DNA of 64,000 nt from Akkermansia muciniphila (GTDB lineage Bacteria; Verrucomicrobiota; Verrucomicrobiia; Limisphaerales; SIBE01). The stretch spans positions 585-64,584 of the forward strand of contig CAMAWP010000002.1 in the NCBI GenBank assembly GCA_945861765.1, in the 5' to 3' direction. The notes below the pieces were generated by a model. It searched no databases and was not told the origin of the DNA. It saw only the letters and a list, made by a program, of their open reading frames with translations. Positions 1 through 64,000 of the stretch are shown here, one piece after another. Within the stretch, counting starts at the first letter, position 1. Each line of letters opens with the position of its first letter. The position numbers and the translations under genes were made by a program.

Positions 1-1
1 G

Positions 2-1018
2 TTGGCGATCATTCGCTCGATGGTCGGCGCGGAAGATAATCATTACGCTTTTCAGTGTTTGTCAGGTCGGCACATGAGGAATCAGCCCAAGGGTGGCTGG
101 CCTTGCCTCGGCTCGGCGCTCTCAAAGCTCCAGGGAGCTGTTCACCATTCGATGCCGCCGTTCGTTGGTCTGTCGCCGAAGATGGGTCACACGCCGTGGT
201 CTGATGCGGGATCCCCTGGGTTTCTTGGGATCGGTCACGCTCCGTTTAAGCCCGAAGGCGCTGGCAAATCCGATATGGTCTTGAATGGTGTGACGCTCGA
301 CCGGCTTTCGGATCGGAAAACCTTGTTGGCCAGCTTTGATAAATTCCGCCGCGACATCGATGGGAGCCGATTAATGGAAGGCTTGGACTCGTTCAACAAT
401 CAAGCCTTCGGGCTGCTGACATCAAGCCGGTTGGTCGAGGCGTTGGATGTAGAGCGGGAGGATCCCAAGGTCCGCGATCGTTACGGCAAAGGCGATCCGA
501 AGAATCGCGATGATGGCGGCCCGAAGCTCATGGAACATTTTCTGATTGCTCGCCGGTTGGTTGAGGCGGGCGCGCGTTGCGTCACATTGGCCTTTAGCCG
601 ATGGGATCATCACGGTGACAACTTTGGGGCGTTGCGGCAGGACCTGCCGTTGCTCGATCAGGGATTGAGCGCGCTTATTGATGATCTCCATCAGCGCGGA
701 CTGGATAAAGATGTTTCGGTTGTGGTATGGGGCGAATTCGGTCGCACGCCTACGATCAATAAGGATGGGGGCCGCGATCATTGGCCGCGAGTCTCGTGCG
801 CGTTGCTGGCTGGCGGGGGGATGAAGACCGGGCAGGTCATCGGTTCGACCGACCGATTGGGGGGCGAAGCGGCGGATCGGCCTGTTCAATTTGGTGAAGT
901 TTTCGCCACGCTCTATCACAATTTGGGAATTGATGTGAACAAGGTAACTGTCACGGACTTAACGGGCCGACCTCAATTCTTGGTGGATGGCTATCAGCCG
1001 ATGGGCGAATTAGTTTAA
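2..1018 (+). CDS. DUF1501-family protein (sulfatase/alkaline-phosphatase-like), C-terminal part; 5' end cut by the window edge
   Basis: The ORF runs to the window edge. It aligns by eye with the C-terminal ~338 aa of the next two ORFs. It shares the motifs [30 protein letters not shown] and [11 protein letters not shown]. Confidence 0.85.
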
Positions 1019-1090
1019 TCTCGAAATAGAGAACAAATGAATAGTTCCGCTCCCCAGCCAGTCGGTTAGGTTGAACAACCGAATAACCTA

Positions 1091-2425
1091 ATGTTAACGA
1101 TCTATGGTCAAAGGTCGCGTTTTTGCGACGGAATATCACGGAGAAATTTTCTTAAGATAGGTGCGCTCGGTTTGGGCGGATTCGCTCTTCCTCAACTGCT
1201 TGAGGCTGAGACGCACGCGGGCATTCGACGATCCCAAAAGGCAGTCATCATGATCTTTTTGCCTGGTGGGCCATCTCATCAGGACATGTTTGACCTCAAG
1301 ATGGACGCGCCTGCGGAGATTCGCGGGGAATTCAAGCCAATCAAGACGAACGTTTCTGGTATTGATATTTGTGAACATCTGCCTCTGATCGCGCGCAAGA
1401 TGGACAAGATGGCAATCATCCGCTCGATCGTTGGCGCTGATGGAGATCATGACGCTTTCCAATGCTTGACGGGCCGTTCGGTGCGTAACCAACCGCCGGG
1501 AGGATGGCCCGCAATGGGTTCGGTTTTGTCAAAGCTTCAAGGGCCAATCAATAAAGCGATTCCTCCGTTTGTTGGACTTTCCCCGAAGATGGGAGAAATG
1601 CGCTGGGCGGATGCGGGTAAGCCGGGCTTTCTCGGTGTTCCTCATGCGCCGTTCAGGCCTCAGGGCGCGGGGAAATCCGATTTGGTTTTGAATGGAGTGA
1701 CCCTTGACCGATTGTCGGATCGAAGAGCACTGCTCGCTAGCTTCGACCGTTTTCGCCGAGATGTGGATACCACGGGAATGATGGAGGGACTCGACGTATT
1801 TAACGAGCAAGCCTTGGGAATGCTCACTTCAAGCCAATTATTAGACGCTCTTGATATCGGGAAGGAAGATCCTAATGTCCGCGCCCGTTACGGGAAAGGT
1901 GACCCCAAGAATCGAGACGATGGCGGGCCGAAGTTAATGGAACATTTTCTGATCGCTCGTCGGCTGGTCGAAGCAGGCTCGCGATGCGTCACGCTGGCTT
2001 TCAGCCGATGGGATCATCACGGCGATAATTTTGGCGCCCTGCGACAAGACTTGCCGTTGCTCGATCAGGGTGTCTCGGCGCTCGTCGAAGATTTGCATCA
2101 ACGCGGTCTTGACAAGGACGTGTCTGTCATTGTCTGGGGTGAGTTCGGCCGCACCCCAACCATCAATAAAGATGGCGGGCGCGATCATTGGCCGCGGGTG
2201 TCCTGCGCGCTGCTCGCTGGGGGTGGAATGAAGATGGGGCAAGTCATCGGTGCCACTGACAGGCTCGGCGGAGAAGCCACCGAGCGGCCGGTGTACTTTG
2301 GAGAAGTCTTCGCGACCCTCTACAATAACCTTGGAATCGACACGAGCAAAACCACCGTCAAAGACTTGACTGGTCGGCCACAGTTCTTGGTGGACGGGCA
2401 CCAGCCGATTCGGGAGCTGATTTGA
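1091..2425 (+). CDS. DUF1501-family protein with Tat-type signal
   Basis: 444-aa ORF. Twin-arginine signal-like N-terminus [22 protein letters not shown]1501-type motifs [19 protein letters not shown] and WGEFGRTP...GGRDHWP. Confidence 0.9.
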
Positions 2426-2541
2426 TAATGTTATCGCTGTTGTTCCTATGACTGGCAAAGCCCAGCCGATTTGGTGCCGTTCCGAGTTTGACGAACATGT
2501 TGCTCGCCACATCCAGAGAAATCTTCTAGAAACGTAAGGCC

Positions 2542-3876
2542 ATGTTAACCATCTACGGCAAACAAGCACGTTTCTGTGACGGCATTTCGCGGCGGAACTT
2601 CTTAAAGATCGGAGGCTTGAGCATGGGTGGGCTGGCTTTGCCCCAATTGCTGCAAGCCGAAGCGCGAGCAGGAATCCGTCGATCTCAAAAAGCGGTCATC
2701 ATGATTTATCTTCCGGGTGGCCCGCCGCATCAGGATATGTTCGACCTGAAGCTGGATGCGCCTTCGGAGATTCGCGGTGAGTTTCAACCGATCAAGACCA
2801 ACGTTCCTGGCATTCAGGTTTGCGAACATCTCCCACGCATGGCGGCGATGATGGACAAGCTGGCCGTGGTTCGATCGATATCCGACGCTGTGGATGACCA
2901 TTCCGATTTCCATTGCATGACAGGACGTTCCAAGCGTAACCAACCGCCAGGCGGTTGGCCCACTTTTGGTTCTGCCGTGACAAGGTTGTTGGGGCCATCC
3001 AATCATGCTATTCCGCCATTTGTCGGTTTGGAACCGAAGATGCAGCATCGACCTTACAATGATGCGACCCCCGGGTTTTTGGGAGCAGGCTACCGTTCGT
3101 TCCGACCCGACGGCAGCGGCAAAGATGACATGGTTCTCAATGGCGTGACGCTGGATCGTTTGGCTGACCGAAAGATGTTGCTGTCCGGTTTTGATCATTT
3201 TCGCCGCGACGTGGATGCCAGCGGCTTGATGGAAGGACTCGATCGATTCAATGAGCAGGCGTTTGGCGTGCTGACATCGAGCAAGCTTTTAGAAGCTCTG
3301 GATTTTCAACGCGAGGATAAGAAGGTCATCGAGCGCTACGGCAAAGGTGACCCGAAGCCACACGGCGACGCCGCGCCGATGTTGATGGAACAATTTCTGG
3401 TTGCTCGCCGACTGGTTGAAGCTGGCGCGCGATGCGTGACGGTCGCGTTCGGATTTTGGGATTACCACGGAAACAACTTCAAGAACGCCAAAGCCGATAT
3501 GCCCTTGCTTGATCAGGGGGTTACGGCGCTGGTTGAGGACTTGCACCAACGGGGGCTGGACAAAGACGTTTCAGTAGTTGTTTGGGGTGAATTCGGACGG
3601 ACGCCGACTATCAATAAAGATGCTGGTCGTGACCACTGGCCGAAAGCTTCATGCGCTGTCCTGGCTTGCGGCGGGATGAAGACCGGTCAAGTAATCGGTG
3701 CAACCGACCGCTTAGGTGCGGAACCTTCGGAGCGGCCCGTGCGTTTCGCGGAAGTCTTCGCGACGCTCTACCACCAGTTGGGGATCGACGTGAACAAGAC
3801 GACGATTACGGACCTCTCCGGACGCCCTCAGTATCTGGTCGAAGATGGATGCCAGCCGATGAGCGAACTGGTTTAG
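2542..3876 (+). CDS. DUF1501-family protein with Tat-type signal (third tandem paralogue)
   Basis: 444-aa ORF, the same length as the previous one. It has [39 protein letters not shown] and [20 protein letters not shown]. Confidence 0.9.
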   Translation: MLTIYGKQARFCDGISRRNFLKIGGLSMGGLALPQLLQAEARAGIRRSQKAVIMIYLPGGPPHQDMFDLKLDAPSEIRGEFQPIKTNVPGIQVCEHLPRMAAMMDKLAVVRSISDAVDDHSDFHCMTGRSKRNQPPGGWPTFGSAVTRLLGPSNHAIPPFVGLEPKMQHRPYNDATPGFLGAGYRSFRPDGSGKDDMVLNGVTLDRLADRKMLLSGFDHFRRDVDASGLMEGLDRFNEQAFGVLTSSKLLEALDFQREDKKVIERYGKGDPKPHGDAAPMLMEQFLVARRLVEAGARCVTVAFGFWDYHGNNFKNAKADMPLLDQGVTALVEDLHQRGLDKDVSVVVWGEFGRTPTINKDAGRDHWPKASCAVLACGGMKTGQVIGATDRLGAEPSERPVRFAEVFATLYHQLGIDVNKTTITDLSGRPQYLVEDGCQPMSELV

Positions 3877-4001
3877 CTATGTTGACGCTCCGAAATGGAT
3901 TGTGGGACCACGGCCGTCTGCCGCGCGAAATAGTCACGATGCTCGGCGAGGCCAAGAAGTTCCCCGAATCAATCAAATGTACAACTCGAACCGCCGTCGA
4001 A

Positions 4002-6554
4002 ATGCGAATTATGTCGAAACGATCATTAGCTTTGAATCTGGCCGCCGTATGTATGGTGCTTATGTTTTCGGGAACTCTCGTCAGCTTCGGCAAGGAGTCC
4101 GTCGAAGCAAAATCGCCGGGTAAATTGGCGGGGCTGCAAATTCACTATCGAGCTTCGACAGGCGGAGAAGTGACCGAAACGCTTCGACTGCGTGGTGCTG
4201 ATGCGCGGCAGCAACTCTTAGTCACGGCCCAATTCAGCGAAGGTGCGCTTCGTGATTACACCCATAGTGTCGTTTATCAAAGTTCTCCCGAGGGTGTTCT
4301 TCGAGTGGGTTCGAACGGCTTGGTGACGCCGCTGGCTGACGGCAACGCCACAATTTCTGCTAAAACGGAAGACGGCACCACTGTCTCGCTGCCCGTGGTT
4401 GTAGAGCATTTTAACACTGTCACTCCCATTAACTTCCCCAATCAGATCGTGCCGATCTTCACCAAGGCCGGCTGCAACGCGGGTGGTTGTCACGGGAAAT
4501 CAAGCGGCCAAAACGGTTTCAGGTTGTCGCTGCTCGGATTTGAACCCACCGAAGATTACGAGCACTTGGTCAAGGAAGCCCGTGGGCGCAGGCTTTTTCC
4601 TGCGTCCCCAGAACACAGTCTCCTCTTGGTGAAAGCGGCGGGCATATTGCCACATGGTGGAGGCAAGCGTCTGGAGCCTGATTCCGATGATTACAAATTG
4701 ATCGTCCGATGGATTTATCAAGGAATGCCTTACGGCAAAGCGACTGATCCGACAGTTGTTCGCATCGAGGTGTTTCCCAAAGAACGAACAATGCCTTTAG
4801 GTGCCGAGCAGCAACTGGTGGTCATGGCTCATTACACCGATGGCTCGGCGGAAGACGTGACGCGGAGCGCCTTGTATGAGCCGAATGACAAAGAGATGGC
4901 CAAGACTGACACCGCCGGACGAGTGATGCTTTTTGAACAGCCCGGCGACGTCGCGGTCATGATCCGTTACCAAGCACGGGTCGCGGTCTTTCGTGCCACC
5001 GTCCCGTTGGGTGCGGTGGTCGAGAATCTGCCAACTCCGAAGAACCTAATCGACGAATTGGTCTTTAAGAAACTGCGCACGGTTGGGATGCCACCTTCGG
5101 AGATTTGCGATGACGCCACGTTCCTGCGCCGGACGGCCATTGATGTTGCAGGCAGATTGCCCACGCCCGAAGAAAGTAAGACCTTCTTGGCAGACAAGGA
5201 TCCGGCCAAGCGCGACAAATGGATCGATGCCTTATTGAGCAGCGGTGAATACGCCGATTTTTTTGCCAACAAGTGGAGCGCTCTGTTGCGGAACAAACGC
5301 ACAGCGCCCACATTCACTCGTGGTACGTATGCGTTCTATGGGTGGATTCGGGACAGCTTGATGGAGAACAAACCTTACGATCAGTTCGCTCGCGAGATTT
5401 TGGCAGCGTCGGGCGAGATTGGCCAGAATCCGGCAGTCGCTTGGTATAGGCAAGTCAAGGAGCCGACCGCACAACTCGAGGACACGGCCCAGCTTTTCCT
5501 GGGGACCAGGCTCCAATGTGCCCAATGTCACCATCATCCGTTCGAGAGGTGGAGCCAGCAGGACTATTACAGCTTTTCAGCATTCTTCACGCAGGTGGGA
5601 CGCAAGCAAACCGCGCAACCCGGCGAGGAAATGATTTTCCACAAGCGCGGTAAAGCGACGGCAACCAACAAAAAGACGAAACAGTCAGTGGGGCCGGCAG
5701 GCTTGGGAGCGACTCCGTTGGAGCTTGCGCCTGATGAAGACCCGCGCCAGGCGTTGGCTGATTGGATGAGCCGCAAGGACAATCCATTTTTCGCCCGATC
5801 CTTGGTCAATCGTTACTGGAAACATTTCTTCAACCGCGGTTTGGTTGAGCCTGAGGACGATATGCGCGAGACAAATCCTCCGACAAATCCGGAACTTCTC
5901 GATGGGCTGGCCCAGCATTTCATCGCCCATGGGTTTGACCTGAAGGATCTCGTGGGAACCATTTGCCGATCTCAGTCCTATCAGCTCAGCGCCGTGCCGA
6001 ACAAATTCAATGCGGTCGATAAACAGAATTTTTCTCGCTATTATCCAAAGCGTCTGACAGCTGAAGTCCTATTGGATTCGGTGAATCAGATCACGAAATC
6101 GGAAACCAAATTCGACGGGCTGCCCGCTGGCACTCGCGCCGTCCAATTGCCTGACAATAGTTTCAACGCCAGCTCCTATTTCCTGACCGTTTTCGGCAGG
6201 CCTGACATGTCTAGCTCGTGTGAGTGCGAGCGTTCACAGGACGCCAGTCTTGCCCAGAGTTTGCATCTCCTCAACGCAAAAGATATTCAAGACAAGCTGG
6301 CGAGTGACAGTGGCCGCGCTGCTTTGCTGGCCGCAGACAAGCAGAAAAACGACGAATCGAAGATCCGAGATTTGTATTACGGGGTCTATTCACGAGAGCC
6401 TGATGAAAAGGAACTGGCACTCGCCAAGGGCTATTTGGAGAAGAAGAGCATTCAGAAAGAGGGCAAGCAAGATCTCGCGGCAAGCAAGCGCCAAGCTTAC
6501 GAAGACATCATCTGGGCTCTGATCAACACCAAAGAGTTTTTGTTCAACCACTAG
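4002..6554 (+). CDS. DUF1549/DUF1553 (PSCyt/PSD-type) protein with Ig-like (Big_2-type) segments
   Basis: The tracked ORF is 3651..6554, but its first ~75 codons overlap the previous CDS in another frame. I moved the start to ATG 4002 (MRIMSKRSLALNLAAVCMVLMF, signal-like); ATG 3879 or 4011 are also possible. Motifs: GCNAGGCHGK, LRRTAIDVAGRLPTPEE, QCAQCHHHPFERW, SSCECERS. Confidence 0.85.
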   Translation: MRIMSKRSLALNLAAVCMVLMFSGTLVSFGKESVEAKSPGKLAGLQIHYRASTGGEVTETLRLRGADARQQLLVTAQFSEGALRDYTHSVVYQSSPEGVLRVGSNGLVTPLADGNATISAKTEDGTTVSLPVVVEHFNTVTPINFPNQIVPIFTKAGCNAGGCHGKSSGQNGFRLSLLGFEPTEDYEHLVKEARGRRLFPASPEHSLLLVKAAGILPHGGGKRLEPDSDDYKLIVRWIYQGMPYGKATDPTVVRIEVFPKERTMPLGAEQQLVVMAHYTDGSAEDVTRSALYEPNDKEMAKTDTAGRVMLFEQPGDVAVMIRYQARVAVFRATVPLGAVVENLPTPKNLIDELVFKKLRTVGMPPSEICDDATFLRRTAIDVAGRLPTPEESKTFLADKDPAKRDKWIDALLSSGEYADFFANKWSALLRNKRTAPTFTRGTYAFYGWIRDSLMENKPYDQFAREILAASGEIGQNPAVAWYRQVKEPTAQLEDTAQLFLGTRLQCAQCHHHPFERWSQQDYYSFSAFFTQVGRKQTAQPGEEMIFHKRGKATATNKKTKQSVGPAGLGATPLELAPDEDPRQALADWMSRKDNPFFARSLVNRYWKHFFNRGLVEPEDDMRETNPPTNPELLDGLAQHFIAHGFDLKDLVGTICRSQSYQLSAVPNKFNAVDKQNFSRYYPKRLTAEVLLDSVNQITKSETKFDGLPAGTRAVQLPDNSFNASSYFLTVFGRPDMSSSCECERSQDASLAQSLHLLNAKDIQDKLASDSGRAALLAADKQKNDESKIRDLYYGVYSREPDEKELALAKGYLEKKSIQKEGKQDLAASKRQAYEDIIWALINTKEFLFNH

Positions 6555-6582
6555 ACCTGCTGAACATTTCCAGACCGGTTGA

Positions 6583-7986
6583 ATGAGTCGCCTGAAAAAC
6601 AATCGTGTCGGCTGCCTGGAATTTCGTACGCTCCTGGGCATGGAGAGGCGCAGCTTTTTAAAGGCAGGATTGCTCGGCTTGGCTGGTTTGTCGCTTTCGG
6701 ACTTGTTAAAAGCGGAATCCACATCGCTAACCTCCGCTAAGGCTCCATCTCGCCAGAATTCTGTAATTATTCTTTGGATGCGTGGCGGTCCGAGCCAGCA
6801 CGAGACATGGGATCCGAAGCCGGATGCGCCGATCGAGTATCGCGGCGAATTCGGAGCGATGAGGACCAAGGTTCCTGGCATTCAAATTTGCGACTTGCTT
6901 CCAATGAGCGCTGGAATCATGGACAAGTGGTCCATCATTCGCAGCCTGCACCACGCTGATGCCGGGCATTCTTCGGGCGATCAGATCTGCTTCACTGGCT
7001 ACCCGGCGGCTCCTGAAGTCGCGGCGGAAGGTCCCGGAAACATCATGCCCAGTTGCGGTTCCATTGTGGCTGACCAGTTTCAGCGTAAGAATCCGAAGCT
7101 CCCCGCTTACGTCGTCATCCCCAAGATGCTTCCAGGGACTGGAGCCGCATATCTCGGCCAGAGATGCAATCCGTTTGAAACCATCGCTGACCCGGCCAAG
7201 GACGGCCCTTTCCGCGTTCCTAATTTCGCCTTGCCCGCGGGAATTTCACTGCAGCGCCTCGACGATCGCCGCGCATTGCTGGAAGGCATCGATAATCTCA
7301 GGCGTGATGTGGATCAGGCCGGACAAATCGAAGCGGTAGATCAATTTCAGCAACGCGCTTGGGATATTCTATCAGGCAAAGACGCGCGTGAGGCCTTCGA
7401 TCTAGACGCAGAGCCGCGCTCTATTCGCGAACGCTACGGAATCATTCCTGAATTCAAGGCTCCAACTCCGGATCGCTGTGGTGTGCCGGCGTGGAGCCAA
7501 CGAATGTTGCTGGCGCGCCGCTTGGTTGAAGCCGGAGTGAGGCTGGTGACGGTGGATGTGCGCTGGTGGGACACCCATGTGCAAGGCTTCGACACTATGC
7601 GCAACGGATTTTTGCCGCGTTGGGACCGAGCCTACACGGCATTAATCGAAGATCTCGATCAGCGCGGGTTGCTTGATTCCACGATGGTGATCGCCTGGGG
7701 CGAGTTCGGTCGCACTCCGCGAGTCAATGCCAATGCCGGACGGGATCATTGGCCAAATGTGTTCAGCGCGGCTGTCGCTGGCGGCGGCATTCAAGGTGGC
7801 CGAGCTATTGGTTCGTCCGATGCAAAGGGCGGCGAGCCTGACTCGAATCCAAAAACTCCCCAGGACCTTCTCTCGACGATGTACCGCCACCTCGGCATCG
7901 ATACCACCGCTCAATATGCGGACCACGCGGGCCGGCCGCACCCTGTATTACCTTTCGGCAATCCAATCAACGAACTCTTTAACTGA
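6583..7986 (+). CDS. DUF1501-family protein with Tat-type signal
   Basis: 467-aa ORF starting 28 nt after the DUF1553 stop. It has ERRSFLKAGLLGLAGLS, RGGPSQHETWD, WWDTH and [20 protein letters not shown]. Confidence 0.9.
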   Translation: MSRLKNNRVGCLEFRTLLGMERRSFLKAGLLGLAGLSLSDLLKAESTSLTSAKAPSRQNSVIILWMRGGPSQHETWDPKPDAPIEYRGEFGAMRTKVPGIQICDLLPMSAGIMDKWSIIRSLHHADAGHSSGDQICFTGYPAAPEVAAEGPGNIMPSCGSIVADQFQRKNPKLPAYVVIPKMLPGTGAAYLGQRCNPFETIADPAKDGPFRVPNFALPAGISLQRLDDRRALLEGIDNLRRDVDQAGQIEAVDQFQQRAWDILSGKDAREAFDLDAEPRSIRERYGIIPEFKAPTPDRCGVPAWSQRMLLARRLVEAGVRLVTVDVRWWDTHVQGFDTMRNGFLPRWDRAYTALIEDLDQRGLLDSTMVIAWGEFGRTPRVNANAGRDHWPNVFSAAVAGGGIQGGRAIGSSDAKGGEPDSNPKTPQDLLSTMYRHLGIDTTAQYADHAGRPHPVLPFGNPINELFN

Positions 7987-10900
7987 TGATGAACTCCCAC
8001 TGTGACGTATCGATCCACTGGACCAATGTTGAGAGGGCGCAGCTTTCATGTCTCAGGCCAGGGCCTTCGGTTTTGCCAAAGCTTCTTTGTATATTTTTGC
8101 TGCTCGTTTTAGGTGTGACGTTCTCGGCGATGGCCCAACTACCGGTGGCTCGGCTATCCACAATTTTTCCTCCTGGGGGTAAAATAGGAACCTCCGTTGA
8201 AGTTCGCCTTTCCGGACTTGATCTGGATGATGTCGCGCAACTTCATTTCTCTCGCCCGGGGATAACAGCAAAGCCAAAGATGATCGACGGCGCTTCGACG
8301 CCCGACCCGAATAGATTCCTCATCACGATTGCTTCGGATGTGTCTCCTGGAGTTTGCGAGGTCCGCGCAGTCGGTCGCTTTGGCATCTCCAATCCGCGCG
8401 CGTTTGTCGTTGGCGATCTCCTGGAGTACGTCGAGAAGGAGCCGAACGACTCGGCTTCCACGCCAAACGAAGTCCAACTGGGAACTGTCGTCAACGGAAC
8501 TGTTGAGTCGAGCACTGCCGATTATTTCAAGTTCACAGCAAAAAAGGCGCAACGAATTCTCATCGAGTGCTTGGCGAAGGAGATCGATTCGCGAATGGAC
8601 CCGGTGTTGGTCTTATACGACTCCGATGGGCACGAGCTTGAGCGAAATCGGCGCGGTGGTTTGCTCGATTTCGTCGCGAAGAGCGACGGCGGGTTCATCG
8701 TCAAGGTATATGATTTTCTCTATCGCGGAGGCGACGACTATTTCTACAGGCTGGCCATCGGAAACGGGCCGCACATCGACTTCATCTTTCCGCCCGCCGG
8801 ATTGTCTGGGAGCAAAGCAAAGTATTTCCTCTTCGGCCGCAATCTCCCGGGCAGCAGTCCGGTGCCAGACCTGGCAATCGACGGAAAACCGTTGGAGCAA
8901 TTGGCCGTCGAGATCGAGATGCCTGACGATGCGGCGGCTCAGTATAAATTATCTTCAGGCTCGCTCATAAGGCCCGCAGACTCGGTTCTCGACGGCGTTG
9001 ATTACCGGTTAACGACTCGGCGGGGAGTTTCAAACCCTGTTTTAATCAGCTTTGCGACCGCGCCTGTGGTGGTTGAGCAACAACCGAACGATACGCCTGC
9101 CTCGGCGCAGAAAATCTCTGTGCCGTGCGAGTATGTCGGACAGTACTATCCCAAGGGCGATCAGGATTGGGTGATCTTTGAAGCCAAGAAGGGCGAGGTC
9201 TATTGGATTGAGGTTTTCTCCCAACGGCTGGGGCTGCCGAGCGATCCGTTTGTGCTGGTTCAGCGAGTCAAGAAGAACGACAAAGGCGAAGAGGAGGGCT
9301 CGGATCTGCAGGAGCTGTATGATTCGGACCTCAATATCGGGGGGGCAGATTATAACACCGCGACACGCGATCCGGCATGGCGTTTCGACGTGAAAGAAGA
9401 CGGCACCTACCGGGTTCAATCGCGCGATTTGTTCAATCGCTCTCAAAGCAACCCAAGCCTGGTATATCGGCTCTCCATACGGAAGGAGATGCCTGACTTT
9501 CGGCTGGTGGTCATGGCTCAACCGCCACCACCACCGACAAAGGATAAGAAAGAGGCGTTTGTCTGGACGCCGTTTTTGCGTCGAGGTGAAACCATGATGA
9601 TGAAGGTGCTGGCCTTCCGCCGGGATAATTTTAACGGCGACATTCAACTCAGCGTTGAAGGGCTTCCGCCGGGAGTTACTGCCGCGGAAACCAAGATCGA
9701 GGCGAACAAAACCTCGGCGTCGCTATTCCTGACCGCTTCGGAAGGTGCGGCGGTTTGGGTAGGTCCGATCAAAGTGATCGGCAAAGCCAAGATGGGTGAC
9801 TCTGACGTCGTCCGCGAAGCGCGCGGCGGGTCTATCAACTGGACTGTAGCCGACTATACCAACGAGCCCGTTCAATCGCGTATGACCCGTGATTTCATGC
9901 TCGCGATCAGCGGCAAAGAGAGCGCTCCCATTTCACTCGAAGCGGCCGAGAATAAAGTTTGGGAAACTTCGTTGGCGGGGAAGCTGAAGATACCGATCAA
10001 TTTGGTTCGTCGTGGTGAGTTCAAAGATGCTGTGAAGTTGAAAGCCGCGGGGATTGCTGTCCTCGATCCAGTAAAGGAGATCGACGTCAATGGCAATACC
10101 AACACCGCAACATTGGAGCTCGATCTGACTCAAGTCAAAGTGCCCGTTGGAGCGCACACTTTCTACTTACAAGCTCAAACGAAGGGCAAGTACCGGTCCT
10201 TGACTCCAGACGAGATGAAGGTGGTGGAAACTTTCGCGAAGACCGCCGACGAGTCGGCAAAACAATTCGAGAAGGAAGCAAGTGAATTGACCGCGTCGGC
10301 CAAGCAGGCAACGGATGCACTGGCTGCGGCCACAAAAGCTGCTCAGGAAGCTGGAGCTCGCGAAAAGGCTGCGACAGAAAAACTGGCTTCAGCCAAAACA
10401 GCAGCCGAGGCCACGCCAGCAGCCGAGTCATTGGTTGCGGCACGAACTGCTGCCGAGAAAGAATCTACAGAGGCTTCGGCGCAATCCAAAACACTTGCTG
10501 GAGCTAAAAGCGCTGCAGCCAAGGCTGCTGCCGAAGCGTCTGATAAAGCAAAAAATGCGGACGCAAAAAAAGAAGCAGCATTGAAGCAGGCGAACGCAGC
10601 CAAAGAGGCATCTAAAAAGGCGCAACCGAAAGACCTGAACGTCGCGACTTACTCTGTTCCAATTAATCTGAAGATTACCGCTGCTCCGATCAACCTCTCG
10701 GCGACAACTCCTTCGGTGCCTTTGGCACAAGGAGCCAAGATCGAAATCCCTGTCACGATCAAGAGGCTTTACGAGTTCAACGATCCAGTCGAACTGACTC
10801 TCGTGGCACCCAAGGACGCCAACGGTCTGAGCGGCGCGAAGGTGACGATCCCAAAAGATCAGAGCCAAGCGAAGTTCGTTGTCGAAGCAAAGGCCGATGT

Positions 10901-11021
10901 GAAACCCGGGGATTATATGCTGACTCTCCAAGCGGGGCTTAAGCTCAACAGCCAGGATTTGAAAGTCGATCAACTGATTGCATTGAAAGTAAGCGCGGTT
11001 GAAAAGACGGCCAACAAGTAG
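7986..11021 (+). CDS. secreted protein with two PPC (pre-peptidase C-terminal)-like domains and an Ala/Lys/Glu-rich coiled-coil-like insert
   Basis: ATG 7986 overlaps the TGA of the preceding CDS (TGATG). Signal-like CIFLLLVLGVTFSAMAQ. There are two EPND...D.Y.F...G segments (EKEPNDSASTPNEVQLG..., EQQPNDTPASAQKISVP...). It is a clear paralogue of 18184..20328. Confidence 0.75.
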   Translation: MMNSHCDVSIHWTNVERAQLSCLRPGPSVLPKLLCIFLLLVLGVTFSAMAQLPVARLSTIFPPGGKIGTSVEVRLSGLDLDDVAQLHFSRPGITAKPKMIDGASTPDPNRFLITIASDVSPGVCEVRAVGRFGISNPRAFVVGDLLEYVEKEPNDSASTPNEVQLGTVVNGTVESSTADYFKFTAKKAQRILIECLAKEIDSRMDPVLVLYDSDGHELERNRRGGLLDFVAKSDGGFIVKVYDFLYRGGDDYFYRLAIGNGPHIDFIFPPAGLSGSKAKYFLFGRNLPGSSPVPDLAIDGKPLEQLAVEIEMPDDAAAQYKLSSGSLIRPADSVLDGVDYRLTTRRGVSNPVLISFATAPVVVEQQPNDTPASAQKISVPCEYVGQYYPKGDQDWVIFEAKKGEVYWIEVFSQRLGLPSDPFVLVQRVKKNDKGEEEGSDLQELYDSDLNIGGADYNTATRDPAWRFDVKEDGTYRVQSRDLFNRSQSNPSLVYRLSIRKEMPDFRLVVMAQPPPPPTKDKKEAFVWTPFLRRGETMMMKVLAFRRDNFNGDIQLSVEGLPPGVTAAETKIEANKTSASLFLTASEGAAVWVGPIKVIGKAKMGDSDVVREARGGSINWTVADYTNEPVQSRMTRDFMLAISGKESAPISLEAAENKVWETSLAGKLKIPINLVRRGEFKDAVKLKAAGIAVLDPVKEIDVNGNTNTATLELDLTQVKVPVGAHTFYLQAQTKGKYRSLTPDEMKVVETFAKTADESAKQFEKEASELTASAKQATDALAAATKAAQEAGAREKAATEKLASAKTAAEATPAAESLVAARTAAEKESTEASAQSKTLAGAKSAAAKAAAEASDKAKNADAKKEAALKQANAAKEASKKAQPKDLNVATYSVPINLKITAAPINLSATTPSVPLAQGAKIEIPVTIKRLYEFNDPVELTLVAPKDANGLSGAKVTIPKDQSQAKFVVEAKADVKPGDYMLTLQAGLKLNSQDLKVDQLIALKVSAVEKTANK

Positions 11022-11041
11022 CTTGAGACCAATGCTCGCTC

Positions 11042-13540
11042 ATGTTTAAGGTATTAAGAATCCTTTCGCTCATCCTGGGCTTCCTCCTGCAAAATGATCT
11101 GTCGGTAAGTTGCTCCTCGGCTGCTCCGGCACAGGTGACCCTGCTGAGCGTTGATCCGCCAGAGGTGGTTTTGACCAGCGCGGATCAAACGGTTCAATTA
11201 GTTGTCACTCTGCAGATGAGCGATGGAGGTTTGCGAGACGTAACTCATTCCGCTGAGTATTCGACGTCAGAAATTGATCGCAAATCACCAACCCGCTCCG
11301 CGATCGAGGTCGTGAAAGGTCGCGTGACGCCTCAAGGTGACGGAGAGGTTTCTGTGTGCGCCAGTGTATTTGATCCGGTTCAGAACAAAAAGGTGACTGG
11401 TTTCGCGAAAGTGACCGTCCGTGATTATAGTCAGGAGCGTAGCCTGAATTTTGCCAATGACATCGTTCCACTGCTGACCAAGAACGGATGTAACTCGGGA
11501 GGTTGCCATGGCAAAGCTAGCGGCCAAAACGGATTCCACCTCTCGTTGCTCGGTTTCGAGCCCGACTTCGATTACGACGCCTTGGTGAGAGAGGGGCGTG
11601 GTAGGCGCGTTTTCCCCGCGGCCCCGGATCAATCGCTGCTACTGCGGAAAGCCTCGGGGCAAATCCCTCATGGTGGAGGTCAACGTCTCGACATGCACTC
11701 GGATGCTTATCGCTTGTTGCGGCGTTGGATTGTGCAGGGTATGCCAAAAGGCAGCATCAACGATCCCAAAGTGGTACGCATCGAAGTGTTTCCTCGTGAG
11801 CGTATCCTTCAAGGGGGTGACCTGCAACAACTCCGCGTCGTGGCATATCATTCCGATGGCTCCCTTCAAGACATCACTCGACAAGCGGAGTATAAGAGTC
11901 AACAACCTGACATCCTTAAGGTGGACACCGAAGGAGAGATGAGCAGCCTCGAACGGACTGGCGAAGGTGCGGTGATGATTCGGTACATGGGCTTGGTTGA
12001 TGTCGCGCGAGTGACCGTGCCATCCAATCAAAGCCTGCCCCTCGACGCTTATGCGCATTTCGAGCCGAAGGATTTCATCGATGTGCTGGTGATGCAGAAG
12101 TGGCGCAAGCTCGGCATTGCACCGAGTCCGGCTTGCAGCGATGAAGAGTTTATTCGGCGCGCTTTCTTGGACGCGATTGGGACTTTGCCGACGCCGGAGG
12201 AAGTCCGTCAATTCCTCGCTGATCATTCGCCTGGTCGGCGAGAGAAGTTGGTCGATCAGATTTTGGAACGTAGCGAGTATGCCTCGTATTGGGCAAACAG
12301 TTGGGGGGATCTCCTGCGTAACAAGAGGCGCTATGGTGACGGCTACAAACGGGGAACTTTTGCTTTTGCCGCCTGGATCAAGAACGCCTTTGCGCAGAAT
12401 ATGCCCTACGATCAGTTCGTGAGGGCTATCCTAACAGCGCAAGGCAATGTGAGCGACAACCCTCCTGTCGTTTGGTATCGGGAAGTCCGCAATCAGGTTC
12501 ATCAAGTCAACGATACGAGCCAGCTTTTCCTCGGGACCCGAGTGGCATGTGCGAATTGTCATCACCACCCGTACGAGCGGTGGAGTCAGGATGATTACTG
12601 GGGTTTCGCCGCGTTCTACGCCAGGCTTGGCAATAAGCAAGGCGAGGTGGCCAATGAACAGGCTATCTTTGTGAAAAAGGAGGGCGAAACGCGTCAGCCT
12701 CGTTCTCACAAAGTGGTAAAGCCAAAGGGGCTTGGTGGACCCGAATACGATTACGTTCGCGGCGAAGATCCTCGGCAAAAACTCGCGGAATGGATGACCG
12801 CGCCAGACAACCCGTACTTCTCCAAGGCTATCGTCAACCGAATCTGGGCTCACTTCATGGGCGTCGGATTGGTCGAGGCGGTGGACGATCTGCGGACTAC
12901 GAATCCACCGAGCAACCCCCAGTTGCTTGATGCGCTGGCGAAGGATTTTATCGATCATAAATTCGATCTGAAGCAGCTCATCAGGACGATTATGTTGTCG
13001 CGGGCTTATTCCCTCTGTTCAATCCCCACGCCGTACAACGCGACGGATCGCCAGAATTACTCTCGCTACACTCCCAAACGGTTATCCGCGGAGGCGCTGC
13101 TCGATGCCATTGGCGCGGTGACAGGGTCGATGGAGAAATTCAACGGCTTTCCCATGGGAACTCGGGCTCTGGAACTTCCTGACGAAGCAGTCAACAATTA
13201 CTTTTTGGATGTCTTTGGCCGATCGCAGCGCGAAACTCCATGCGAATGCGAACGAAGTTATGCTCCGAATTTGGCGCAAATTCTTCACTTGATGAACTCT
13301 CCGGAAATCCAGTCGAAGATCGCCCACGAAAAGGGTTGCGTCTCGCAGTTGCTCAAATCCGATAAATCGAACAATCAGATTGTCGAAGAACTGTATCTGC
13401 GCGCCTTTGCCCGATTTCCTAGGCCCGATGAATTCAAGGATGCGGTGGCTCTGGTCGCTTCAGCCAAGGATCGCAAGGGCGCTTTGGAAGACTTTGAGTG
13501 GACTTTGTTGAATGCGAAGGAATTCTTATTCAATCACTGA
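11042..13540 (+). CDS. DUF1549/DUF1553 (PSCyt/PSD-type) protein with Ig-like segments
   Basis: 832-aa ORF with a signal-like N-terminus. Motifs: GCNSGGCHGK, IRRAFLDAIGTLPTPEE, ACANCHHHPYERW, TPCECERS. It ends in EFLFNH like 4002..6554. Confidence 0.9.
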   Translation: MFKVLRILSLILGFLLQNDLSVSCSSAAPAQVTLLSVDPPEVVLTSADQTVQLVVTLQMSDGGLRDVTHSAEYSTSEIDRKSPTRSAIEVVKGRVTPQGDGEVSVCASVFDPVQNKKVTGFAKVTVRDYSQERSLNFANDIVPLLTKNGCNSGGCHGKASGQNGFHLSLLGFEPDFDYDALVREGRGRRVFPAAPDQSLLLRKASGQIPHGGGQRLDMHSDAYRLLRRWIVQGMPKGSINDPKVVRIEVFPRERILQGGDLQQLRVVAYHSDGSLQDITRQAEYKSQQPDILKVDTEGEMSSLERTGEGAVMIRYMGLVDVARVTVPSNQSLPLDAYAHFEPKDFIDVLVMQKWRKLGIAPSPACSDEEFIRRAFLDAIGTLPTPEEVRQFLADHSPGRREKLVDQILERSEYASYWANSWGDLLRNKRRYGDGYKRGTFAFAAWIKNAFAQNMPYDQFVRAILTAQGNVSDNPPVVWYREVRNQVHQVNDTSQLFLGTRVACANCHHHPYERWSQDDYWGFAAFYARLGNKQGEVANEQAIFVKKEGETRQPRSHKVVKPKGLGGPEYDYVRGEDPRQKLAEWMTAPDNPYFSKAIVNRIWAHFMGVGLVEAVDDLRTTNPPSNPQLLDALAKDFIDHKFDLKQLIRTIMLSRAYSLCSIPTPYNATDRQNYSRYTPKRLSAEALLDAIGAVTGSMEKFNGFPMGTRALELPDEAVNNYFLDVFGRSQRETPCECERSYAPNLAQILHLMNSPEIQSKIAHEKGCVSQLLKSDKSNNQIVEELYLRAFARFPRPDEFKDAVALVASAKDRKGALEDFEWTLLNAKEFLFNH

Positions 13541-13568
13541 GGCGAATGAATCAACCCGGAGTGAAGTT

Positions 13569-14897
13569 ATGATGATTGACGTGGCAAGCGGGACCTACGG
13601 TTGCTGTGATGGAATAACGAGGCGAAGCTTTCTTAAGGCGGGAGCCTTGATGTTTGGCGGGATGACGCTCAGCGGCTTGCTCCGACGCCAAGCAGTTGCG
13701 GCCGCCGCGGGTGAGCCTACCAAAGATTTAAGCGTTATTCTGGTCTGGCAGGGAGGCGGGCCAAGCCATCTCGATATGTGGGATCTCAAGCCGCAAGCGC
13801 CCGCTGAATTCCGCGGAATCTTCAATCCGATCCCGAGCAACCTCGGTGGCTACGAAGTTTGCGAGTTGATGCCGAACATCGCGAAGATTTGCGACAAGCT
13901 GACGATATTGCGCTCCGTCACCCACAACGATGGCGGACACGAATCAGCCAGTCATTTCTTGCTGACCGGCTACGAACCGACGAACGATATACCGTCGAAT
14001 GAAGTGCCCAGCTACGGCAGCATCGTGGCGAAGGAATTGGGAGCGCGTCGCTCAGGTTTCCCGGCTTATGTGGCGTTGCCAACAGCGCCGCGGAGTTCTG
14101 CCGCTGCTTACCTGGGTGTTGGCAATAATCCATTTGAAACCCAAGGCGACCCTAACAGCGACAAGTTCAACGTTCGTAATCTGAAAGCGCCTGCCAATAT
14201 TTCCGTGGACCGTTTGCAAAACCGGCACGCGATGCTGAAACGCTTTGATACACTTCGACGCGATATTGATGCCTCCGGTGTGATCGGCGGAATGGACGCC
14301 TTTTCGCAGCAAGCTTTCGATTTGGTGACTTCTCCAAGAGTTCAAGACGCGTTCGATCTCAGCAAGGAAGACAAAAAAATTCGCGAGAGCTACGGTCGAA
14401 ACACCTGGGGCCAATCGACTCTGCTGGCTCGCCGGCTCGTTGAGGCGGGGGTTCGGTTTGTGACCGTGAATCAGGGAGGGTGGGACACTCACAACAACAA
14501 TTTTGAAGAACTGAAAAGAAACAAGTTGCCTAACTTCGACCAGAGCTTTGCCGCGTTGATCGAGGATTTGCATCAACGTGGCCAGCTCGAACGCACCTTG
14601 GTGCTGGTCTGGGGTGAGTTTGGCCGGACCCCGCGGATCAACAACACAGCGGGTCGCGATCACTGGCCGAATGTGTTCACTGTGGTGATGGCTGGCGGAG
14701 GGCTTAAACAGGGAATCGTTTTGGGTGAAAGCGACGCGCGCGCCGAGTTTCCAAAGGAACGTCCGATTTCGCCGCAAGATGTGCTGGCGACGATGTATCA
14801 CCAACTTGGCATCAATCGCGAAAAATCGTACCGAAACGATGCCGACCGCCCGGTTGAAATTCTGAATTACGGCAAACCGATTCAGGAGATTATCTAG
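13569..14897 (+). CDS. DUF1501-family protein with Tat-type signal
   Basis: The tracked ORF 13512..14897 overlaps the upstream stop. The in-frame ATG at 13569 lies 28 nt after that stop. Motifs: [57 protein letters not shown]. Confidence 0.88.
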   Translation: MMIDVASGTYGCCDGITRRSFLKAGALMFGGMTLSGLLRRQAVAAAAGEPTKDLSVILVWQGGGPSHLDMWDLKPQAPAEFRGIFNPIPSNLGGYEVCELMPNIAKICDKLTILRSVTHNDGGHESASHFLLTGYEPTNDIPSNEVPSYGSIVAKELGARRSGFPAYVALPTAPRSSAAAYLGVGNNPFETQGDPNSDKFNVRNLKAPANISVDRLQNRHAMLKRFDTLRRDIDASGVIGGMDAFSQQAFDLVTSPRVQDAFDLSKEDKKIRESYGRNTWGQSTLLARRLVEAGVRFVTVNQGGWDTHNNNFEELKRNKLPNFDQSFAALIEDLHQRGQLERTLVLVWGEFGRTPRINNTAGRDHWPNVFTVVMAGGGLKQGIVLGESDARAEFPKERPISPQDVLATMYHQLGINREKSYRNDADRPVEILNYGKPIQEII

Positions 14898-14987
14898 CGT
14901 TATATCTGCCGTGATGTTTTTAAAAATGACTTGAGCACCGGCTGATCTCAAACCGCTGAAAACGCAGAAGCGGAGCAGCAGGGTAGC

Positions 14988-15740
14988 ATGGAATACCACC
15001 TTACAGGCATCGTCAGTGTTGTCGTCTTTCTCCTCTGTTTAGTTGGCATTTTCAGCCAACTCAAACTGATCTGGTATCGCAAGAGTTTGGGTGCCGAAGG
15101 AAAACTCGTGGGTGAACGGGCGACTGACCTCCTATCCCTCAATCAGTTTGCCAGCAGCTTCCTCGCGTTCTATGCGTTCTTTGTCTATGGATTCATGATC
15201 GAGCGGTTCAACCACTACTTGGTTTGGCCTCGTTTGTTGGCAACTTTGCTGACATTGGCCATCCTCTACGAAATCATGAGCGATCGCCGGGAACTTAGCG
15301 CTGTCGTGGTTTTTGTTGCTTGTCTCGCGGCGACTGTTCTTGCCGTCATCGCGCTTGCCACTCGTCCGAAGCTTCCGTTAGGAGGGCGATTCTTTTCACA
15401 AGCGCTTGTCACGTTTTCGGCTTTGATGGTTTCGCAGGGATACACGCACCAGATTGTTCTGATCCGCCGGACCGGGAAAACCGGAGGCGTTTCTCTCCGT
15501 ATGCACCAACTGACCCTTCTCAAAGATGTCAGCACTCTGATGCTGGGGGTGGCCATGGGTTTCAAGACTGGATGGCCCTTGTTATTGACCAATGGAGCGT
15601 GTGCCCTCACCAAGTTGGGGATCATCTGGCACTTCCGCTGGGCGCGCCTCAGTGCGGTGGCCCAACAGCGACGAGGCAGTATGGAGGTGCCGGTTTACGC
15701 GGGCGCGGCGGTCTCTTCCGCTGAGATGCCGGGCGGTTAA
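14988..15740 (+). CDS. integral membrane protein, seven hydrophobic segments (possible PQ-loop/SWEET-like 3+1+3 layout)
   Basis: 250-aa ORF with seven hydrophobic stretches. Helices 1 and 5 are each followed by a similar Q-containing basic segment (IFSQLKLIWYRKS and GYTHQIVLIRRTGKTGG). The family assignment is tentative. Confidence 0.6.
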   Translation: MEYHLTGIVSVVVFLLCLVGIFSQLKLIWYRKSLGAEGKLVGERATDLLSLNQFASSFLAFYAFFVYGFMIERFNHYLVWPRLLATLLTLAILYEIMSDRRELSAVVVFVACLAATVLAVIALATRPKLPLGGRFFSQALVTFSALMVSQGYTHQIVLIRRTGKTGGVSLRMHQLTLLKDVSTLMLGVAMGFKTGWPLLLTNGACALTKLGIIWHFRWARLSAVAQQRRGSMEVPVYAGAAVSSAEMPGG

Positions 15741-15758
15741 ACTTTTGTGCTGTCTGGG

Positions 15759-16439
15759 TCAGGGGAAGAACTCTGTCCCTCGCCAGATCTCGAACCAGCC
15801 CGTGTCCGAGTTCATCTCAACGAAAGCGTATTGTTTCGCTGTCTTGCCGCCGCCAATTTCGATCTCGCGCCAGTAGTCCCAGTATTCGAGCTTTTCGGAA
15901 GTCACTTTGCCGGGCGGCGCTTTGCCGTCCTCGGTCGTGCCGGTTATGACCATGACCGCGGCATCATACGGATCCTTGAGATCGTTGATGCGCGAGTAAG
16001 TTTCGACCGTTCCCGACTCGTTATCTCTTACTTCGAAGATGCCTGTGGTGTCTTTAAGAACTTCAAGAAATCCGGGATCAAATGCGAGTTCGTCGTAGAT
16101 GCGAAGCAGTAACGCATCCTGGGCACCTGCGAGGTTTGGCACAAGGCGCAGGCGAACGGTGACGGAGTCCTCCGGATTGAATGTCTTGGCATTGGTCCCG
16201 TCCAGGACGTAATCGGTAAAGCCGAAATCCTTGCCGCCAATCTGACGCACGTACTCCCGGATTTCTTTCACAGAAAATGTGAACCCCTCGAACTCAGGTC
16301 CGTTCACCTTTGAAACGAGGACAGGTGTGTTGATCCTGAGATCGAGCGGATTTAGAAACGGGACATCCGATCCGTTCTTGCTCAACCGATCTTTGACCAT
16401 CTCCCAAATTGTTTTCCCTCTCGCAGGCGCTTCTGACAT
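15759..16439 (-). CDS. DUF4178-like protein
   Basis: The tracked ORF 15759..16514 was trimmed to ATG 16439, one nt after the upstream DUF350 stop. The C-terminal EYWDYWREIEIGG...YAFVEMNSDTGWFEIW resembles DUF4178. Adjacency to a DUF350 gene is typical for that family. Confidence 0.6.
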   Translation of the reverse strand: MSEAPARGKTIWEMVKDRLSKNGSDVPFLNPLDLRINTPVLVSKVNGPEFEGFTFSVKEIREYVRQIGGKDFGFTDYVLDGTNAKTFNPEDSVTVRLRLVPNLAGAQDALLLRIYDELAFDPGFLEVLKDTTGIFEVRDNESGTVETYSRINDLKDPYDAAVMVITGTTEDGKAPPGKVTSEKLEYWDYWREIEIGGGKTAKQYAFVEMNSDTGWFEIWRGTEFFP

Positions 16440-16440
16440 A

Positions 16441-16680
16441 TCAAGCTCCAAGGATGGCTGAGACGACGCTGGCAATAACGTGGCAGATGCCAAGGATGAA
16501 ACTCCCGATGACAATGGCCACCGCGACGTTGCCGGACTTAAGCGTCTCGTCGAATGGCAGTTTCGGGGTCAGTTTGTCAAAGACCTTATAGCCTATGACG
16601 ACAAGGAGAATCGTGAGGATTCCAAAAGCAACGGTGGCTGTGATGTCGCCTAGGAAATATTCGGGTAGGTGCATGTTCAT
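16441..16680 (-). CDS. DUF350-family small membrane protein (YjfL-like)
   Basis: The tracked ORF 16441..16761 was trimmed to ATG 16680 (MNMHLPEYFLGD...). It has hydrophobic segments and KVFDKLTPKLPFDETLKSGNVAVAIVIGSFILG, typical of DUF350. Confidence 0.7.
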   Translation of the reverse strand: MNMHLPEYFLGDITATVAFGILTILLVVIGYKVFDKLTPKLPFDETLKSGNVAVAIVIGSFILGICHVIASVVSAILGA

Positions 16681-16706
16681 TGTTTTTTGTTTTGAGGTGG
16701 AGTGGG

Positions 16707-17846
16707 TTACGGTGAGGCCGTTTGCCAGCGTTTGTAATAGACGAGCCAAACGAGAAAGCAAATCCCGCCGGCAGCAGTGGGAACCATGATGAGCCAGAAG
16801 AAGAACGTCCCCGATTTGGTGGCTCGATTGCTGTAAGCGCGGCTGGCTTCACGGTCTGTGTACATCAAGTCTGTGTCGAGGCCCGAAGGAACGTAATTCG
16901 GGTTCACCGGGGCACGCTGAGACTCGAGTTGCTGCACTCGCGCTACCAATGTGGCGTCGCTCTCCAGTAACGCTTGATACCTGGCTGCATCCATGCGGGA
17001 GCGATGGTTATAAGCCCACAGAGCTCTGTCCTCCAGCGAACGATCGAGCAACCACCACCAGAAAAAGCTGTTGTAAGGATCGTTGTAGATCACAACCGGG
17101 CGCGAGTAGTAGGGGCGGTAATAGTGTTCAATCCGAACCGGCCTGGTCCTGTAGGTCTGCGGATCGGGATTGATAATCGGCGGTCTCGGTGAATCTGAAT
17201 ACGACCTGCGCGTCGTCGTCGGGGCTGGAATGTCCGACGTCTGTTCCTTCTTCCATGTGGAAAATTCACGCTTGCTCACCGCCTTCCTTTGAGCGTCTGC
17301 GGCAGTCGTGTCAAAGGATATTGGCGGGGATTTGGAACCGCCAGGGCTGGGTTTGTCGGGAGGCGAGATGGAGCTAGAGCTTGGCTTCGGGCTCTCAAAA
17401 GTTTTTGCGCCAGACGAATAGGTGCGACCGGCACGGGAAGAATTCTCCGGCGACGCAGAAGTGGCGCTTGTTGGTTTGCTCTCGGCTTTTGCTCGGGAAT
17501 CTGAGCTGGGGCTTGTGAATGATTTCCCACCCGATGATCCTGACGAATAAGTTCGGCTTGAGTCCGACGGTGAACTCTTGGCGGGAGGAGGACTGCTCGG
17601 CGCGGACGATCCCGGCGAATAGGTTCGGCCAGAGCCGGAGCTGTAACTTTTTCCTGAACTGTAACTGCGGCTGCCGCTGCTGCTTCCACTGCTGGGACTG
17701 GAGCTGCTCCGGGAGGGGGACCTGCTACTCGAAGAGGATGAACTCCTCGACGAATAGCTTTTACCGCCACTGCTGTAGCTCTTCGCCTCAGAGAGGCTTG
17801 ATGTCAGCGCTATCGACAGCAAAAAAACAAAGGATTTCCGGAGCAT
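16707..17846 (-). CDS. Ser-rich low-complexity secreted/membrane-anchored protein
   Basis: 379-aa ORF. Signal-like MLRKSFVFLLSIALTSSLSEA. About 180 aa of degenerate S/Y/G/R/P repeats (KSYSSGG, RSYSSGKSYSSGSGRTYS, SRTYSSGSSGG, GRTYSSGAK). Trp/Tyr-rich C-terminal domain and a C-terminal TM (FFFWLIMVPTAAGGICFLVWLVYY). Confidence 0.7.
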   Translation of the reverse strand: MLRKSFVFLLSIALTSSLSEAKSYSSGGKSYSSRSSSSSSSRSPSRSSSSPSSGSSSGSRSYSSGKSYSSGSGRTYSPGSSAPSSPPPAKSSPSDSSRTYSSGSSGGKSFTSPSSDSRAKAESKPTSATSASPENSSRAGRTYSSGAKTFESPKPSSSSISPPDKPSPGGSKSPPISFDTTAADAQRKAVSKREFSTWKKEQTSDIPAPTTTRRSYSDSPRPPIINPDPQTYRTRPVRIEHYYRPYYSRPVVIYNDPYNSFFWWWLLDRSLEDRALWAYNHRSRMDAARYQALLESDATLVARVQQLESQRAPVNPNYVPSGLDTDLMYTDREASRAYSNRATKSGTFFFWLIMVPTAAGGICFLVWLVYYKRWQTASP

Positions 17847-18183
17847 TTGGGTCCTGTAATTGAGCTCACCTCAGCAGTGGACTGGAAAGGTCTTACATGC
17901 ATTTCGAATTGTAAGCCTGCTTCGCTTTTCATATCTTAATCCAACTGCCGCTTTGTGAACTGTGCGATCACGCTACTCAATTCTGCAACAACGAAAACTA
18001 TAAAAGCATACCGAATTTGGAATGACTAACCCATTGGCTTGGATATTTCGCGTTCTCGCTGGCCACGTGAGTGGAATGCGCGGCGGAAGGTCTGCGTGCG
18101 GCGCGTACAGAGTTCCGGATCGAGCTCGCTGCATGTCCGCAACGGGGATGCCTCGAAATAGCTCCGGCGTTCTGGCCGAGGCG

Positions 18184-20328
18184 ATGTTGGATCGGCCAAA
18201 GCTGACTCTGCTTTTCATGATAGCCGTGGCAGTGACCACCCACGCGCAGTTGCCCGTTCCGCAGCTTAAGAGTATTTTCCCAGTTGGTGCCAAGCAGGGG
18301 ACGACCACGGACATCGAGCTTGGCGGCAGCAACCTCGATGAGACGACGAGGCTTTATTTTAGTGACCCTGGGATTTCCGCCCAATCCTTGCCCCAAGAAA
18401 AATCGAACATCAAGCGCTTTAGAGTTGTCGTTGATGGAGGCGTTCGGGTGGGTGACTACGATGTGCGCAGCATTGGCAAACTAGGCATCAGCAACCCCAG
18501 AACCTTTGTTGTCAGTGACTGTGATCAAACAACCGAGCGCGAGCCGAACAATCAAAACACCGAGGCCACACGCGTCGCCCTCAATGTCACCGTGAACGGA
18601 CGGATCAGCCCCGCGGAAGATGTGGACTGGTTTGTTTTCCCGGCCAAGCAAGGCCAGCGCGTTCTCATCGAGTGCCGTGCCTGGCGAATTGACTCAAGGC
18701 TCGATGGCTTTATGTGGCTGTACAACAGTCAAAATAAGCAACTTGCCGTGAGTCAAGACGAGGACATCCGCAACGAGAAACGCGATCCCATGATCGATTT
18801 CGATGTGCCCGCAGATGGTGACTATTATCTCAAGCTCACCGATTTCACTTACAACGGCAGTGACGAGTATTTTTATCGGCTGAGCATCACGACGCTGCCG
18901 TATATTGATTTTATTCTCCCCACAGCCGCGAAACCTGGGAGCGATTCGGCCATTAGTCTCTTCGGACGCAATTTGTCAGGCGAGAAAACGGGATTGATGG
19001 TTAACGGCCGACCGTTGGAGAAGCTGGTCCAACAGATCACGGTTCCTGAGAATCCCGATGTGCTGACCAGCCTCCGCATCCACGACCTGATCCGTCCTCC
19101 GGCATCACGCCTCGATGGAACGGAAATCAGCGTCAAGTGCGAGGCAGGCAGTTCGAACGACAAACTGCTCCTTTTCAGCCGTTCATTAGAAGTCGCTGAA
19201 CAGGAGCCCAACGATAAGACGAATCAAGCGCAGCGCCTCTCCATCCCGTGTTCTGTCACTGGACAATTCAGCCCGGCCAAAGATCTGGACTACTACGTGT
19301 TCAACGCAAAGAAGGATGAGAAGATCAGCATCGAGGTTTTGGCCGAGCGTATTGGTTCACCCGCTGACCCTGACATGGAAATCTTGAAAGCCGATGGGCA
19401 AGTCATCGCCAATCCGCAAGATGATGGAGATAACATTGGGCAGATTCGGTTCACGTCGAATTCACGAGATCTCGTCCACCGCTTCACCGCGCCGGCAGAC
19501 GGGAATTACACATTGCGGCTCGAACATCTCTTTCGACAAGTGCAAGGCGGGCCGCAATATGTTTATCGGCTCGAATTACGCCGTGATCCGACCCCGGATT
19601 TCCGGCTGGTTTGCCAGCCAGCCGACGAAATCAAAATCGATTCTCATGTCGTTTACCAAGGTGGCCGTCAGCGCTTGGATATTTTGGTTTGGCGTTTGTA
19701 CGGTCATGATGAACCGATATCTGTCGAAGCGTTCAACTTGCCAGTAGGTGTAACAGCCGAACCCATTGTTATCGGACGCGGTGTCAAATGGGGGACCTTG
19801 GTTGTCACGGCCAAAGCAGACGCTACCATCGGCGAAAACGAGTTGCAGATTGTCGGCACGAGCGAAGTGCGGAAAGAGAAATTGATCCGTAAAGCGCGTG
19901 GTGGCGTCATTGTCTGGGACACCGTGAATACTCCGGCTATCAGTCGTATGACCCGGAGCATAATGCTGGCGGTTCGTGAAAGCGCTCCCTTTGCCCTGAC
20001 TGCCCTTCCGGCCCAACTGACGGTCCAAAAAGGCGACCCAATCACTTTGACCGTTTCAGTCAAACGCAGGGAGGACATGTCGAACGCGATCCAACTCAAT
20101 GGCGCGGGTTATCAGCTTCCGCTCGGTATGGAGATTCCGCTGACGAATGTGGGCGTTGATCAAACCGAAGCGACCTTAGTTTTAAAAACCGACAAAATCC
20201 CGGCGGGCACCTTCAGTTTTTTGATCAACGGCGAGGGCCAAGTCCCGAGCACCAAAGACAAAAACATCCGCTGCGTCTATCCAAGCAACACCGTTACAGT
20301 CACCATTGAACCGAAGAATGCGAAATGA
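18184..20328 (+). CDS. secreted protein with two PPC-like domains (paralogue of 7986..11021)
   Basis: The tracked ORF 18022..20328 was trimmed to ATG 18184 (MLDRPKLTLLFMIAVAVTTHAQ-LPVPQL). This gives the same AQ-LPV junction as the paralogue. It has EREPNNQNTEATRV... and EQEPNDKTNQAQRL... segments. Confidence 0.75.
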   Translation: MLDRPKLTLLFMIAVAVTTHAQLPVPQLKSIFPVGAKQGTTTDIELGGSNLDETTRLYFSDPGISAQSLPQEKSNIKRFRVVVDGGVRVGDYDVRSIGKLGISNPRTFVVSDCDQTTEREPNNQNTEATRVALNVTVNGRISPAEDVDWFVFPAKQGQRVLIECRAWRIDSRLDGFMWLYNSQNKQLAVSQDEDIRNEKRDPMIDFDVPADGDYYLKLTDFTYNGSDEYFYRLSITTLPYIDFILPTAAKPGSDSAISLFGRNLSGEKTGLMVNGRPLEKLVQQITVPENPDVLTSLRIHDLIRPPASRLDGTEISVKCEAGSSNDKLLLFSRSLEVAEQEPNDKTNQAQRLSIPCSVTGQFSPAKDLDYYVFNAKKDEKISIEVLAERIGSPADPDMEILKADGQVIANPQDDGDNIGQIRFTSNSRDLVHRFTAPADGNYTLRLEHLFRQVQGGPQYVYRLELRRDPTPDFRLVCQPADEIKIDSHVVYQGGRQRLDILVWRLYGHDEPISVEAFNLPVGVTAEPIVIGRGVKWGTLVVTAKADATIGENELQIVGTSEVRKEKLIRKARGGVIVWDTVNTPAISRMTRSIMLAVRESAPFALTALPAQLTVQKGDPITLTVSVKRREDMSNAIQLNGAGYQLPLGMEIPLTNVGVDQTEATLVLKTDKIPAGTFSFLINGEGQVPSTKDKNIRCVYPSNTVTVTIEPKNAK

Positions 20329-20469
20329 ATGGTGATGCTGGAGAATGATGTCTCGCGACGGTAGCGACGGAAAAGCCCCGTCCAGACCACGTTCCCTTCG
20401 ACAAATTGCATCTCTTCGCTGCCTTCGCTTCCGTCGCGAGACTCTCCCTAATTTACTCCACGGTGCGGG

Positions 20470-21888
20470 TTAAGCCAGAACACTCATGACCGGGTCGCCC
20501 TCGGAAATCAGAACCGGTCGTTTGCCGACGCCATAGACTACCGTGTGAGGATCGATACCCAAGAGATAAAAAATAGTTGCTGCCAAGTCGTCGGGGCGAA
20601 CCGGATTGCCAACTGGGAAAGAAGCGGTCTTGTCTGACTCGCCAAAGACAAACCCTCGTTTGACTCCTCCCCCCGCCAGCAGAACTGTGTAACATTGCGG
20701 CCAATGATCTCGGCTTGCCGTGCTGTTGACTTTCGGCGTGCGGCCGAACTCGCCCATCCAGACCACCAACGTTGAATCCAGCAGACCGCGCTGATCCAGA
20801 TCCTCAAGCAAGGTGGGCAGCGTCTGGTCCGTGATCGGCAGATGATGCTTCTCGATGACAGGAAACATTCGCGTGCCGTCGTTGCCATGCGTATCCCAGC
20901 CGCCAGTTGCACCTCCAATCGAGCTCGAAAAATTGACCGTGACAAATTTCGTTCCCGCCTCGACAAGACGGCGAGCCAGGAGGCAGCCTTGTCCGTAGGC
21001 CGTGCGGCCATAACGATCCCGCTCCTTTTCCGATTCGGCCGACAGATTAAAAGCTTCGCGCAGCTTGGGCGAATCAAGCATCGCCATAGCTTTGTCATAG
21101 TAGGCATCGAGGCCGCGGGCTGAGGGGGAATAGGTGAGAAGTCGCGATTGGCCGTCGATCATTTTTTGAATTTCACGCCGATGCATGAGCCGTTCGTAGG
21201 AGAGATTGGCCGGCAGGCTCAGTTCAGGAAGCTTGAAGTCCGGCTTGTTCGGGTTTTGAGTGATCAACAATGGATCATGAAGTTTCCCTAAGAAGCTGGC
21301 CTGTTGTCCGGGAGTGATTGTTCCATCGCCAATCACATAAGGCAGGGAGACGAACGTTGGCATTTTTCCGTCTCCTGGAGCCAATTGGTCCACGACGGAA
21401 CCGTAGGCTGGAAACAGCTCAGGCGAATCGCGGAGCGTGATATCATCGACCGGCGGCGCATGTCCCGTCAGAGCGTAATACGAGGCCGGGTTATGATTCT
21501 TCATGTTGTGATGCATGCTGCGAATCAAGGTGACCTTGTCCATTACCTTGGCCAGACGCGGGAGATGCTCGTTAACCGTGATGCCCGGCACGTTGCTCGA
21601 TATCGGCTTGTGCAGCCCGCGAATTCCTTCGGGCGCGTCCGGTTTCATGTCGAACATATCGATGTGGCTGGGACCGCCGAATTGGTAGAGGAAAATCACG
21701 GACTTAGCTCTGGCCGCAGGTCCTTTCTTTAAGGCCTCAGCTTGCAGAAGGCTTGGCATGGTCAGGCCTAACAATCCGAGGCCGCCGACTTTCAAGAGGT
21801 GCCGTCGAGAAAAACGTAGTTGGTCTAATCCGCGACCGGCGTCAGAATGGGTCGTTGGCTTCATACAGCGTTGGGTTTGGTCGTTCAT
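20470..21888 (-). CDS. DUF1501-family protein with Tat-type signal
   Basis: The tracked ORF 20470..21993 was trimmed to ATG 21888, which forms an ATGA overlap with the stop of the upstream DUF1553 gene. Motifs: SRRHLLKVGGLGLLGLTMP, FGGPSHIDMFD, GGWDTHGN, MGEFGRTPKVNSTASRDHWP. Confidence 0.88.
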   Translation of the reverse strand: MNDQTQRCMKPTTHSDAGRGLDQLRFSRRHLLKVGGLGLLGLTMPSLLQAEALKKGPAARAKSVIFLYQFGGPSHIDMFDMKPDAPEGIRGLHKPISSNVPGITVNEHLPRLAKVMDKVTLIRSMHHNMKNHNPASYYALTGHAPPVDDITLRDSPELFPAYGSVVDQLAPGDGKMPTFVSLPYVIGDGTITPGQQASFLGKLHDPLLITQNPNKPDFKLPELSLPANLSYERLMHRREIQKMIDGQSRLLTYSPSARGLDAYYDKAMAMLDSPKLREAFNLSAESEKERDRYGRTAYGQGCLLARRLVEAGTKFVTVNFSSSIGGATGGWDTHGNDGTRMFPVIEKHHLPITDQTLPTLLEDLDQRGLLDSTLVVWMGEFGRTPKVNSTASRDHWPQCYTVLLAGGGVKRGFVFGESDKTASFPVGNPVRPDDLAATIFYLLGIDPHTVVYGVGKRPVLISEGDPVMSVLA

Positions 21889-24392
21889 TTTCGAAACACG
21901 AAATCTTTGGAATTCAAGAGGCCCCACAAAATGTCCTCCAGTTCCGCGCGTCGATCCTTGGATGCTTCGAGGTAAGCCGTGGTTTTGCTCCACTCTTCAT
22001 CGCCTGGAGCCGCTGTGAGAGCAGTCCGAAAAAGTTCATCGACGATCTCTCGGTTCGATTTTCCGGAAGCCAGCAGCCGAGCGAGCCGGTTATCCTTGTC
22101 GGCAACCAAATCATTGACAGCCGGGCCGCTGATCAGTTGGAAAGCCTGGCTCATGTTGCACTCGCAGGAACGCTCCGTTTCAGAAGTGAGCAGCCGGGGT
22201 GGTTTGCCGAAGATCTCAAGGAATTGATCCAACTGGTTGGATCGTCTTTGACCTTTGGCCTCGGGGCGCACTCCAGGTAGCTGGGCCGCCCTCAGACCTG
22301 GTGGATACGCGCCAAACTTCAGGGGAACACCGGTCACTTGGCTCTGGCAATCGAGCATTTGCTCGGCACCTAATCGTCTCACCAATACGTGTGAGAAATT
22401 TGATTCGTCGCTGCTGTTGGTTTCGTTCGGCTCCGATGATAACTGGTAAGCTCGCGAGTTCATGATCAGGCGAATCACGTAGCGAAGGTCAAATTGATGC
22501 TTCACGAAATCTTTTGCCAAAGCATCCAACAAGCCAGAATGAGAAGCCGGGTTAGTCGCTCGAAAATCGTCGATTGGCTCGACCATCCCGCGCCCCATCA
22601 GGTGGTACCAGATCCGGTTAGCCTGCGTGCGGGCGAACAGCGGGTTGTCCGGGCTCGTGAGCCACGTGGCTAATTGTTGCAACTCGTCTGGGTTGTTTTC
22701 GAGATTCGCATTTCGAGATTCGTTGTTGGATACGGACGTTGCCGCTCCGAGAAAACGGGGTTGAGCTGGCTTGCCGGTGCGCGGGTTTGGAACCGCGCCC
22801 TTGCGCGAGATGAAGACAATTTGCTCCCCTTTCCATTCATGTTGGTCGCTGCCGATATCGCGTTTGTTTTCCAGGACCTTGTAATCGACTCGCGCGAAAA
22901 CGCCTGCCCAATCGTAGTAATCGTCCTGCGTCCAGCGGTCGAATGGATGGTTGTGGCATTCGGCGCATTGCAAACGAACGCCGAGAAATACCTGGGCCGC
23001 TGCTTTGGCCCGCGTCGCCGGATCGCGGTTTGGACGATAAAAATTCGCCGCTGGATTAAGATAAGTGCTCCCACGAGCTGTGATCAAATCGCGAACAAAT
23101 TGGTCCATCGGTTTATTCTCAGCGATGTTCTTGCGAATCCAGTGATGGAAATTATGCACTCCCTTTTGATCCAACGAATGCGCTTCATTGCGCAGCAGAT
23201 CGGACCACTTCAATGCCCAGAAATCCGCAAACTCAGGTCGTGTTAGCAACTGTTCAATGAGCTGCGCCCGTTTCGCCAGCGTTTCGCTTTCTGTAGCCGC
23301 GGACGCAAGCTGGCTTTGATCAATTTCGGATTTGGACAGCACAGCCTCCTCACGCCGGCTGTTACCGGGAGACTCGCTCACAAATGCGCGGGCTTCGTCG
23401 GCTGTCGGCAAGATGCCCAAAAGATCAAGATACGCCCGCCGCAAGAACACTTCATCAGAACACAACGCAGAGGGGTTCATCCGAAGTATTCGAAGCTTTG
23501 AAAAAATGTGATCGTCAATGTAGTTGTGAGTCGGCGGGTTTGCCCATTTGAACCCGGGGCGAGCCGGGACAAACGCTATCCGCACCGGTTCCTGGCATTG
23601 CAGATACCGAACGAGCACCGTCGTCTCCCCCGGTCCTTCGCGTTGCGCGATTCCGTCCTGGCCAACCTTGGTCAACCCGTTGGATGTTTCGTAAACGGCC
23701 AACCCCGTCACGTCTCGACGCGTGCCGTCGGAAAAGATAGCCCCCACGCGTAGTTGGACCCGATCTTCCGGTTCGATCAGAACCTTGTCCGATGGCGTGA
23801 CTTCGATCCTCTCCAGCTTGGCGACGGAGGCGAAATCGTCCCGCAGTCCCTCGGCGATCCAGCGGCGGAGAATTTCATATTGCTCCGAGCCCTTCCGGAA
23901 GCGCAGGCCGCCCTCGTGAGCAATGTCAGTCGTCGGCTTCAACAGAAGCAAGCTCTGGTCAGCCTCGATAGGGTTCGTGCGGCGACCATACAAATCGCGT
24001 GTCACCGTGAGGAGGTCAATATCCGGATCTTGTCCGCGCAAGGAGAGTTTGAACCCGCCCTTTCCGTTCTTATTGCCGTGGCAAGTCCCGGCGTTGCATC
24101 CGGCTTTCGAGAACACCGCCATCACATCGTTCCGGAAGGAAACCTCACCTGCCCGCGCAGTGATCCATGGCAATAATTCCATGAAGCACAAGAGGAACAC
24201 CGACCAATTCAGGCGGTAGATTGGAAATAGCTGAAAACGATAGCCTGTTGGCACTTGGGAGAATCCTTTCTTCAAGTGGTCGCTTGGCCGGGTTCCGAGG
24301 ATTTGCTGAATACTCGATATGACAAGCATCGTTCCACTTCGAACACGTCGTTGAAAACGCGAAGCTCCAGCCAATTCTGTGCGAAGCGCCAT
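21885..24392 (-). CDS. DUF1549/DUF1553 (PSCyt/PSD-type) protein
   Basis: 835-aa ORF; the internal ATG at 24329 is an alternative start. Motifs: GCNAGTCHGNKNGKGGFKLSLRG, LRRAYLDLLGILPTADE, QCAECHNHPFDRW, RSCECN. It lacks the first Ig-like segment of the + strand copies. Confidence 0.88.
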   Translation of the reverse strand: MALRTELAGASRFQRRVRSGTMLVISSIQQILGTRPSDHLKKGFSQVPTGYRFQLFPIYRLNWSVFLLCFMELLPWITARAGEVSFRNDVMAVFSKAGCNAGTCHGNKNGKGGFKLSLRGQDPDIDLLTVTRDLYGRRTNPIEADQSLLLLKPTTDIAHEGGLRFRKGSEQYEILRRWIAEGLRDDFASVAKLERIEVTPSDKVLIEPEDRVQLRVGAIFSDGTRRDVTGLAVYETSNGLTKVGQDGIAQREGPGETTVLVRYLQCQEPVRIAFVPARPGFKWANPPTHNYIDDHIFSKLRILRMNPSALCSDEVFLRRAYLDLLGILPTADEARAFVSESPGNSRREEAVLSKSEIDQSQLASAATESETLAKRAQLIEQLLTRPEFADFWALKWSDLLRNEAHSLDQKGVHNFHHWIRKNIAENKPMDQFVRDLITARGSTYLNPAANFYRPNRDPATRAKAAAQVFLGVRLQCAECHNHPFDRWTQDDYYDWAGVFARVDYKVLENKRDIGSDQHEWKGEQIVFISRKGAVPNPRTGKPAQPRFLGAATSVSNNESRNANLENNPDELQQLATWLTSPDNPLFARTQANRIWYHLMGRGMVEPIDDFRATNPASHSGLLDALAKDFVKHQFDLRYVIRLIMNSRAYQLSSEPNETNSSDESNFSHVLVRRLGAEQMLDCQSQVTGVPLKFGAYPPGLRAAQLPGVRPEAKGQRRSNQLDQFLEIFGKPPRLLTSETERSCECNMSQAFQLISGPAVNDLVADKDNRLARLLASGKSNREIVDELFRTALTAAPGDEEWSKTTAYLEASKDRRAELEDILWGLLNSKDFVFRK

Positions 24393-24468
24393 GGTGATTT
24401 GGATTATTACCCGTTACCTCCTCCTTTTACAAGCGGCTGTAGAGACGAAATCTTTGGGTGATCCGCGG

Positions 24469-27400
24469 TTAAGCTGCGCTTGCTCCGTTGCGTCGGAACG
24501 ATCGGGTCATTGCGCTGAACAAAGTCAGCACCAATAACGTCGCCGCCAAGATCAGCAGTCGTGTCCGCCACGACGCAGCTTGCGTGGCTGTGGCCTCAAT
24601 TCCGATCTTCAGATCAGCCCAAGGATCCACTGCAACGGCGCGCTTGAAGGTGAGGAGGTGACCTTGTTCTGGAATCGAAGCGCGAATGGCGGTGGGACTG
24701 CTCACGGCGGCGTCTTGCTGTTGAATGAGTCGTTCGGCCAAGCGCATGTAAGCGGCGTTCTCGTCGGCGGTATTCCTGTCGATTATCGCTTTGGCGTCTG
24801 GCTGTGTGTAGTTGAGATCCTTGCCGCTCCGCAGATCGCGGAAGTTGCCGCCCAGCACCGCGGAATCTCCAGCCGCGGTAGCCTGGCGCACGTTCAAGCC
24901 GACCAGTGCTTGCTGCAATTTAAGATTGTGCAGTTGCACTCGAGCATCTTCGTTGAACGCATTGTCATGCTGGCTCAGTCCGTAGGCGGCTTGGAAGGCG
25001 CGGCGGGCCTGTTGCTGCTCGCCCTGCTGCAACTTGGTGTTGCCGAGCGACAGCATTTGCTCGGCTTCCTCAGTTTTCTGTTTTTGCAGGCTGGTTTCGT
25101 TCCGTAGATAGGTCTCGACATCAACAACCGCTGAGCGCACTCCGGGTTGTTCCTCTTGCAGTTGGAGCGACCCCTTCCAATGCTTGAGGTGCCATTTCTC
25201 GTTGAGATAGACATGCCAGGTAATGTCTTCCAACGGCAGATCAAATTTCGGCGCGACAAGAGCCAAGTTGAGCGTGCGCGTGTTCGCCGCGCCAATCTTG
25301 CTGCTGTAAAAAATCTCCACGGGCATGGCCTGGCCCGCGCGCGAATGTTGTTCGAGTGGAATCAAAAAGTGTTCTTGCTCGCGCCATGGCCAAGCTCCGT
25401 TTTGGTTTACAAAGGCGAACCAGAAGCGCGCGTCGGCCGGAAGCGTGAGGTGGAGGAGACGCTTGTCGCCGGGCAGCATCTCGAGGCGCGCGTGCGTGAG
25501 CATCACGCCATCATCGGAAATCACTGAGGTGAGCGTAATGTTGTTCACGCGCGCGGGCAGGAGTTTGGCCGCGTCGTGGCGGTCAATCTTCAAGGGAAGT
25601 TGGAAGGCCGGTTCAACCAGCCGATACGCGAAGCTTGCCGAGGCCGCTGGCAAATCCTGCTGGAGCGCGCGCGGGATGCTTTGCCATTCGGTGGGTTGAA
25701 GGGCGGCTGGCGTCGAATCAACGCGCACTTGCAGACGTCCGCCCGACTGCACAGTGACAAAACCGCGCTGAAGGTTCACATCCGCAGCTTGCACCCCATT
25801 GAGGATAACCTCCGTGGCCTGCCCTGGAATCAGCGTCTGGTAAGTCACCTGCAACAGGTATCGGCCAATCACGCGCCGGTGCAATTTCACTTCCCACGCT
25901 TGCAAACCGTTGGTCACAACGCCTGCGATCGGCAGGAAATCGGAGATTTGCTCACCGTGGAATCGCGCGCTCTCGGCATTGGTCGGAATGAAGACGCGGA
26001 ATGCTTTGATGCCGGTGTTCTCGATCTGGTATTGGAGATTCGCGGTGATCTTCATCTGCGCTTCGTTGACGATCGCGTGCTGCAAGCTCGTCACTTGAAT
26101 CCAGGGCTCCACTTGCTCGATGTCAAGCGCGAGGGACCACGGAACTTGCAGAACGCGGAACGCCAGCACTCCTTTTTGCCGAATGCCCGATTTCTGAGGA
26201 TCCAGTTGCGTCACGCCGTCGCGTGTGGCGACCTGCAAACGCGTCCCTTGCTCCGGCACAATCACGAGCGTTCCCCGCTGCTTGCTGGCTTCGCGCAGGA
26301 GCAGTTGCGGCACGGCCCAAGCGTTGGTCGCCTTGGCACCTGGCCCGGCCAGGCTGATGGCGAACTGTTGTTTGCCCTCGGTCTTGCCGCGCAAATGCAA
26401 CGTGATGATGCGGCCCGCCTCGGTCCTCAACTCGGTCCAATGGCTTAGCGCTGGCCCACTGACAGATTCCACGTCCAGCCCGTTTGGCAACGCAAAGCTT
26501 AGTCGAAAAATGCCCGCGCGCGTGATGTCCACGGTCGCGTTCACCGCCAGCACCGTTCGGTCTTCACCGAGTGAAAGCGTGTCCTGGGTCTCGACGCGGA
26601 CATCGGCTTCGACAGCGGAGGCCTTCAATGATGCCACGGCTTTGATGTCTCCGTAACGAAAGGCGCGTCGCACGGTGAGCCCCGGGATCTGTGCTTGCAG
26701 GGTTGGCGCGATTCCGGCCGGGAAATCTTCGAGGTTAATTGACGAGAAGGCATCGGCGCTCACGGTATCGAGCTGCACCTCACTTCCCGTAGCCACGCCG
26801 AGAAGTCCGATTTGCGCCGCCGCATTTTCCACGGCTAACAGGCCAACGGATTGCTCGAAGGGCAGCGGTCCTGTCGCAATTTGTGATCGAATGAGCAGAG
26901 CAAACTGCCGCGATTGCGCCGGGTTGAAGCTCACGCGCAGCTTCCGAGTGTCTGGGTCGAAACGCCACAGCGACACGAGGGAAGACTTCGGAGCCAGAGG
27001 TTGAATTGTGACGGGATCGACTGCATTCACATCAGTGATGGTCGTACCGCTGGGCGCCTCGAACAGTAGCTCTTTCAGTTCGCCTTGAGCTGGCCGGATA
27101 GTCACGTAGTGCGTCCCTTCAATGACCCCCGCCGAGGGTGCGTAGAGCTGGAATGCCTCTGCATAAAAGACTGGCTTCTCGCGTTGAACGTCCCTGCTGC
27201 GCGGTCTCCATGCAATCCACGAATCAATCACAGGTGAGAGAGTCAGCTTTGCCACGCTGTTGCTGCCAACAGCGTCACGCTGGATTGAAACGGCCTGCGG
27301 CGAGAGCACGTCCACGTCAAGGTTCACGAGCGTTAGAATAAGCTGATTCACCAGCCCGTATTGTGTCGGAAGGACGAAACCACTCTCAGTGACACCTTTC

Positions 27401-30400
27401 GTGGTATGCACTTGGTACTGCATCTCGATGTCGAATGCGCCGCTCTCCACGGCGAGCAATTGCTGCGCGCGTTTCGAACCCGCTGGTGCCTGCACGAGCT
27501 TGAGCGCGTTGGTCGGGTGCGTGATGCGTGTCAGCACCGCTGGCTCGAACAGCAGCGGCAGCATCTCGCCCTTGAGCGCCTGCCAGCGGATTTTGGCCGT
27601 TCCGAACGCAAACTTTTCTTCGACCCGTATCTGCTGTGTGATGGATTCAGCCAGCGGCGGCTCTTTTGGGAATGGCGCAGGCTGGGGACGTCGCGCTTCA
27701 TCAGCTTGCGCTCCGGTGGCCTTTGTTGAACTGGCCGCATCATTCTCCTTTGAAGTCTCTGGTAAGGCAGCTTGAATATCTGCGCTCATTGCGATCGCTT
27801 GATTGGCCATTGGCAGCCACATCAGCCCGCCTAACACCAATGACGCCACCGACATTGCTGCGCCGCCTTCCGGCGCGGATGGCGAAGTGGGCTTCGGCTT
27901 TCTCGGCAATCGCGCGAGCTGGCGCAATGCGGGAATCAGGACGTGCAACAAAAGGAACGCTACGACAACAACAAGAAATCCCTTGGCTCCGTTCGGCCAA
28001 CGAAGCGCCGCCCAGGCAGCCAGCGTCCAGCCGATCACTCTGAACCAGTGCCTCTCCGTCAGCCACCCATACGCCCACATCGCGAGAGCAGCCAACGCAG
28101 GCCAGGCGAATCCGACAACGCTGACCACCGACATTTCGTCTTCGACGTTCAACATCTCCACATTTAACGCGCTGTCGGCTTGTTGCACCGGAGCAAGAAA
28201 CGTCACAGCGCGCGGCGCAATCTGGTATTGTTGTTGCGCCAGGTCCGCCAGGTTTGCCATCACTGCGATGGCCATCCCGAACGAGATCACGCCTAGCACA
28301 GTCCCCGAAATATAGCGGGCATCAAACTTGTAAACGCCCTCTTGACTCGTCCACCTCCACACCCGAATGGCTATTGCCAGCAACGCCATCACGGCAATCA
28401 GGCAGACCGTCACCGGCCCCGCCTCCTCACCGTGGAACATTCGCGCTAACTGCGTGAAGCCCGAAACGTCCGCCTCGCCGCCGACCGGTGTGAGCGACCC
28501 TTTTCTATAGATCAATCGCTGGCCCGTTTCCGGTTCTAGTTTCCATTCGGCGAGCATCACAGGGGCAGCCACAACGGGAGCGGCGACGGTCACGTGCTTC
28601 GGATTCTTTGATCGCGCGGCCAGTTTCAGATCGAGCATCAACACGGCGTTCGGGTCCGCCCGTTGCGGCAGCGGGATGAGGTTTGCGCTGCCATCTGTCA
28701 CCGGTACGACCGCGGCGCTGTTGATCGTCGCCGACCATAGCTCTGTTCCCGGAGGCAGCGTGAGCCGGAAGTGCGGGTTGCCACGGTTCTTGATGAAGTA
28801 GCGCACGTCCGTGAGCACTTGGCCTTCCTTCGAAATCCTCGTGGTCAGCGAGGCGCGATCCACCACTTGGCTGAGCGAATCACCTTGCGCGAGCCGACTC
28901 AAAGCGAGTCTTAGGTTGAACGGCCGCGACGTGTAACGGTAAGCCGCGAGGATTGGCGCGTCGAAAAACAGGCGGTACTCCGGCGGCACCTCGCCGGTTT
29001 CGAGCGGTAGCAGTCCGGCTGACACATCCACTGGCTTGACCTGAAACTGGTACGCGCTGATGACGAGCGTGTGCCCCTGCTCAGATTGCGCGTCGATCGG
29101 ACGCGCTCCAGTGAACACGAGAGTCTCGCCCTGCGTCTTGAATGGCCGTTCGTAGGTCGCGAGCAACGTGTAGGCGCCCGACACCGGCGTGTGCAACTGC
29201 ACCACGTAACCGTTCGTGGCCTTCTGCCAATTGCGAATGTCCTTGCCCGAGAATTCGACGTTGAAATATTCGTCGGACAATTCGAGTTTGAAGGCCGACA
29301 CCGGCGCTCCGGAAACAAGATAGTTTACCACGCTGCTTCCGTAGGCGATGCCTTCGCCGATCGAGAACAAATGGAATCCGTCCGCTTGGATGGACTGCGG
29401 CACACGTTCGACTCGCACTGTTGCTTCCCACGCCGGTTCACTCAGTCGGAAGGCCGATTGAATCCCCACGAGCTTGCGCGGGAAAAATGCGGTGGCGATC
29501 TCCGTCAATGCCTGGGTACGTTCCGGCGTCAGGCGAAAACCGGCGTCCGCCGAAACACCCACGTGACCGCGCACGGACTTCGCTTTGTCCACCTCGATCC
29601 GAGGCAAGACCCAGCTTGGGCCGCCGAGGGTGGCATTGCGCTCCAGACGAAGCTGGACGACCTGTCGGCCCGCCATTGGCTGACCGTAAACCAGCCGCAG
29701 CTCAGCGTCGGCCCTGTCCGCAGCTTCACGCAGGAAGTAGTCGCTGAGGCCGGACGCGTTGAGCTTCGCTACCGCGTAGCCCTTGGGAACGCGAAGAACA
29801 AGTTCTCGCAACGGGGCTTCGCGGATATCGAGCTCGATTTCCCCATCAATCGCCAGCTCGTTCTCGCCAAGATGATACGCGAGCACCTGCGACACGGTCA
29901 GCTCGGGAAGAATTTGATCCGCCTGAATCCTGAGTGCAACGTCAGCCCCGGAAAATCGGTAGGCAAACCGCTGTCCGCCAGCGACGCGGAAAAGCGCCTT
30001 GGTAATGTCGCTCTCGGGAAATTGTTCGGGAGAGATCTGCGAGAGTCCGCTCGCCAGCACGACTTCGAGTCGCACGGCTCCGTCATTCACGATTCGGAAA
30101 TAGCCGGCGAACCGTGTGGCGCCTTCGGGCCGCAGTTGCATCGCATTCGCTGTTTGCGGGAAAGCGCCCAGCGGCGTCTGCATCTGTGCCTGGAGCGCGA
30201 ATTGGTCCTTTTGCGGTTGATTAAAATGGACGATGAGACGGCGGTCGGTGGAGTTAGGAACCGGCTCGACATTCCAGGCCAACACCTGGTCTCCTTGCAC
30301 GCGGGTGACTTCACCGGCGCCGCTCAGCAGCAGCACGACGCGGTTCAGCTCGCCTTGCATGACTTTGAAATTCATCAAGGCCACCTGCCGCATGAGGCCA

Positions 30401-31665
30401 GGGCTTATGTTGATCTGGGACAGCATCTCCGCGGCGTAGAAAAGCTTGCCCTCCGCCTCGGGTCGGGCGGCTTTCCACGAGAGTTTGACTGTCCCGTCCG
30501 GCGGCAGAAAGCTCATGAATTCGTTGCCTGAGCGTTCGGGCCGCGCTGCTCCTGCGAACTGGAATTGGGTGTCTGGGGGCAGCGCCTCGAGAATGATCGG
30601 TTGCAGCGCGCTGGGAGCCACATGGAAATCGACGATGTTCCAGCCATCGTTCCGGTGAACTGCGGCGTTGAATTTGAGCTGGATTGGAAATTCGCCAGGC
30701 TGATCGAAGACGAGGATAAACCGGCCTTGGTCGAAACGCAGGCGCCAGTTGGGATTTGGTTGAAAATCGGTGAGCGCGATGTTTCCGGAAATCAGAAGAA
30801 CAGAGCCGCCTCTTGGATTCTTTACTCGCACGGTGGTGTTGAGGGTGAATCCAGCGATCTGGTCACTGAGCTGGCCGACGAGTTTAAAGTTGCGGAGGAC
30901 GACTCTCCGCGCCTCCGGATCGGCGATAGTGACTCGAAGTGGCAACGAGTAGGCCGAGCCGTGGAACCGAAACGGCATGGGCTCGGGTTCATCGGGCTTG
31001 GTCTCGCCACGCATCCGCTCTGGCAGAAAACCCGGTGCGATCGGGACGAGGCCGGAAGGATTGACGGGCTGCACGTCGAGTTCCGGAGACGCTTCGACCT
31101 TCACATAACCGTTGAAGAGGGCGGGCTGCGTCGGAGTGAGCGTGAGAGACGGAAGCGTGTTCAACAAAGCCTTAAGCTCCCGCTCTGCGGCGATCGTGAC
31201 GGTGAGCTGCGTGAGAGGTTTGTCGCCTTTGCGTGGGCGCAGAACCAGCGTGCGCAAGCCGTTCGTCTCCTGCCGAACGCTCCAGTCTTGCAGCGCATCG
31301 CCGCTGACCCGCAGGATCTCTCCGTCGCCGGAGATGATGAGCGGAAGTTCTTTCGGATCACCTTGGAGGATGTCGAGCGTGGCAATGATGGAGTGGGTGA
31401 CTTTGTCACGCGTGACTTTGATGGAGTGCTGGAGCGCGGTCGCGTAAATGAGTTTCTCCCTGTCTGTGGGAAGGCCGTTGAGCACGGCTTCGATGACTAA
31501 CCGCGCCTTGCCATCTTCGAGGCCGCCACTCACGGAAAGGTTCCTGAGCTCGGTCGTCGCGGCAACCGCAGGCAGCAGGGTGAGAAGTAACTGGATGGCT
31601 GAAAGCGCGCCAAGCAACGGACGTCGCGCAAATTCTTTAAGGTGTGCTGAGACAAGGTTCTTCAT
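24469..31665 (-). CDS. 2398-aa hypothetical membrane protein, internally duplicated, no family recognised
   Basis: Single uninterrupted ORF. Signal-like LLGALSAIQLLLTLLPAVAA. A cluster of about five hydrophobic helices is encoded at roughly 27790-28420, and there is a C-terminal TM (LLILAATLLVLTLFSAM). The two halves share ordered motif series (see findings). Confidence 0.8.
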   Translation of the reverse strand: MKNLVSAHLKEFARRPLLGALSAIQLLLTLLPAVAATTELRNLSVSGGLEDGKARLVIEAVLNGLPTDREKLIYATALQHSIKVTRDKVTHSIIATLDILQGDPKELPLIISGDGEILRVSGDALQDWSVRQETNGLRTLVLRPRKGDKPLTQLTVTIAAERELKALLNTLPSLTLTPTQPALFNGYVKVEASPELDVQPVNPSGLVPIAPGFLPERMRGETKPDEPEPMPFRFHGSAYSLPLRVTIADPEARRVVLRNFKLVGQLSDQIAGFTLNTTVRVKNPRGGSVLLISGNIALTDFQPNPNWRLRFDQGRFILVFDQPGEFPIQLKFNAAVHRNDGWNIVDFHVAPSALQPIILEALPPDTQFQFAGAARPERSGNEFMSFLPPDGTVKLSWKAARPEAEGKLFYAAEMLSQINISPGLMRQVALMNFKVMQGELNRVVLLLSGAGEVTRVQGDQVLAWNVEPVPNSTDRRLIVHFNQPQKDQFALQAQMQTPLGAFPQTANAMQLRPEGATRFAGYFRIVNDGAVRLEVVLASGLSQISPEQFPESDITKALFRVAGGQRFAYRFSGADVALRIQADQILPELTVSQVLAYHLGENELAIDGEIELDIREAPLRELVLRVPKGYAVAKLNASGLSDYFLREAADRADAELRLVYGQPMAGRQVVQLRLERNATLGGPSWVLPRIEVDKAKSVRGHVGVSADAGFRLTPERTQALTEIATAFFPRKLVGIQSAFRLSEPAWEATVRVERVPQSIQADGFHLFSIGEGIAYGSSVVNYLVSGAPVSAFKLELSDEYFNVEFSGKDIRNWQKATNGYVVQLHTPVSGAYTLLATYERPFKTQGETLVFTGARPIDAQSEQGHTLVISAYQFQVKPVDVSAGLLPLETGEVPPEYRLFFDAPILAAYRYTSRPFNLRLALSRLAQGDSLSQVVDRASLTTRISKEGQVLTDVRYFIKNRGNPHFRLTLPPGTELWSATINSAAVVPVTDGSANLIPLPQRADPNAVLMLDLKLAARSKNPKHVTVAAPVVAAPVMLAEWKLEPETGQRLIYRKGSLTPVGGEADVSGFTQLARMFHGEEAGPVTVCLIAVMALLAIAIRVWRWTSQEGVYKFDARYISGTVLGVISFGMAIAVMANLADLAQQQYQIAPRAVTFLAPVQQADSALNVEMLNVEDEMSVVSVVGFAWPALAALAMWAYGWLTERHWFRVIGWTLAAWAALRWPNGAKGFLVVVVAFLLLHVLIPALRQLARLPRKPKPTSPSAPEGGAAMSVASLVLGGLMWLPMANQAIAMSADIQAALPETSKENDAASSTKATGAQADEARRPQPAPFPKEPPLAESITQQIRVEEKFAFGTAKIRWQALKGEMLPLLFEPAVLTRITHPTNALKLVQAPAGSKRAQQLLAVESGAFDIEMQYQVHTTKGVTESGFVLPTQYGLVNQLILTLVNLDVDVLSPQAVSIQRDAVGSNSVAKLTLSPVIDSWIAWRPRSRDVQREKPVFYAEAFQLYAPSAGVIEGTHYVTIRPAQGELKELLFEAPSGTTITDVNAVDPVTIQPLAPKSSLVSLWRFDPDTRKLRVSFNPAQSRQFALLIRSQIATGPLPFEQSVGLLAVENAAAQIGLLGVATGSEVQLDTVSADAFSSINLEDFPAGIAPTLQAQIPGLTVRRAFRYGDIKAVASLKASAVEADVRVETQDTLSLGEDRTVLAVNATVDITRAGIFRLSFALPNGLDVESVSGPALSHWTELRTEAGRIITLHLRGKTEGKQQFAISLAGPGAKATNAWAVPQLLLREASKQRGTLVIVPEQGTRLQVATRDGVTQLDPQKSGIRQKGVLAFRVLQVPWSLALDIEQVEPWIQVTSLQHAIVNEAQMKITANLQYQIENTGIKAFRVFIPTNAESARFHGEQISDFLPIAGVVTNGLQAWEVKLHRRVIGRYLLQVTYQTLIPGQATEVILNGVQAADVNLQRGFVTVQSGGRLQVRVDSTPAALQPTEWQSIPRALQQDLPAASASFAYRLVEPAFQLPLKIDRHDAAKLLPARVNNITLTSVISDDGVMLTHARLEMLPGDKRLLHLTLPADARFWFAFVNQNGAWPWREQEHFLIPLEQHSRAGQAMPVEIFYSSKIGAANTRTLNLALVAPKFDLPLEDITWHVYLNEKWHLKHWKGSLQLQEEQPGVRSAVVDVETYLRNETSLQKQKTEEAEQMLSLGNTKLQQGEQQQARRAFQAAYGLSQHDNAFNEDARVQLHNLKLQQALVGLNVRQATAAGDSAVLGGNFRDLRSGKDLNYTQPDAKAIIDRNTADENAAYMRLAERLIQQQDAAVSSPTAIRASIPEQGHLLTFKRAVAVDPWADLKIGIEATATQAASWRTRLLILAATLLVLTLFSAMTRSFRRNGASAA

Positions 31666-31737
31666 TTTTGTTGAATCGATTGAGTTGTGCGTAAAAGTCT
31701 GTGATGGCTCTCCTGTATTCTCGCTCTCTGGTTAGTC

Positions 31738-34700
31738 CTATCTTCCCGCGATGCTCTTGGCTTGCCGGATCATCCATTCGAGCTTTTTGGGGCGGGCGTC
31801 GGCGCCGTAAACGTCCGGCACGCCGCTGAGATAGGCGAGCAACCGATCCGGCGTGACTTCGCCCGCATAAGGACTCGACACGAGCCATTCTGAGAACGCG
31901 CTCGCGGTCGCGGCCAAGCGCATGGCAGAGCTGGCTTGCTCCAACGGAAGGGCATCCCCGGCGAAAGGCACGGCCCATTCGTGCTCGCGGTATTCGGCGG
32001 TGCCAGGAAGTTTGTAACGGACCCGGACGATGGCGATCGGGCCTTCGCCGCGCGGATTCACTTCCACGACGTAAAGCGCGTTGCCGGACTCAGCCGCGCC
32101 GATCTCGGCGGCATCGACGGTGTTGTCGCGGAACTGCTCCTTGGTGAGTTGGTGCTTCGCGTAGCCGACCTGGCGATACGCGGCGACGCGCCTGGGATTG
32201 AACTCGACCTGCACCTTCACATCCGAGGCCGCGACGCGCAGCGCGCCGGCGAGTTGGCCGGCAAACTCAGTCGATGCTTCTTCCGGAGTGTTCACGAAGC
32301 CGTAACGGCCATCGCCATTGCGTGAGAGCACTTCGAGTAAATCGTCGTTAAGGCCTTCCCAGCCGATCCCAAAGCAGTCGAGCGCGATACCTTGTTTGCG
32401 GTGCTCTTCCACTTTCTGTTTGAGTGCATCAGGACTCACGTTGCCGAGGTTGGCTGCACCATCGGTGAGGAGCACGACGCGATTGACGCCGCCGTTAACG
32501 TAATGCCTGAGCGCAGTCTGATAACCCGCGTTCATGGCTTCTTCGAGATTCGTGCCGCCCTGTGGAGTGAGGTTGCCAAGCTGCTCTGAGATCTGGCCGG
32601 CTTGGTTGCCGACTATGCCATCCACCCAGAGTCGCGCGGTGCGTGCGAAAGCAATCACACTCAGCTTGTCTTGCGGTTGCAATTGAGCGGCCAGCACGCG
32701 CAACGCTTCGCGAACGATCCGCACACGGTCGGCACGCTCCATCGAGCCGGAGTTGTCCAGCAGCAGCACGAGATTCAGCGGACGGTTCGGTTGGCGGCCT
32801 TGCGCGGCGGTCTTAACTGAGAAACGGAGCATGTCGCGGTTATGGGCGAACGGGTATCGCGCACGCTCCCAGGCGAACGCCACCGGCATGCCGGAGGGCG
32901 GCTCGGAATCGCGGTAATCGAAGGCATTAATGAATTCCTCGCTTCGCACCGCGGCAGGCTCGGGCATAATGCCGTGTTCGAGACTCGCAGCCGCCAGCTT
33001 GAACGAAACATCGGAAACATTGAGTGAGAAAGTGGAGAGCGCACTGTCGCGTGTTTGCACCTCTGGCTGAGGAACTGGAGCCACCGAAGCGGGCTTGGAT
33101 GGAGTGAGGTCGGAAAGTTTGATCTGGGATTCTTCCTGAAAGAGCTCCGGACGTGTTGGAGCACGGGTAATTTTCTTTTCCGTTTCCATCAGGCCCGCCT
33201 TCTCCGCGTTGGACGCTGCTTCCTTCCCGCTGGCATCTTTCCAGGTTCCAGAGAGACGCCGGGTTGCTGGTTCGACGTGGAGGGTTCCTTCCTCTCCAGC
33301 GCTCGAACTAACTGCCGGAAGGGCGATGGACAGCGCTACCGGTGGTCGCTTGGCTTCTTGGCCTGGGACAACGGCAACCTTCTGAGATATTGAATCATCG
33401 AGTGTGTTGAGTCTCGCAAGGGCAAACTCGTCGTTGAGAGATTTATCGGTCTCGCCTAGTCCTTCCGTCTTGAACTTGGATAACTTCTGGTTCGCTTCGT
33501 CCGACGGACCAGCAGCGCCTCGCGTGAGCCCATAACGTTCCATCAACTTCGGGTCCATTTTGAAGGCGGGCATTTCCTGGGGAGGCGGTGTTGTCGGAGC
33601 CGGCGTTTCGATGAAGCGCGAGGCTGCGTTTTGAGTTGGAGCTAGTGGTGGAGGTTGAGCCGGTAAGGGCAGGTCAAGCCTATCTCTGACGCTCGATTGC
33701 GCTTGAGGTTCCAAGGCCTTGTAGTCGGCGTGCGTGTCTTGTGGTTGTTGCTCTCCAAGTCCACGCGCCAACCGACGTTCGAGTCCCAGGAGGCGATTCT
33801 CGAACAGAAGCTCCACGTTTTGCGGTGTCTGTCGTAGAAGCTCATCTCTGTCATTGGCCGCCACGGTTCCTCTTCCGAAGGCGACATTGCCGCTCTTCGA
33901 GAGTGTCTCGGCTCCAGACGTGCGCTTCAGGTCCGAGCTTAGTTCTGTCATTCCCGGCCGGGGCAATGTCAGCCCGTAGGCGACATCATCAACACGGTTC
34001 ACGACCTCCGATTCTGAGGTGGCCGTTGCCGTTTGAATGTACGTTGTTCCGTTGACAGCGAAAGCCGCGATGCTGCCGCGGTCACCAGCGATAGATTCCT
34101 CAACATTAAGGACCTTCTTTTTGCCGAGTTCTGCGCTACCGCTCAATGGGAGGACGGCAACGCTGGTAGGGCCTTTCTGACCGGCTGCCGGCAGGACAAG
34201 ACCCTTGCGGTTTGCACCGTTTCCACCCAAGAGAATGTTCGCGTCAGGCGCTAGTGTCGTTTGTGGTGGTGCGCTGACAGCGACCGCAGCCAGAGAATCT
34301 GTTGGGGCAGTTGGAATGGGGCGATCAAGGGCAGACGGGCTATTCGAAAGGAAGGATGATGCGCCATTTTGTTTGTCTGATTCAGGCAACCTTTCACCCT
34401 CTCCTCTGGCAATCTCACGAGCTGGCAGCGCGAAAAGTGTTCCTGTTTTGATGGCCGGATAACTGAAATTCACCAAAGGCTTTTCACCACCAAAACCCTC
34501 CGTGCGCTTCGAAGGATCGCCTTTTTGGAAAGCGAATCCGGCGCCCCCGCCGAGACCCACGCCAGGCTCGCGTATGGACGGTTCCTTAACCTCCTTCTTA
34601 GAAACGCGGACCCGTGCAACGTCTCTCCGATCTTGGGAAGCGGTTCCGTCGTCATTCGTCAATTGCTCGTCGGTTATTTCGACGTCGGAAACTGTCGCCT

Positions 34701-35154
34701 TAGCCATCTCGCGTTCAGAATTTCGCGAAGCCATGGGTGCCTTGAAGCGATGAAACTGATTGGAGAAACCTGGGAGCAGCGCCACCGAACCGATCAAGGC
34801 AACCAGAGCCGCAGCGAGGCTCAAGGGGATATACCAAGCCTTCTGGCGATGGTCTGGACGATTAAACTCTTTTGGGGTTACCGTCTTGAAATGTTGGACG
34901 AGATTCTTGCGGCGCGCGTCAGACAGCCTGAGCGTGGAGTGTTGCGCGGTGGTTTGCGCCGTCGGGTCGGTTGCAGCTTCGGCCACGAGGTCAATGGTTC
35001 GCTTGAGGCGCTCGTACAGCGTGGCTAGCTCGACATTCTGTTCCATAGCCTGCCGGATGGCGGCTGCTTCTTCAGCGGACAATTCGCCGAGCAGCAGCGC
35101 GGTTAAGCGGACTTCCATTTGCTCGTGAGCGCTTTGGGGAGAGTCTGGGTTCAT
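31738..35154 (-). CDS. anti-sigma-factor-like N-terminus fused to a periplasmic von Willebrand factor A (YfbK-like) domain
   Basis: 1138-aa ORF. The N-terminus LTALLLGELSAEEAAAIRQAMEQNVELATLYERL is typical of ECF anti-sigma factors. One TM (YIPLSLAAALVALIGSVALL). A long low-complexity linker follows. VWA MIDAS motif LVLLLDNSGSM...LTDGAANLG. It lies directly downstream of an ECF sigma gene. Confidence 0.8.
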   Translation of the reverse strand: MNPDSPQSAHEQMEVRLTALLLGELSAEEAAAIRQAMEQNVELATLYERLKRTIDLVAEAATDPTAQTTAQHSTLRLSDARRKNLVQHFKTVTPKEFNRPDHRQKAWYIPLSLAAALVALIGSVALLPGFSNQFHRFKAPMASRNSEREMAKATVSDVEITDEQLTNDDGTASQDRRDVARVRVSKKEVKEPSIREPGVGLGGGAGFAFQKGDPSKRTEGFGGEKPLVNFSYPAIKTGTLFALPAREIARGEGERLPESDKQNGASSFLSNSPSALDRPIPTAPTDSLAAVAVSAPPQTTLAPDANILLGGNGANRKGLVLPAAGQKGPTSVAVLPLSGSAELGKKKVLNVEESIAGDRGSIAAFAVNGTTYIQTATATSESEVVNRVDDVAYGLTLPRPGMTELSSDLKRTSGAETLSKSGNVAFGRGTVAANDRDELLRQTPQNVELLFENRLLGLERRLARGLGEQQPQDTHADYKALEPQAQSSVRDRLDLPLPAQPPPLAPTQNAASRFIETPAPTTPPPQEMPAFKMDPKLMERYGLTRGAAGPSDEANQKLSKFKTEGLGETDKSLNDEFALARLNTLDDSISQKVAVVPGQEAKRPPVALSIALPAVSSSAGEEGTLHVEPATRRLSGTWKDASGKEAASNAEKAGLMETEKKITRAPTRPELFQEESQIKLSDLTPSKPASVAPVPQPEVQTRDSALSTFSLNVSDVSFKLAAASLEHGIMPEPAAVRSEEFINAFDYRDSEPPSGMPVAFAWERARYPFAHNRDMLRFSVKTAAQGRQPNRPLNLVLLLDNSGSMERADRVRIVREALRVLAAQLQPQDKLSVIAFARTARLWVDGIVGNQAGQISEQLGNLTPQGGTNLEEAMNAGYQTALRHYVNGGVNRVVLLTDGAANLGNVSPDALKQKVEEHRKQGIALDCFGIGWEGLNDDLLEVLSRNGDGRYGFVNTPEEASTEFAGQLAGALRVAASDVKVQVEFNPRRVAAYRQVGYAKHQLTKEQFRDNTVDAAEIGAAESGNALYVVEVNPRGEGPIAIVRVRYKLPGTAEYREHEWAVPFAGDALPLEQASSAMRLAATASAFSEWLVSSPYAGEVTPDRLLAYLSGVPDVYGADARPKKLEWMIRQAKSIAGR

Positions 35155-35222
35155 AAGCTAAAACAGAGTGCAGCTCTGAGCGACGGCGTTGCGGCCTGTT
35201 TGGTTCGAGGGCGGAGGCATGA

Positions 35223-35780
35223 TCATGGCACAACTCCGGTTCTCGCGAGTTCAGCGGCGATTGCTTTCAGCGCGTGGTGGAGAAGGTAACCCACGTGGCT
35301 GACTGTCAAACCGGTGCGGGCTCCGATTTCTTTGTAGGACAGATCCTCGTTGAATTTGAGGCGAACCAGCTCGCGACCGCGATCATCGAGGGTTTCCAGG
35401 CTGAGCTGGACTAGCTCAATGCCCTCCCATCGGGCAACCTGTTCATCGGGCAGAGGTTGGGGATCGGTGGACTCGGGGTCAGCCAGCGAGCCGTCTTCGG
35501 TGTTTGAAATGAGTGGCACGATTTTTCCGGCGCGGCGTCGATGGTTCAGTGCGAGGTTATGCACGGTTCGGTAGAGCCAGCGTCGGGGCTCGCGGACTTT
35601 CTCAAACTGCGCGTGGAGTCTCATGAATGCTTCTTGAACCACGTCCTCGGCGACGTCGAGTTCATTGAACAGGCGCACGGCGTAGTTCAGGAGAGGCGAT
35701 TCCAGAGCTGCAAAGAGCTCTTCGATCGTTTCCCATCTCGGCGGTTCCACGATGACTTCGTTTGGTTGGGCCACGGTCAT
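35223..35780 (-). CDS. RNA polymerase ECF-type sigma-70 factor
   Basis: 185-aa ORF. Region-2-like DVVQEAFMRLHAQFEKVREPRRWLYRTVHNLALNHRRR. Region-4 HTH DLSYKEIGARTGLTVSHVGYLLHHALK. Confidence 0.9.
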   Translation of the reverse strand: MTVAQPNEVIVEPPRWETIEELFAALESPLLNYAVRLFNELDVAEDVVQEAFMRLHAQFEKVREPRRWLYRTVHNLALNHRRRAGKIVPLISNTEDGSLADPESTDPQPLPDEQVARWEGIELVQLSLETLDDRGRELVRLKFNEDLSYKEIGARTGLTVSHVGYLLHHALKAIAAELARTGVVP

Positions 35781-35804
35781 GCCTGGCTGAGTAATTTTTA
35801 TCGC

Positions 35805-35830
35805 AACATTTACTTCAACCGCTGGTTTCC
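35805..35830 (-). promoter_or_regulatory. possible ECF-type promoter upstream of the sigma gene
   Basis: On the minus strand: GGAAAC (35830-35825), a 17-nt spacer, then GTTGCG (35807-35802), about 20 nt upstream of ATG 35780. This resembles the GGAAC-N16/17-CGT/GTT pattern of autoregulated ECF promoters. It is a motif match only. Confidence 0.25.
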
Positions 35831-35884
35831 GCGACCCCGGCTATTGCTGCTCTCACTGATTAAGACACTTGAGATCCATACTTC

Positions 35885-36550
35885 TTAGACGATTTTTTTA
35901 CTTTGATACTCGAAGCCAGCGGCCGCGGGTCGGCCACGAGGAAGCTTGCCCACGTGATACTGGATGAATCCCGCCAGAAATTTTCCGATTTCGCCATCTT
36001 GGCTTTGGCTGGGCTTGATGCGCTGGATGGCGGTCCAGTTTGCGCTGGTGATTCGTTCAAGGATCTCGGCTGAGCCAGGGCTGAGCTGGGCCTTGCGGAA
36101 ATCCGGTTTCAAACCGAGCTGATGCAGGAGCTTTGTTTCAAAGGCATACACTGTGAGAGCTTGCGGCGATGCTTCAGTCAGGCTTTTGAGCGCGCTGAGA
36201 AACAGCTCGAAGAGCCCAGGCACAGGCGAGTCCGACTCGGTGGTCTGCTCGACTAGTTGCGTGAAATAGGAGGCCTGCTGGAGATAGCCAAGTTCCCGTC
36301 TGAGACCGGAATGAAAGTCGAGCACGCTTACTTCGTGCAGGTTATGCAATTCACTTCGGCGGCTTCGATGGAAGGAAAAATCACACAGATAGAAGAGATC
36401 AAGCTTGCCTCGGAAGGGCGATTTAGGACGGAGCGCGCCCTTCGCCACCGTGGCGATTCTGCCCAAGTCCGGCGTCACCCAATGCACGATTAAACTAGTC
36501 TCGGTCAGGGCGCGTGTGCGAAGGATCAGCCCAGGCGTGCGTTGGTCCAT
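35885..36550 (-). CDS. recO: DNA repair protein RecO
   Basis: 221-aa ORF. The N-terminal OB-fold-like GLILRTRALTETSLIVHWVTPDLGRIATVAKGALRPKSPFRGKLDLF is typical of RecO. It sits in the usual ybeY/recO neighbourhood. Confidence 0.85.
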   Translation of the reverse strand: MDQRTPGLILRTRALTETSLIVHWVTPDLGRIATVAKGALRPKSPFRGKLDLFYLCDFSFHRSRRSELHNLHEVSVLDFHSGLRRELGYLQQASYFTQLVEQTTESDSPVPGLFELFLSALKSLTEASPQALTVYAFETKLLHQLGLKPDFRKAQLSPGSAEILERITSANWTAIQRIKPSQSQDGEIGKFLAGFIQYHVGKLPRGRPAAAGFEYQSKKIV

Positions 36551-36556
36551 ACGTGG

Positions 36557-37036
36557 CTAGCCTCTAAATTTCCGAGGCTTGATTTCCAAGTCCCTGACCG
36601 GAAACATCCGGGCCAATTGACCCACCAACCTGTTCTCCTGGCGCTTCATCGCTTTGCGAGCGCTCGCAGTGGTATCGTCGAATCCTTTGAGGTGCAATAC
36701 TCCGTGAACGAGATAACGGAGGACTTCGGCTTGCCACGACGTGCGGAATGGCGTCGCCTGCTTCATGGCGTCTTCGATGCTGATAAAAATTTCGCCGTGA
36801 ATGGACGGAGAGGCTGCGGGAGGATCATACTGAAACGTGATTACGTCCGTGGAACCAGGATGTTTGAGAAACGTCTCATTGAGGCGCGCCATTTCAGATG
36901 CGGAAACGACGTAAATGCCGATTTCAAACTGAGCTGTTTGCAGAAGTTCCGTCAGTAAGTGGCGAGCCATCTGGCGGAGCAGAGGCAACTTGATGCCTTG
37001 AATCCGCTGGCAGTTGCGCAAGACGAGTTCATTCAT
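36557..37036 (-). CDS. ybeY: rRNA maturation endoribonuclease YbeY
   Basis: 159-aa ORF. The metal-site region LVHGVLHLKGFDD matches the YbeY H-x3-H-x5-H motif, except that the last His is Asp. It overlaps phoH by 8 nt. Confidence 0.85.
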   Translation of the reverse strand: MNELVLRNCQRIQGIKLPLLRQMARHLLTELLQTAQFEIGIYVVSASEMARLNETFLKHPGSTDVITFQYDPPAASPSIHGEIFISIEDAMKQATPFRTSWQAEVLRYLVHGVLHLKGFDDTTASARKAMKRQENRLVGQLARMFPVRDLEIKPRKFRG

Positions 37037-37991
37037 TGCGTTTGCCGCGATGTTCTTCGTAAGCAGCGACGATCCGCTGGACTAAAGGATGTCGAACTGT
37101 GTCGCCCCTTTGAAATTCGACGATGGCGATGCCTTCGATGCGGGCCAAGGCTCGATGCGCTTCGAGCAGGCCCGAATGTTTGTGCGAGGGAAGGTCAATC
37201 TGGGTCGGGTCGCCGGTAATGACGGCTTTAGAGCCATGGCCCAGCCGGGTCAGGAACATGAACATCTGTTCCGCCGTGGAGTTTTGCGCCTCGTCTAAAA
37301 TGACAAAGGCGTGGTTGAGAGTGCGTCCTCGCATATAGGCGAGTGGCGCGATTTCAATGGTGCCGCGCTCCGTGTGCTTTTGGATTTCTTCAGCGGGCAT
37401 CATGTCATTCAGCGCGTCTTGAAGCGGACGCAGGTAGGGAAAAATCTTTTCGTAAAGATCGCCTGGAAGAAAGCCGAGGGCTTCGCCTGCTTCGACCGCG
37501 GGACGCGTCAAGATGATGCGCGACACCTTTTCCTCCCGGAGCGCAGCCGCTGCCATCGCAACCGCGATGTAGGTCTTGCCAGTCCCGGCTGGGCCAATGC
37601 CGAATGTGATGTCGTGATGGCGGATAGCCTCGATGTATTTTTTCTGGCCGAGGGTTTTGGGAGTGACTGTGGACTTTTTGAGCGAAGTTTGGATGCGCTC
37701 ACCCGACAAACTCTGCAGCATGTTAGGGCCATCGCTCTTCATCACGTTGAGGGCATAGCCGAATTCGCGGTTGCGGACGGGTGATCCGGCTTTGATCGAA
37801 TTCTCCAAAAACTGAAATAACTGTTTGGCGCGCTCGACGGCGTCAGCGGAGCCTTCCAGTTTGATCCAGCCTTCCCGCGCTGTGGCTTTAACATGCAGTT
37901 GATCTTCCAGGGCCTTGAGGTTTCGCGGGTCGTTGTTAAAAAGCTGTTGTGCTGCTCGGTCGTTCTCAAAGTGAAGGGTTTCCGAAGGCAT
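37029..37991 (-). CDS. phoH: PhoH-like ATPase (YbeZ)
   Basis: 320-aa ORF. Walker A GPAGTGKTYIAVAMA and Walker B FVILDEAQN. Conserved ITGDPTQIDLP. It lies upstream of ybeY, as in many bacteria. Confidence 0.92.
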   Translation of the reverse strand: MPSETLHFENDRAAQQLFNNDPRNLKALEDQLHVKATAREGWIKLEGSADAVERAKQLFQFLENSIKAGSPVRNREFGYALNVMKSDGPNMLQSLSGERIQTSLKKSTVTPKTLGQKKYIEAIRHHDITFGIGPAGTGKTYIAVAMAAAALREEKVSRIILTRPAVEAGEALGFLPGDLYEKIFPYLRPLQDALNDMMPAEEIQKHTERGTIEIAPLAYMRGRTLNHAFVILDEAQNSTAEQMFMFLTRLGHGSKAVITGDPTQIDLPSHKHSGLLEAHRALARIEGIAIVEFQRGDTVRHPLVQRIVAAYEEHRGKRNE

Positions 37992-38021
37992 ACAAGAATT
38001 TCAGTGAGGCTTGGTGGACTT

Positions 38022-38516
38022 TCAGCACGACTGGGAGAATTCCGCGCGCAGTTTGGCGGCCAGGTCAGTCAAAGCTTCTGGGAGAACGGTGTTGTGGGCG
38101 ATGACCGGCATGAAATTCGTGTCCCCTTGCCAGCGCGGCACGATGTGGATGTGCAAATGATCCAGAACACCGGCGCCCGCGGCGCGTCCGAGATTGAGGC
38201 CGATATTAAATCCGTCCGGCTTCATAACACGCGTGAGGACCTGCTGGCACCGGCGTGTGAGCTTCATCAAGTCGCAGAGTTCTTCGTCCGTTAAGTCGCT
38301 CAGGTTATCAGTTTGCTTGTAGGGTACGATAAGTAAGTGACCGCCAGTGTACGGATAGGAATTCAACACCGCATAGCAGGTGCGGTCGCGCACGACAACA
38401 TAGTTGGTCTCGTCATCGCTCGATTGGGCGATCTTCGAAAAAATGGAAATATCCGAGGGCGCAGGCTTCGGCGCCAGAATGTATTGAATCCGCCAAGGGG
38501 CGTGCAGTGATTCCAT
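38022..38516 (-). CDS. HIT-family nucleotide hydrolase/transferase
   Basis: 164-aa ORF with the histidine triad HLHIHIVPRW. The N-terminal APWRIQYI is typical of this HIT subgroup. Confidence 0.85.
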   Translation of the reverse strand: MESLHAPWRIQYILAPKPAPSDISIFSKIAQSSDDETNYVVVRDRTCYAVLNSYPYTGGHLLIVPYKQTDNLSDLTDEELCDLMKLTRRCQQVLTRVMKPDGFNIGLNLGRAAGAGVLDHLHIHIVPRWQGDTNFMPVIAHNTVLPEALTDLAAKLRAEFSQSC

Positions 38517-38642
38517 TGCGAGACGCTAGTCGGCAGCTTTCTAATTGTCAAAAGCCGATCACTCGCACCGGGCAACTCTCACGAGGGCGCGCGTGGAGTG
38601 CCAGCTTCAGTCGGCCAGGGCGCAAGACCGACTAAAGCCAGC

Positions 38643-39100
38643 GGCTCCATGGTCCGGGTTCTCGGTTGTTTTGAGTGGAATCATTTCCGTGTCCGGACAG
38701 GAGAACTCACTCCCGAGGGGTACGTAGAGTTTGTAGAGATTAGACATTTTCCGACCGTGTGCTGTTGTAGCCGATGAGCTATTTCCAACTGCCATCTCCC
38801 GGAGGGGAGATTTGAGAATAGCCCAGCGTTTCAAGGGTGGGATTGCGTAGCCAATACCCAAAGTCCCGAAGGGACGGTTGAGAGGTAACGTAGGACGTCG
38901 GGTGATTCGGCCGTCCCTGCGGGACTTATGCGATGGCTCATTCGAACCCAGCAGTGAACTGCTGGGCTATTCTCGGATCTCCCTCCGGGAGACGAAGGCG
39001 GCCAATAGGTCCAAACTCCCGTCATCCCGGCGAGATGGAAAAATGGTCTTCATCCGCTGTGGAACTATTCCGCTGGAAACAGCGAGGCTCCATGGTCCGG
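38643..39100. repeat. MITE/REP-like structured intergenic element (nested inverted repeats flanked by a 15-nt direct repeat)
   Basis: Direct repeat ggctccatggtccgg at 38643-38657 and 39086-39100. Outer inverted repeat 38795-38827 versus 38961-38992, differing by 2 mismatches and a 1-nt indel. Inner inverted repeat 38861-38877 versus 38911-38927, with 1 mismatch. Each arm also forms a short GC hairpin. Confidence 0.6.
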
Positions 39101-39147
39101 CAAAGAAACGATTGCGCCGCTGGCCATTAGAGCGCATAAATGACCTC

Positions 39148-40206
39148 ATGCTTCAGACTGCAGAGCCCGGTGTTCCTGGCGTAAAAGTCGCGGTGACAAA
39201 GGGCGAAGAAATGGCCGGATTCCGGGATCGGTATCTGGAAGCTTTTCGCTGGATGGTCCTGGGGCGCACATTAGACGAGAAATTTGCCAGCCTTTATCGA
39301 GGCGGAAAAATCCATGGGGGTGTTTTTATCGGTCGAGGTCAGGAAGCCTTAAGTGTTTCCGTGGGGCACCAACTCCGAAAGGGCGATGTTTTTGCGCCTC
39401 TCATCCGAGATTTGTCGGGGCGACTCGCTTTTGGTGAACCGATCCTAGATGCCGTGCGTAATTACCTAGGCTCCCCGCTGGGACCGATGCGCGCGCGAGA
39501 CGGAAACGTTCATCGAGGCAGGCCGAAGGATGGGCTGCTTCCCATGATCAGCCACCTTGGAGCAATGATTCCAGTGGTTAACGGCGTGCTGATGGGCCGC
39601 CGCTTCCGAGGTGTCCAGGGAATCGTGGGCGCTACGTGCCTCGGCGATGGAGGGACATCGACGGGCGCTTTTCATGAAGCGCTCAACCAGGCTGCCGTCG
39701 AAAAGCTTCCTCTTGTGCTGGTTGTGGCGAATAACCAGTACGCCTATTCCACCCCCACCTCGCGTCAGTTTGTCTGCCACTCCCTGGTCGATAAGGCGGT
39801 CGGTTACGGAGTGGAAGGACATTCGGTGGATGGGACCGATTTGGCAGCTTGCTTGAAAGTGTTGAATGTGGCCATTGGCAAGGCCCGTGAAGGGGGGGGG
39901 CCACAATTGGTTGTCGCGCGACTGCTCCGCCTTTGTGGGCATGGTGAGCATGACGACTCCAGCTACATTGATCCGAATCTTAAAAAGTCACCCATGGGCC
40001 GCGACTGCTTGAAAGTTGCTGAAGATTATCTGTTACAGCACAAATGGGCGGACGGACGGCAAATCGAAGCTTGGCGAAATGACGTAACGCAAAGGGTGGA
40101 GGAGGCCATTGCCATCGTCCAACGTGAGCCTGGCCCCGATCCCTACAAGGAGAACTGGTGTGCGCTTGCCTCCAAGCATCTCAATGAGGTGCACCAAGTT
40201 CTGTGA
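39148..40206 (+). CDS. thiamine-diphosphate-dependent 2-oxoacid dehydrogenase E1 component, alpha subunit
   Basis: The tracked ORF 38878..40206 was trimmed to ATG 39148; the upstream part runs through the repeat element. TPP-binding region CLGDGGTSTGAFHEALNQAAVEKLPLVLVVANNQYAYSTP. Also RLCGHGEHDD. Confidence 0.8.
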   Translation: MLQTAEPGVPGVKVAVTKGEEMAGFRDRYLEAFRWMVLGRTLDEKFASLYRGGKIHGGVFIGRGQEALSVSVGHQLRKGDVFAPLIRDLSGRLAFGEPILDAVRNYLGSPLGPMRARDGNVHRGRPKDGLLPMISHLGAMIPVVNGVLMGRRFRGVQGIVGATCLGDGGTSTGAFHEALNQAAVEKLPLVLVVANNQYAYSTPTSRQFVCHSLVDKAVGYGVEGHSVDGTDLAACLKVLNVAIGKAREGGGPQLVVARLLRLCGHGEHDDSSYIDPNLKKSPMGRDCLKVAEDYLLQHKWADGRQIEAWRNDVTQRVEEAIAIVQREPGPDPYKENWCALASKHLNEVHQVL

Positions 40207-40384
40207 GCCACGCAGTCGGTTTCCAGAGTGCTTGGTGAAATCAACATCGAGAAAACCGACTGGGCTGCTGGGCTTCCAGGCTGTCGCACGCTCAACATGT
40301 GGCCGGTGAGGCTATGAGAGCAACCTGATGATCGGATATTAGGGAACAGCTTGCCTCGGCGCTGCAAAGAATTAGCATTCCGGA

Positions 40385-41758
40385 GTGAGCCATCTGGTTT
40401 CCAAAGTTGAGCAAGCTATCCAGGCGCAGTATCTCTTTAAACCGAACCAATTCATTCTCGTCGCGGTTTCGGGAGGACTCGATTCGATGGTGTTGCTGCA
40501 TGTCCTCTGCCGCCTGGCGGGCAAGAATGGCTGGATGCTCGCGGTAGCTCATTTCAATCACCTGCTTCGGGGGGACGGCAGTGATGCCGACGCCGAGTTC
40601 GTACGACTGGCCACTGCGCGGCTCGGTTTGAAATTCATCAGCGAGCAGCGAGATGTTCAACAGTTTGCTCGCGCGCATAAACTATCCGTGGAAATGGCCG
40701 CGCGAAACCTTCGCCACGATTTTCTGGCCAGAACCTGCTTAACACTTGGAATTAAAACGATGGCATTGGCCCACCACGCTGATGATCAGGTTGAGTTGTT
40801 CTTTCTCCGGATGTTTCGCGGCGCGGGAGGCGAAGGTTTGGCTGGCATGCGATGGAGTAGCCCTTCTCCCAGCGATGAGACTATCGAGGTCGTGCGGCCG
40901 CTTCTGGGTTTGCTAAAGGATGATTTACAGAATTTTGCTAAAGAGGAGGATATTGAATTTCGTTCGGATGAAACGAATGCGCAGCTCGACATTGAGCGAA
41001 ATCGTATTCGCCACGAATTATTGCCGTTGATTCGAGAGCGTTACCAGCCGGCGTTGGTTAAAACAGCGTTACGTTCAATGGAAATTATTGGTGCCGAATC
41101 AGATTTTGTTAGAAAGAGTGCGCGGTCGTGGGAGCACCGAAAAAATGACATCGCTTTCGACCAACTCCACCCCGCAGTGCAGAGGCAATGGCTGCAAATG
41201 GAACTGCTGAAGCTTGAGATTATTCCCGAGTTCGACTTGATCGAGCGACTGCGTTCTGAGTCGGGCCAAGTGATCATGGTCAGTCCCGAGTTGACGATTT
41301 GGCGGGACCATCAGGGGAATATCAAGTCGCATGTTGTATCGTCCGTCACGTTTGATGCCGACCAACGGACGGTGGACTTGTCTGCGAAGGAGGGTCAAAC
41401 CTGTTTTGGCGGCGTAACCATTATGTGGCAAATCGAGGAGCGCCGGTCATCGTCAGAAGCGGTGCCGAATGCCGTCTCGGGTTGTGAGTGTTTTGACGCC
41501 CGCAAAGTAGGATCGCCTATCGTGTTGCGGCACTGGCGCCCGGGCGACCGATTCCATCCCATTGGAATGAAAACGCCAGTTAAGCTCCAAAATCTATTCA
41601 CGAACGAGAAAATCCCTCGCGACCGTCGTCACGAATTGGTTGTGGCGGCAATGGCGCAAGGTGACATCTTCTGGGTAGAAGGGTTGCGAATGTCGGCACA
41701 ATTCAAGCTGGACAACCAGACTGTTTCAGGTTTGAAGTGGACTTGGGGCCGTGAGTAA
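40385..41758 (+). CDS. tilS: tRNA(Ile)-lysidine synthase
   Basis: 457-aa ORF with a GTG start. PP-loop motif ILVAVSGGLDSMVLLH. TilS-type C-terminal domain (RHWRPGDRFHPIGM...KLQNLF). Confidence 0.9.
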   Translation: MSHLVSKVEQAIQAQYLFKPNQFILVAVSGGLDSMVLLHVLCRLAGKNGWMLAVAHFNHLLRGDGSDADAEFVRLATARLGLKFISEQRDVQQFARAHKLSVEMAARNLRHDFLARTCLTLGIKTMALAHHADDQVELFFLRMFRGAGGEGLAGMRWSSPSPSDETIEVVRPLLGLLKDDLQNFAKEEDIEFRSDETNAQLDIERNRIRHELLPLIRERYQPALVKTALRSMEIIGAESDFVRKSARSWEHRKNDIAFDQLHPAVQRQWLQMELLKLEIIPEFDLIERLRSESGQVIMVSPELTIWRDHQGNIKSHVVSSVTFDADQRTVDLSAKEGQTCFGGVTIMWQIEERRSSSEAVPNAVSGCECFDARKVGSPIVLRHWRPGDRFHPIGMKTPVKLQNLFTNEKIPRDRRHELVVAAMAQGDIFWVEGLRMSAQFKLDNQTVSGLKWTWGRE

Positions 41759-41936
41759 AGCGATGCGGTGGCTGAGCTTGCGAATGCGTACGGAACGTCG
41801 CCTTTTGGAGCGCAGTGCCGTTGAGGCATTGGCTTTCGGGCGGTGTGGGAAGAAAATACTGGGCGTTTTTGTCCCAATTCGACCGTTGCGCCATTGAGCC
41901 TGCGGTGATAGGTTGACACGAATTTTACTTATTCAA

Positions 41937-43955
41937 ATGTCTGACGATAACAAATCTACGGGCAAGAACGAACGCAAGACTGGGGATGTCAAAGTGCCGC
42001 CGCGCAACTGGCTCCTCTGGATTCTCATTCTTGGATCTATACCGCTGCTGATGATGCTCCAGGGGCGGAAAGACCCGAAAGAAAACCAGATTTCTCGATC
42101 ATTCCTTGTTGGCTTAGTGACAAATAACTTGGTCAAGGAAGGAACCATTCACTATAATCCACAATCTTCCGTTCTCCAGGAGATTACCGGTAAGTATTAC
42201 AGAAGTCGGGACGGTGTTAAGCTGACGAACGAGGACACGGTCTCTTTTACGATCAAGACCCTTCTGAACGAGGAGTTGCGCGATAAGCTGCTGGATGCGG
42301 GATTCGAGCCCAAGGAGCCAAACACCTTTCTGGTCAATCTGTTTATTACGATTCTGCCCATTCTGTTCGTGGCCTTTTTGATCTACTTCTTTTTCATTCG
42401 GCAGATCAAAATGGCGGGCAAAGGTGCGTTGAGCTTCGGCAAAAGCAAGGCTCGGATGCTCAGCAAAGAGAAGAACCGGACCACGTTCAAAGATGTCGCG
42501 GGAGTAGAGGAAGCCAAAGAGGAAGTGTCGGAATTGGTCGAGTTCCTCAAAGACCCTAAGAAATTTCAGAAACTCGGCGGTCGCATTCCCAAGGGAATCT
42601 TGATGATAGGCGCGCCCGGAACTGGAAAAACACTTTTGGCCAAAGCGATCGCCGGGGAAGCGGACTCCGCTTTCTTCAGTATTAGTGGGTCTGACTTCGT
42701 GGAAATGTTCGTCGGCGTCGGGGCCAGCCGCGTTCGAGACATGTTCGAGCAGGCGCGCAAAAACACGCCGTGTTTGATTTTCATCGATGAAATTGATGCG
42801 GTGGGCCGGAGCCGTGGCCATGGGTTGGGCGGTGGCAACGATGAACGCGAACAGACTCTCAACGCCTTGCTTGTTGAAATGGATGGCTTCGATACGCAGG
42901 AGGGAATTATCATCATTGCGGCGACCAACCGACCGGATGTTCTTGATCCTGCTCTCTTGAGGCCGGGACGGTTTGACCGTCAGATCACGGTGAGTTTGCC
43001 AGACGTACGGGGACGAGAGGCGATTCTCAAAGTTCACGCCAAGAACGTTAAGTTGGATCCCAGTGTCGATTTGACGGTGATCGCCCGTGGAACCCCAGGT
43101 TATTCTGGAGCTGAGCTGGCCAACTTGCTCAATGAGGCCGCTTTGCTCGCCGCGCGGAACAATAGGAAAGCTATCGGGATGTTTGAGTTGGAAGATGCCC
43201 GCGACAAGGTTCGCTGGGGCCGCGAGCGTCGGAGCTTGGCTATGACCGACGAGGAGAAGAAATACACGGCTTGGCATGAAGCCGGACATGCTCTTGTCAA
43301 CGTCATGCTCAAGCACACCCACCCGTTGCACAAAGTCACAATCATTCCACGTGGCCAGGCTCTCGGCTCGACGATGTCACTTCCCAAGCAGGATGTCTTG
43401 AGTCGCCGTCGCAAGGAAATGCTCGACATGATCGCCATGGCGATGGCGGGACGTATTGCCGAGGAAATTGTTTCGGGAGACATATCCACAGGCGCTTCCG
43501 GCGACATTCAACAGGCCACCCAAATGGCTCGCGCCATGGTGTGTCACTTTGGAATGAGCGATAAGCTCGGCATGGTCCAATATGGCGACAATAATGAATA
43601 CGTTTTCCTTGGGCGCGAGATGATGCGGAGCAAGGACTATAGCGAGAATGTCGCCCGGGACATTGATGCGGAGGTGAAGCGGATTATTGATGAAGGCTAC
43701 AAGGTGGCAAAGGACATCATCGATACTCACCGTGATAAATTGGAAATCATCGCACAATCGTTGCTCGAGTACGAAACTCTGGATGGAAGCCAAGTCGATG
43801 AGATTATGCGAACGGGCAAATTCACCCCTCCGCCGCCTCCGCCGAAGACTGATCCACCTACCGGTGCGATGGCCGCGACGCCGCTGCCGGAAGTGCCAAA
43901 ACCAATTCCCCCACATTTACCAGGGCTGGGATCTCCCGCGCCAGCGGCGGCCTAA
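41937..43955 (+). CDS. ftsH: ATP-dependent zinc metalloprotease FtsH
   Basis: The tracked ORF starts at TTG 41913; ATG 41937 (MSDDNK...) is preferred. Two N-terminal TMs, Walker [14 protein letters not shown], the second region of homology, the zinc motif HEAGHA, and a Pro-rich tail. Confidence 0.95.
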
Positions 43956-44149
43956 AACCTGGCGTTCAAGAAGCCGTCGTGGGGATTAGGTCAGGTTCCG
44001 GGATCCATTCCGCGCAGGGCTTCCTGAATATCTGAAATCTGAAATTTCAGGCCATGAACCTCCCTTGAGTCTGCCGGACGGAAGTCCCTCGTTCACTTGA
44101 AACCAAGCTGTCGGATTGACTCTTGGCCTCAAATCTTTAGGTTCCCGCC

Positions 44150-44824
44150 ATGATTATCGCACCGTCGCTGTTAGCCGCCGACTTCGGTCGTTTTGCCGAG
44201 GAAGCCCGAAGAGCCGAACGCTCCGGAGCTGAGTGGCTCCATCTGGACATCATGGACGGGCACTTTGTGCCGAACATCTCGTTCGGGCCGGCTGTGGTCC
44301 AATCGCTCAGACCTCTCAGCCGGATGTTCTTTGATGTGCATCTGATGTGTTCTCGACCGGAGATTTTGTTAGAGTCTTTTGCGAAAGCCGGAGCCGATTG
44401 CATTACCATTCACGTTGAGCTCGGCGATCAAGTTTCTTCTTTGCTCTGGAAAATTAAATCAATGGGCAAGAAGGCGGGGCTGGCGGTCAATCCGCCCACC
44501 GCGATTTCCATGGCAAAGCCGTACTTGAGCCAGGTCGATTTGCTTCTGGTGATGACGGTAAACCCTGGGTTTGGAGGTCAATCGTTCATTGAAGAGAGTT
44601 TACCGAAGGTCCAGCAAGCGGAGGTGTGGCGGCGGCAAAAAAATCTGAAATACCGTCTGGAAGTGGATGGTGGCATCAATTTTGTCACGGCGGCTGAATG
44701 CGCGCGCGCCGGAGCGGATACGTTCGTCAGTGGCACCGGTCTCTTCGGCCAGCGCAATATGAAAGCGGCGGTGAGAAAAATGCGCTCGATTGTTACTGCC
44801 CAAAGCGCCGATCGAGTAAAATAA
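44150..44824 (+). CDS. rpe: ribulose-phosphate 3-epimerase
   Basis: 224-aa ORF with HLDIMDGHFVPNISFG, MTVNPGFGGQSF and VDGGIN motifs. Confidence 0.93.
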   Translation: MIIAPSLLAADFGRFAEEARRAERSGAEWLHLDIMDGHFVPNISFGPAVVQSLRPLSRMFFDVHLMCSRPEILLESFAKAGADCITIHVELGDQVSSLLWKIKSMGKKAGLAVNPPTAISMAKPYLSQVDLLLVMTVNPGFGGQSFIEESLPKVQQAEVWRRQKNLKYRLEVDGGINFVTAAECARAGADTFVSGTGLFGQRNMKAAVRKMRSIVTAQSADRVK

Positions 44825-44972
44825 ATGCTCTTGGCACCAACTGACGTTCCCCGGAAAATGGAGATGTTGAATTGAAGTAAGTCCGAGCGATTCGCGAGAT
44901 GGCGAGCGGAGAATTTTATTTGGAAACTGAAGCCGAAGCCGTGGAGTTTTAAGGCGGCGTCATTTTGGAATT

Positions 44973-46391
44973 ATGAGTCAAATTAAGTTCGGGACCGATG
45001 GATGGAGAGCTCTCATTGCCGAAGATTTCACGTTTCACAACCTCGAACGAGTGGCCCAGGCGACGGCGACTTATTGGAAATCGAATCCCGTCCCAGATAC
45101 CCAAAGAAGAGCTGTGGTGGGGTACGACAGGCGTTTCTTGTCGGATCAGTTTGCTCAACGAACCGCAGAGATTCTATGTGGCAACGGTTTTGCCGTGACC
45201 CTGACGCATGAGGCGACTCCGACGCAGGCTGTTTCGCTCGCGGTCCGAGCGCAGAAAGCAATCGGCGGGGTAATGATCACGGCGAGTCACAATCCCCCGG
45301 CTTTTAATGGTTTCAAGTTGAAAGCGTTTTATGGCGGGTCCGCCGAACCCGCTATATGTCAGGCTGTGGAAGCCGCCTTGGACAGGGAGCCGGTGCAGTC
45401 GATCAGTCTTCACGAAGCGATCCTGACCAAGCGCATTCGCATCCAGAATTTGCGGGCTGCCCATTACCGGGCCGTGAAGCGATTGGTTGACTTCAAGCTT
45501 ATCGCCCAGTCGAAGCTGCATCTTGCCCACGATGCCTTGTTCGGCGTCGGAGCGGGATGCTTTGATGAATTGCTGGTCGGAACGACTTGCCGGGTGACGA
45601 CTCTGAATTCCGCTCATGACCCGCTTTTTGGCGGTCTGAATCCCGAGCCCATTCCGAAGAACTACGGCCCCAGCGCAGCTTATCTGAAAAGGCATCCGCA
45701 CGATATTTGCCTCGTCACGGATGGCGATGCGGATCGCGTTGGCGGGATGGACGGCCGGGGAAATCCATTATCGACCCACCAGCTCATTTGCCTGCTTCTC
45801 CATCATTTCGTCGTGAACCGGAAGCATTGCGGACGCGTCATCAAAGCGCTTACCACGACTTCCATGGTCGATAAGATGTGCTCGGCGTATGGTTTGGAAT
45901 TGGTCGAGACAGGCGTCGGCTTCAAATACATTTGCGCTGAAATGTTGAAGGGCGACGTCTTGCTGGGGTTCGAAGAAAGCGGAGGCATTGGTTTCCCAGG
46001 ACATATTCCGGAGCGAGATGGGATCCTCGCTGGCTTGATGCTGCTTGAATTGCTGGCCACCGAGAAAATGCCGGTGAAGAAATTATTAGCCCGGTTGTTG
46101 AAACAATTTGGGCCTCATCATTACGCGCGAATTGATGCCGCCTTTCCTCTCGAAAAGCGCCCGCTCTTAATGGGGCATTGCATAAAAAATCCGCCTGCTC
46201 GACTGCTCGGATCGCCGCTGGCGGAAATCAAGTCTTACGACGGCGTGAAATTCATCGCCCAAAATGGATCGTGGCTGATGCTCCGCGGCTCTGGCACTGA
46301 ACCCATTCTTCGGATTTACGCTGAGGCGAGCTCGGAGGAGGGTGCCCGAAAGCTACTCCGGCAAGGAGTAAGCTTGACCCAACAGGTTTAG
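44973..46391 (+). CDS. alpha-D-phosphohexomutase family (phosphoglucomutase/phosphomannomutase)
   Basis: 472-aa ORF. Active-site Ser loop ITASHNPPAFNGFK, Mg loop TDGDADRVG, and sugar loop GFEESGG. Confidence 0.9.
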   Translation: MSQIKFGTDGWRALIAEDFTFHNLERVAQATATYWKSNPVPDTQRRAVVGYDRRFLSDQFAQRTAEILCGNGFAVTLTHEATPTQAVSLAVRAQKAIGGVMITASHNPPAFNGFKLKAFYGGSAEPAICQAVEAALDREPVQSISLHEAILTKRIRIQNLRAAHYRAVKRLVDFKLIAQSKLHLAHDALFGVGAGCFDELLVGTTCRVTTLNSAHDPLFGGLNPEPIPKNYGPSAAYLKRHPHDICLVTDGDADRVGGMDGRGNPLSTHQLICLLLHHFVVNRKHCGRVIKALTTTSMVDKMCSAYGLELVETGVGFKYICAEMLKGDVLLGFEESGGIGFPGHIPERDGILAGLMLLELLATEKMPVKKLLARLLKQFGPHHYARIDAAFPLEKRPLLMGHCIKNPPARLLGSPLAEIKSYDGVKFIAQNGSWLMLRGSGTEPILRIYAEASSEEGARKLLRQGVSLTQQV

Positions 46392-46451
46392 CCCGGCGCA
46401 TCGTGGATCTACCCGTCGGGACTAAAGCAAGGGCTCCATACTTCTTGTCGT

Positions 46452-46694
46452 GAGAATTGCTGCCAAGACGGACAGCAGCTCTCATTTTGGCTTTCGACCG
46501 CCTGAAGGCGGGACCCCGTGCGTTCGCCAGGTAGGTAGTCCCGGCTTCAGCCGGTGGGGCACCGACACTTCCAGACGCGTTGGATTGTTTGACGCGCTGC
46601 CGCCTGAAGGCGGGACTACGTGCCAATTGAGTCGCGGCTTCAGCCGGTTCTTGGTGTTATCTGCGGCCATACGGAGAATTGCTGGCAAGACGGA
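46452..46694. repeat. REP-like element: two twin-hairpin units bracketed by a 21-nt direct repeat
   Basis: gagaattgctgSCaagacgga occurs at 46452-46472 and 46674-46694 (20 of 21 nt identical). Between them are two units of ccgcctgaaggcgggac (46498-46514, 46600-46616), each followed ~20-25 nt later by cggcttcagccgg (46541-46554, 46634-46647). Each motif is a 5-bp GC stem with a 4-nt loop. Confidence 0.6.
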
Positions 46695-46912
46695 TAAGAA
46701 CATTGACACGGCAGGCATTTTCCTCTACCCATCTGGCATTCTAGCTGTTTGCATTATGAAAGCGTTCGCCCTATTCGCGAAGCCACTTAAGGGATTGATT
46801 CCCGGTCCAAGACCTTTTCAATCCCACCTCCCCGCCCCGTGCGCTGAAGGCGATGGCTTGCAAGAATCCGAGTGAGCGTCGACACGTTTAAGAAAACCCC
46901 CTCATCAAGACC

Positions 46913-49900
46913 ATGAAAGCACACATTACAAGCGTCCTTATCCTCTCCCTTGCGCTGGCCCACTCGGCGATGGCGCAGAACAAGCCGGGCAATCCGGAAG
47001 ACAATGGCCTGACCCCTAAGACCGAGACGAGCTACGTTAACTCGCCACCGGACGATCTGAACAACGGAAAGCTCGAAAGTTTGGGAGTCTCCGTTTCGAG
47101 CAATGGCAATGTGATCGTCGGCTGGGAAGACGATGGTGATGGAATCACTGACTTCGAGGCGGTGTGGATGCTTTTAGACTCAGTGGGCAAGCGCCTCAAC
47201 ACGGATGCTCTGATTAAATCGGTGGACGGCACGAGCGTTACGACGAAATACCGCGCCTTTTTCCGGAAGGATGGCAGCCCCGTCTCGGGCAATACCGCTT
47301 GGGGTCCTAAGATCAAAGCGAACCTCTTTGGCGATGGCATCGGTTTGGGGGCGACGGCTTATGGTCTCGGTCTGGAAGTCCCAGAATTGGCCGCTCTTCA
47401 GACAACACCGGCCGGTGACGCGGGTGACTTTCCCGCTGTTCAGTTGCTCACCAACGATGGCAAACCGATCGCGATCGTTTCCGGTTTGAGTGACAAGGAC
47501 GCAGATCCGGATGGAGATGTGCGCATCGGCGATTGGGAGTATCTAGCCAACGGGAATGTGGTGATCGTCGGTGAAAGTCGGCAGAAGGACGACTTGGTGA
47601 ACCGATGGAAGGGCGCTGCCCCTGGGAATCATGCTGTCTATCGAATCGTCGATCAGACTGGCAAAGAAGTCGTGCCGCTTGCATTGGTCGGCGCGACTCC
47701 GGATGCCAACGAAATCTGGCATGGTGTTGGGGTGACCAAAAACGGATTTGCGGTTCGTTTCGGCCAAGGAGGCGCCAAAGTTCGAATGTTCAATAACAGT
47801 GGCGTTCCTGTCAGCACCAATATTGATGTAGGCGCTCTCACTGGAAAAGCGATCGCGGCAGGGGGCGGTCGAGGCGACGGCTCAGGATTCCACGGGAATG
47901 GCAATGATGCGTATGTTTTGACAAATAGCGGGACTGACGACCAAGGCGCCAAGCAGGTTTGGCTGACGGTTCTCAACACGAACGGAACCGTGCGTTTTTC
48001 ACGCGCAGTGGCCGACGATTTGACGCTGACTGGTCCTGACCGGGTGGATGCGGCGATTGATTCGTCCGGTCGCGTGTTGGCAGTCTTTGATGATCCGAGC
48101 GCGAGCGCATCGGGAAACCGCCTTGTCTTGGGGCGTATGTTCGATGACAAGGGCAACCCGCTTGGAAAGACATTTTTCGTGAGTGAGAAGGAAACCGACG
48201 GAACGGCCAGCGCAGACTCACGGGATCCTCGCGCTGCTTGGCGCGGCGGTCTCGCCGCTGTCGTTTGGGAGAGCAAGAACAATCCGGACAGCCCGGACAA
48301 GGCCGTGGTGGGGGTGCGGCTGTTCAGCACCTTTGAACCTGGAAGCGCCGAGTCAGCGGGGCTCAAGCGCGTTGTTTCCGATACCGCAGCCATTAATCCT
48401 GGTGTTGATTCGTTGGATAACTGGGAACCCTACATCAGCGTTCTGGGGAACAGCACGTTCTTGATTGAAGCCAACACCTTTGCGGATGGCTCCACTGGAG
48501 AGCAGCGCTATGTTGTGGCGTTTCAGCCGGCCGATGGAAAACCGATGAAACGGGGTGAAGGATTTTACACCGACGCCGGACAGCCGTTCAAGGGGTCGAT
48601 TAACCTGTCCCGTCAGAATGGGAACCCTGGCCGCGTCGCGGGCGACAGGCGGCCCGGCGCTGTCAACTTCATGGTTGGCGCAGAGACGTCCGTTCATAGC
48701 CTTCCGGAATTTCAAGCTGACAAGCGCTGGACATTGGGATTTCTCCGTGCGACGGACGCTCGATTTGCCACGGTGGAGATTTTCAAGTTGGATGCTGCTT
48801 CGCTGGCGCAGACTCCGTTAACCAAGGCCATCGACCCAGTTAACGGGCGCTTGACGAGTGGCGATGCCTCGGGCATCGGGCAGCTCGGACGTTTTGGAGG
48901 TGACATCGCAGTCCTCGATAATGGGAACTTCGTCGTTGCCATCGATGACCGCTCCCAAATCCGTGACGCCGCAAACATCACCACAGCCGTTGTCATCGCG
49001 CCGGACGGCTCGGTTGTGAAGGAAAGCTTCGTTGTGGATAAACAAGATATCTGGTCCAACGTGACATCCTACAAAGGTGGCTTCGCCGTGCGCGTCCACA
49101 ATATCATCTACTTTTTTGATAACAGCGGAACGGCGACAGGCAAAGCGGATCAAAGCAGCTCTGGCGCGAGCTTCGATGGAGGCCGCGGCGACGGCACTCG
49201 GATCGCTGGCCACATCAACAGCCCATACGTTTACCTGGCTGGCCGTGTCACCGGAGGAAACATTGTGAAGGTCGCTGCATTCGATTCTCGCGACCAAAAA
49301 TTTGTTGCGATTGGCGATGTCAGTGAACCCGGGTTTGCAGGCGACTTCGACCGAGTCACTATCGCATCGGACGCGCTGAACCGGTTGATCGTGGCTTGGG
49401 TTTCCAAACCGCCAGGCTACGAGAAGGAGCAAGTTGCAGGGCGAGTCCTATCTTTCGATGCTACCAAGAAGACAATCGCGCCGATCACGAAGAGCTTCTT
49501 TGCCTTCGTCAATAATGCGAAGGCGGGCATTCGCTCCTTAGGGATGAGCGTCGCGATGACAACCAAAGAGATCTGCATCGCCGCCAAAGGCGAAATCAAC
49601 CTGCAAAACAAACCCGAATTGGGGCCGAATTCTCCGACACAACTCGACTTTTATACGGTCCTCAGTCATCCAGATCCTAAGGATGATCCGACGCCGCCCG
49701 TGGGCGCGACGGGTGGCGGTGGTGGTGGCCTTCCACAGATTCCGCTTCCCGCAGCCGCCAACCTCAAGCTGTGGCTGAGCGCCGATAAGGGTGTGACTGC
49801 CACTGCTGGCAGCGTGAGCGCGTGGGGGGACCAATCCGGAAACTTGAACAATGCCCTGCAAACCGACACCACGGCTCGTCCGCAACTCGTGGACAATGCT

Positions 49901-50644
49901 GTGAACAACAAGCCTGTGATCCGCTTCGACGGCATTAACGATTATCTGCTCGTGCCCCACTCCCCGAGCATTGCAATCGCGGGCGATATCACGACCTTCT
50001 TCGTCGTCAAGTTCGATGACTTCGCGACATTCCGTGCCGTCTGGGCCAAGACCCTCGTGAATCAACCCGGGCCCAACGATTGGTACGCATTGCCCAACAC
50101 CGGCATCCCGCGGGCTTATCGCGGCAACGGCATAGGGGCGAACGGTTCGGTGGACGGAACCACGCCGCTCAACGCGGGCGAATACCTCATCCCGGGCTTC
50201 GACATGGCGGGGCCGACGCTGCACCACTATCTCAATGGCAAGCCGTCCGGCGAAGGCCGGATTACCGCGGCGATCGTTGACGCCGGGACGCGGCTGCTGA
50301 TTGGCACACGCGACGATCTTTTCACGAAGATGAAAGGCGACATCGCCGAGATCATCATTTACGACACTGCGCTCTCCGAGGCGGACCGTAGCTTAGTGGT
50401 GAGCTACCTCGGCAACAAATACGGCATTCCCGTGACTGCCAGCCTCCCGCAGCCGCCACTCGCAGTCAGCCGTTCCGGCAACAGCATCACCATCTCGTGG
50501 CCGCAGGCTGCCACCGGATTCACGCTCCAATCGGCGGCTGCCTTGCCAGCCACCGCGTGGCAAGCCGTGCCTGGTGTCGTGAATAACAGCGTCACTGTGG
50601 TCCCGGGCGCCGGAAACACATTCTACCGGCTCAACAAACAGTAA
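46913..50644 (+). CDS. large secreted protein with a C-terminal LamG/concanavalin-like lectin domain
   Basis: 1243-aa ORF. Signal peptide MKAHITSVLILSLALAHSAMAQ. Recurrent beta-strand-like motifs (NGNVIVGWEDD, NGNVVIVGES, GRVLAVFDD, NGNFVVAIDD, NRLIVAWVS). Gly-rich linker. LamG-like WGDQSGNLNNA...KPVIRFDG...GDIAEIIIYDTALSEADR. The terminal beta domain ends in FYRLNKQ. Confidence 0.75.
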   Translation: MKAHITSVLILSLALAHSAMAQNKPGNPEDNGLTPKTETSYVNSPPDDLNNGKLESLGVSVSSNGNVIVGWEDDGDGITDFEAVWMLLDSVGKRLNTDALIKSVDGTSVTTKYRAFFRKDGSPVSGNTAWGPKIKANLFGDGIGLGATAYGLGLEVPELAALQTTPAGDAGDFPAVQLLTNDGKPIAIVSGLSDKDADPDGDVRIGDWEYLANGNVVIVGESRQKDDLVNRWKGAAPGNHAVYRIVDQTGKEVVPLALVGATPDANEIWHGVGVTKNGFAVRFGQGGAKVRMFNNSGVPVSTNIDVGALTGKAIAAGGGRGDGSGFHGNGNDAYVLTNSGTDDQGAKQVWLTVLNTNGTVRFSRAVADDLTLTGPDRVDAAIDSSGRVLAVFDDPSASASGNRLVLGRMFDDKGNPLGKTFFVSEKETDGTASADSRDPRAAWRGGLAAVVWESKNNPDSPDKAVVGVRLFSTFEPGSAESAGLKRVVSDTAAINPGVDSLDNWEPYISVLGNSTFLIEANTFADGSTGEQRYVVAFQPADGKPMKRGEGFYTDAGQPFKGSINLSRQNGNPGRVAGDRRPGAVNFMVGAETSVHSLPEFQADKRWTLGFLRATDARFATVEIFKLDAASLAQTPLTKAIDPVNGRLTSGDASGIGQLGRFGGDIAVLDNGNFVVAIDDRSQIRDAANITTAVVIAPDGSVVKESFVVDKQDIWSNVTSYKGGFAVRVHNIIYFFDNSGTATGKADQSSSGASFDGGRGDGTRIAGHINSPYVYLAGRVTGGNIVKVAAFDSRDQKFVAIGDVSEPGFAGDFDRVTIASDALNRLIVAWVSKPPGYEKEQVAGRVLSFDATKKTIAPITKSFFAFVNNAKAGIRSLGMSVAMTTKEICIAAKGEINLQNKPELGPNSPTQLDFYTVLSHPDPKDDPTPPVGATGGGGGGLPQIPLPAAANLKLWLSADKGVTATAGSVSAWGDQSGNLNNALQTDTTARPQLVDNAVNNKPVIRFDGINDYLLVPHSPSIAIAGDITTFFVVKFDDFATFRAVWAKTLVNQPGPNDWYALPNTGIPRAYRGNGIGANGSVDGTTPLNAGEYLIPGFDMAGPTLHHYLNGKPSGEGRITAAIVDAGTRLLIGTRDDLFTKMKGDIAEIIIYDTALSEADRSLVVSYLGNKYGIPVTASLPQPPLAVSRSGNSITISWPQAATGFTLQSAAALPATAWQAVPGVVNNSVTVVPGAGNTFYRLNKQ

Positions 50645-50702
50645 AACGACCTTAAGCCTTGCAAAACATCGGCTAAGTTAAAATCCTCATACGAATTGAA
50701 CG

Positions 50703-50738
50703 ACGGAAGGGCGCGAACCAGGTGCTCTTCCGTTTTTT
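50703..50738 (+). terminator. rho-independent terminator candidate
   Basis: acggaagggc (50703-50712) pairs with gctcttccgt (50724-50733), including one G-T wobble. The loop is 11 nt, followed by T6 (50733-50738). It lies 58 nt after the stop of the 1243-aa CDS. Confidence 0.6.
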
Positions 50739-50783
50739 CATCTCTCTGTGGTTCCTTAGGTAAGCTCGATTGACAACTGATTT

Positions 50784-52130
50784 ATGAGCGTTCGCGTTCG
50801 TTTTGCTCCAAGCCCCACCGGGTTCCTCCACATTGGAGGTGCCCGCACGGCTCTCTTCAATTGGCTGTATGCCCGCCATACCGGCGGAACATTTATCCTC
50901 CGGATCGAGGACACCGACACCGCTCGTAACACGCAGGAAGCAGTCGAAGTCATTTTGACTGGGTTGCGCTGGCTCGGTCTGGACTGGGATGAGGGACCGG
51001 TCGAAAGCCGAGCCGATGGGCCCAGTAAAGGAGACCGAAGCCCTTACTTCCAATCGCAGCGCGGCCATATTTATCAGAAGCGCGTTCAGGAGTTGAAGGA
51101 CAAAGGCTTCGCTTACGAGGATGAAGGGGCTGTCAAATTCAGAATGCAACGCGAGCCGATCGTCATTCCCGATTTGATTGTTGGCGATGTGACCCGCTTG
51201 CTCACCGACCGGGAAGAACTGGAGCCCGATTTCGTCATCGTTCGCTCCGATGGCCAGCCAGTTTTCCATTTGGTCAATGTCGTCGATGATTTGGAAATGC
51301 AAATCACCCACGTCCTTCGTGGTGAGGACCATCTCACCAACACCGCGAAGCACATCGCGCTGTTTCGTGCGTTCGGGGTCGAGCCGCCGAAATATGCTCA
51401 TATCCCGCTGATCCTGAATATCGATGGAACCAAGATGAGCAAGCGCGACAAGGGCGCTTCACTCACGGCGTATATGGCGGAAGGATATGTTCCCGAGGCA
51501 GTCGTGAATTATCTTTATCTGCTGGGCTGGTCGCCGAAAGGCAATCGGGAAATCGTGCCGATGGAAGAAGTGATTCAGCTTTTCGACCTGCCACAAATCT
51601 TACGACACAATGCCCGTTTTGACATGGATAAACTCCAGTGGATGAACTGGGAGTACATTCGTGCCATGAGCCCAACGCGGTTCAATGAACTTGCGATTCC
51701 AGCACTTCACAAGGCTGGCTTGAGCACCTCAGGATTCGATTCCTCCTACATCCATGAGGCATTGGCCACTTGTAAGGAAAAGGTCAAGTTGCTTTCCGAC
51801 GTTCCTGCTTTTACCGATTTTTATTTCGTTCCCGAGCTAGCTTATGATCCGGACGCCGCCGCGAAATATTTCGTCGCTGGAAACAAAGGCCGTTTGTTGA
51901 AGTTACGGGATGACTTCGCTGAGCTAACAAATTTTGACGCCGATCTGTTGCAGACGACTTTGAAGAAGGTCGCCGCAGAACTTGGTATTAAAGTGGGGGA
52001 GCTTGTTCATCCGCTCCGGCTCGCTTGCACCGGGAAGACGATCGGGCCGAGCCTTTACCATCTAATGACGGTGCTGGGCAAAGACTGTGTTCTAAAAAGG
52101 TTGGACGAAGCAGTGGCACGGATGGGCTAG
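50784..52130 (+). CDS. gltX: glutamate--tRNA ligase
   Basis: 448-aa ORF. HIGH-type motif PSPTGFLHIGGARTALFN. KMSKS-type motif GTKMSKRD. Confidence 0.93.
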   Translation: MSVRVRFAPSPTGFLHIGGARTALFNWLYARHTGGTFILRIEDTDTARNTQEAVEVILTGLRWLGLDWDEGPVESRADGPSKGDRSPYFQSQRGHIYQKRVQELKDKGFAYEDEGAVKFRMQREPIVIPDLIVGDVTRLLTDREELEPDFVIVRSDGQPVFHLVNVVDDLEMQITHVLRGEDHLTNTAKHIALFRAFGVEPPKYAHIPLILNIDGTKMSKRDKGASLTAYMAEGYVPEAVVNYLYLLGWSPKGNREIVPMEEVIQLFDLPQILRHNARFDMDKLQWMNWEYIRAMSPTRFNELAIPALHKAGLSTSGFDSSYIHEALATCKEKVKLLSDVPAFTDFYFVPELAYDPDAAAKYFVAGNKGRLLKLRDDFAELTNFDADLLQTTLKKVAAELGIKVGELVHPLRLACTGKTIGPSLYHLMTVLGKDCVLKRLDEAVARMG

Positions 52131-53452
52131 GGCGAGGCGACGGGTGTTGGCGATCCGCTTCTGCTTCTAAATCGGGGATTTTGTTCAGGAAATTCGACAG
52201 GCTGCAGATCGTTTATCACCCACTGGTAGCGCTCAACACTCCTGAGATCGTGGAGAGACTTGCCATCGATCCGTCGTTCCTGCACCTCGAAAACGATGCG
52301 GGCAGCCTCGGCGAGCATGGGAGGGATGACATGGCGTTTAACCGGATCGTCGAAGCTCAAGCCGGGACCTTTCTGTATCTCGGTCAACCACGGATGGAGT
52401 TGGTCGTCCAGAATGATGTCGGTGCCATAGACTCCAAAGCAGTCGCCTTGCTTTGGATAGTCTGTGGACAGTTTTGAGTGTGCCGCTCTGGCTACCCAGG
52501 CCAGAATGCGTCTGAGCTGGGGGATGAGCTCCGTCTCGATGAAGTCGGGAGGAGCCACGCCAAGGTCTTTGTTGAGGTAAGTTGCCAGATCGTTGAAACG
52601 CCATTTCAGCACAACAGAGGGATCGTAGTTCGGGTGGTTTTTCTGCTGATAGACATTGGTCACATGGATGAGCTGATTATCGAAATCGTCCAGTTGAAAA
52701 GGTAGGCTGTTGAGCCGAACTGTTCCCTCCGGATACATCAGGACAAGAAATGGATCGAGGTTCGCCACGACCCAATAGATCCGGATTTCGGACTTACGCC
52801 CATCAAGGAGCAGCGGGTTGCGAATGTATCGCTGGATGATGCCCTGCTGGTCGGGATCGGTGATGGGCTGGTTGCCAAGCTTGCGGTACCGGCGCTCCAT
52901 CTTGCCGAAACGCCACATGATTTCGATACCGCGACCACGGGATTCGTTCCCCGGTTTGTATATCCAGAGGTTGTCTCGACGATCGATCTTTGGGAGCTGT
53001 GAGAAAAAAGCTTGGCGCTCCGTTGGATCGTAGAGCCTGTAGCTTTCCTGATAGAAGTCGGAAAGGCTCATTCCGCCATCGCTGGGGGAGGCATCGTGTC
53101 GTTTCAGGTTCTCGGTGAGGAACCCTTTGTTGATCATGGCTTCTTCATTCGGGAAGTGATTGATGAGCTGAAATGGATGGAGAGCGGGGTACAGCTCCTC
53201 GTAATTCTTGCGTATCCATAGCATATCGGCTGTGAGATCGCTCGCCAGGGGCAAACCTTCCTGGCAAAAAGCGTCGCGAGCGCACTCCGAGCCAGCGTCG
53301 CAGAAGATGCGGTTCGTGACTTGGTGTTCCGATCTCCTCCAAACAAACAGCGTTAAGCCCGTATTCGGAAGGTCAATGGAGTCGAATAAAATAGGGGGCT
53401 CGGGGCGAAACAACGAAAACAAGAAATTCATGACTCGATATTGCGATGCCAT
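52127..53452 (-). CDS. tubulin-tyrosine-ligase-like (TTL family, ATP-grasp) protein
   Basis: 441-aa ORF. TTL-type series LWIYKPGNESRGRGIEIM, IIQRYIRNPLLLDGRKSEIRIYWVV, LIHVTNVYQQK, FGVYGTDIILDDQLHPWLTEIQKGPGL. Its stop overlaps the gltX stop in the palindrome CTAG (52127-52130). Confidence 0.75.
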   Translation of the reverse strand: MASQYRVMNFLFSLFRPEPPILFDSIDLPNTGLTLFVWRRSEHQVTNRIFCDAGSECARDAFCQEGLPLASDLTADMLWIRKNYEELYPALHPFQLINHFPNEEAMINKGFLTENLKRHDASPSDGGMSLSDFYQESYRLYDPTERQAFFSQLPKIDRRDNLWIYKPGNESRGRGIEIMWRFGKMERRYRKLGNQPITDPDQQGIIQRYIRNPLLLDGRKSEIRIYWVVANLDPFLVLMYPEGTVRLNSLPFQLDDFDNQLIHVTNVYQQKNHPNYDPSVVLKWRFNDLATYLNKDLGVAPPDFIETELIPQLRRILAWVARAAHSKLSTDYPKQGDCFGVYGTDIILDDQLHPWLTEIQKGPGLSFDDPVKRHVIPPMLAEAARIVFEVQERRIDGKSLHDLRSVERYQWVINDLQPVEFPEQNPRFRSRSGSPTPVASP

Positions 53453-53531
53453 AAAACCATAGCTTTAAGATTTTCAAAATGTCAACAGCTCCGGAATTTT
53501 TTCACAGCAGCGACATGACAAGCAAGGCTGG

Positions 53532-54491
53532 CTAGGCCCGGGGATGGGCTTGATCGTAAGCGCGTTTCAATCTGTCCGTCGTGACGTGGGTATAAACTTG
53601 CGTTGTAACCAGGTGCGCGTGACCGAGCAGTTCTTGCACGCTGCGCAAGTCAGCGCCGGCGTCCAACAGATGGGTGGCGTAGCTGTGCCGGAGCTTGTGC
53701 GGCGTCAAACCTGGGTCGAGACAAGCAATTTCGAGATAACGTTTCAGGCGCAGTTGCACCAGCCGTGGATACATCGCAGCTCGCTTCTGTTCCGCGGCAA
53801 GGAAAGCAGGCGTCTCTGCGACGGGAGCCACCTGCAGGTTCTTCCAGTAATGACGAACGGCTTCCAGAGCCGGCGCTCCGATCGGCACCAACCTTTCCTT
53901 CCTGCCTTTGCCCCGAACGCGGACGAGCTGTTCGTCCCAATAAAAATCCTGTGCTGTCAGGCCGCACAATTCACTAATCCGCAGCCCGCACGAATAAATG
54001 GTTTCTAAAATAGCAACATCGCGGAGGTAAGGAGCCTCGGCAACCGGATCATCGGAACTCTGTTTCAGTGCCACCAGTTCTTGCAGAGGCGCCTTTAATA
54101 AGGCCAACATTTGCGCGGCGGTGAGGAAGCGGGGTAACCGTTTTTCGAGTTTTGGCAGCGTGATGTTCTTGATGGGCGAGACATTAAGAGCGCCTCGCCG
54201 GATCAGGAATTTATAGAATGATCGTAATGCAGAAAATCGGAGTCGCGTGGCGGCTCGGCTCAGTTTCTTGCGGCCGAGAAAGCGGAGATAGCCCCGAAAA
54301 TCATCCCGTTGCAAGTCAGGCCAGGATGGAGCGTGTTGCTGTTCCCGATGAAACCAGCCGTAAAATGCAGCCAGGGCTTGCCTATAGTTGCGCTGGGTAT
54401 AAACCGATGCTCCACGGTCCGCAGCGAGGTGCTGCAGAAAATCAGCGACCCACTTGTCTTTCAGGATGGCTACGGCAGACTCTTCGGACAT
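53532..54491 (-). CDS. xerC: tyrosine site-specific recombinase, XerC/XerD type
   Basis: 319-aa ORF. N-terminal SAM-like FLQHLAADRGASVYTQRNYRQAL. Catalytic ...RISE..., HKLRHSYATHLL, and LGHAHLVTTQVYTHV. XerC and XerD cannot be told apart by eye. Confidence 0.85.
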   Translation of the reverse strand: MSEESAVAILKDKWVADFLQHLAADRGASVYTQRNYRQALAAFYGWFHREQQHAPSWPDLQRDDFRGYLRFLGRKKLSRAATRLRFSALRSFYKFLIRRGALNVSPIKNITLPKLEKRLPRFLTAAQMLALLKAPLQELVALKQSSDDPVAEAPYLRDVAILETIYSCGLRISELCGLTAQDFYWDEQLVRVRGKGRKERLVPIGAPALEAVRHYWKNLQVAPVAETPAFLAAEQKRAAMYPRLVQLRLKRYLEIACLDPGLTPHKLRHSYATHLLDAGADLRSVQELLGHAHLVTTQVYTHVTTDRLKRAYDQAHPRA

Positions 54492-54636
54492 TCGAGCAGG
54501 TTAGGGCCTGACAACCTGAATGTCGAACACCGGCCTTCGAACAAAGGCTCAAACAGTAAACACTTCCTTGAACTCTGAGACGTTCGGTGTTGGCTGTCTA
54601 ATTTCTTGGTCGCGGTGCATCCTCGGCACCTCCTGC

Positions 54637-57147
54637 TCACGGCTCCGTTTTCGGAGCCGCAGCATTCTTGGCTGACTTCGGCTTCGTTACCTTGGCGACA
54701 CGGGGAGCAAATTCAAAACCGACCTTGCCGCCCTCGTTGATCACCAGGTAAGCGGCAAACGGCCGACCTTTTTTCGAAATGAATTTTTGAAGCAAATCGG
54801 TCTTGCGCGTTTCCAGTAGCTTTGTCATCTGAGCGCGCTCGATGGGCCGTTGCAGAATAATCTTGCCGGAACGAAAATCGCAGACTCGGTTGGGGCCGGT
54901 CGATTTTTCGCAGACGTAGCTCATCCCATTTTCAAAGACTCGGACGCCGCACTTCGGGCATTTCCCGAGAGGCTCCTGTCCGGTGAAGTCCACTTCGGCC
55001 GCCGAGCCTTCACCGTTGGCACCATTCTGGCCGAAGTCAAACTCCGGCTTGTGTTCAGGCGTGAGCCTGATAAGCGCGGCAAACGGCTTACCCATTTTGC
55101 TTCGGAAACCTTGCAGCGGACCCAGCATTCGCTTCGTGATTAATTCTTCGACTTCGGGGATTTCAAACTGCCGGCCCGCCACGATCTTCCAAAGTGCAAA
55201 ATCACATTTTTGGCACTGGAACTTCTTGTAATTTTCTTTGATCTCGCCGCCGCACTTTGGGCAGGGAACGTTGAGTATCCCGAATTCTCCGGGAACCGTG
55301 TCGCTTTCATAGCGCTTGGTCTTATCGACGATCGTCCTCGTCATTTCCGCGATTTCCCGCATGAAATCGGACCGTTGCAATTCGCCGCGCTCCATTTGCT
55401 TGAGCTTGAATTCCCAGTCCCCCGTGAGTTCCGGCGAACAGAGCTCAGGAATGCCGAGCCCGCGTAGGAGAGTGATGAGAGAAATCCCCTTCGCGGTGGC
55501 CTGCAGTTCACGCCCGTTGCGTTGAACATATTTTTCGTAAATCAATCCTTCGATGATGGCCGCGCGCGTCGCCGGAGTGCCTAGGCCTTTTGCGCTCATG
55601 GCTTCGCGCAATTCTTCATCGTCGATCAACTTGCCCGCCCCTTCCATCGCTGAGAGGAGAGTGGCTTCTGTGAAGCGCGCCGGTGGTCTGGTTTGGCTGG
55701 CGACAACCTCGACTCGGGTGGTCTGAACGGTTTCGTTCTGTTTCACCGCCACGAGGCTTGGTGTATCGTCGGTCTGCGCTTCCCGGCCATAGACTGCCAG
55801 CCAGCCAGCGTTCACCATCACCTTACCTTCACTCTTGAATGGTTCTTCCGCGACCCGTGTGATGCGGGTGGTCACCAGGAATTCCGCCGCCGGATAAAAG
55901 ATGGCCAGAAAGCGTCGCGTCACCATGTCGTAAAGCTTGGCCTCTTCCTCATTGAGGTTTTTCGCAACGAGCGATGTGGGAATAATGGCAAAGTGATCCG
56001 AGACTTTCGCGTTATTAAAAATCCTTTTATTCGGACGAACCCAGTTCTGCTGCAAGATGTGACTCGCGAAGGGTCCATAGAGTGTTTCTCCCAGCGTTCT
56101 GAGGGTATCTTTGACGGTGGCCAGATAGTCTTCTGGCAGAGCGCGCGAATCGGTCCTCGGATAGGTCAAAACCTTGTGTCGTTCATAAAGCGCCTGGGCA
56201 ATTTGCAGGGTTCGCCTTGCCGAGAACCCGAACCGCCCATTGGCCTCCCGCTGCAAGCTCGTTAAGTCGTAAAGCGGTGGCGAAAGCTGGGTCGTCGGTT
56301 TGCTTTCTTCGGTGACGACACCCGGTTTGCCCAGGCATTTGCCACGAATCGCCTCCGCCCGACCCAGGTCCCAGAGTCGTTCCGACTTTAGCTCGCCTTC
56401 CGTATCCTTCTTGTCTTTGGAAAATTTTTCATCGAACCAACGGCCAGGATATTGCCCCGCCTCCGCATCAAAGGCCCCGTGAATTTCCCAGTAATCTTTC
56501 GCAACGAACTTCTTAATTTTCTCTTCGCGCTCCACCATAACAGCCAGTGTAGGCGTCTGGACGCGACCGACCGTCGTTAGCTGAAATCCGCCGGTTTTCG
56601 AATTGAACGCTGTCATGGCTCGCGTGCCATTGATGCCAACGAGCCAGTCCGACTCCGAACGGCAGATGGCCGCATCGGCGAGGGGGCGCATCGAAGCATC
56701 ATTGCGCAGCGAGGCAAAGCCTTCTCGGATAGCGCCGGGAGTCATCGATTGCAGCCAGAGCCGCTGGATCGGCTTGTCCGTTTGAACGTGCTGCACTATG
56801 TAGCGAAAAATCAGCTCCCCTTCGCGGCCGGCATCACATGCGTTAAGGAGCGAATCCACGTCCTTACGCTTGATCAGTTTGGTTAGCACCTTGAGTCGAG
56901 ATTCTGTTTTCTCGATCGGCTTAAGAGCGAAGTGAGGCGGAATGACGGGCAGTTGGGCAAAGCTCCACTTCCCCCGCTTCACCTCGAATTCCTCGGGTAT
57001 GCACAATTCAAGCAAATGGCCAACGGCCGATGAGAGAACGTAACGTTCGCTCTCATAATACTCGTCTTGCTTCGTGAAGCCGCCGAGCGCTTTCGCGATA
57101 TCGGTGGCGACCGAAGGCTTTTCGGCAATGATCAGTGCTTTTCCCAT
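54637..57147 (-). CDS. topB: DNA topoisomerase III (type IA) with C-terminal zinc ribbons
   Basis: 836-aa ORF. Toprim start LIIAEKPSVATDIAKAL. Catalytic-Tyr region LTYPRTDSRALPEDY. Cys4 ribbons CPKCGG...CQKCDFALWK and CPKCG...YVCE. Confidence 0.85.
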   Translation of the reverse strand: MGKALIIAEKPSVATDIAKALGGFTKQDEYYESERYVLSSAVGHLLELCIPEEFEVKRGKWSFAQLPVIPPHFALKPIEKTESRLKVLTKLIKRKDVDSLLNACDAGREGELIFRYIVQHVQTDKPIQRLWLQSMTPGAIREGFASLRNDASMRPLADAAICRSESDWLVGINGTRAMTAFNSKTGGFQLTTVGRVQTPTLAVMVEREEKIKKFVAKDYWEIHGAFDAEAGQYPGRWFDEKFSKDKKDTEGELKSERLWDLGRAEAIRGKCLGKPGVVTEESKPTTQLSPPLYDLTSLQREANGRFGFSARRTLQIAQALYERHKVLTYPRTDSRALPEDYLATVKDTLRTLGETLYGPFASHILQQNWVRPNKRIFNNAKVSDHFAIIPTSLVAKNLNEEEAKLYDMVTRRFLAIFYPAAEFLVTTRITRVAEEPFKSEGKVMVNAGWLAVYGREAQTDDTPSLVAVKQNETVQTTRVEVVASQTRPPARFTEATLLSAMEGAGKLIDDEELREAMSAKGLGTPATRAAIIEGLIYEKYVQRNGRELQATAKGISLITLLRGLGIPELCSPELTGDWEFKLKQMERGELQRSDFMREIAEMTRTIVDKTKRYESDTVPGEFGILNVPCPKCGGEIKENYKKFQCQKCDFALWKIVAGRQFEIPEVEELITKRMLGPLQGFRSKMGKPFAALIRLTPEHKPEFDFGQNGANGEGSAAEVDFTGQEPLGKCPKCGVRVFENGMSYVCEKSTGPNRVCDFRSGKIILQRPIERAQMTKLLETRKTDLLQKFISKKGRPFAAYLVINEGGKVGFEFAPRVAKVTKPKSAKNAAAPKTEP

Positions 57148-57443
57148 GATAAAAATCTTCGCAGTTGTAAACGTGTCCTCCGAGTGTTTGCAACACGTTT
57201 CTTTTTAGCGCCTCAAACTCGTCAAAAAAACTGCGGATGTCAAAATCGGATTTTCAGGCACTGGCAACTTGGACGCTGTAACGTCAGATCTGTTCAACGT
57301 TCAAAAGCGAAGAAGGACGTGCGGTTTCTGCAAGACTCGGTCACAAACGGGGCGTCGAGATCGGGCAACGACAAGAGTGTGGCCCCCGCGCGCTTGCACT
57401 TTGGTTGCGTTCTCACTGCGCGATCCTCATAGTGAACTTGCTC

Positions 57444-57860
57444 ATGACTTTAGGCCGAACAAAATTCGAAACCGAGTTGCAGGTGCGCCCCGACGATATC
57501 GACATGAACCAACATGTCCACGGAAGCCGATACTTTGATTACGTCCTCGCCGCGCGCTACGATCAGATGGAGCGATGCTATAAGATGTCGATGGAGGAAT
57601 TCATCAAAGCTGGCTTCGGGTGGTTTATTCGCACTGCTCATGTCGAATACAAACGGCCATTGCGCCTCGGAGATCGGATGACTATTCGGACTTGGGTAGA
57701 AGAAATCTTTAAGGATGGAGTGCGTGTCGATTACGAAATCATCAAAACGACTAACGGCAAACTGGCTTGCGATGGCTATTTTGATTACGCCATGGTCAGT
57801 CTCCAAACGGGCCGCGCTGAAATCATTCCCGATTGGATTCGAGAAAAATACGCTATCTGA
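57444..57860 (+). CDS. acyl-CoA thioesterase, 4HBT/hotdog fold
   Basis: The tracked ORF 57405..57860 was trimmed to ATG 57444. FETELQVRPDDIDMNQHVHGSRYFDYV is typical of YbgC/4HBT thioesterases. Confidence 0.75.
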   Translation: MTLGRTKFETELQVRPDDIDMNQHVHGSRYFDYVLAARYDQMERCYKMSMEEFIKAGFGWFIRTAHVEYKRPLRLGDRMTIRTWVEEIFKDGVRVDYEIIKTTNGKLACDGYFDYAMVSLQTGRAEIIPDWIREKYAI

Positions 57861-58079
57861 GCGTTGGCGCAGATTGGAACCGTCTGACGACCGTCTTGGC
57901 GATCCTGGCTGTGAACGAGTGTGGCCCCTTGCCGCCTGGAAGGATTCACTGACCATTTCCCGCGCGTTGGAGCACTTCGGCCCAGCAGGTTGTTCCGTGG
58001 TTTGATCCGCCGGGTTCGCCGCCCCGCTTCGCATCTTCAGACCTCGACTTCCAAAACGGGTCGTGGTAATTCCCTTCGC

Positions 58080-59369
58080 ATGAAATCCCGCCCCAATGTC
58101 CGCTGGTTCTGCCGTTCCACCGCTTTTGTTTTTCTCTTTTGCTTCCACGCGATATGGGCTGCCTGCGCCGCCGAATTTCGAGCCGGCATTGCCGTCCGTA
58201 TCGTGTCTCCTGAACCTTTGCTTCCAGTATCGGGTGGCGTCGGCCCATCTCACAAGGTGACGAAGAAGGAAGGAGAGTTGACGGTTCGCGCCTTGGTTTT
58301 CGAACACGGTTCGACGCGTGTGGCCATTGTAGCCGCCGACTTCCTCGGTTTTCCGTCGGCTCTCGGAAACCGGGTTCGAGCGCAAGTGCGAGGCATTCCA
58401 CCGGAGAATATTCTGATCGGTGCCACCCACACTCATAGCGCTCCGGACTGTTACGGGTTTCCCGATGGCAAAGGCGGGTTTGCCGCCGACTTGAAGTATT
58501 TGGACATCGTTTGCGCAAAGATGGCCGATGCGATCAATGAAGCGATCAACAATCTTCAGACCGCCACTGTCAAAATTGCCACAGGCGAAGCCAAAGGGAA
58601 AATCGCCTACAATTATTACGCGCCGCAATTGTATGACCCTCGGTGCCACATCATCCAAGCGATTGGAACCGATGGAAAACCTTTCGCCACGTTGGTCAAT
58701 TACGCAATTCATCCCGAGGTGCTCGGATCCGATCAAGGCATTCTCAGTCCCGACCTGATTGGCCCGCTTTGCGATCGAATTCAGGAAAAAGGTGGAGGAA
58801 CAGCGATCTTCATGAACGGCGCGCAAGGTGGAATGATCACGGCGGATTGTCGCGGTCCCGACGGCAAAGATATTCGGACCTGGCCGGAATGTGTTCGCAT
58901 CGGGCAACTGCTGGCCGATGAAGCGCTAAGGATCGTTCAACCCGCATCCGTCCAGCGTGAGCCCAAGCTATTTTGTGTGGCAAGGACCATTACGTTTCCA
59001 GTGGAATCACCGCTTTTGCTGGCAATCATGAAGGCGTCACCCTTGGGACATTCGCCCAATCAGGCTGGTCGAGTCTCGACTCAATTGAACGTGGTGAATC
59101 TGGGCAATGCTCAGATCGTAACGATTCCCGGCGAAGCGCTCGCGAACATTGGTTATTACTTGAAGCGCAAGATGCATGGCCAGCACAATTTTCTCTTCGG
59201 CCTGACGAATGATGCCTTCGGTTATATTCTCACTAAAGAAGATTGGGGCAGCTTCAAGCGTTATGATTACGTCTCTCGAACTGGGCTTGGTGAACTGACG
59301 GGTCAACTCTACATCGAAGAAGCCCTCAGGCTTGTGGATCAGTCTCCTCGGCCTGAAAAGCTTGAATGA
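58080..59369 (+). CDS. neutral/alkaline ceramidase-like hydrolase (secreted)
   Basis: The tracked ORF 57921..59369 was trimmed to ATG 58080 (MKSRPNVRWFCRSTAFVFLFCFHAIWAACAAE, signal-like). LIGATHTHSAPD and the surrounding pattern resemble the ceramidase N-terminal domain. Confidence 0.55.
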   Translation: MKSRPNVRWFCRSTAFVFLFCFHAIWAACAAEFRAGIAVRIVSPEPLLPVSGGVGPSHKVTKKEGELTVRALVFEHGSTRVAIVAADFLGFPSALGNRVRAQVRGIPPENILIGATHTHSAPDCYGFPDGKGGFAADLKYLDIVCAKMADAINEAINNLQTATVKIATGEAKGKIAYNYYAPQLYDPRCHIIQAIGTDGKPFATLVNYAIHPEVLGSDQGILSPDLIGPLCDRIQEKGGGTAIFMNGAQGGMITADCRGPDGKDIRTWPECVRIGQLLADEALRIVQPASVQREPKLFCVARTITFPVESPLLLAIMKASPLGHSPNQAGRVSTQLNVVNLGNAQIVTIPGEALANIGYYLKRKMHGQHNFLFGLTNDAFGYILTKEDWGSFKRYDYVSRTGLGELTGQLYIEEALRLVDQSPRPEKLE

Positions 59370-59561
59370 ACAGTTGGACTTTCGCAACGCGGCACTGCGG
59401 GAGGCCAGGCGCTTCCAACCCGCGCGCTCCGGTTAATGGCAACCTGCCGAGCGGAACAGCGCGCCATGATTCACTTTTTTCAAGAAATCAAAATGGCAGA
59501 CGACGAATAGGGAAATTCACCGACGCTTGACGCCTCGAATGGTTTCTCGGAGACTTTGTTC

Positions 59562-60065
59562 ATGTATAAAATCGTAGGGGCTGACCAGAAAGAGTACGGT
59601 CCAGACTCTGCTGACCAAGTTCGCGAATGGATCGCTGAGGGCAGAGCCAATGGGCAAACGCTCGCACGATTTGAAGAAGGACCTTGGAAGCCACTTTCCA
59701 CTTTTCCAGAGTTCGCCTCATTGGTCGGCTCTTCTGCGCCGCCCCGTTTAGGAACCGCACCACCGGCCTATGGAACGGTGCCCGTGGGGGTTCCTCGCAA
59801 GAATAATAGGTTAGCGCTGGCGGGGTTCGTCCTGAGTATTTTTGGGTTGCTCCAATGTTGCACGCCGTTGTTCGCGATCCTTGGGTTGATCTTCTCCTGC
59901 ATTGGCTTTTATCAAGTGAAGCAAGCGCCTGACCGTTTCACTGGCACGGGATTAGCGATGGCTGGAATTATAACGTCGGTTGTTGGCCTGCTGATTTTCT
60001 GCTTCTTGCTCGCTTCGGGAATTCTGTCTGAATTGATGAAGAGCTTCCCTCATCTCAGTAGATAA
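59562..60065 (+). CDS. GYF_2 (DUF4339) domain protein with DUF4190-like membrane C-terminus
   Basis: ATG 59562 is preferred over TTG 59556. MYKIVGADQKEYGPDSADQVREWIAEGRANGQTLARFEEGPWKPLSTFPEF is followed by two hydrophobic helices. Confidence 0.75.
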   Translation: MYKIVGADQKEYGPDSADQVREWIAEGRANGQTLARFEEGPWKPLSTFPEFASLVGSSAPPRLGTAPPAYGTVPVGVPRKNNRLALAGFVLSIFGLLQCCTPLFAILGLIFSCIGFYQVKQAPDRFTGTGLAMAGIITSVVGLLIFCFLLASGILSELMKSFPHLSR

Positions 60066-60101
60066 TGACTTGGCCAACCCCAGTCTCAATGCGGTGCTGC
60101 T

Positions 60102-60959
60102 ATGTATAAAATCATCGGTGGTGATCAGCGAGAATATGGTCCCGTGACCGCGGATGAGATTCGCCAATGGATTGCCGAGGGCCGAGCCAACGGCGCCACG
60201 CAGGCGCAACCGGAAGAGGGTGGTGATTGGAAAGCTTTGGATAGCTTTCCGGAATTCATCGAGGCTCTGGCAGCGCAGACTCCGCCCTTGGTAACTTTAC
60301 CTCCCCAAACAAATGAAGAGTCCTCGGAGGCATCACTCGACAATTACATCGCCAGGAGTCGAACGCTCGATATTGGCAGTTGCGTTGCTCGGAGTTGGGA
60401 ACTTCTGAAAGAGCATTTCTGGTTGTTGGTCGGCGCGTCGGCTTTGGTGTTCGCCATCAGCCTTGCCATAGGTTTTATTCCTTTTGTGGGGCAGGTCTCG
60501 AGCAGGATCCTCAGCCTCGCTCTTTGGGGCGGATTGGATTGGTTGTTTCTTAAGTTAATCCGTGGCGAGCCTGCGGACATCTCTGATATCTTCGCCGGAT
60601 TTCAAGTCAACTTTTTGCAACTGGTGCTGGGCGGGATTGTAACCAGCACCTTGATTTTGCTCGGCTTGCTATGTTTTATTCTTCCCGGAATTTATCTCAC
60701 CGTGGCTTGGCTCGGTTTCAGTCCGTTATTGATTATGGACAAGCGATTGGATTTTTGGCCGGCGCTGGAGCTCAGCCGAAAGGTGGTCACGAAAAACTGG
60801 TGGACGATTTTTGGGCTATTTCTGCTGACCCTTCTCATCGTTATCGCGGGAGTGTTGGCGTTGGGAGTAGGGCTCTTCGTTGCCCTGCCTCTTGCGACAG
60901 GAGCCATGGTTTATGCTTACGAAGACATTTTCAACCCTCGATCAGCACGGGTCTCTTGA
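60102..60959 (+). CDS. GYF_2 (DUF4339) domain protein with polytopic membrane C-terminus
   Basis: 285-aa ORF. MYKIIGGDQREYGPVTADEIRQWIAEGRANG...DWKALDSFPEF is paralogous to the previous N-terminus. Several hydrophobic helices follow. Confidence 0.75.
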   Translation: MYKIIGGDQREYGPVTADEIRQWIAEGRANGATQAQPEEGGDWKALDSFPEFIEALAAQTPPLVTLPPQTNEESSEASLDNYIARSRTLDIGSCVARSWELLKEHFWLLVGASALVFAISLAIGFIPFVGQVSSRILSLALWGGLDWLFLKLIRGEPADISDIFAGFQVNFLQLVLGGIVTSTLILLGLLCFILPGIYLTVAWLGFSPLLIMDKRLDFWPALELSRKVVTKNWWTIFGLFLLTLLIVIAGVLALGVGLFVALPLATGAMVYAYEDIFNPRSARVS

Positions 60960-61100
60960 CCGACCGATCGCGTGGGCGGGCCTGATGGAGTTGCGTGGAT
61001 TGGATTCTTGGCGTTCAGGGCGGAGCGACGGCTTAATCCAGGTGGGTCCGGCGCTGCTCGGCTTTGCCACTCTCCGCCTCGCGGCTTGGCCGCCCTCGCT

Positions 61101-61520
61101 ATGAAGAGAGTGCCGCCACGCTATGTCGATGAACGTCCTTGGCCTTGGCCGCCTTTGCTCCTGGCTGGGTTAATCGCGCTGGTTTGGGCCGCATCACTCA
61201 TCGTGAAATGGCAACTGCCTCTCCCTGGATGCGGGATGAGAAAAGTCACGGGCCTTCCTTGCCCTTTGTGTGGGACCACTCGCGCTTTCCTCGCTTGGTC
61301 TCACTTCGATATCGTCGGTGCCTTTCAATTCAATCCGATGGTTTTCCTCGGGTGCCTCGGAATCTACGCGTGGTTTACTCTTTGGTTGATCGATCAGTTT
61401 TTTGACAAGGAGCTTATCAGCCGCTTCCGGCTCTCGACGGAAACCGTTCCTCTGATTGCCTGCCTGTTCCTGACGACGTTCCTCAACTGGATTTACCTTT
61501 GTTTCACTCTGCCTGATTAA
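61101..61520 (+). CDS. DUF2752-family membrane protein
   Basis: The tracked ORF 60972..61520 was trimmed to ATG 61101. It has the GLPCPLCGTTRAF motif and hydrophobic segments. Confidence 0.7.
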   Translation: MKRVPPRYVDERPWPWPPLLLAGLIALVWAASLIVKWQLPLPGCGMRKVTGLPCPLCGTTRAFLAWSHFDIVGAFQFNPMVFLGCLGIYAWFTLWLIDQFFDKELISRFRLSTETVPLIACLFLTTFLNWIYLCFTLPD

Positions 61521-61641
61521 TCGACCGCCGTCCGCGCCAAACCAGATTCGCTGAGTTTCCAGGGGCCAGCAGGAGCCTCCGAGTTTTCACTTTTATTTCA
61601 TGACGACACCGATAGGCTACTGCGTCTTAATCGACAGCAAC

Positions 61642-63069
61642 ATGGGTCTAAAACTATTTAATACGTTGACGCGCTCAGTGGAGGAGTTTGTGCCTCGCGA
61701 CCCCGAGGGGAAGAGCGTGGGCATGTATTGCTGTGGCCCGACTGTCCACAACTTCGCTCACATCGGCAACTTTCGGACCTTTGTTTTCGCGGATCTCTTA
61801 AGGCGCTACCTGGAGTTTAAGGGCTATCAGGTCAACCATGTCATGAACATCACTGATGTGGAGGACAAGATCATCGCTGGAGCGCGCGCTTCTGGCCTGA
61901 GTTTGCCTGAATATATTCGTCAGTACGAAGACGCTTTCTGGGAAGATTCCCGGACGCTCGGCTGTCTCGCGCCACATCAGGCGCCGCACGCGACCGAACA
62001 CATTCCTCAGATCATTAGTCTGATCGAGAAACTGCTCGCCTGCGGCCTCGCTTACCAGGCTTCGGATGGTTCGGTCTATTTCAGCATCGACAAATATAGG
62101 GCTCGTGGAAGCTGCTATGGCCAACTGGTCAACTTAAACTTCGACGAGATGCGGGTGGGAGAGCGGGTGAGCGCCGATGAATACGATAAAGAATCGCTGG
62201 CTGATTTTGCGCTTTGGAAAGCCAGAGTGCCCGAGGACGCAGCGATCTATTGGTCGAGTCCTTGGGGAGAGGGACGGCCTGGGTGGCATATCGAGTGCAG
62301 CGCGATGAGCATGCAATTGCTCGGGCCAAGCTTCGATCTTCACCTGGGCGGGGAGGATTTGATTTTTCCGCACCACGAGGATGAGATTGCCCAGAGCGAA
62401 GGCGCGGGCCTCCAAATTCCAGGGGAGCGCTTTGTGAAGTATTGGTTGCATGCCGCGCACCTTCTCGTCGAAGGCAACAAAATGAGCAAATCGCTTGGCA
62501 ACTTTTTTACGTTGCGCGATCTCTTGGCCAAAGGTTTTTCCGGCCGGGAGATCCGTTACGTTTTGCTCACTGCCCACTATCGATCTTCCTTCAACTTTAC
62601 CTTCGACAATCTGGCTGGGGCACGAACGGCTTTGGGACGGCTTGATGAATGTTTGTCGAAGTTGCACGACATCGCTGGGAACAAAAGTGCCGCGTCCGAC
62701 GCAGTCCTCCTCGCTGAGTTTAGCGCGGCGATGGACGAGGATTTGAACATCTCAGCCGCGTGGGGAAGCATTTTCAACTGGGTTCGCGATACCAATCGAC
62801 TGCTGGCGAGGAACCAAGTTTCACCATCTCTAGCCGCTGCCGCATTGTCGGCGTGGCAGAGCATCGAAAAGGTTTTGGGGATCGGTGAAAAGCCGCCGAC
62901 GGAAGCTCCGCCGGAAATCGTGGCCTTGCTCGAACAACGTCAGTTCGCCCGCAAAGCCAAAGACTTTAAACGCGCTGACGCTATCCGGGAGGAGTTAAAA
63001 GCAACGGGTTGGGTAATCGAAGATACGCCTCAAGGGCCGCGGTTGAAACGAGGCGGAAATGCCGCTTGA
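61642..63069 (+). CDS. cysS: cysteine--tRNA ligase
   Basis: The tracked ORF 61600..63069 has an in-frame ATG at 61642 (MGLKLFNTLTR), which matches the usual CysRS N-terminus. HIGH-type motif HNFAHIGNFRT. KMSKS motif NKMSKSLGNF. Confidence 0.92.
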   Translation: MGLKLFNTLTRSVEEFVPRDPEGKSVGMYCCGPTVHNFAHIGNFRTFVFADLLRRYLEFKGYQVNHVMNITDVEDKIIAGARASGLSLPEYIRQYEDAFWEDSRTLGCLAPHQAPHATEHIPQIISLIEKLLACGLAYQASDGSVYFSIDKYRARGSCYGQLVNLNFDEMRVGERVSADEYDKESLADFALWKARVPEDAAIYWSSPWGEGRPGWHIECSAMSMQLLGPSFDLHLGGEDLIFPHHEDEIAQSEGAGLQIPGERFVKYWLHAAHLLVEGNKMSKSLGNFFTLRDLLAKGFSGREIRYVLLTAHYRSSFNFTFDNLAGARTALGRLDECLSKLHDIAGNKSAASDAVLLAEFSAAMDEDLNISAAWGSIFNWVRDTNRLLARNQVSPSLAAAALSAWQSIEKVLGIGEKPPTEAPPEIVALLEQRQFARKAKDFKRADAIREELKATGWVIEDTPQGPRLKRGGNAA

Positions 63070-63160
63070 GCCTACAGCAGTGAGATGCTACGTTGCTCGT
63101 CATGCGTTTTGTCGTTGGTCATCTTGCTGAAGTGTTATGATTGTTCTCGACCGTTTACAG

Positions 63161-63895
63161 ATGAGATGGACGATAGTGTTTGCCGCATTGTTTTGTCTTC
63201 AGACAGCCAGAATGGAAGCTCAACCGTTGGTTTGGGACGCCGTTTCCAGGGATTACACCGCAAAGTCGGGCGAGACCCTTATCAATTTTAGCTTTGCTGC
63301 CACCAATGTATCCCCGGCCGATATTTTGATCCGAGGAGTGCGTACCTCATGCGGTTGCACCGTGGCAAAGCTGCCACCTCTCCCGTGGCGAATTGGTCCG
63401 GGCACCAATGACCATCTGGAAGTGACTGTCGATATCCGTGGCAAGCGAGGAACGTTGAGCAAAGTCATTTCGGTGGAAACATCGAGCGGCTTGAGTCTGT
63501 TGACGGTGAACGTTAAAATCCCCGAGGATCGGGGCATGAATATGGAGTTGGCCAAGGCGGATCGGCAAGCCGTCTTCAAAAACGACTGTGCCAGTTGCCA
63601 TCTTTATCCGACCATCGGTAAAACCGGGGAGGGGTTGTATCTAGCGGCCTGCGGGATTTGTCATGAGTCAGATCATCGCGCAACGATGGTTCCGGACTTG
63701 AAAGCCCTCGCCAAATCAACGAATCATGACTACTGGGATACGTGGGTGAGGAAAGGCAAAGAAGGTTCGCTGATGCCCGCATTTTCGAAGGAGCATGGCG
63801 GTCCGCTCAGCGATGAGCAGATCCATTCGCTAGTGAGCTACCTGACTAAAACTTCCGCTTCGCTCGATTTGGGCAACCCCTTTCAAACGCAATAG
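63161..63895 (+). CDS. DUF1573 domain fused to a c-type cytochrome domain
   Basis: The tracked ORF 63137..63895 was trimmed to ATG 63161 (MRWTIVFAALFCLQTARMEA, signal-like). DUF1573-type IRGVRTSCGCTVAKL. Two CxxCH motifs (CASCH, CGICH). A candidate Met ligand lies in GSLMPAF. Confidence 0.75.
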   Translation: MRWTIVFAALFCLQTARMEAQPLVWDAVSRDYTAKSGETLINFSFAATNVSPADILIRGVRTSCGCTVAKLPPLPWRIGPGTNDHLEVTVDIRGKRGTLSKVISVETSSGLSLLTVNVKIPEDRGMNMELAKADRQAVFKNDCASCHLYPTIGKTGEGLYLAACGICHESDHRATMVPDLKALAKSTNHDYWDTWVRKGKEGSLMPAFSKEHGGPLSDEQIHSLVSYLTKTSASLDLGNPFQTQ

Positions 63896-63929
63896 GAGAA
63901 CGGCTCCCAGGATAGTTTGCTTTTCAAAA

Positions 63930-64000
63930 ATGTCTCGGTTGCGTCTGTGGGTCTGCATCATCGGGGGGCTGACATCCAACGAATTTGGGGCGCTTCCGAA
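63930..64000 (+). CDS. start of an unidentified CDS running off the window
   Basis: ATG 63930 with a hydrophobic N-terminus MSRLRLWVCIIGGLTS. Only 23 codons are visible. Confidence 0.3.
   Translation, partial: MSRLRLWVCIIGGLTSNEFGALP

What the first reader, a model, noticed from the sequence alone, without database searches (positions are those of the whole stretch)
20470..35780. ECF sigma -> anti-sigma/VWA -> 2398-aa membrane giant -> DUF1553 -> DUF1501: candidate uncharacterised envelope system
Five same-strand genes lie in series with short gaps: 68, 72 and 76 nt, then an ATGA start/stop overlap between the last two. They pair a dedicated regulatory module with three large extracytoplasmic proteins of unknown function. 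The regulatory module is an ECF sigma plus a membrane anti-sigma whose periplasmic part is a VWA domain. The three proteins are a duplicated giant with a central TM bundle, a Cys-motif DUF1553 protein and a Tat-exported sulfatase-fold DUF1501 protein. DUF1553/DUF1501 pairs are abundant in PVC genomes but have no assigned biochemistry. Here one pair is physically tied to a sensor/regulator and a giant membrane protein, which gives a testable context. I recognise no described system with this composition.
Basis: partly seen in the sequence, partly recalled or inferred. Interest (0 to 1): 0.75.

Follow-up and report, generated by a model that had tools for sequence, protein, structure and literature searches.

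The report
Sigma-controlled giant envelope protein module
A dedicated stress-type sigma factor, its membrane sensor and a 2,398-residue membrane protein of unknown function form a three-gene unit kept together across hundreds of Verrucomicrobia, while the two DUF1553/DUF1501 genes beside it here are almost certainly just neighbours.

Summary
The five minus-strand genes, their gaps and their domain calls are all real. Comparison with other genomes splits them into two parts.

**Conserved core (three genes).** ECF sigma, then an anti-sigma with a periplasmic vWF_A/VWA/YfbK_C head, then the giant.
- Both regulator genes lie upstream of the giant in 43 of 45 Verrucomicrobiota loci with enough flank. 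The other two are scoring artefacts.
- The order also holds for giants only 29-44% identical.
- A bipartite ECF-type promoter motif (GTCTAAG-N16-TGTC) occurs once per locus, just upstream of sigma.
- In three loci where the regulators are not adjacent, the motif sits directly upstream of the giant. This marks the giant as the regulated product.

**The giant.** It has no Pfam, NCBIfam or PDB sequence match. It is 56-79% identical across verrucomicrobial orders, and distant relatives occur across the PVC superphylum. It consists of two exported arrays of beta-sandwich domains joined by a six-helix membrane bundle.

**The DUF1553/DUF1501 pair.** It follows the giant in the same order and strand in only 1 of 47 loci. 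The window carries two more such pairs and two lone DUF1501 genes nearby.

**Verdict.** This is a conserved, uncharacterised three-gene module of a known regulatory type with a new output protein. Its function is inferred, not shown.

The parts
35864..35891 (-). ECF-type promoter motif. The -35-like CGTCTAAGAA is at 35891-35882 and the -10-like GTGTC at 35868-35864. The -35 box overlaps the recO stop codon (35887-35885). The motif lies about 85-110 nt upstream of the sigma ATG.
   Evidence: CGTCTAAGnA and GTGTC are invariant at fixed spacing in 19 aligned loci. The strict motif is present in 33 of 45 sigma upstream regions. Chthoniobacter-type loci carry a variant, TTCTAACAAAC-N-CCGTCT. With a looser pattern, 39 of 42 hits in 1.54 Mb (both strands) lie at the expected place. 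Only one full copy occurs in the window.
35223..35780 (-). ECF (group 4) sigma-70 family sigma factor, 185 aa.
   Evidence: Sigma70_r2 and Sigma70_r4_2. TIGR02937 sigma70-ECF at 5.8e-23. Orthologues are 57-75% identical and lie upstream of the giant in 44 of 45 loci.
31738..35154 (-). Single-pass anti-sigma factor, 1138 aa. Cytoplasmic N-terminal anti-sigma-like helices (34855-35154). TM helix aa 109-127 (34774-34830). A linker of about 560 aa with no recognised domain (not tested for disorder); total protein length varies between species. Periplasmic vWF_A/VWA/YfbK_C head at aa 699-1138 (31741-33060). MIDAS DNSGS at 32743-32757.
   Evidence: Pfam vWF_A, VWA and YfbK_C. Weak NF052375 anti-sigma hit at aa 17-141, E 3e-5, below its cut-off. 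TM helix. The C-terminal head is 70-83% identical in 59 loci and DxSxS is present in 59 of 59. Orthologues carry the same Pfam architecture.
24469..31665 (-). Giant membrane protein, 2398 aa. Signal peptide aa 1-37. Exported beta-sandwich array 1, aa 38-1081. Six-helix TM bundle aa 1082-1287 (27805-28422). Exported array 2, aa 1288-2182. Helical region aa 2183-2320. C-terminal TM helix aa 2368-2386 (24508-24564). Internal repeat aa 396-1058 (28492-30480) against aa 1482-2167 (25165-27222).
   Evidence: Duplication and hydropathy. AlphaFold2 models of both halves are all-beta, then helical. No Pfam, NCBIfam, PADLOC or PDB sequence match. Orthologues are 56-79% identical. The family has 2981 clusters at 50% identity.
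21885..24392 (-). DUF1549/DUF1553 (PSCyt2 plus PSD1) protein with CAECH and CNAGTCH motifs. It is an adjacent gene, not part of the conserved module. It may be co-transcribed here.
   Evidence: Pfam. Motifs. An orthologue follows the giant only in L062. The true start is uncertain.
20470..21888 (-). DUF1501 protein with a twin-arginine signal (SRRHLLK). It is coupled to the DUF1553 gene through the ATGA overlap. It is not part of the conserved module.
   Evidence: Pfam E 2e-97. Tat motif. Synteny is absent in 44 of 47 loci and orthologous in only 1. Four more DUF1501 genes lie in window 1-15 kb.

Best explanation
The real unit is a three-gene, self-regulated envelope module: ECF sigma, single-pass anti-sigma and giant.

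**Shown by comparison.**
- The three genes stay together across verrucomicrobial orders, including giants only 29-44% identical to this one.
- A conserved promoter with ECF geometry (GTCTAAG-N16-TGTC) precedes sigma.
- The same motif precedes the giant directly in three loci where sigma and anti-sigma are not adjacent. The giant is therefore the conserved product of this promoter.

**Inferred mechanism.**
- The cytoplasmic N-terminus of the anti-sigma holds sigma inactive.
- Its periplasmic VWA/YfbK_C head hangs on a long linker and binds a ligand through its metal-ion site (MIDAS).
- Loss or gain of that contact inactivates the anti-sigma. Freed sigma then transcribes its own operon and raises the level of the giant.
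- My preferred guess is that the ligand is the giant itself. The head and the giant are both in the periplasm and both unusually conserved. That would make a feedback loop that monitors the amount or state of the giant.

**What the giant probably is.** Two periplasmic chains of about eight beta-sandwich domains each, anchored by a six-helix bundle and a C-terminal helix. No catalytic domain is recognisable. It is most likely a structural or scaffolding envelope protein.

**The DUF1553/DUF1501 pair.** It is a lineage-specific neighbour. At most it is read through from the giant gene in this organism.
For: **Synteny.** 43 of 45 loci with at least 5.5 kb upstream show both regulator genes; the other two are scoring artefacts. 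Pfam-annotated contexts agree in C. flavus and four other genomes, including giants at 29-44% identity.

**Promoter.** Two invariant boxes at fixed spacing. One copy per locus, always upstream of sigma. 39 of 42 loose-pattern hits in 1.54 Mb lie at the expected site. A Chthoniobacter-type variant exists. The motif lies directly upstream of the giant in L061, L084 and L085, where the regulators are not adjacent.

**Constraint.** The giant is 56-79% identical. The anti-sigma head is 70-83% identical with MIDAS intact in 59 of 59 loci. By contrast the anti-sigma N-terminus is 31-59% identical and the linker varies in length.

**Topology.** A signal peptide, six hydrophobic helices that obey the positive-inside rule, and a C-terminal anchor place both arrays in the periplasm.

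**Fold.** Both halves are strings of beta-sandwiches: pLDDT 68 for the N-half and 85 for the C-half. Both have ribophorin I/Ost1 as the best PDB match, at E 1e-7 and 2.4e-11.

**DUF pair excluded.**
Against: - No transcript or protein data exist. The promoter assignment is a motif inference and no transcription start was mapped.
- Nothing tested here shows that the VWA head touches the giant. High conservation of both is only circumstantial.
- In the window, the semi-conserved GGAGCA element upstream of the -35-like box is degenerate, because it lies inside the recO coding region.
- Foldseek TM-scores are 0.30 or lower, so the fold matches say only 'chains of beta-sandwiches'.
- No terminator-like hairpin separates the giant from the DUF1553 gene, and L062 keeps the pair. 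Co-transcription in this lineage cannot be excluded.
- The helix count of the bundle comes from hydropathy only.
Confidence: 0.6

Rival explanations
1. Sigma and anti-sigma control one envelope machine made of the giant plus the DUF1553 and DUF1501 proteins, transcribed as a single operon.
For: Same strand and short gaps. No terminator-like hairpin lies in the giant-to-DUF1553 gap. The pair is retained downstream of the giant in the closest relative L062, at 69% and 76% identity.
Against: The orthologous pair follows the giant in 1 of 47 loci with downstream flank. Two others hold paralogous pairs in a different order or on the other strand. C. flavus and four other annotated contexts lack it. 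The window has two further DUF1553/DUF1501 pairs and two lone DUF1501 genes on the other strand within 15 kb. No second copy of the promoter motif exists. The real gap may be about 200 nt.
Confidence: 0.1
2. The giant is only the effector, for example a protective or structural envelope layer made under stress. The VWA head senses an unrelated periplasmic or external ligand such as a metal, a polymer or a damaged envelope component.
For: The same synteny and promoter evidence as the best explanation. VWA/MIDAS domains bind many kinds of ligand. ECF289-type anti-sigmas with DUF3520 plus VWA exist in other ECF groups that are not reported to have giants. One locus has two tandem VWA/YfbK_C genes, which hints at diversified sensing.
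Against: The head is as conserved as the giant (70-83% against 56-79%). That fits a fixed protein partner better than a varying environmental ligand. Giants that lack adjacent regulators still keep the promoter.
Confidence: 0.25
3. The giant is a bacterial alpha-2-macroglobulin-like protease trap, as the UniRef name for the C. flavus orthologue suggests.
For: UniRef100_B4D1N6 is labelled 'Alpha-2-macroglobulin domain protein'. Complement C5 and CD109 appear among weak Foldseek matches.
Against: No A2M-family Pfam domain is found, even at E up to 1, in 19 diverse members. No CxEQ thioester motif is present, and there is one cysteine in 2398 residues, inside a TM helix. The duplicated, TM-anchored architecture is unlike YfhM/ECAM. 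C5 and CD109 rank far below ribophorin I and the integrin legs.
Confidence: 0.02
4. The giant is a surface adhesin or S-layer-like protein and the regulators tune adhesion.
For: It has long arrays of Ig-like beta-sandwiches that resemble integrin alpha-subunit legs, next to a VWA partner.
Against: 56-79% identity across orders is far higher than is usual for exposed adhesins. A six-helix inner-membrane bundle plus a second TM anchor tie both arrays to the cytoplasmic membrane. No secretion-system signal or cell-wall or outer-membrane anchor was found.
Confidence: 0.05

Closest known systems
ECF sigma group ECF289 (Casas-Pastor et al. 2021, PMC7826278), whose anti-sigma carries DUF3520 (now Pfam YfbK_C) fused to a von Willebrand A domain
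   Same: An ECF sigma is followed at position +1 by a membrane anti-sigma with VWA plus YfbK_C/DUF3520. A self-preceding promoter with ECF geometry is present.
   Different: Whether this sigma belongs phylogenetically to ECF289 could not be tested. No giant at position +2 is described for that group in the text read. No member of this anti-sigma type was found to be experimentally characterised.
Cell-surface signalling (FecI/FecR/FecA type): an ECF sigma, an anti-sigma whose periplasmic domain contacts an envelope protein, and that protein encoded in the regulon
   Same: The proposed logic is the same. The periplasmic domain of the anti-sigma reports on an envelope protein that is itself the product of the sigma-dependent promoter.
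   Different: There is no TonB-dependent transducer and no FecR domain. The sensor is a VWA/MIDAS head on a long linker. The partner is an inner-membrane giant. The contact is inferred, not shown.
Ribophorin I / Ost1 (non-catalytic subunit of eukaryotic oligosaccharyltransferase) and PIG-T of GPI transamidase
   Same: These are the best or recurrent PDB fold matches for both independently modelled halves: 8b6l_O, 6s7o_E, 6c26_1, 6ezn_A, 7w72_T. They are membrane-anchored, non-catalytic beta-sandwich ectodomains.
   Different: Sequence identity is 7-12% and TM-scores are 0.30 or lower. There is no Pfam Ribophorin_I hit. The giant is about four times larger, duplicated and polytopic. The resemblance is at fold level only.
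Bacterial alpha-2-macroglobulins (YfhM/ECAM)
   Same: Large periplasmic, membrane-tethered chains of beta-sandwich domains. A UniRef label points here.
   Different: No thioester motif, no A2M Pfam domains and a single cysteine.
DUF1549/DUF1553 plus DUF1501 gene pairs of PVC bacteria
   Same: The pair at 20470-24392 is a typical member: PSCyt2 plus PSD1 with CxxCH, then a Tat-signal DUF1501.
   Different: It is not linked to the module outside this lineage. No paper in the searched library mentions both families together.

Membership tests
ECF (group 4) sigma-70 factors | Only the sigma-2 and sigma-4 domains, and a small size | tested here: met
   185 aa with Sigma70_r2 at aa 22-86 and Sigma70_r4_2 at aa 123-174. 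TIGR02937 at 5.8e-23 and 81 bits, above the 42.9 cut-off.
ECF (group 4) sigma-70 factors | A cognate anti-sigma encoded immediately downstream and a self-preceding bipartite promoter | tested here: met
   The anti-sigma lies 68 nt downstream. The conserved GTCTAAG-N16-TGTC motif lies upstream of sigma in orthologous loci. Sigma dependence of the motif was not tested experimentally.
ECF289-type pair (anti-sigma with DUF3520/YfbK_C plus VWA) | Anti-sigma architecture DUF3520 plus VWA | tested here: met
   YfbK_C at 5e-30, VWA at 8e-14, vWF_A at 4e-13. Group description in PMC7826278.
ECF289-type pair (anti-sigma with DUF3520/YfbK_C plus VWA) | The sigma falls in the ECF289 clade or matches its HMM | not testable with these tools
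   No ECF-group HMMs were available. NCBIfam gives only generic ECF hits.
Class I / zinc-binding (ZAS) anti-sigma domain | An N-terminal anti-sigma helical domain; for ZAS, the HxxxCxxC motif | tested here: inconclusive
   Weak NF052375 'antisigma' hit at aa 17-141, E 3e-5 and 24 bits, below the 100-bit cut-off. There is no cysteine in aa 1-135, so it is not ZAS. The helical LLLGELSAEEAAA... segment resembles class I domains only by my reading.
VWA domain with functional MIDAS | DxSxS ... T ... D metal-ion-dependent adhesion site | tested here: met
   DNSGS at aa 800-804, T868 (in GGTN) and D898 (in LTDG). DxSxS is present in 59 of 59 orthologues.
Alpha-2-macroglobulin family | A2M / A2M_N / thioester-domain Pfam domains and the CxEQ thioester | tested here: not met
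   No such Pfam hit in 19 members at E up to 1. No C.EQ motif and a single cysteine.
Ribophorin I / OST1 | Sequence membership (Pfam Ribophorin_I) and a global fold match | tested here: not met
   No Pfam hit. Foldseek E is 1e-7 to 2.4e-11 but TM-scores are 0.13-0.30 and identity 7-12%. This is a fold-level resemblance only.
DUF1549/DUF1553 (PSCyt2/PSD1) and DUF1501 | Pfam domains above the gathering score | tested here: met
   PSCyt2 145 bits, PSD1 146 bits, DUF1501 327 bits.
   Sigma and anti-sigma are kept in 43 of 45 loci. The DUF1553/DUF1501 pair is kept in 1 of 47.
Known anti-phage defence systems | Match to PADLOC models | tested here: not met
   No hit for any of the five proteins.

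The most novel reading that the evidence does not exclude
The giant is a PVC-specific, periplasm-filling scaffold. The cell measures its abundance or integrity directly. The anti-sigma's VWA head docks on the giant through an integrin-like MIDAS contact. Loss of that contact releases the sigma, which rebuilds the giant. This would be a new form of self-monitoring trans-envelope signalling that needs no TonB-dependent transducer. It would also be the first function for both the YfbK_C/DUF3520 anti-sigma class and a phylum-wide orphan protein family.
Probability: 0.2. Interest if true: 0.7.

Novelty: new variant of a known kind. Interest (0 to 1): 0.5.

Why it matters
- **A large orphan family gets a regulatory context.** The giant has no domain annotation, yet it is 56-79% identical across verrucomicrobial orders. 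It was found in 333 species-representative genomes, and distant relatives occur in Kiritimatiellia, Lentisphaerae and Planctomycetes. Constraint that strong on a 2,400-residue envelope protein suggests an important, interaction-rich role in a phylum with few genetic models.
- **It is now testable.** The module supplies a dedicated sigma, a defined promoter motif and a cultured host (Chthoniobacter flavus Ellin428). Overexpressing one small gene should switch the system on.
- **It is a first handle on an unstudied sensor class.** No experimental study of a VWA/YfbK_C (DUF3520) anti-sigma factor was found in the searched library.
- **It removes a false lead.** The DUF1553/DUF1501 pairs remain without a functional context.

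Tried and rejected
- **Exact look-up of the window's giant.** Nothing on record, although an identical cluster representative, P0001, exists.
- **Family searches for the giant.** Relaxed Pfam scans of 19 diverse giants and a profile search of PDB sequences gave only noise: CBM_35 at E 0.002, TPR at E 0.05, and a hydrophobic match of the TM bundle to FdnI at E 0.002. I treat these as insignificant.
- **PADLOC and Rfam.** PADLOC gave no hits. Rfam found no RNA family in the window.
- **An error of mine.** My first anti-sigma C-terminal tblastn query was out of frame, which made the head look only 34-53% identical. It was redone in frame. The positions remain valid; the identities do not.
- **First reading of the promoter.** I first took GGAGCA-N17-CGTC as the -35 and -10 boxes. 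I rejected this in favour of GTCTAAG-N16-TGTC. Both of those boxes are invariant, and distant loci (L085, L088) keep CTAAG...GTC but lack the CGTC.
- **Extra genes between anti-sigma and giant.** A CarboxypepD_reg protein and a 243-aa protein occur there in L009, L020 and L018. They are sporadic and absent from the window.
- **Literature.** Searches for DUF1553 with DUF1501, for YfbK, and for VWA anti-sigma factors found no functional studies.
- **Structure prediction.** A 69-sequence alignment was too large for the prediction tool, so a 32-sequence alignment was used instead.
Full report
**1. Observation**

The region holds five minus-strand ORFs exactly as described:
- sigma, 35223-35780
- anti-sigma, 31738-35154
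- giant, 24469-31665
- DUF1549/DUF1553 protein, 21885-24392
- DUF1501 protein, 20470-21888

The gaps are 68, 72 and 76 nt, and the last two genes overlap in ATGA.

Profile searches confirm the domain calls:
- The sigma has Sigma70_r2 and r4_2 and matches TIGR02937.
- The anti-sigma has one TM helix at aa 109-127 and a C-terminal vWF_A/VWA/YfbK_C block at aa 699-1138.
- The fourth protein has PSCyt2 plus PSD1. The fifth has DUF1501 at E 2e-97.

Direct reading adds three details:
- an intact MIDAS site in the anti-sigma (DNSGS at aa 800-804, T868, D898)
- CAECH and CNAGTCH motifs in the DUF1553 protein
- the twin-arginine signal SRRHLLK in the DUF1501 protein

The giant has no Pfam, NCBIfam or PADLOC hit. 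Its two halves are homologous: aa 396-1058 against aa 1482-2167, 24% identity, E 4.5e-38.

Upstream on the same strand lie recO, ybeY, phoH and a HIT-family gene.

One caveat concerns the 76-nt gap. Conservation of the DUF1553 protein with its closest orthologue starts only at aa 57. TTG and GTG starts at aa 40 and 47 would give an ordinary signal peptide. The gap after the giant may therefore be about 200 nt.

**2. Which genes belong together**

The giant has very close full-length relatives: 63-75% identity over about 2,350-2,450 aa among the 120 best hits. One of them is in the cultured Chthoniobacter flavus Ellin428.

A scan of one genome per GTDB species found 333 encoding stretches. I fetched the best 80 with flanks. 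They come from Limisphaerales, Chthoniobacterales, Verrucomicrobiales and Pedosphaera, plus some evidently mis-binned MAGs. I then searched these loci by tblastn with the window's proteins.

| Flank tested | Loci with enough flank | Result |
|---|---|---|
| At least 5.5 kb upstream of the giant | 45 | 43 show both sigma and anti-sigma, same strand and order |
| At least 4 kb downstream of the giant | 47 | 1 (L062) has the orthologous DUF1553-then-DUF1501 pair |

- The two upstream exceptions are artefacts. One has a 5.5-kb insert that pushes sigma off the fetched piece. In the other my estimate of the giant's start was off.
- The L062 pair is 69% and 76% identical to the window's.
- L051 and L054 carry paralogous pairs (24-33% identity) in the other order or on the other strand.

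Gene-called, Pfam-annotated contexts agree:
- C. flavus has sigma, a VWA/YfbK_C anti-sigma and the giant, followed by an MFS gene on the opposite strand and a che cluster.
- A Limisphaerales MAG has the same three genes.
- The three-gene order also persists for giants at about 44%, 35% and 29% identity. The last of these has two tandem VWA/YfbK_C genes.
- Two giants at 25-28% identity have no adjacent regulators.

The window itself is rich in the DUF families. Within its first 24 kb it holds five DUF1501 genes and three DUF1549/DUF1553 genes. One such pair landing beside the module is not surprising.

**3. A conserved promoter ties the giant to the sigma**

The regions upstream of sigma share two invariant boxes at fixed spacing: CGTCTAAGnA, then 13 nt, then GTGTC.
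- Read as GTCTAAG-N16-TGTC, this has the canonical ECF geometry, in which an AAC-type -35 box lies 16-17 nt from a CGT-type -10 box. That geometry is from my own knowledge of ECF promoters.
- Chthoniobacter-type loci carry a variant, TTCTAACAAAC-N-CCGTCT.
- A strict pattern hits once per locus, always just upstream of sigma.
- A looser pattern gives 42 hits in 1.54 Mb on both strands. Of these, 39 are at the expected place. That is a background of about 1e-6 per nt.

Three loci serve as natural experiments.
- In L061 the full motif lies about 130 nt upstream of the giant's ATG. Unrelated sequence lies further upstream, and there is no sigma or anti-sigma in the roughly 580 nt of contig upstream of the motif.
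- In L084 and L085, the distant giants without adjacent regulators, motif variants lie 298 and 132 nt upstream of the giant.

The giant is therefore the conserved target of this promoter.

In the window the motif is at 35891-35864. Its -35 box overlaps the recO stop codon. There is no second full copy in 64 kb. The only other loose match lies inside the anti-sigma coding region and is probably chance.

**4. Anatomy of the giant**

Hydropathy and the positive-inside rule suggest the following layout:
- a cleavable signal peptide (AVA|AT)
- an exported N-terminal array, aa 38-1081
- six TM helices between aa 1082 and 1287, with basic cytoplasmic loops (RWTSQEGVYKFDARY; TERHWFR; RQLARLPRKPKP)
- a second exported array, aa 1288-2182
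- a helical region, aa 2183-2320
- a C-terminal TM helix at aa 2368-2386 with a basic tail

Each half thus looks like a signal-anchor, an ectodomain and a membrane anchor. The central bundle looks like the fused anchors of an ancestral tandem pair.

AlphaFold2 models were built for both halves.
- The N-half model has pLDDT 68, from 38 close sequences.
- The C-half model has pLDDT 85, from 32 diverse sequences.
- Both show chains of beta-sandwich domains. The C-half then has long helices.

Foldseek against the PDB gives the same leading matches for both halves:
- ribophorin I/Ost1 of oligosaccharyltransferase, at E 1e-7 and 2.4e-11
- then integrin alpha-subunit legs, PIG-T, the N-domain of LTA4 hydrolase, and CD109 or complement C5

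TM-scores are only 0.13-0.30 and identities 7-12%. I read this as 'membrane-anchored, non-catalytic beta-sandwich ectodomain' and nothing more specific.

The UniRef label 'Alpha-2-macroglobulin domain protein' on the C. flavus orthologue fails its test. There are no A2M domains, no CxEQ thioester motif, and a single cysteine in 2398 residues.

**5. Breadth of the family**

An exhaustive HMMER search with the N-half found 2981 clusters at 50% identity with E at or below 1e-3. Most are 2,100-2,400 aa and match in two stretches.

A search seeded with a distant member returned proteins labelled Kiritimatiellia, Lentisphaerae and Verrucomicrobia. At E 1e-40 to 1e-21 it also returned Planctomycetes (Thermoguttaceae, Mariniblastus).

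Two variants are worth noting:
- One member carries a C-terminal DUF4140 plus DUF4139 extension.
- Another has a pseudopilin-like DUF1559 domain where the second half begins.

**6. Constraint pattern**

| Part | Identity across the 80 loci |
|---|---|
| Sigma | 57-75% |
| Giant | 56-79% |
| Anti-sigma VWA/YfbK_C head | 70-83% (mean 75.5%), MIDAS in 59 of 59 |
| Anti-sigma N-terminus | 31-59% |

The anti-sigma's total length ranges from 1097 to 1545 aa, because the linker varies. An earlier lower figure for the head came from my out-of-frame query.

The head and the giant are both periplasmic and both tightly conserved. This is circumstantial support for a direct contact between them.

**7. Mechanism**

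Shown by comparative evidence: a three-gene unit, a conserved ECF-type promoter upstream of sigma, and the giant as that promoter's conserved product.

Inferred:
- The N-terminus of the anti-sigma sequesters sigma.
- The MIDAS head binds a periplasmic ligand.
- A change in that contact inactivates the anti-sigma, and sigma then raises expression of the operon.

My preferred version is that the ligand is the giant itself, giving homeostatic control of a structural envelope scaffold. I put this at about 0.2-0.3. The main rival is that the head senses an unrelated ligand and the giant is only the effector.

The DUF1553/DUF1501 pair may be read through in this lineage, since no terminator-like hairpin lies in the gap. 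It is not part of the conserved unit.

**8. Relation to what is known**

Pairing an ECF sigma with an anti-sigma that carries DUF3520 (now YfbK_C) and VWA is described as group ECF289 (PMC7826278). I could not test whether this sigma belongs to that group. I found no experimental work on that anti-sigma type, on YfbK, or on DUF1553/DUF1501 pairs.

The logic resembles cell-surface signalling of the FecIRA type, but without a TonB-dependent transducer.

**9. Verdict**

It is a new variant of a known regulatory kind with an uncharacterised, phylum-wide output protein. Interest is moderate. It is well defined and testable, but its function remains inferred.

Noticed in passing
window 1091-14897 (+ strand) and 20470-24392 (- strand): A local concentration of PVC 'orphan' genes. 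Five DUF1501 genes: 1091-2425, 2542-3876, 6583-7986, 13512-14897 and 20470-21888. Three DUF1549/DUF1553 genes: 3651-6554 (which also has Big_2), 11042-13540 and 21885-24392. A 1011-aa ORF with no Pfam hit (7986-11021) lies among them.
   Followed up: partly
window 35864-35891 and 35885-35887: The -35-like box of the sigma promoter overlaps the recO stop codon. The semi-conserved GGAGCA element upstream of it is degenerate here because it lies inside the recO coding sequence.
   Followed up: yes
window 35781-35863; sigma upstream regions of loci L003-L083: A leader of about 75-110 nt lies between the motif and the sigma ATG. In several loci GTGTC is followed by a complementary GACAC and by a short conserved ...CGATGTC... 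and ...GCCGGAACGGTT... stretch. This could be a hairpin or a small upstream ORF. In Chthoniobacter-type loci the upstream ATG is in frame with sigma, which is annotated as 206 aa.
   Followed up: no
window 52127-53452 (-): A 441-aa protein matches the tubulin-tyrosine ligase family (TTL, PF03133) at E 3e-47. This is of possible interest in a phylum where some members carry tubulin homologues.
   Followed up: no
window 46913-50644 (+): A 1243-aa protein whose only hit is a Laminin_G_3 domain. A few giants (P0103, P0301) also carry precomputed PF13385 Laminin_G_3 hits.
   Followed up: no
P0339 (2726 aa), aa 2192-2710: One distant giant carries a C-terminal DUF4140 plus DUF4139 extension. This is either a gene fusion or a merged neighbouring gene, and hints at a functional link with that uncharacterised family.
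   Followed up: partly
P0357 (2682 aa, Thermoguttaceae), aa 1021-1183; also P0345, P0348, P0354: Planctomycete and other distant giants contain a pseudopilin-like DUF1559 (SBP_bac_10) domain where the second half begins. Some are named 'pseudopilin PulG' or 'prepilin-type processing-associated' by JGI. L087 and L088 also have prepilin-type genes next to the module.
   Followed up: no
L009 4493-9620; L020 7610-9776; L018 1167-1895: In a few loci extra same-strand genes sit between the anti-sigma and the giant: a 480-528-aa CarboxypepD_reg repeat protein and a 243-aa secreted protein with no Pfam hit whose stop overlaps the giant's start. L009 has two further unknown ORFs (251 and 738 aa). None of these genes is in the window.
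   Followed up: partly
L034 and L050 (both from MAG GL74_DN_concoct_278): Two different contigs of one MAG each carry a full sigma, anti-sigma and giant module (giants 65-69% identical to the query). This is either a paralogous duplication or a mixed bin.
   Followed up: no
L088 1487-7905: A distant module (giant about 29% identical) has two tandem VWA/YfbK_C genes between sigma and the giant.
   Followed up: no
L062 8620-9929, with weaker copies at about 5381-5521 and 13806-13940: The longest ORF between the anti-sigma and the giant in the closest relative looks like a translated repeat. It matches on both strands within the locus, and it also matches the region just upstream of the giant in L004, L053, L080 and L082.
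   Followed up: no
giant aa 2225-2262 (window about 24880-24993) and aa 2139-2150: The motifs most conserved across the whole family, down to 25% identity, are not in the beta-sandwich arrays. They are AFNEDARVQLxNLxxQQAxVGLN in the C-terminal helical region and PxFDLPLENIxW just before it.
   Followed up: no

Follow-up and report, generated by a model that had tools for sequence, protein, structure and literature searches.

A two-module giant membrane protein of Verrucomicrobiota and related phyla, encoded behind an ECF sigma factor and a putative vWA anti-sigma factor

Bacteria of the PVC group (Verrucomicrobia, Planctomycetes, and relatives) have unusual and poorly understood cell envelopes, and to our knowledge very few of their envelope proteins have been characterized. 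The DNA analyzed here, a stretch of 64,000 nt (64 kb; hereafter, the window), carries on its reverse strand a giant open reading frame (ORF) that a first-pass annotation had read as a tandem duplication of a large module, with each copy followed by transmembrane (TM) segments. We asked whether the gene and its duplication are real, how the encoded protein is arranged in the membrane, and what it might do.

Integrity and internal duplication of the giant gene

The giant ORF is a single frame of 2,398 codons with an ATG start and no internal stop. The frame is intact over 24469-31665; a split by frameshifts on resequencing was one of the two circumstances that the first-pass annotation had named as refuting its reading. 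More than 700 full-length orthologues of the protein are known at 63-75% identity. The family as a whole comprises 2,895 cluster representatives and occurs in at least 570 GTDB species genomes of Verrucomicrobiota, Kiritimatiellia, Lentisphaerae, and Planctomycetota, with two modules in almost every case; the peptide at aa 2236-2253 served as the family-wide pattern in the genome scan. Split versions of the gene at other loci (L085, P0203) would fit a giant ORF produced by mis-assembly, by fusion of two genes, or by decay of a pseudogene, but the intact frame, the full-length orthologues, and the presence of the two-module form across four phylum-level lineages refute such an artifact, to which we assign a negligible chance. 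The gene is real, and its product represents a family of membrane proteins, so far undescribed, that occurs in Verrucomicrobia and related phyla and has no Pfam, NCBIfam, or PDB counterpart. Its features, all on the reverse strand, are as follows.

24469..31665, reverse strand: giant ORF, 2,398 aa plus stop codon (intact reading frame; full-length orthologues)
31561..31665, reverse strand: signal peptide, aa 1-35 (predicted from sequence; hydropathy peak at aa 17-35)
30841..31560, reverse strand: N-terminal accessory extension, aa 36-275 (local HMM cross-matches)
28492..30840, reverse strand: module copy 1, aa 276-1058, modeled as an all-beta chain of large beta-sandwich domains (profile-profile repeat, AlphaFold2, Foldseek)
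27796..28422, reverse strand: central six-helix TM bundle, aa 1082-1290 (AlphaFold2 helices; K/R and D/E counts)
25165..27600, reverse strand: module copy 2, aa 1356-2167 (BLASTP, profile-profile repeat, AlphaFold2, Foldseek)
24571..25164, reverse strand: helical C-terminal tail, probably periplasmic, aa 2168-2365 (AlphaFold2; weak TPR matches)
24907..24960, reverse strand: peptide with the highest conservation in the protein, aa 2236-2253, AFNEDARVQLHNLKLQQA (best-scoring window when 20 diverse homologues were compared)
24472..24570, reverse strand: C-terminal TM anchor (aa 2367-2387) and Arg-rich cytoplasmic tail (hydropathy, charge counts, AlphaFold2)

When aa 1-1250 were compared by BLASTP with aa 1251-2398, aa 396-1058 aligned to aa 1482-2167 (24% identity over 701 columns, E = 1.8e-37), and the Smith-Waterman score of the repeat was 416, compared to 44.6 +/- 5.8 in 100 shuffles (z ~64). 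Profile-profile comparison of the two halves, with profiles made from 60 homologues, matched aa 276-1058 to aa 1356-2167 (probability 99.7%, E = 4e-27, 767 columns). The duplication that had been read by eye is thus a significant internal repeat by each of these methods, and all seven motif pairs quoted for it lie at a constant offset of 1090-1105 residues, matched within 0-2 residues in the BLAST alignment. The size given for the module, ~1000 aa, did not hold: by profile-profile comparison, the duplicated unit is ~780-810 aa. In the extension that precedes module 1, the sub-domain at aa 401-583 is partly copied once more, as shown by local HMMs that cross-match the two (E = 2e-18 and 2e-16); the extension is missing from orthologues of 2,174-2,187 aa and is the least conserved periplasmic part of the protein. 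The window contains no further paralogue of the module.

The duplication is ancient, being common to Verrucomicrobiota, Kiritimatiellia, Lentisphaerae, and Planctomycetota. Single-module homologues, which the first-pass annotation had proposed to look for, do exist, as a separate family of ~1,200 aa in Planctomycetota (for example, the unannotated Anatilimnocola aggregata ETAA8_67280) that matches module 2 with E = 4e-32 by local HMM and 1.5e-14 by BLASTP. These proteins resemble the giant protein in having the same type of module followed by TM helices, but they have one module and three TM helices, lack the TPR-like tail, and are not encoded next to a sigma or anti-sigma gene. They were traced only through a planctomycete neighbor gene: at one locus (L087), the single-module gene lies directly upstream of the two-module homologue, and planctomycete loci pair the giant gene with this single-module paralogue and with a 1,320-aa helical protein. 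The short entries among the top 150 representative matches proved instead to be a contig-end fragment (P0157) or split genes (P0262, P0203). The family shows cleanly how a membrane protein can evolve when a module is duplicated, fused, and in some lineages split again.

Membrane topology and predicted fold

The giant protein is an inner-membrane protein in which a cleavable signal peptide is followed by the beta extension, module 1, a six-helix bundle, module 2, a TPR-like tail, and a TM anchor. Hydropathy, repeat mapping, and AlphaFold2 agree in this with the outline drawn earlier of signal peptide, module, TM bundle, module, and TM anchor. The predicted signal peptide has a K/R-rich n-region, a hydrophobic core, and an AVA|A cleavage-like site. 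The hydrophobic helices after the first copy were correctly placed (27796-28422, compared to the original 27790-28420), but AlphaFold2 gives six rather than five, of which TM4 is weakly hydrophobic. The single terminal TM noted after the second module corresponds to the hydrophobic segment at aa 2367-2387.

The first-pass annotation had left open whether the two large domains lie on the same or on opposite sides of the membrane. Six helices and the distribution of K/R residues favor the same side, the periplasmic one, over opposite sides. The number of helices in the bundle is even, and among 60 homologues the K/R-rich loops (TM1/2, TM5/6, and the C-terminal tail) alternate with an acidic TM2/3 loop, which includes a conserved periplasmic beta-hairpin at aa ~1154-1175. 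Two natural variants also argue for a periplasmic location of both modules: a LysM domain is inserted in the N module of one homologue (P0126), and in the rare split genes the break falls exactly in the cytoplasmic TM5/TM6 loop, so that TM6 stays as a signal anchor for the C-terminal half. Based on the AlphaFold2 helices and the charge counts, both modules and the tail are therefore probably periplasmic.

Internal duplication combined with large periplasmic domains beside TM helices recalls RND-type proteins, and some distant homologues carry a Secretin_N or a DUF1559 (pseudopilin-type) domain, as might a transport or secretion machine (compare RND/SecDF and MacB-type systems) whose bundle would serve as the channel or energy-coupling core and whose periplasmic arms would be the conduit. 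RND/SecDF proteins, however, consist of two halves of 6 TM helices, in each of which a large loop separates the first helix from the second, and have conserved charged intramembrane residues, whereas the giant protein has 6+1 TM helices after a cleavable signal peptide, with no pseudo-symmetry. Its bundle is the least conserved region of the protein among 20 diverse homologues, has no invariant residue in the 20-member alignment, and yields an HMM that misses distant members. There is also no conserved ATPase or outer-membrane partner encoded nearby, and no transporter was among the Foldseek matches of either module. We reject the transporter reading as improbable on the grounds of the 6+1 arrangement, the poorly conserved bundle, and the lack of a transporter fold match.

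AlphaFold2 modeled both modules as chains of large beta-sandwich domains (pLDDT of 77 for module 1 and 81 for module 2), with pTM values of 0.39-0.41 that make the inter-domain geometry unreliable. For both modules, the best Foldseek matches were, in the same ranking, Ost1/ribophorin I (RPN1), the integrin alpha legs, and PIG-T (E = 1e-9 to 1e-5, probability 1.0), with TM-scores of only 0.1-0.29 and 7-11% identity. The values for ribophorin I/Ost1 were E = 1.5e-9 to 1e-6 and TM-scores of 0.21-0.29 on the target and 0.12-0.14 on the query, and the giant protein has no match to Pfam Ribophorin_I. The models thus indicate a shared domain type rather than a likeness at the family level; like both modules as modeled, Ost1/ribophorin I, PIG-T, and the integrin alpha legs are membrane-anchored, non-catalytic, extracytoplasmic beta-sandwich scaffolds.

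Neither the giant protein nor the 20 diverse members gave a meaningful match in Pfam or NCBIfam, and searches of PDB sequences with the protein and with the family profile gave no significant match. The earlier remark that the ORF has no catalytic motif agrees with these searches and with Foldseek, which found non-catalytic beta-sandwich scaffolds only. The DUF4139/DUF4140 families (PF13598/PF13600) and BatD (PF13584) had no match at E <= 1 in the giant protein; the MuiA-like DUF4140 and DUF4139 occur in one homologue (P0323), fused at its C-terminus as an add-on and not as the repeat module. We infer that the protein has neither enzymatic nor transport activity, because the sequence and fold searches revealed no enzyme or transporter core, and because the residues invariant in the family are mostly G, W, P, F, and L while the TM bundle is the least conserved part.

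The Chthoniobacter flavus orthologue is named "Alpha-2-macroglobulin domain protein" in UniRef, and an inner-membrane-anchored chain of beta-sandwich domains, with A2ML1 among the Foldseek matches of the N-module model, would suit a protease trap of the alpha-2-macroglobulin type that lacks the thioester. This identity is largely refuted, and we consider it very improbable: there is no A2M-family Pfam match in the giant protein or the 20 diverse members, the CxEQ thioester motif is absent, the only Cys (aa 1088) lies inside TM1, and A2ML1 ranked 21-22 with a probability of 0.30-0.41 and a TM-score of ~0.1 or less, far under Ost1/RPN1.

The stretch after the second copy had been described as Gln-rich and helical, and it is both (11.6% Gln, compared to 6.3% overall; helical in AlphaFold2). 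The model is TPR-like at the beginning of the tail and ends in a beta-hairpin, and weak TPR matches were obtained with Pfam TPR_2 in 4 of 20 members and with a PDB consensus TPR (E ~0.06-0.1). The most conserved peptide, at aa 2236-2253, is an acidic motif (NEDAR) within this tail. In the Pfam scans, the TPR_2 match was weak and a CBM_35 match fell under the cut-off.

Organization and conservation of the operon

The giant gene is the third gene of a conserved operon, in which it follows genes for an ECF sigma factor and a vWA/YfbK_C anti-sigma factor. The upstream features are as follows.

35864..35889, reverse strand: ECF-type promoter-like dyad TCTAAGAA-N13-GTGTC (~80-110 nt upstream of the sigma gene)
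35223..35780, reverse strand: ECF sigma factor, 185 aa, first operon gene (Pfam Sigma70_r2 and r4_2; NCBIfam TIGR02937)
31738..35154, reverse strand: putative anti-sigma factor, 1,138 aa, second operon gene (Pfam; weak NCBIfam match)

The sigma factor matches NCBIfam TIGR02937 (sigma70-ECF) with E = 6e-23. The putative anti-sigma factor consists of an N-terminal anti-sigma helix, one TM segment (~aa 107-128), a long low-complexity periplasmic linker, and, over ~aa 690-1138, a vWF_A/VWA domain followed by YfbK_C (DUF3520), with Pfam matches to YfbK_C (E = 5e-30), VWA, and vWF_A and a weak NCBIfam "antisigma" match at aa 17-141. A zf-HC2 domain is present in its orthologues from Kiritimatiellae, Lentisphaerae, and distant Verrucomicrobia, and all 60 homologues compared, without exception, have the MIDAS residues DxSGS...T...D.

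The dyad occurs once in the window, and 34 of 50 related loci have it ahead of their sigma gene. Across 1.59 Mb of loci, 35 copies were present, 34 of them upstream of sigma and one just upstream of the giant gene (L071). Scans of the operon for sigma-70 promoters and terminators did no better than shuffles. Wherever tblastn found a sigma gene in Verrucomicrobiota (52 loci), that gene is syntenic with the giant gene and the triad is complete; Kiritimatiellae, Lentisphaerae, and a distantly related lineage of Verrucomicrobia have kept the triad as well, at ~25% identity. A further lineage has the giant gene beside an ECF sigma gene together with MoxR, DUF58, and transglutaminase genes, another vWA-type system. 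The giant-protein family is nearly always encoded beside a stress-type ECF sigma factor and its anti-sigma factor, although the triad is not universal, since both regulatory genes are absent from one locus (P0231). The genes that lie downstream, DUF1549/DUF1553 and DUF1501, recur in 4/83 and 3/83 loci, respectively, too few for conserved partners, and the window contains no tRNA or Rfam features.

ECF289 systems have a +1 anti-sigma factor in which DUF3520 (YfbK_C) is fused to a vWF domain (Casas-Pastor 2021, PMC7826278), and the main text of that paper does not mention a giant +2 gene. The same pair of domains is found in our +1 anti-sigma factor, a likeness that concerns the anti-sigma domains, the sigma factor here being placed in the generic sigma70-ECF family alone. 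In the literature that we searched, there was no functional study of DUF3520, of vWA anti-sigma factors, or of DUF4139/4140.

Possible coupling of the giant protein to the anti-sigma factor

The function of the giant protein can only be inferred. Our tentative preference, held with considerable reserve, is that it is a non-enzymatic periplasmic scaffold and the partner or ligand of the vWA anti-sigma factor. This two-armed scaffold would be bound by the tethered vWA domain, whose MIDAS is intact, with the invariant acidic NEDAR motif of the tail as the candidate binding site; the state or amount of the scaffold (its assembly, envelope perturbation, or ligand occupancy) would set the release of the sigma factor, which would in turn drive the operon. 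Several observations point to such coupling: the retention of the triad in Verrucomicrobiota and down to ~25% identity, the invariant MIDAS, the conserved ECF-type promoter with its second copy before the giant gene in L071, the other lineage with its MoxR-DUF58-transglutaminase neighborhood, and the location of the most conserved peptide, an acidic motif, in the periplasmic tail. The absence of the triad at P0231, the different partners at planctomycete loci (the single-module paralogue and the 1,320-aa protein), and the fact that no protein came to light in which the giant protein is fused to the anti-sigma factor count against it.

Synteny is equally compatible with the giant protein as a mere regulated output, made as the chief product, structural or protective, of the sigma regulon (possibly a periplasmic shield, spacer, adhesin, or peptidoglycan-associated scaffold), with the anti-sigma factor sensing some other ligand and never touching it. 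Co-transcription behind an autoregulated ECF-type promoter, with the extra copy in L071, fits this explanation, as do the size and cost of an all-beta protein that in some lineages has acquired LysM, Laminin_G_3, or DUF4139 domains, and the homologues that have no sigma and anti-sigma genes beside them. On the other hand, the order of the triad is retained to ~25% identity over three phylum-level lineages, beyond most regulator-target pairs, and the neighboring genes offer the vWA domain no alternative candidate ligand or sensor. We regard pure output as possible but doubtful.

The logic proposed for the scaffold as partner would resemble that of three-gene cell-surface-signaling modules or the RseB/RseA pair. 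As in FecI-FecR-FecA and RpoE-RseA-RseB, one autoregulated operon encodes an ECF sigma factor together with an anti-sigma factor that crosses the membrane once and has its sensing domain in the periplasm, and the third product, likewise conserved, is an envelope protein. The third component here, however, is a 2,400-aa inner-membrane beta-sandwich protein and neither a TonB-dependent outer-membrane transducer like FecA nor a small periplasmic co-anti-sigma factor like RseB; Pfam detected no TonB-dependent receptor or Plug domain in this protein, which instead has helical TM segments. If the coupling is direct, the giant protein would be the first candidate ligand for the widespread vWA-YfbK_C anti-sigma class and a tractable way into envelope homeostasis in the PVC clade. 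A large unannotated family, conserved across the superphylum, is tied to a dedicated pair of ECF sigma and vWA anti-sigma factors.

The proposed contact between the MIDAS and an acidic ligand would resemble an integrin interaction. A bolder and rather unlikely extension is that the anti-sigma factor and the two-armed protein form an undescribed envelope-monitoring device core to the PVC superphylum, in which the long-tethered MIDAS would read the conformation or assembly of the ~2,400-aa scaffold through the invariant acidic motif and pass it on to ECF sigma activity; such a device would amount to an integrin-like mechanosensor in bacteria, working through MIDAS and ligand. In Planctomycetes, a related scaffold might be made of one single-module and one double-module subunit.

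Duplicated architecture of the giant protein

The minus-strand ORF at 24469-31665 is intact and runs from an ATG start through 2,398 codons in an uninterrupted frame; a reading of the gene as an artefact is disfavoured. When the N half of the protein was compared with the C half by BLASTP, aa 396-1058 aligned with aa 1482-2167 at 24% identity over 701 columns (E 1.8e-37), and the Smith-Waterman score of the halves was 416 vs. 44.6 +/- 5.8 in shuffled sequence. With profiles from 60 orthologues, hhalign widened the repeat to aa 276-1058 vs. aa 1356-2167 (probability 99.7%, E 4e-27). The repeat is genuine and lies far beyond chance, and the motif pairs by which a first-pass annotation had recognized a tandem duplication are all in register in the alignment. 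The repeat unit is about 800 aa, rather than the ~1000 aa estimated there. An extra copy of the sub-domain at aa 401-583 occupies aa 36-275 (local HMM cross-hits E 2e-18 and 2e-16, E-values from a tiny database); this extension is absent in orthologues of 2,174-2,187 aa, which start at approximately the equivalent of aa 255.

Two AlphaFold2 models, each from a 76-sequence alignment, covered aa 276-1300 (pLDDT 77) and aa 1300-2398 (pLDDT 81), with a pTM of about 0.4 and unreliable geometry between domains. Both modules were predicted to be all-beta chains of large sandwich domains, accompanied by the following features.

Predicted helical features of the giant protein
aa 1082-1106, 1116-1145, 1180-1203, 1206-1222, 1227-1251 and 1271-1290 (minus strand): six-helix central bundle
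aa 2183-2330 (minus strand): helical, Gln-enriched TPR-like tail after module 2, followed by a beta-hairpin
aa 2367-2387 (minus strand): TM7, after the tail beta-hairpin

The Gln-rich stretch and terminal TM helix expected after the second copy were thus recovered, with six central helices where five had been counted. Whether the modules lie on the same or opposite sides of the membrane had been left open. Both modules and the tail are probably periplasmic, and therefore on the same side, because the protein has a cleavable signal peptide and the bundle an even number of helices. This placement is also supported by a LysM insert in the N module of the homologous protein P0126, after the equivalent of window aa 313, and by gene splits at the cytoplasmic TM5/TM6 loop. 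Natural split genes break exactly at this loop, leaving TM6 to act as signal anchor for the C half; P0203, another homologue, has a stop codon after TM5. In charge counts across 60 homologues, K/R residues were enriched in three places (around the TM1/2 loop, within the TM5/6 loop and in the tail at the C-terminus), and the TM2/3 loop, which holds a conserved beta-hairpin, was net acidic. After three corrections, to the length of the repeat unit, the number of helices and the placement of both modules on the same side, the initial observation and its interpretation hold.

Conservation within the protein is lowest in the TM bundle (0.30 vs. 0.46-0.49 in the modules and tail), whose HMM misses distant relatives; this argues against a channel or transport core, and a transporter reading is disfavoured. 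The most conserved 15-mer in the whole protein, NEDARVQLHNLKLQQ (aa 2238-2252), lies in the putatively periplasmic tail, and most family-invariant residues are G, W, P, F or L. The sole cysteine in 2,398 residues is aa 1088, inside TM1.

No significant sequence match to Pfam, NCBIfam or PDB was obtained with the giant protein, 20 diverse relatives or the family profile. The giant protein contains no CxEQ motif, and an alpha-2-macroglobulin-like trap is also disfavoured. Foldseek produced the same ranking for both modules, with Ost1/ribophorin I first (E 1.5e-9 to 1e-6), followed by integrin alpha legs, PIG-T, mu-homology domains and the LTA4H/APN N-domain, at TM-scores of merely 0.1-0.29. In these models, the structural likeness is one of domain type, that of non-catalytic extracytoplasmic beta-sandwich scaffolds, and not of family. 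The giant protein belongs to no described family; the kind of protein, a membrane-anchored beta-sandwich scaffold tied to an ECF sigma/anti-sigma module, is familiar.

Family distribution and single-module relatives

More than 700 full-length orthologues share 63-75% identity, and 2,895 representatives of 50%-identity clusters matched at E <= 1e-3, 593 of them at E <= 1e-30. Relatives occur in at least 570 GTDB species genomes. Among the 80 loci listed, nearly all are labelled Verrucomicrobiota and the few other labels look mis-binned; MAG labels outside PVC likely reflect mis-binning or mislabelling. Such records, all with a 60-68%-identical gene and the operon, are L006, L030, L032, L038 and L076 (Bifidobacteriaceae), L009 and L071 (Acidoferrum/Acidiferrales), L040 (Limnocylindrales) and L045 (Methylomirabilota).

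Querying with a 24%-identical member reached proteins of 2,100-2,800 aa in Kiritimatiellia, Lentisphaerae and Planctomycetota. Throughout the family, proteins keep both modules, the central cluster of TM helices and the TM segment at the C-terminus. Because this layout persists everywhere, the duplication is older than these lineages. Lineage-specific additions comprise LysM, Laminin_G_3, C-terminal DUF4140 + DUF4139 (P0323 aa 2192-2710), a mid-protein, pseudopilin-associated DUF1559 (P0341 aa 1021-1183) and Secretin_N (P0351). Some members carry the JGI label 'pseudopilin PulG'.

Single-module homologues, whose existence the first-pass annotation had raised as a question, form a Planctomycetota family; its members, of about 1,150-1,250 aa, number at least 802 and include some from complete Anatilimnocola genomes. 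At a planctomycete locus (L087:2095-18238), genes for a 1,320-aa helical protein, for which Pfam gave no match, a 1,233-aa single-module protein and a 2,745-aa two-module protein lie in a row, with start and stop overlapping at the two-module gene. The 1,233-aa protein, encoded immediately upstream of the 2,745-aa gene, consists of a signal peptide, a module and three TM helices (module HMM E-values are from a tiny database). At P0347, another planctomycete locus, an unannotated gene of 1,388 aa overlaps the start of the giant gene.

At L085:4509-14794, the giant gene is split into N-half (1,273 aa) and C-half (1,133 aa) genes, parted by a 3-kb insertion encoding an HTH regulator, a DNA methylase and an HpaII-type restriction enzyme. 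Upstream of the split gene lie those for a RecQ helicase and for a protein of 739 aa, the latter without a BLASTP match to the sigma or anti-sigma factor of the window.

A conserved sigma/anti-sigma operon and its proposed role

Gene order on the minus strand of the window, with the promoter-like element
RecO
35864-35889 (minus strand): ECF-type promoter-like dyad, TCTAAGAA-N13-GTGTC, overlapping the RecO end, upstream of the sigma gene
35223-35780 (minus strand): ECF sigma gene
31738-35154 (minus strand): 1,138-aa gene
24469-31665 (minus strand): giant gene
20470-24392 (minus strand): PSCyt2/PSD1 (DUF1549/DUF1553) and DUF1501 genes

In the 1,138-aa protein, an anti-sigma-like N-terminus is followed by a single TM helix, a linker of low complexity (~570 aa) and vWF_A/VWA + YfbK_C domains. 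The order sigma, anti-sigma, giant was found in 52/52 Verrucomicrobiota loci with a tblastn-found sigma gene, and the triad recurs, with identity of about 25%, in Kiritimatiellae (L088), Lentisphaerae (L091) and a distant Verrucomicrobia lineage (L092), where the anti-sigma factors also score zf-HC2. Genes downstream of the giant gene are not conserved across loci. PSCyt2/PSD1 and DUF1501 are a typical PVC gene pair; they lie outside the conserved unit, since synteny is kept only in the closest relative, L052.

The conserved dyad, of the form cgTCTAAGAA-N13/14-GTGTC (GAAGAA-N14-16-CGTCT at distant loci), occurs once in the window; in 34/50 loci it precedes the sigma gene by about 110 nt. Across the 1.59 Mb of loci there is a single additional copy (L071:7744-7769), directly upstream of the giant gene, making L071 the sole two-copy locus of 92. 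A GGAGCAAA box is conserved in many loci about 20 nt further upstream of the dyad.

The MIDAS residues DxSGS...T...D are invariant in 60/60 anti-sigma homologues. The domain pair of this anti-sigma factor, DUF3520 (YfbK_C) + vWF, matches the architecture that PMC7826278 describes for group ECF289. The giant protein combines its anciently duplicated architecture and non-enzymatic beta-scaffold character with a conserved operon, which encodes an ECF sigma factor together with a vWA anti-sigma factor that is MIDAS-competent. From genomic context alone, we tentatively propose that it is a two-armed periplasmic scaffold and serves the tethered vWA domain as its cognate partner or ligand, that its assembly or conformational state may gate release of the sigma factor, and that the released sigma factor would autoregulate the operon. 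The invariant acidic NEDAR motif is, speculatively, a candidate MIDAS ligand. The main alternative, that the giant protein is only a regulated output and the vWA domain senses something else, seems to us only somewhat less likely. Our analysis defines a PVC-wide unannotated envelope family and puts forward a specific candidate for the partner of vWA-YfbK_C anti-sigma factors.

Other arrangements also occur. At L090:9261-21488, the neighbours of the giant gene are a Planctomycete-type ECF sigma gene, transcribed divergently, and the gene for a 443-aa protein, with MoxR AAA+, DUF58 and a transglutaminase-like protein downstream (a Bat-like set, another vWA-type system); the P0231 locus has none of these sigma, anti-sigma or Bat-like neighbours. 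Extra ORFs lie between the anti-sigma and giant genes at L003:9508-9996 (162 aa), L034:6190-7662 (490 aa, signal-peptide-like N-terminus) and L057:6228-7295 (137 and 198 aa, signal-peptide-like N-termini). In the window, G+C is 0.59-0.61 over the giant and anti-sigma genes (26001-34000) vs. 0.53-0.56 in the flanks.
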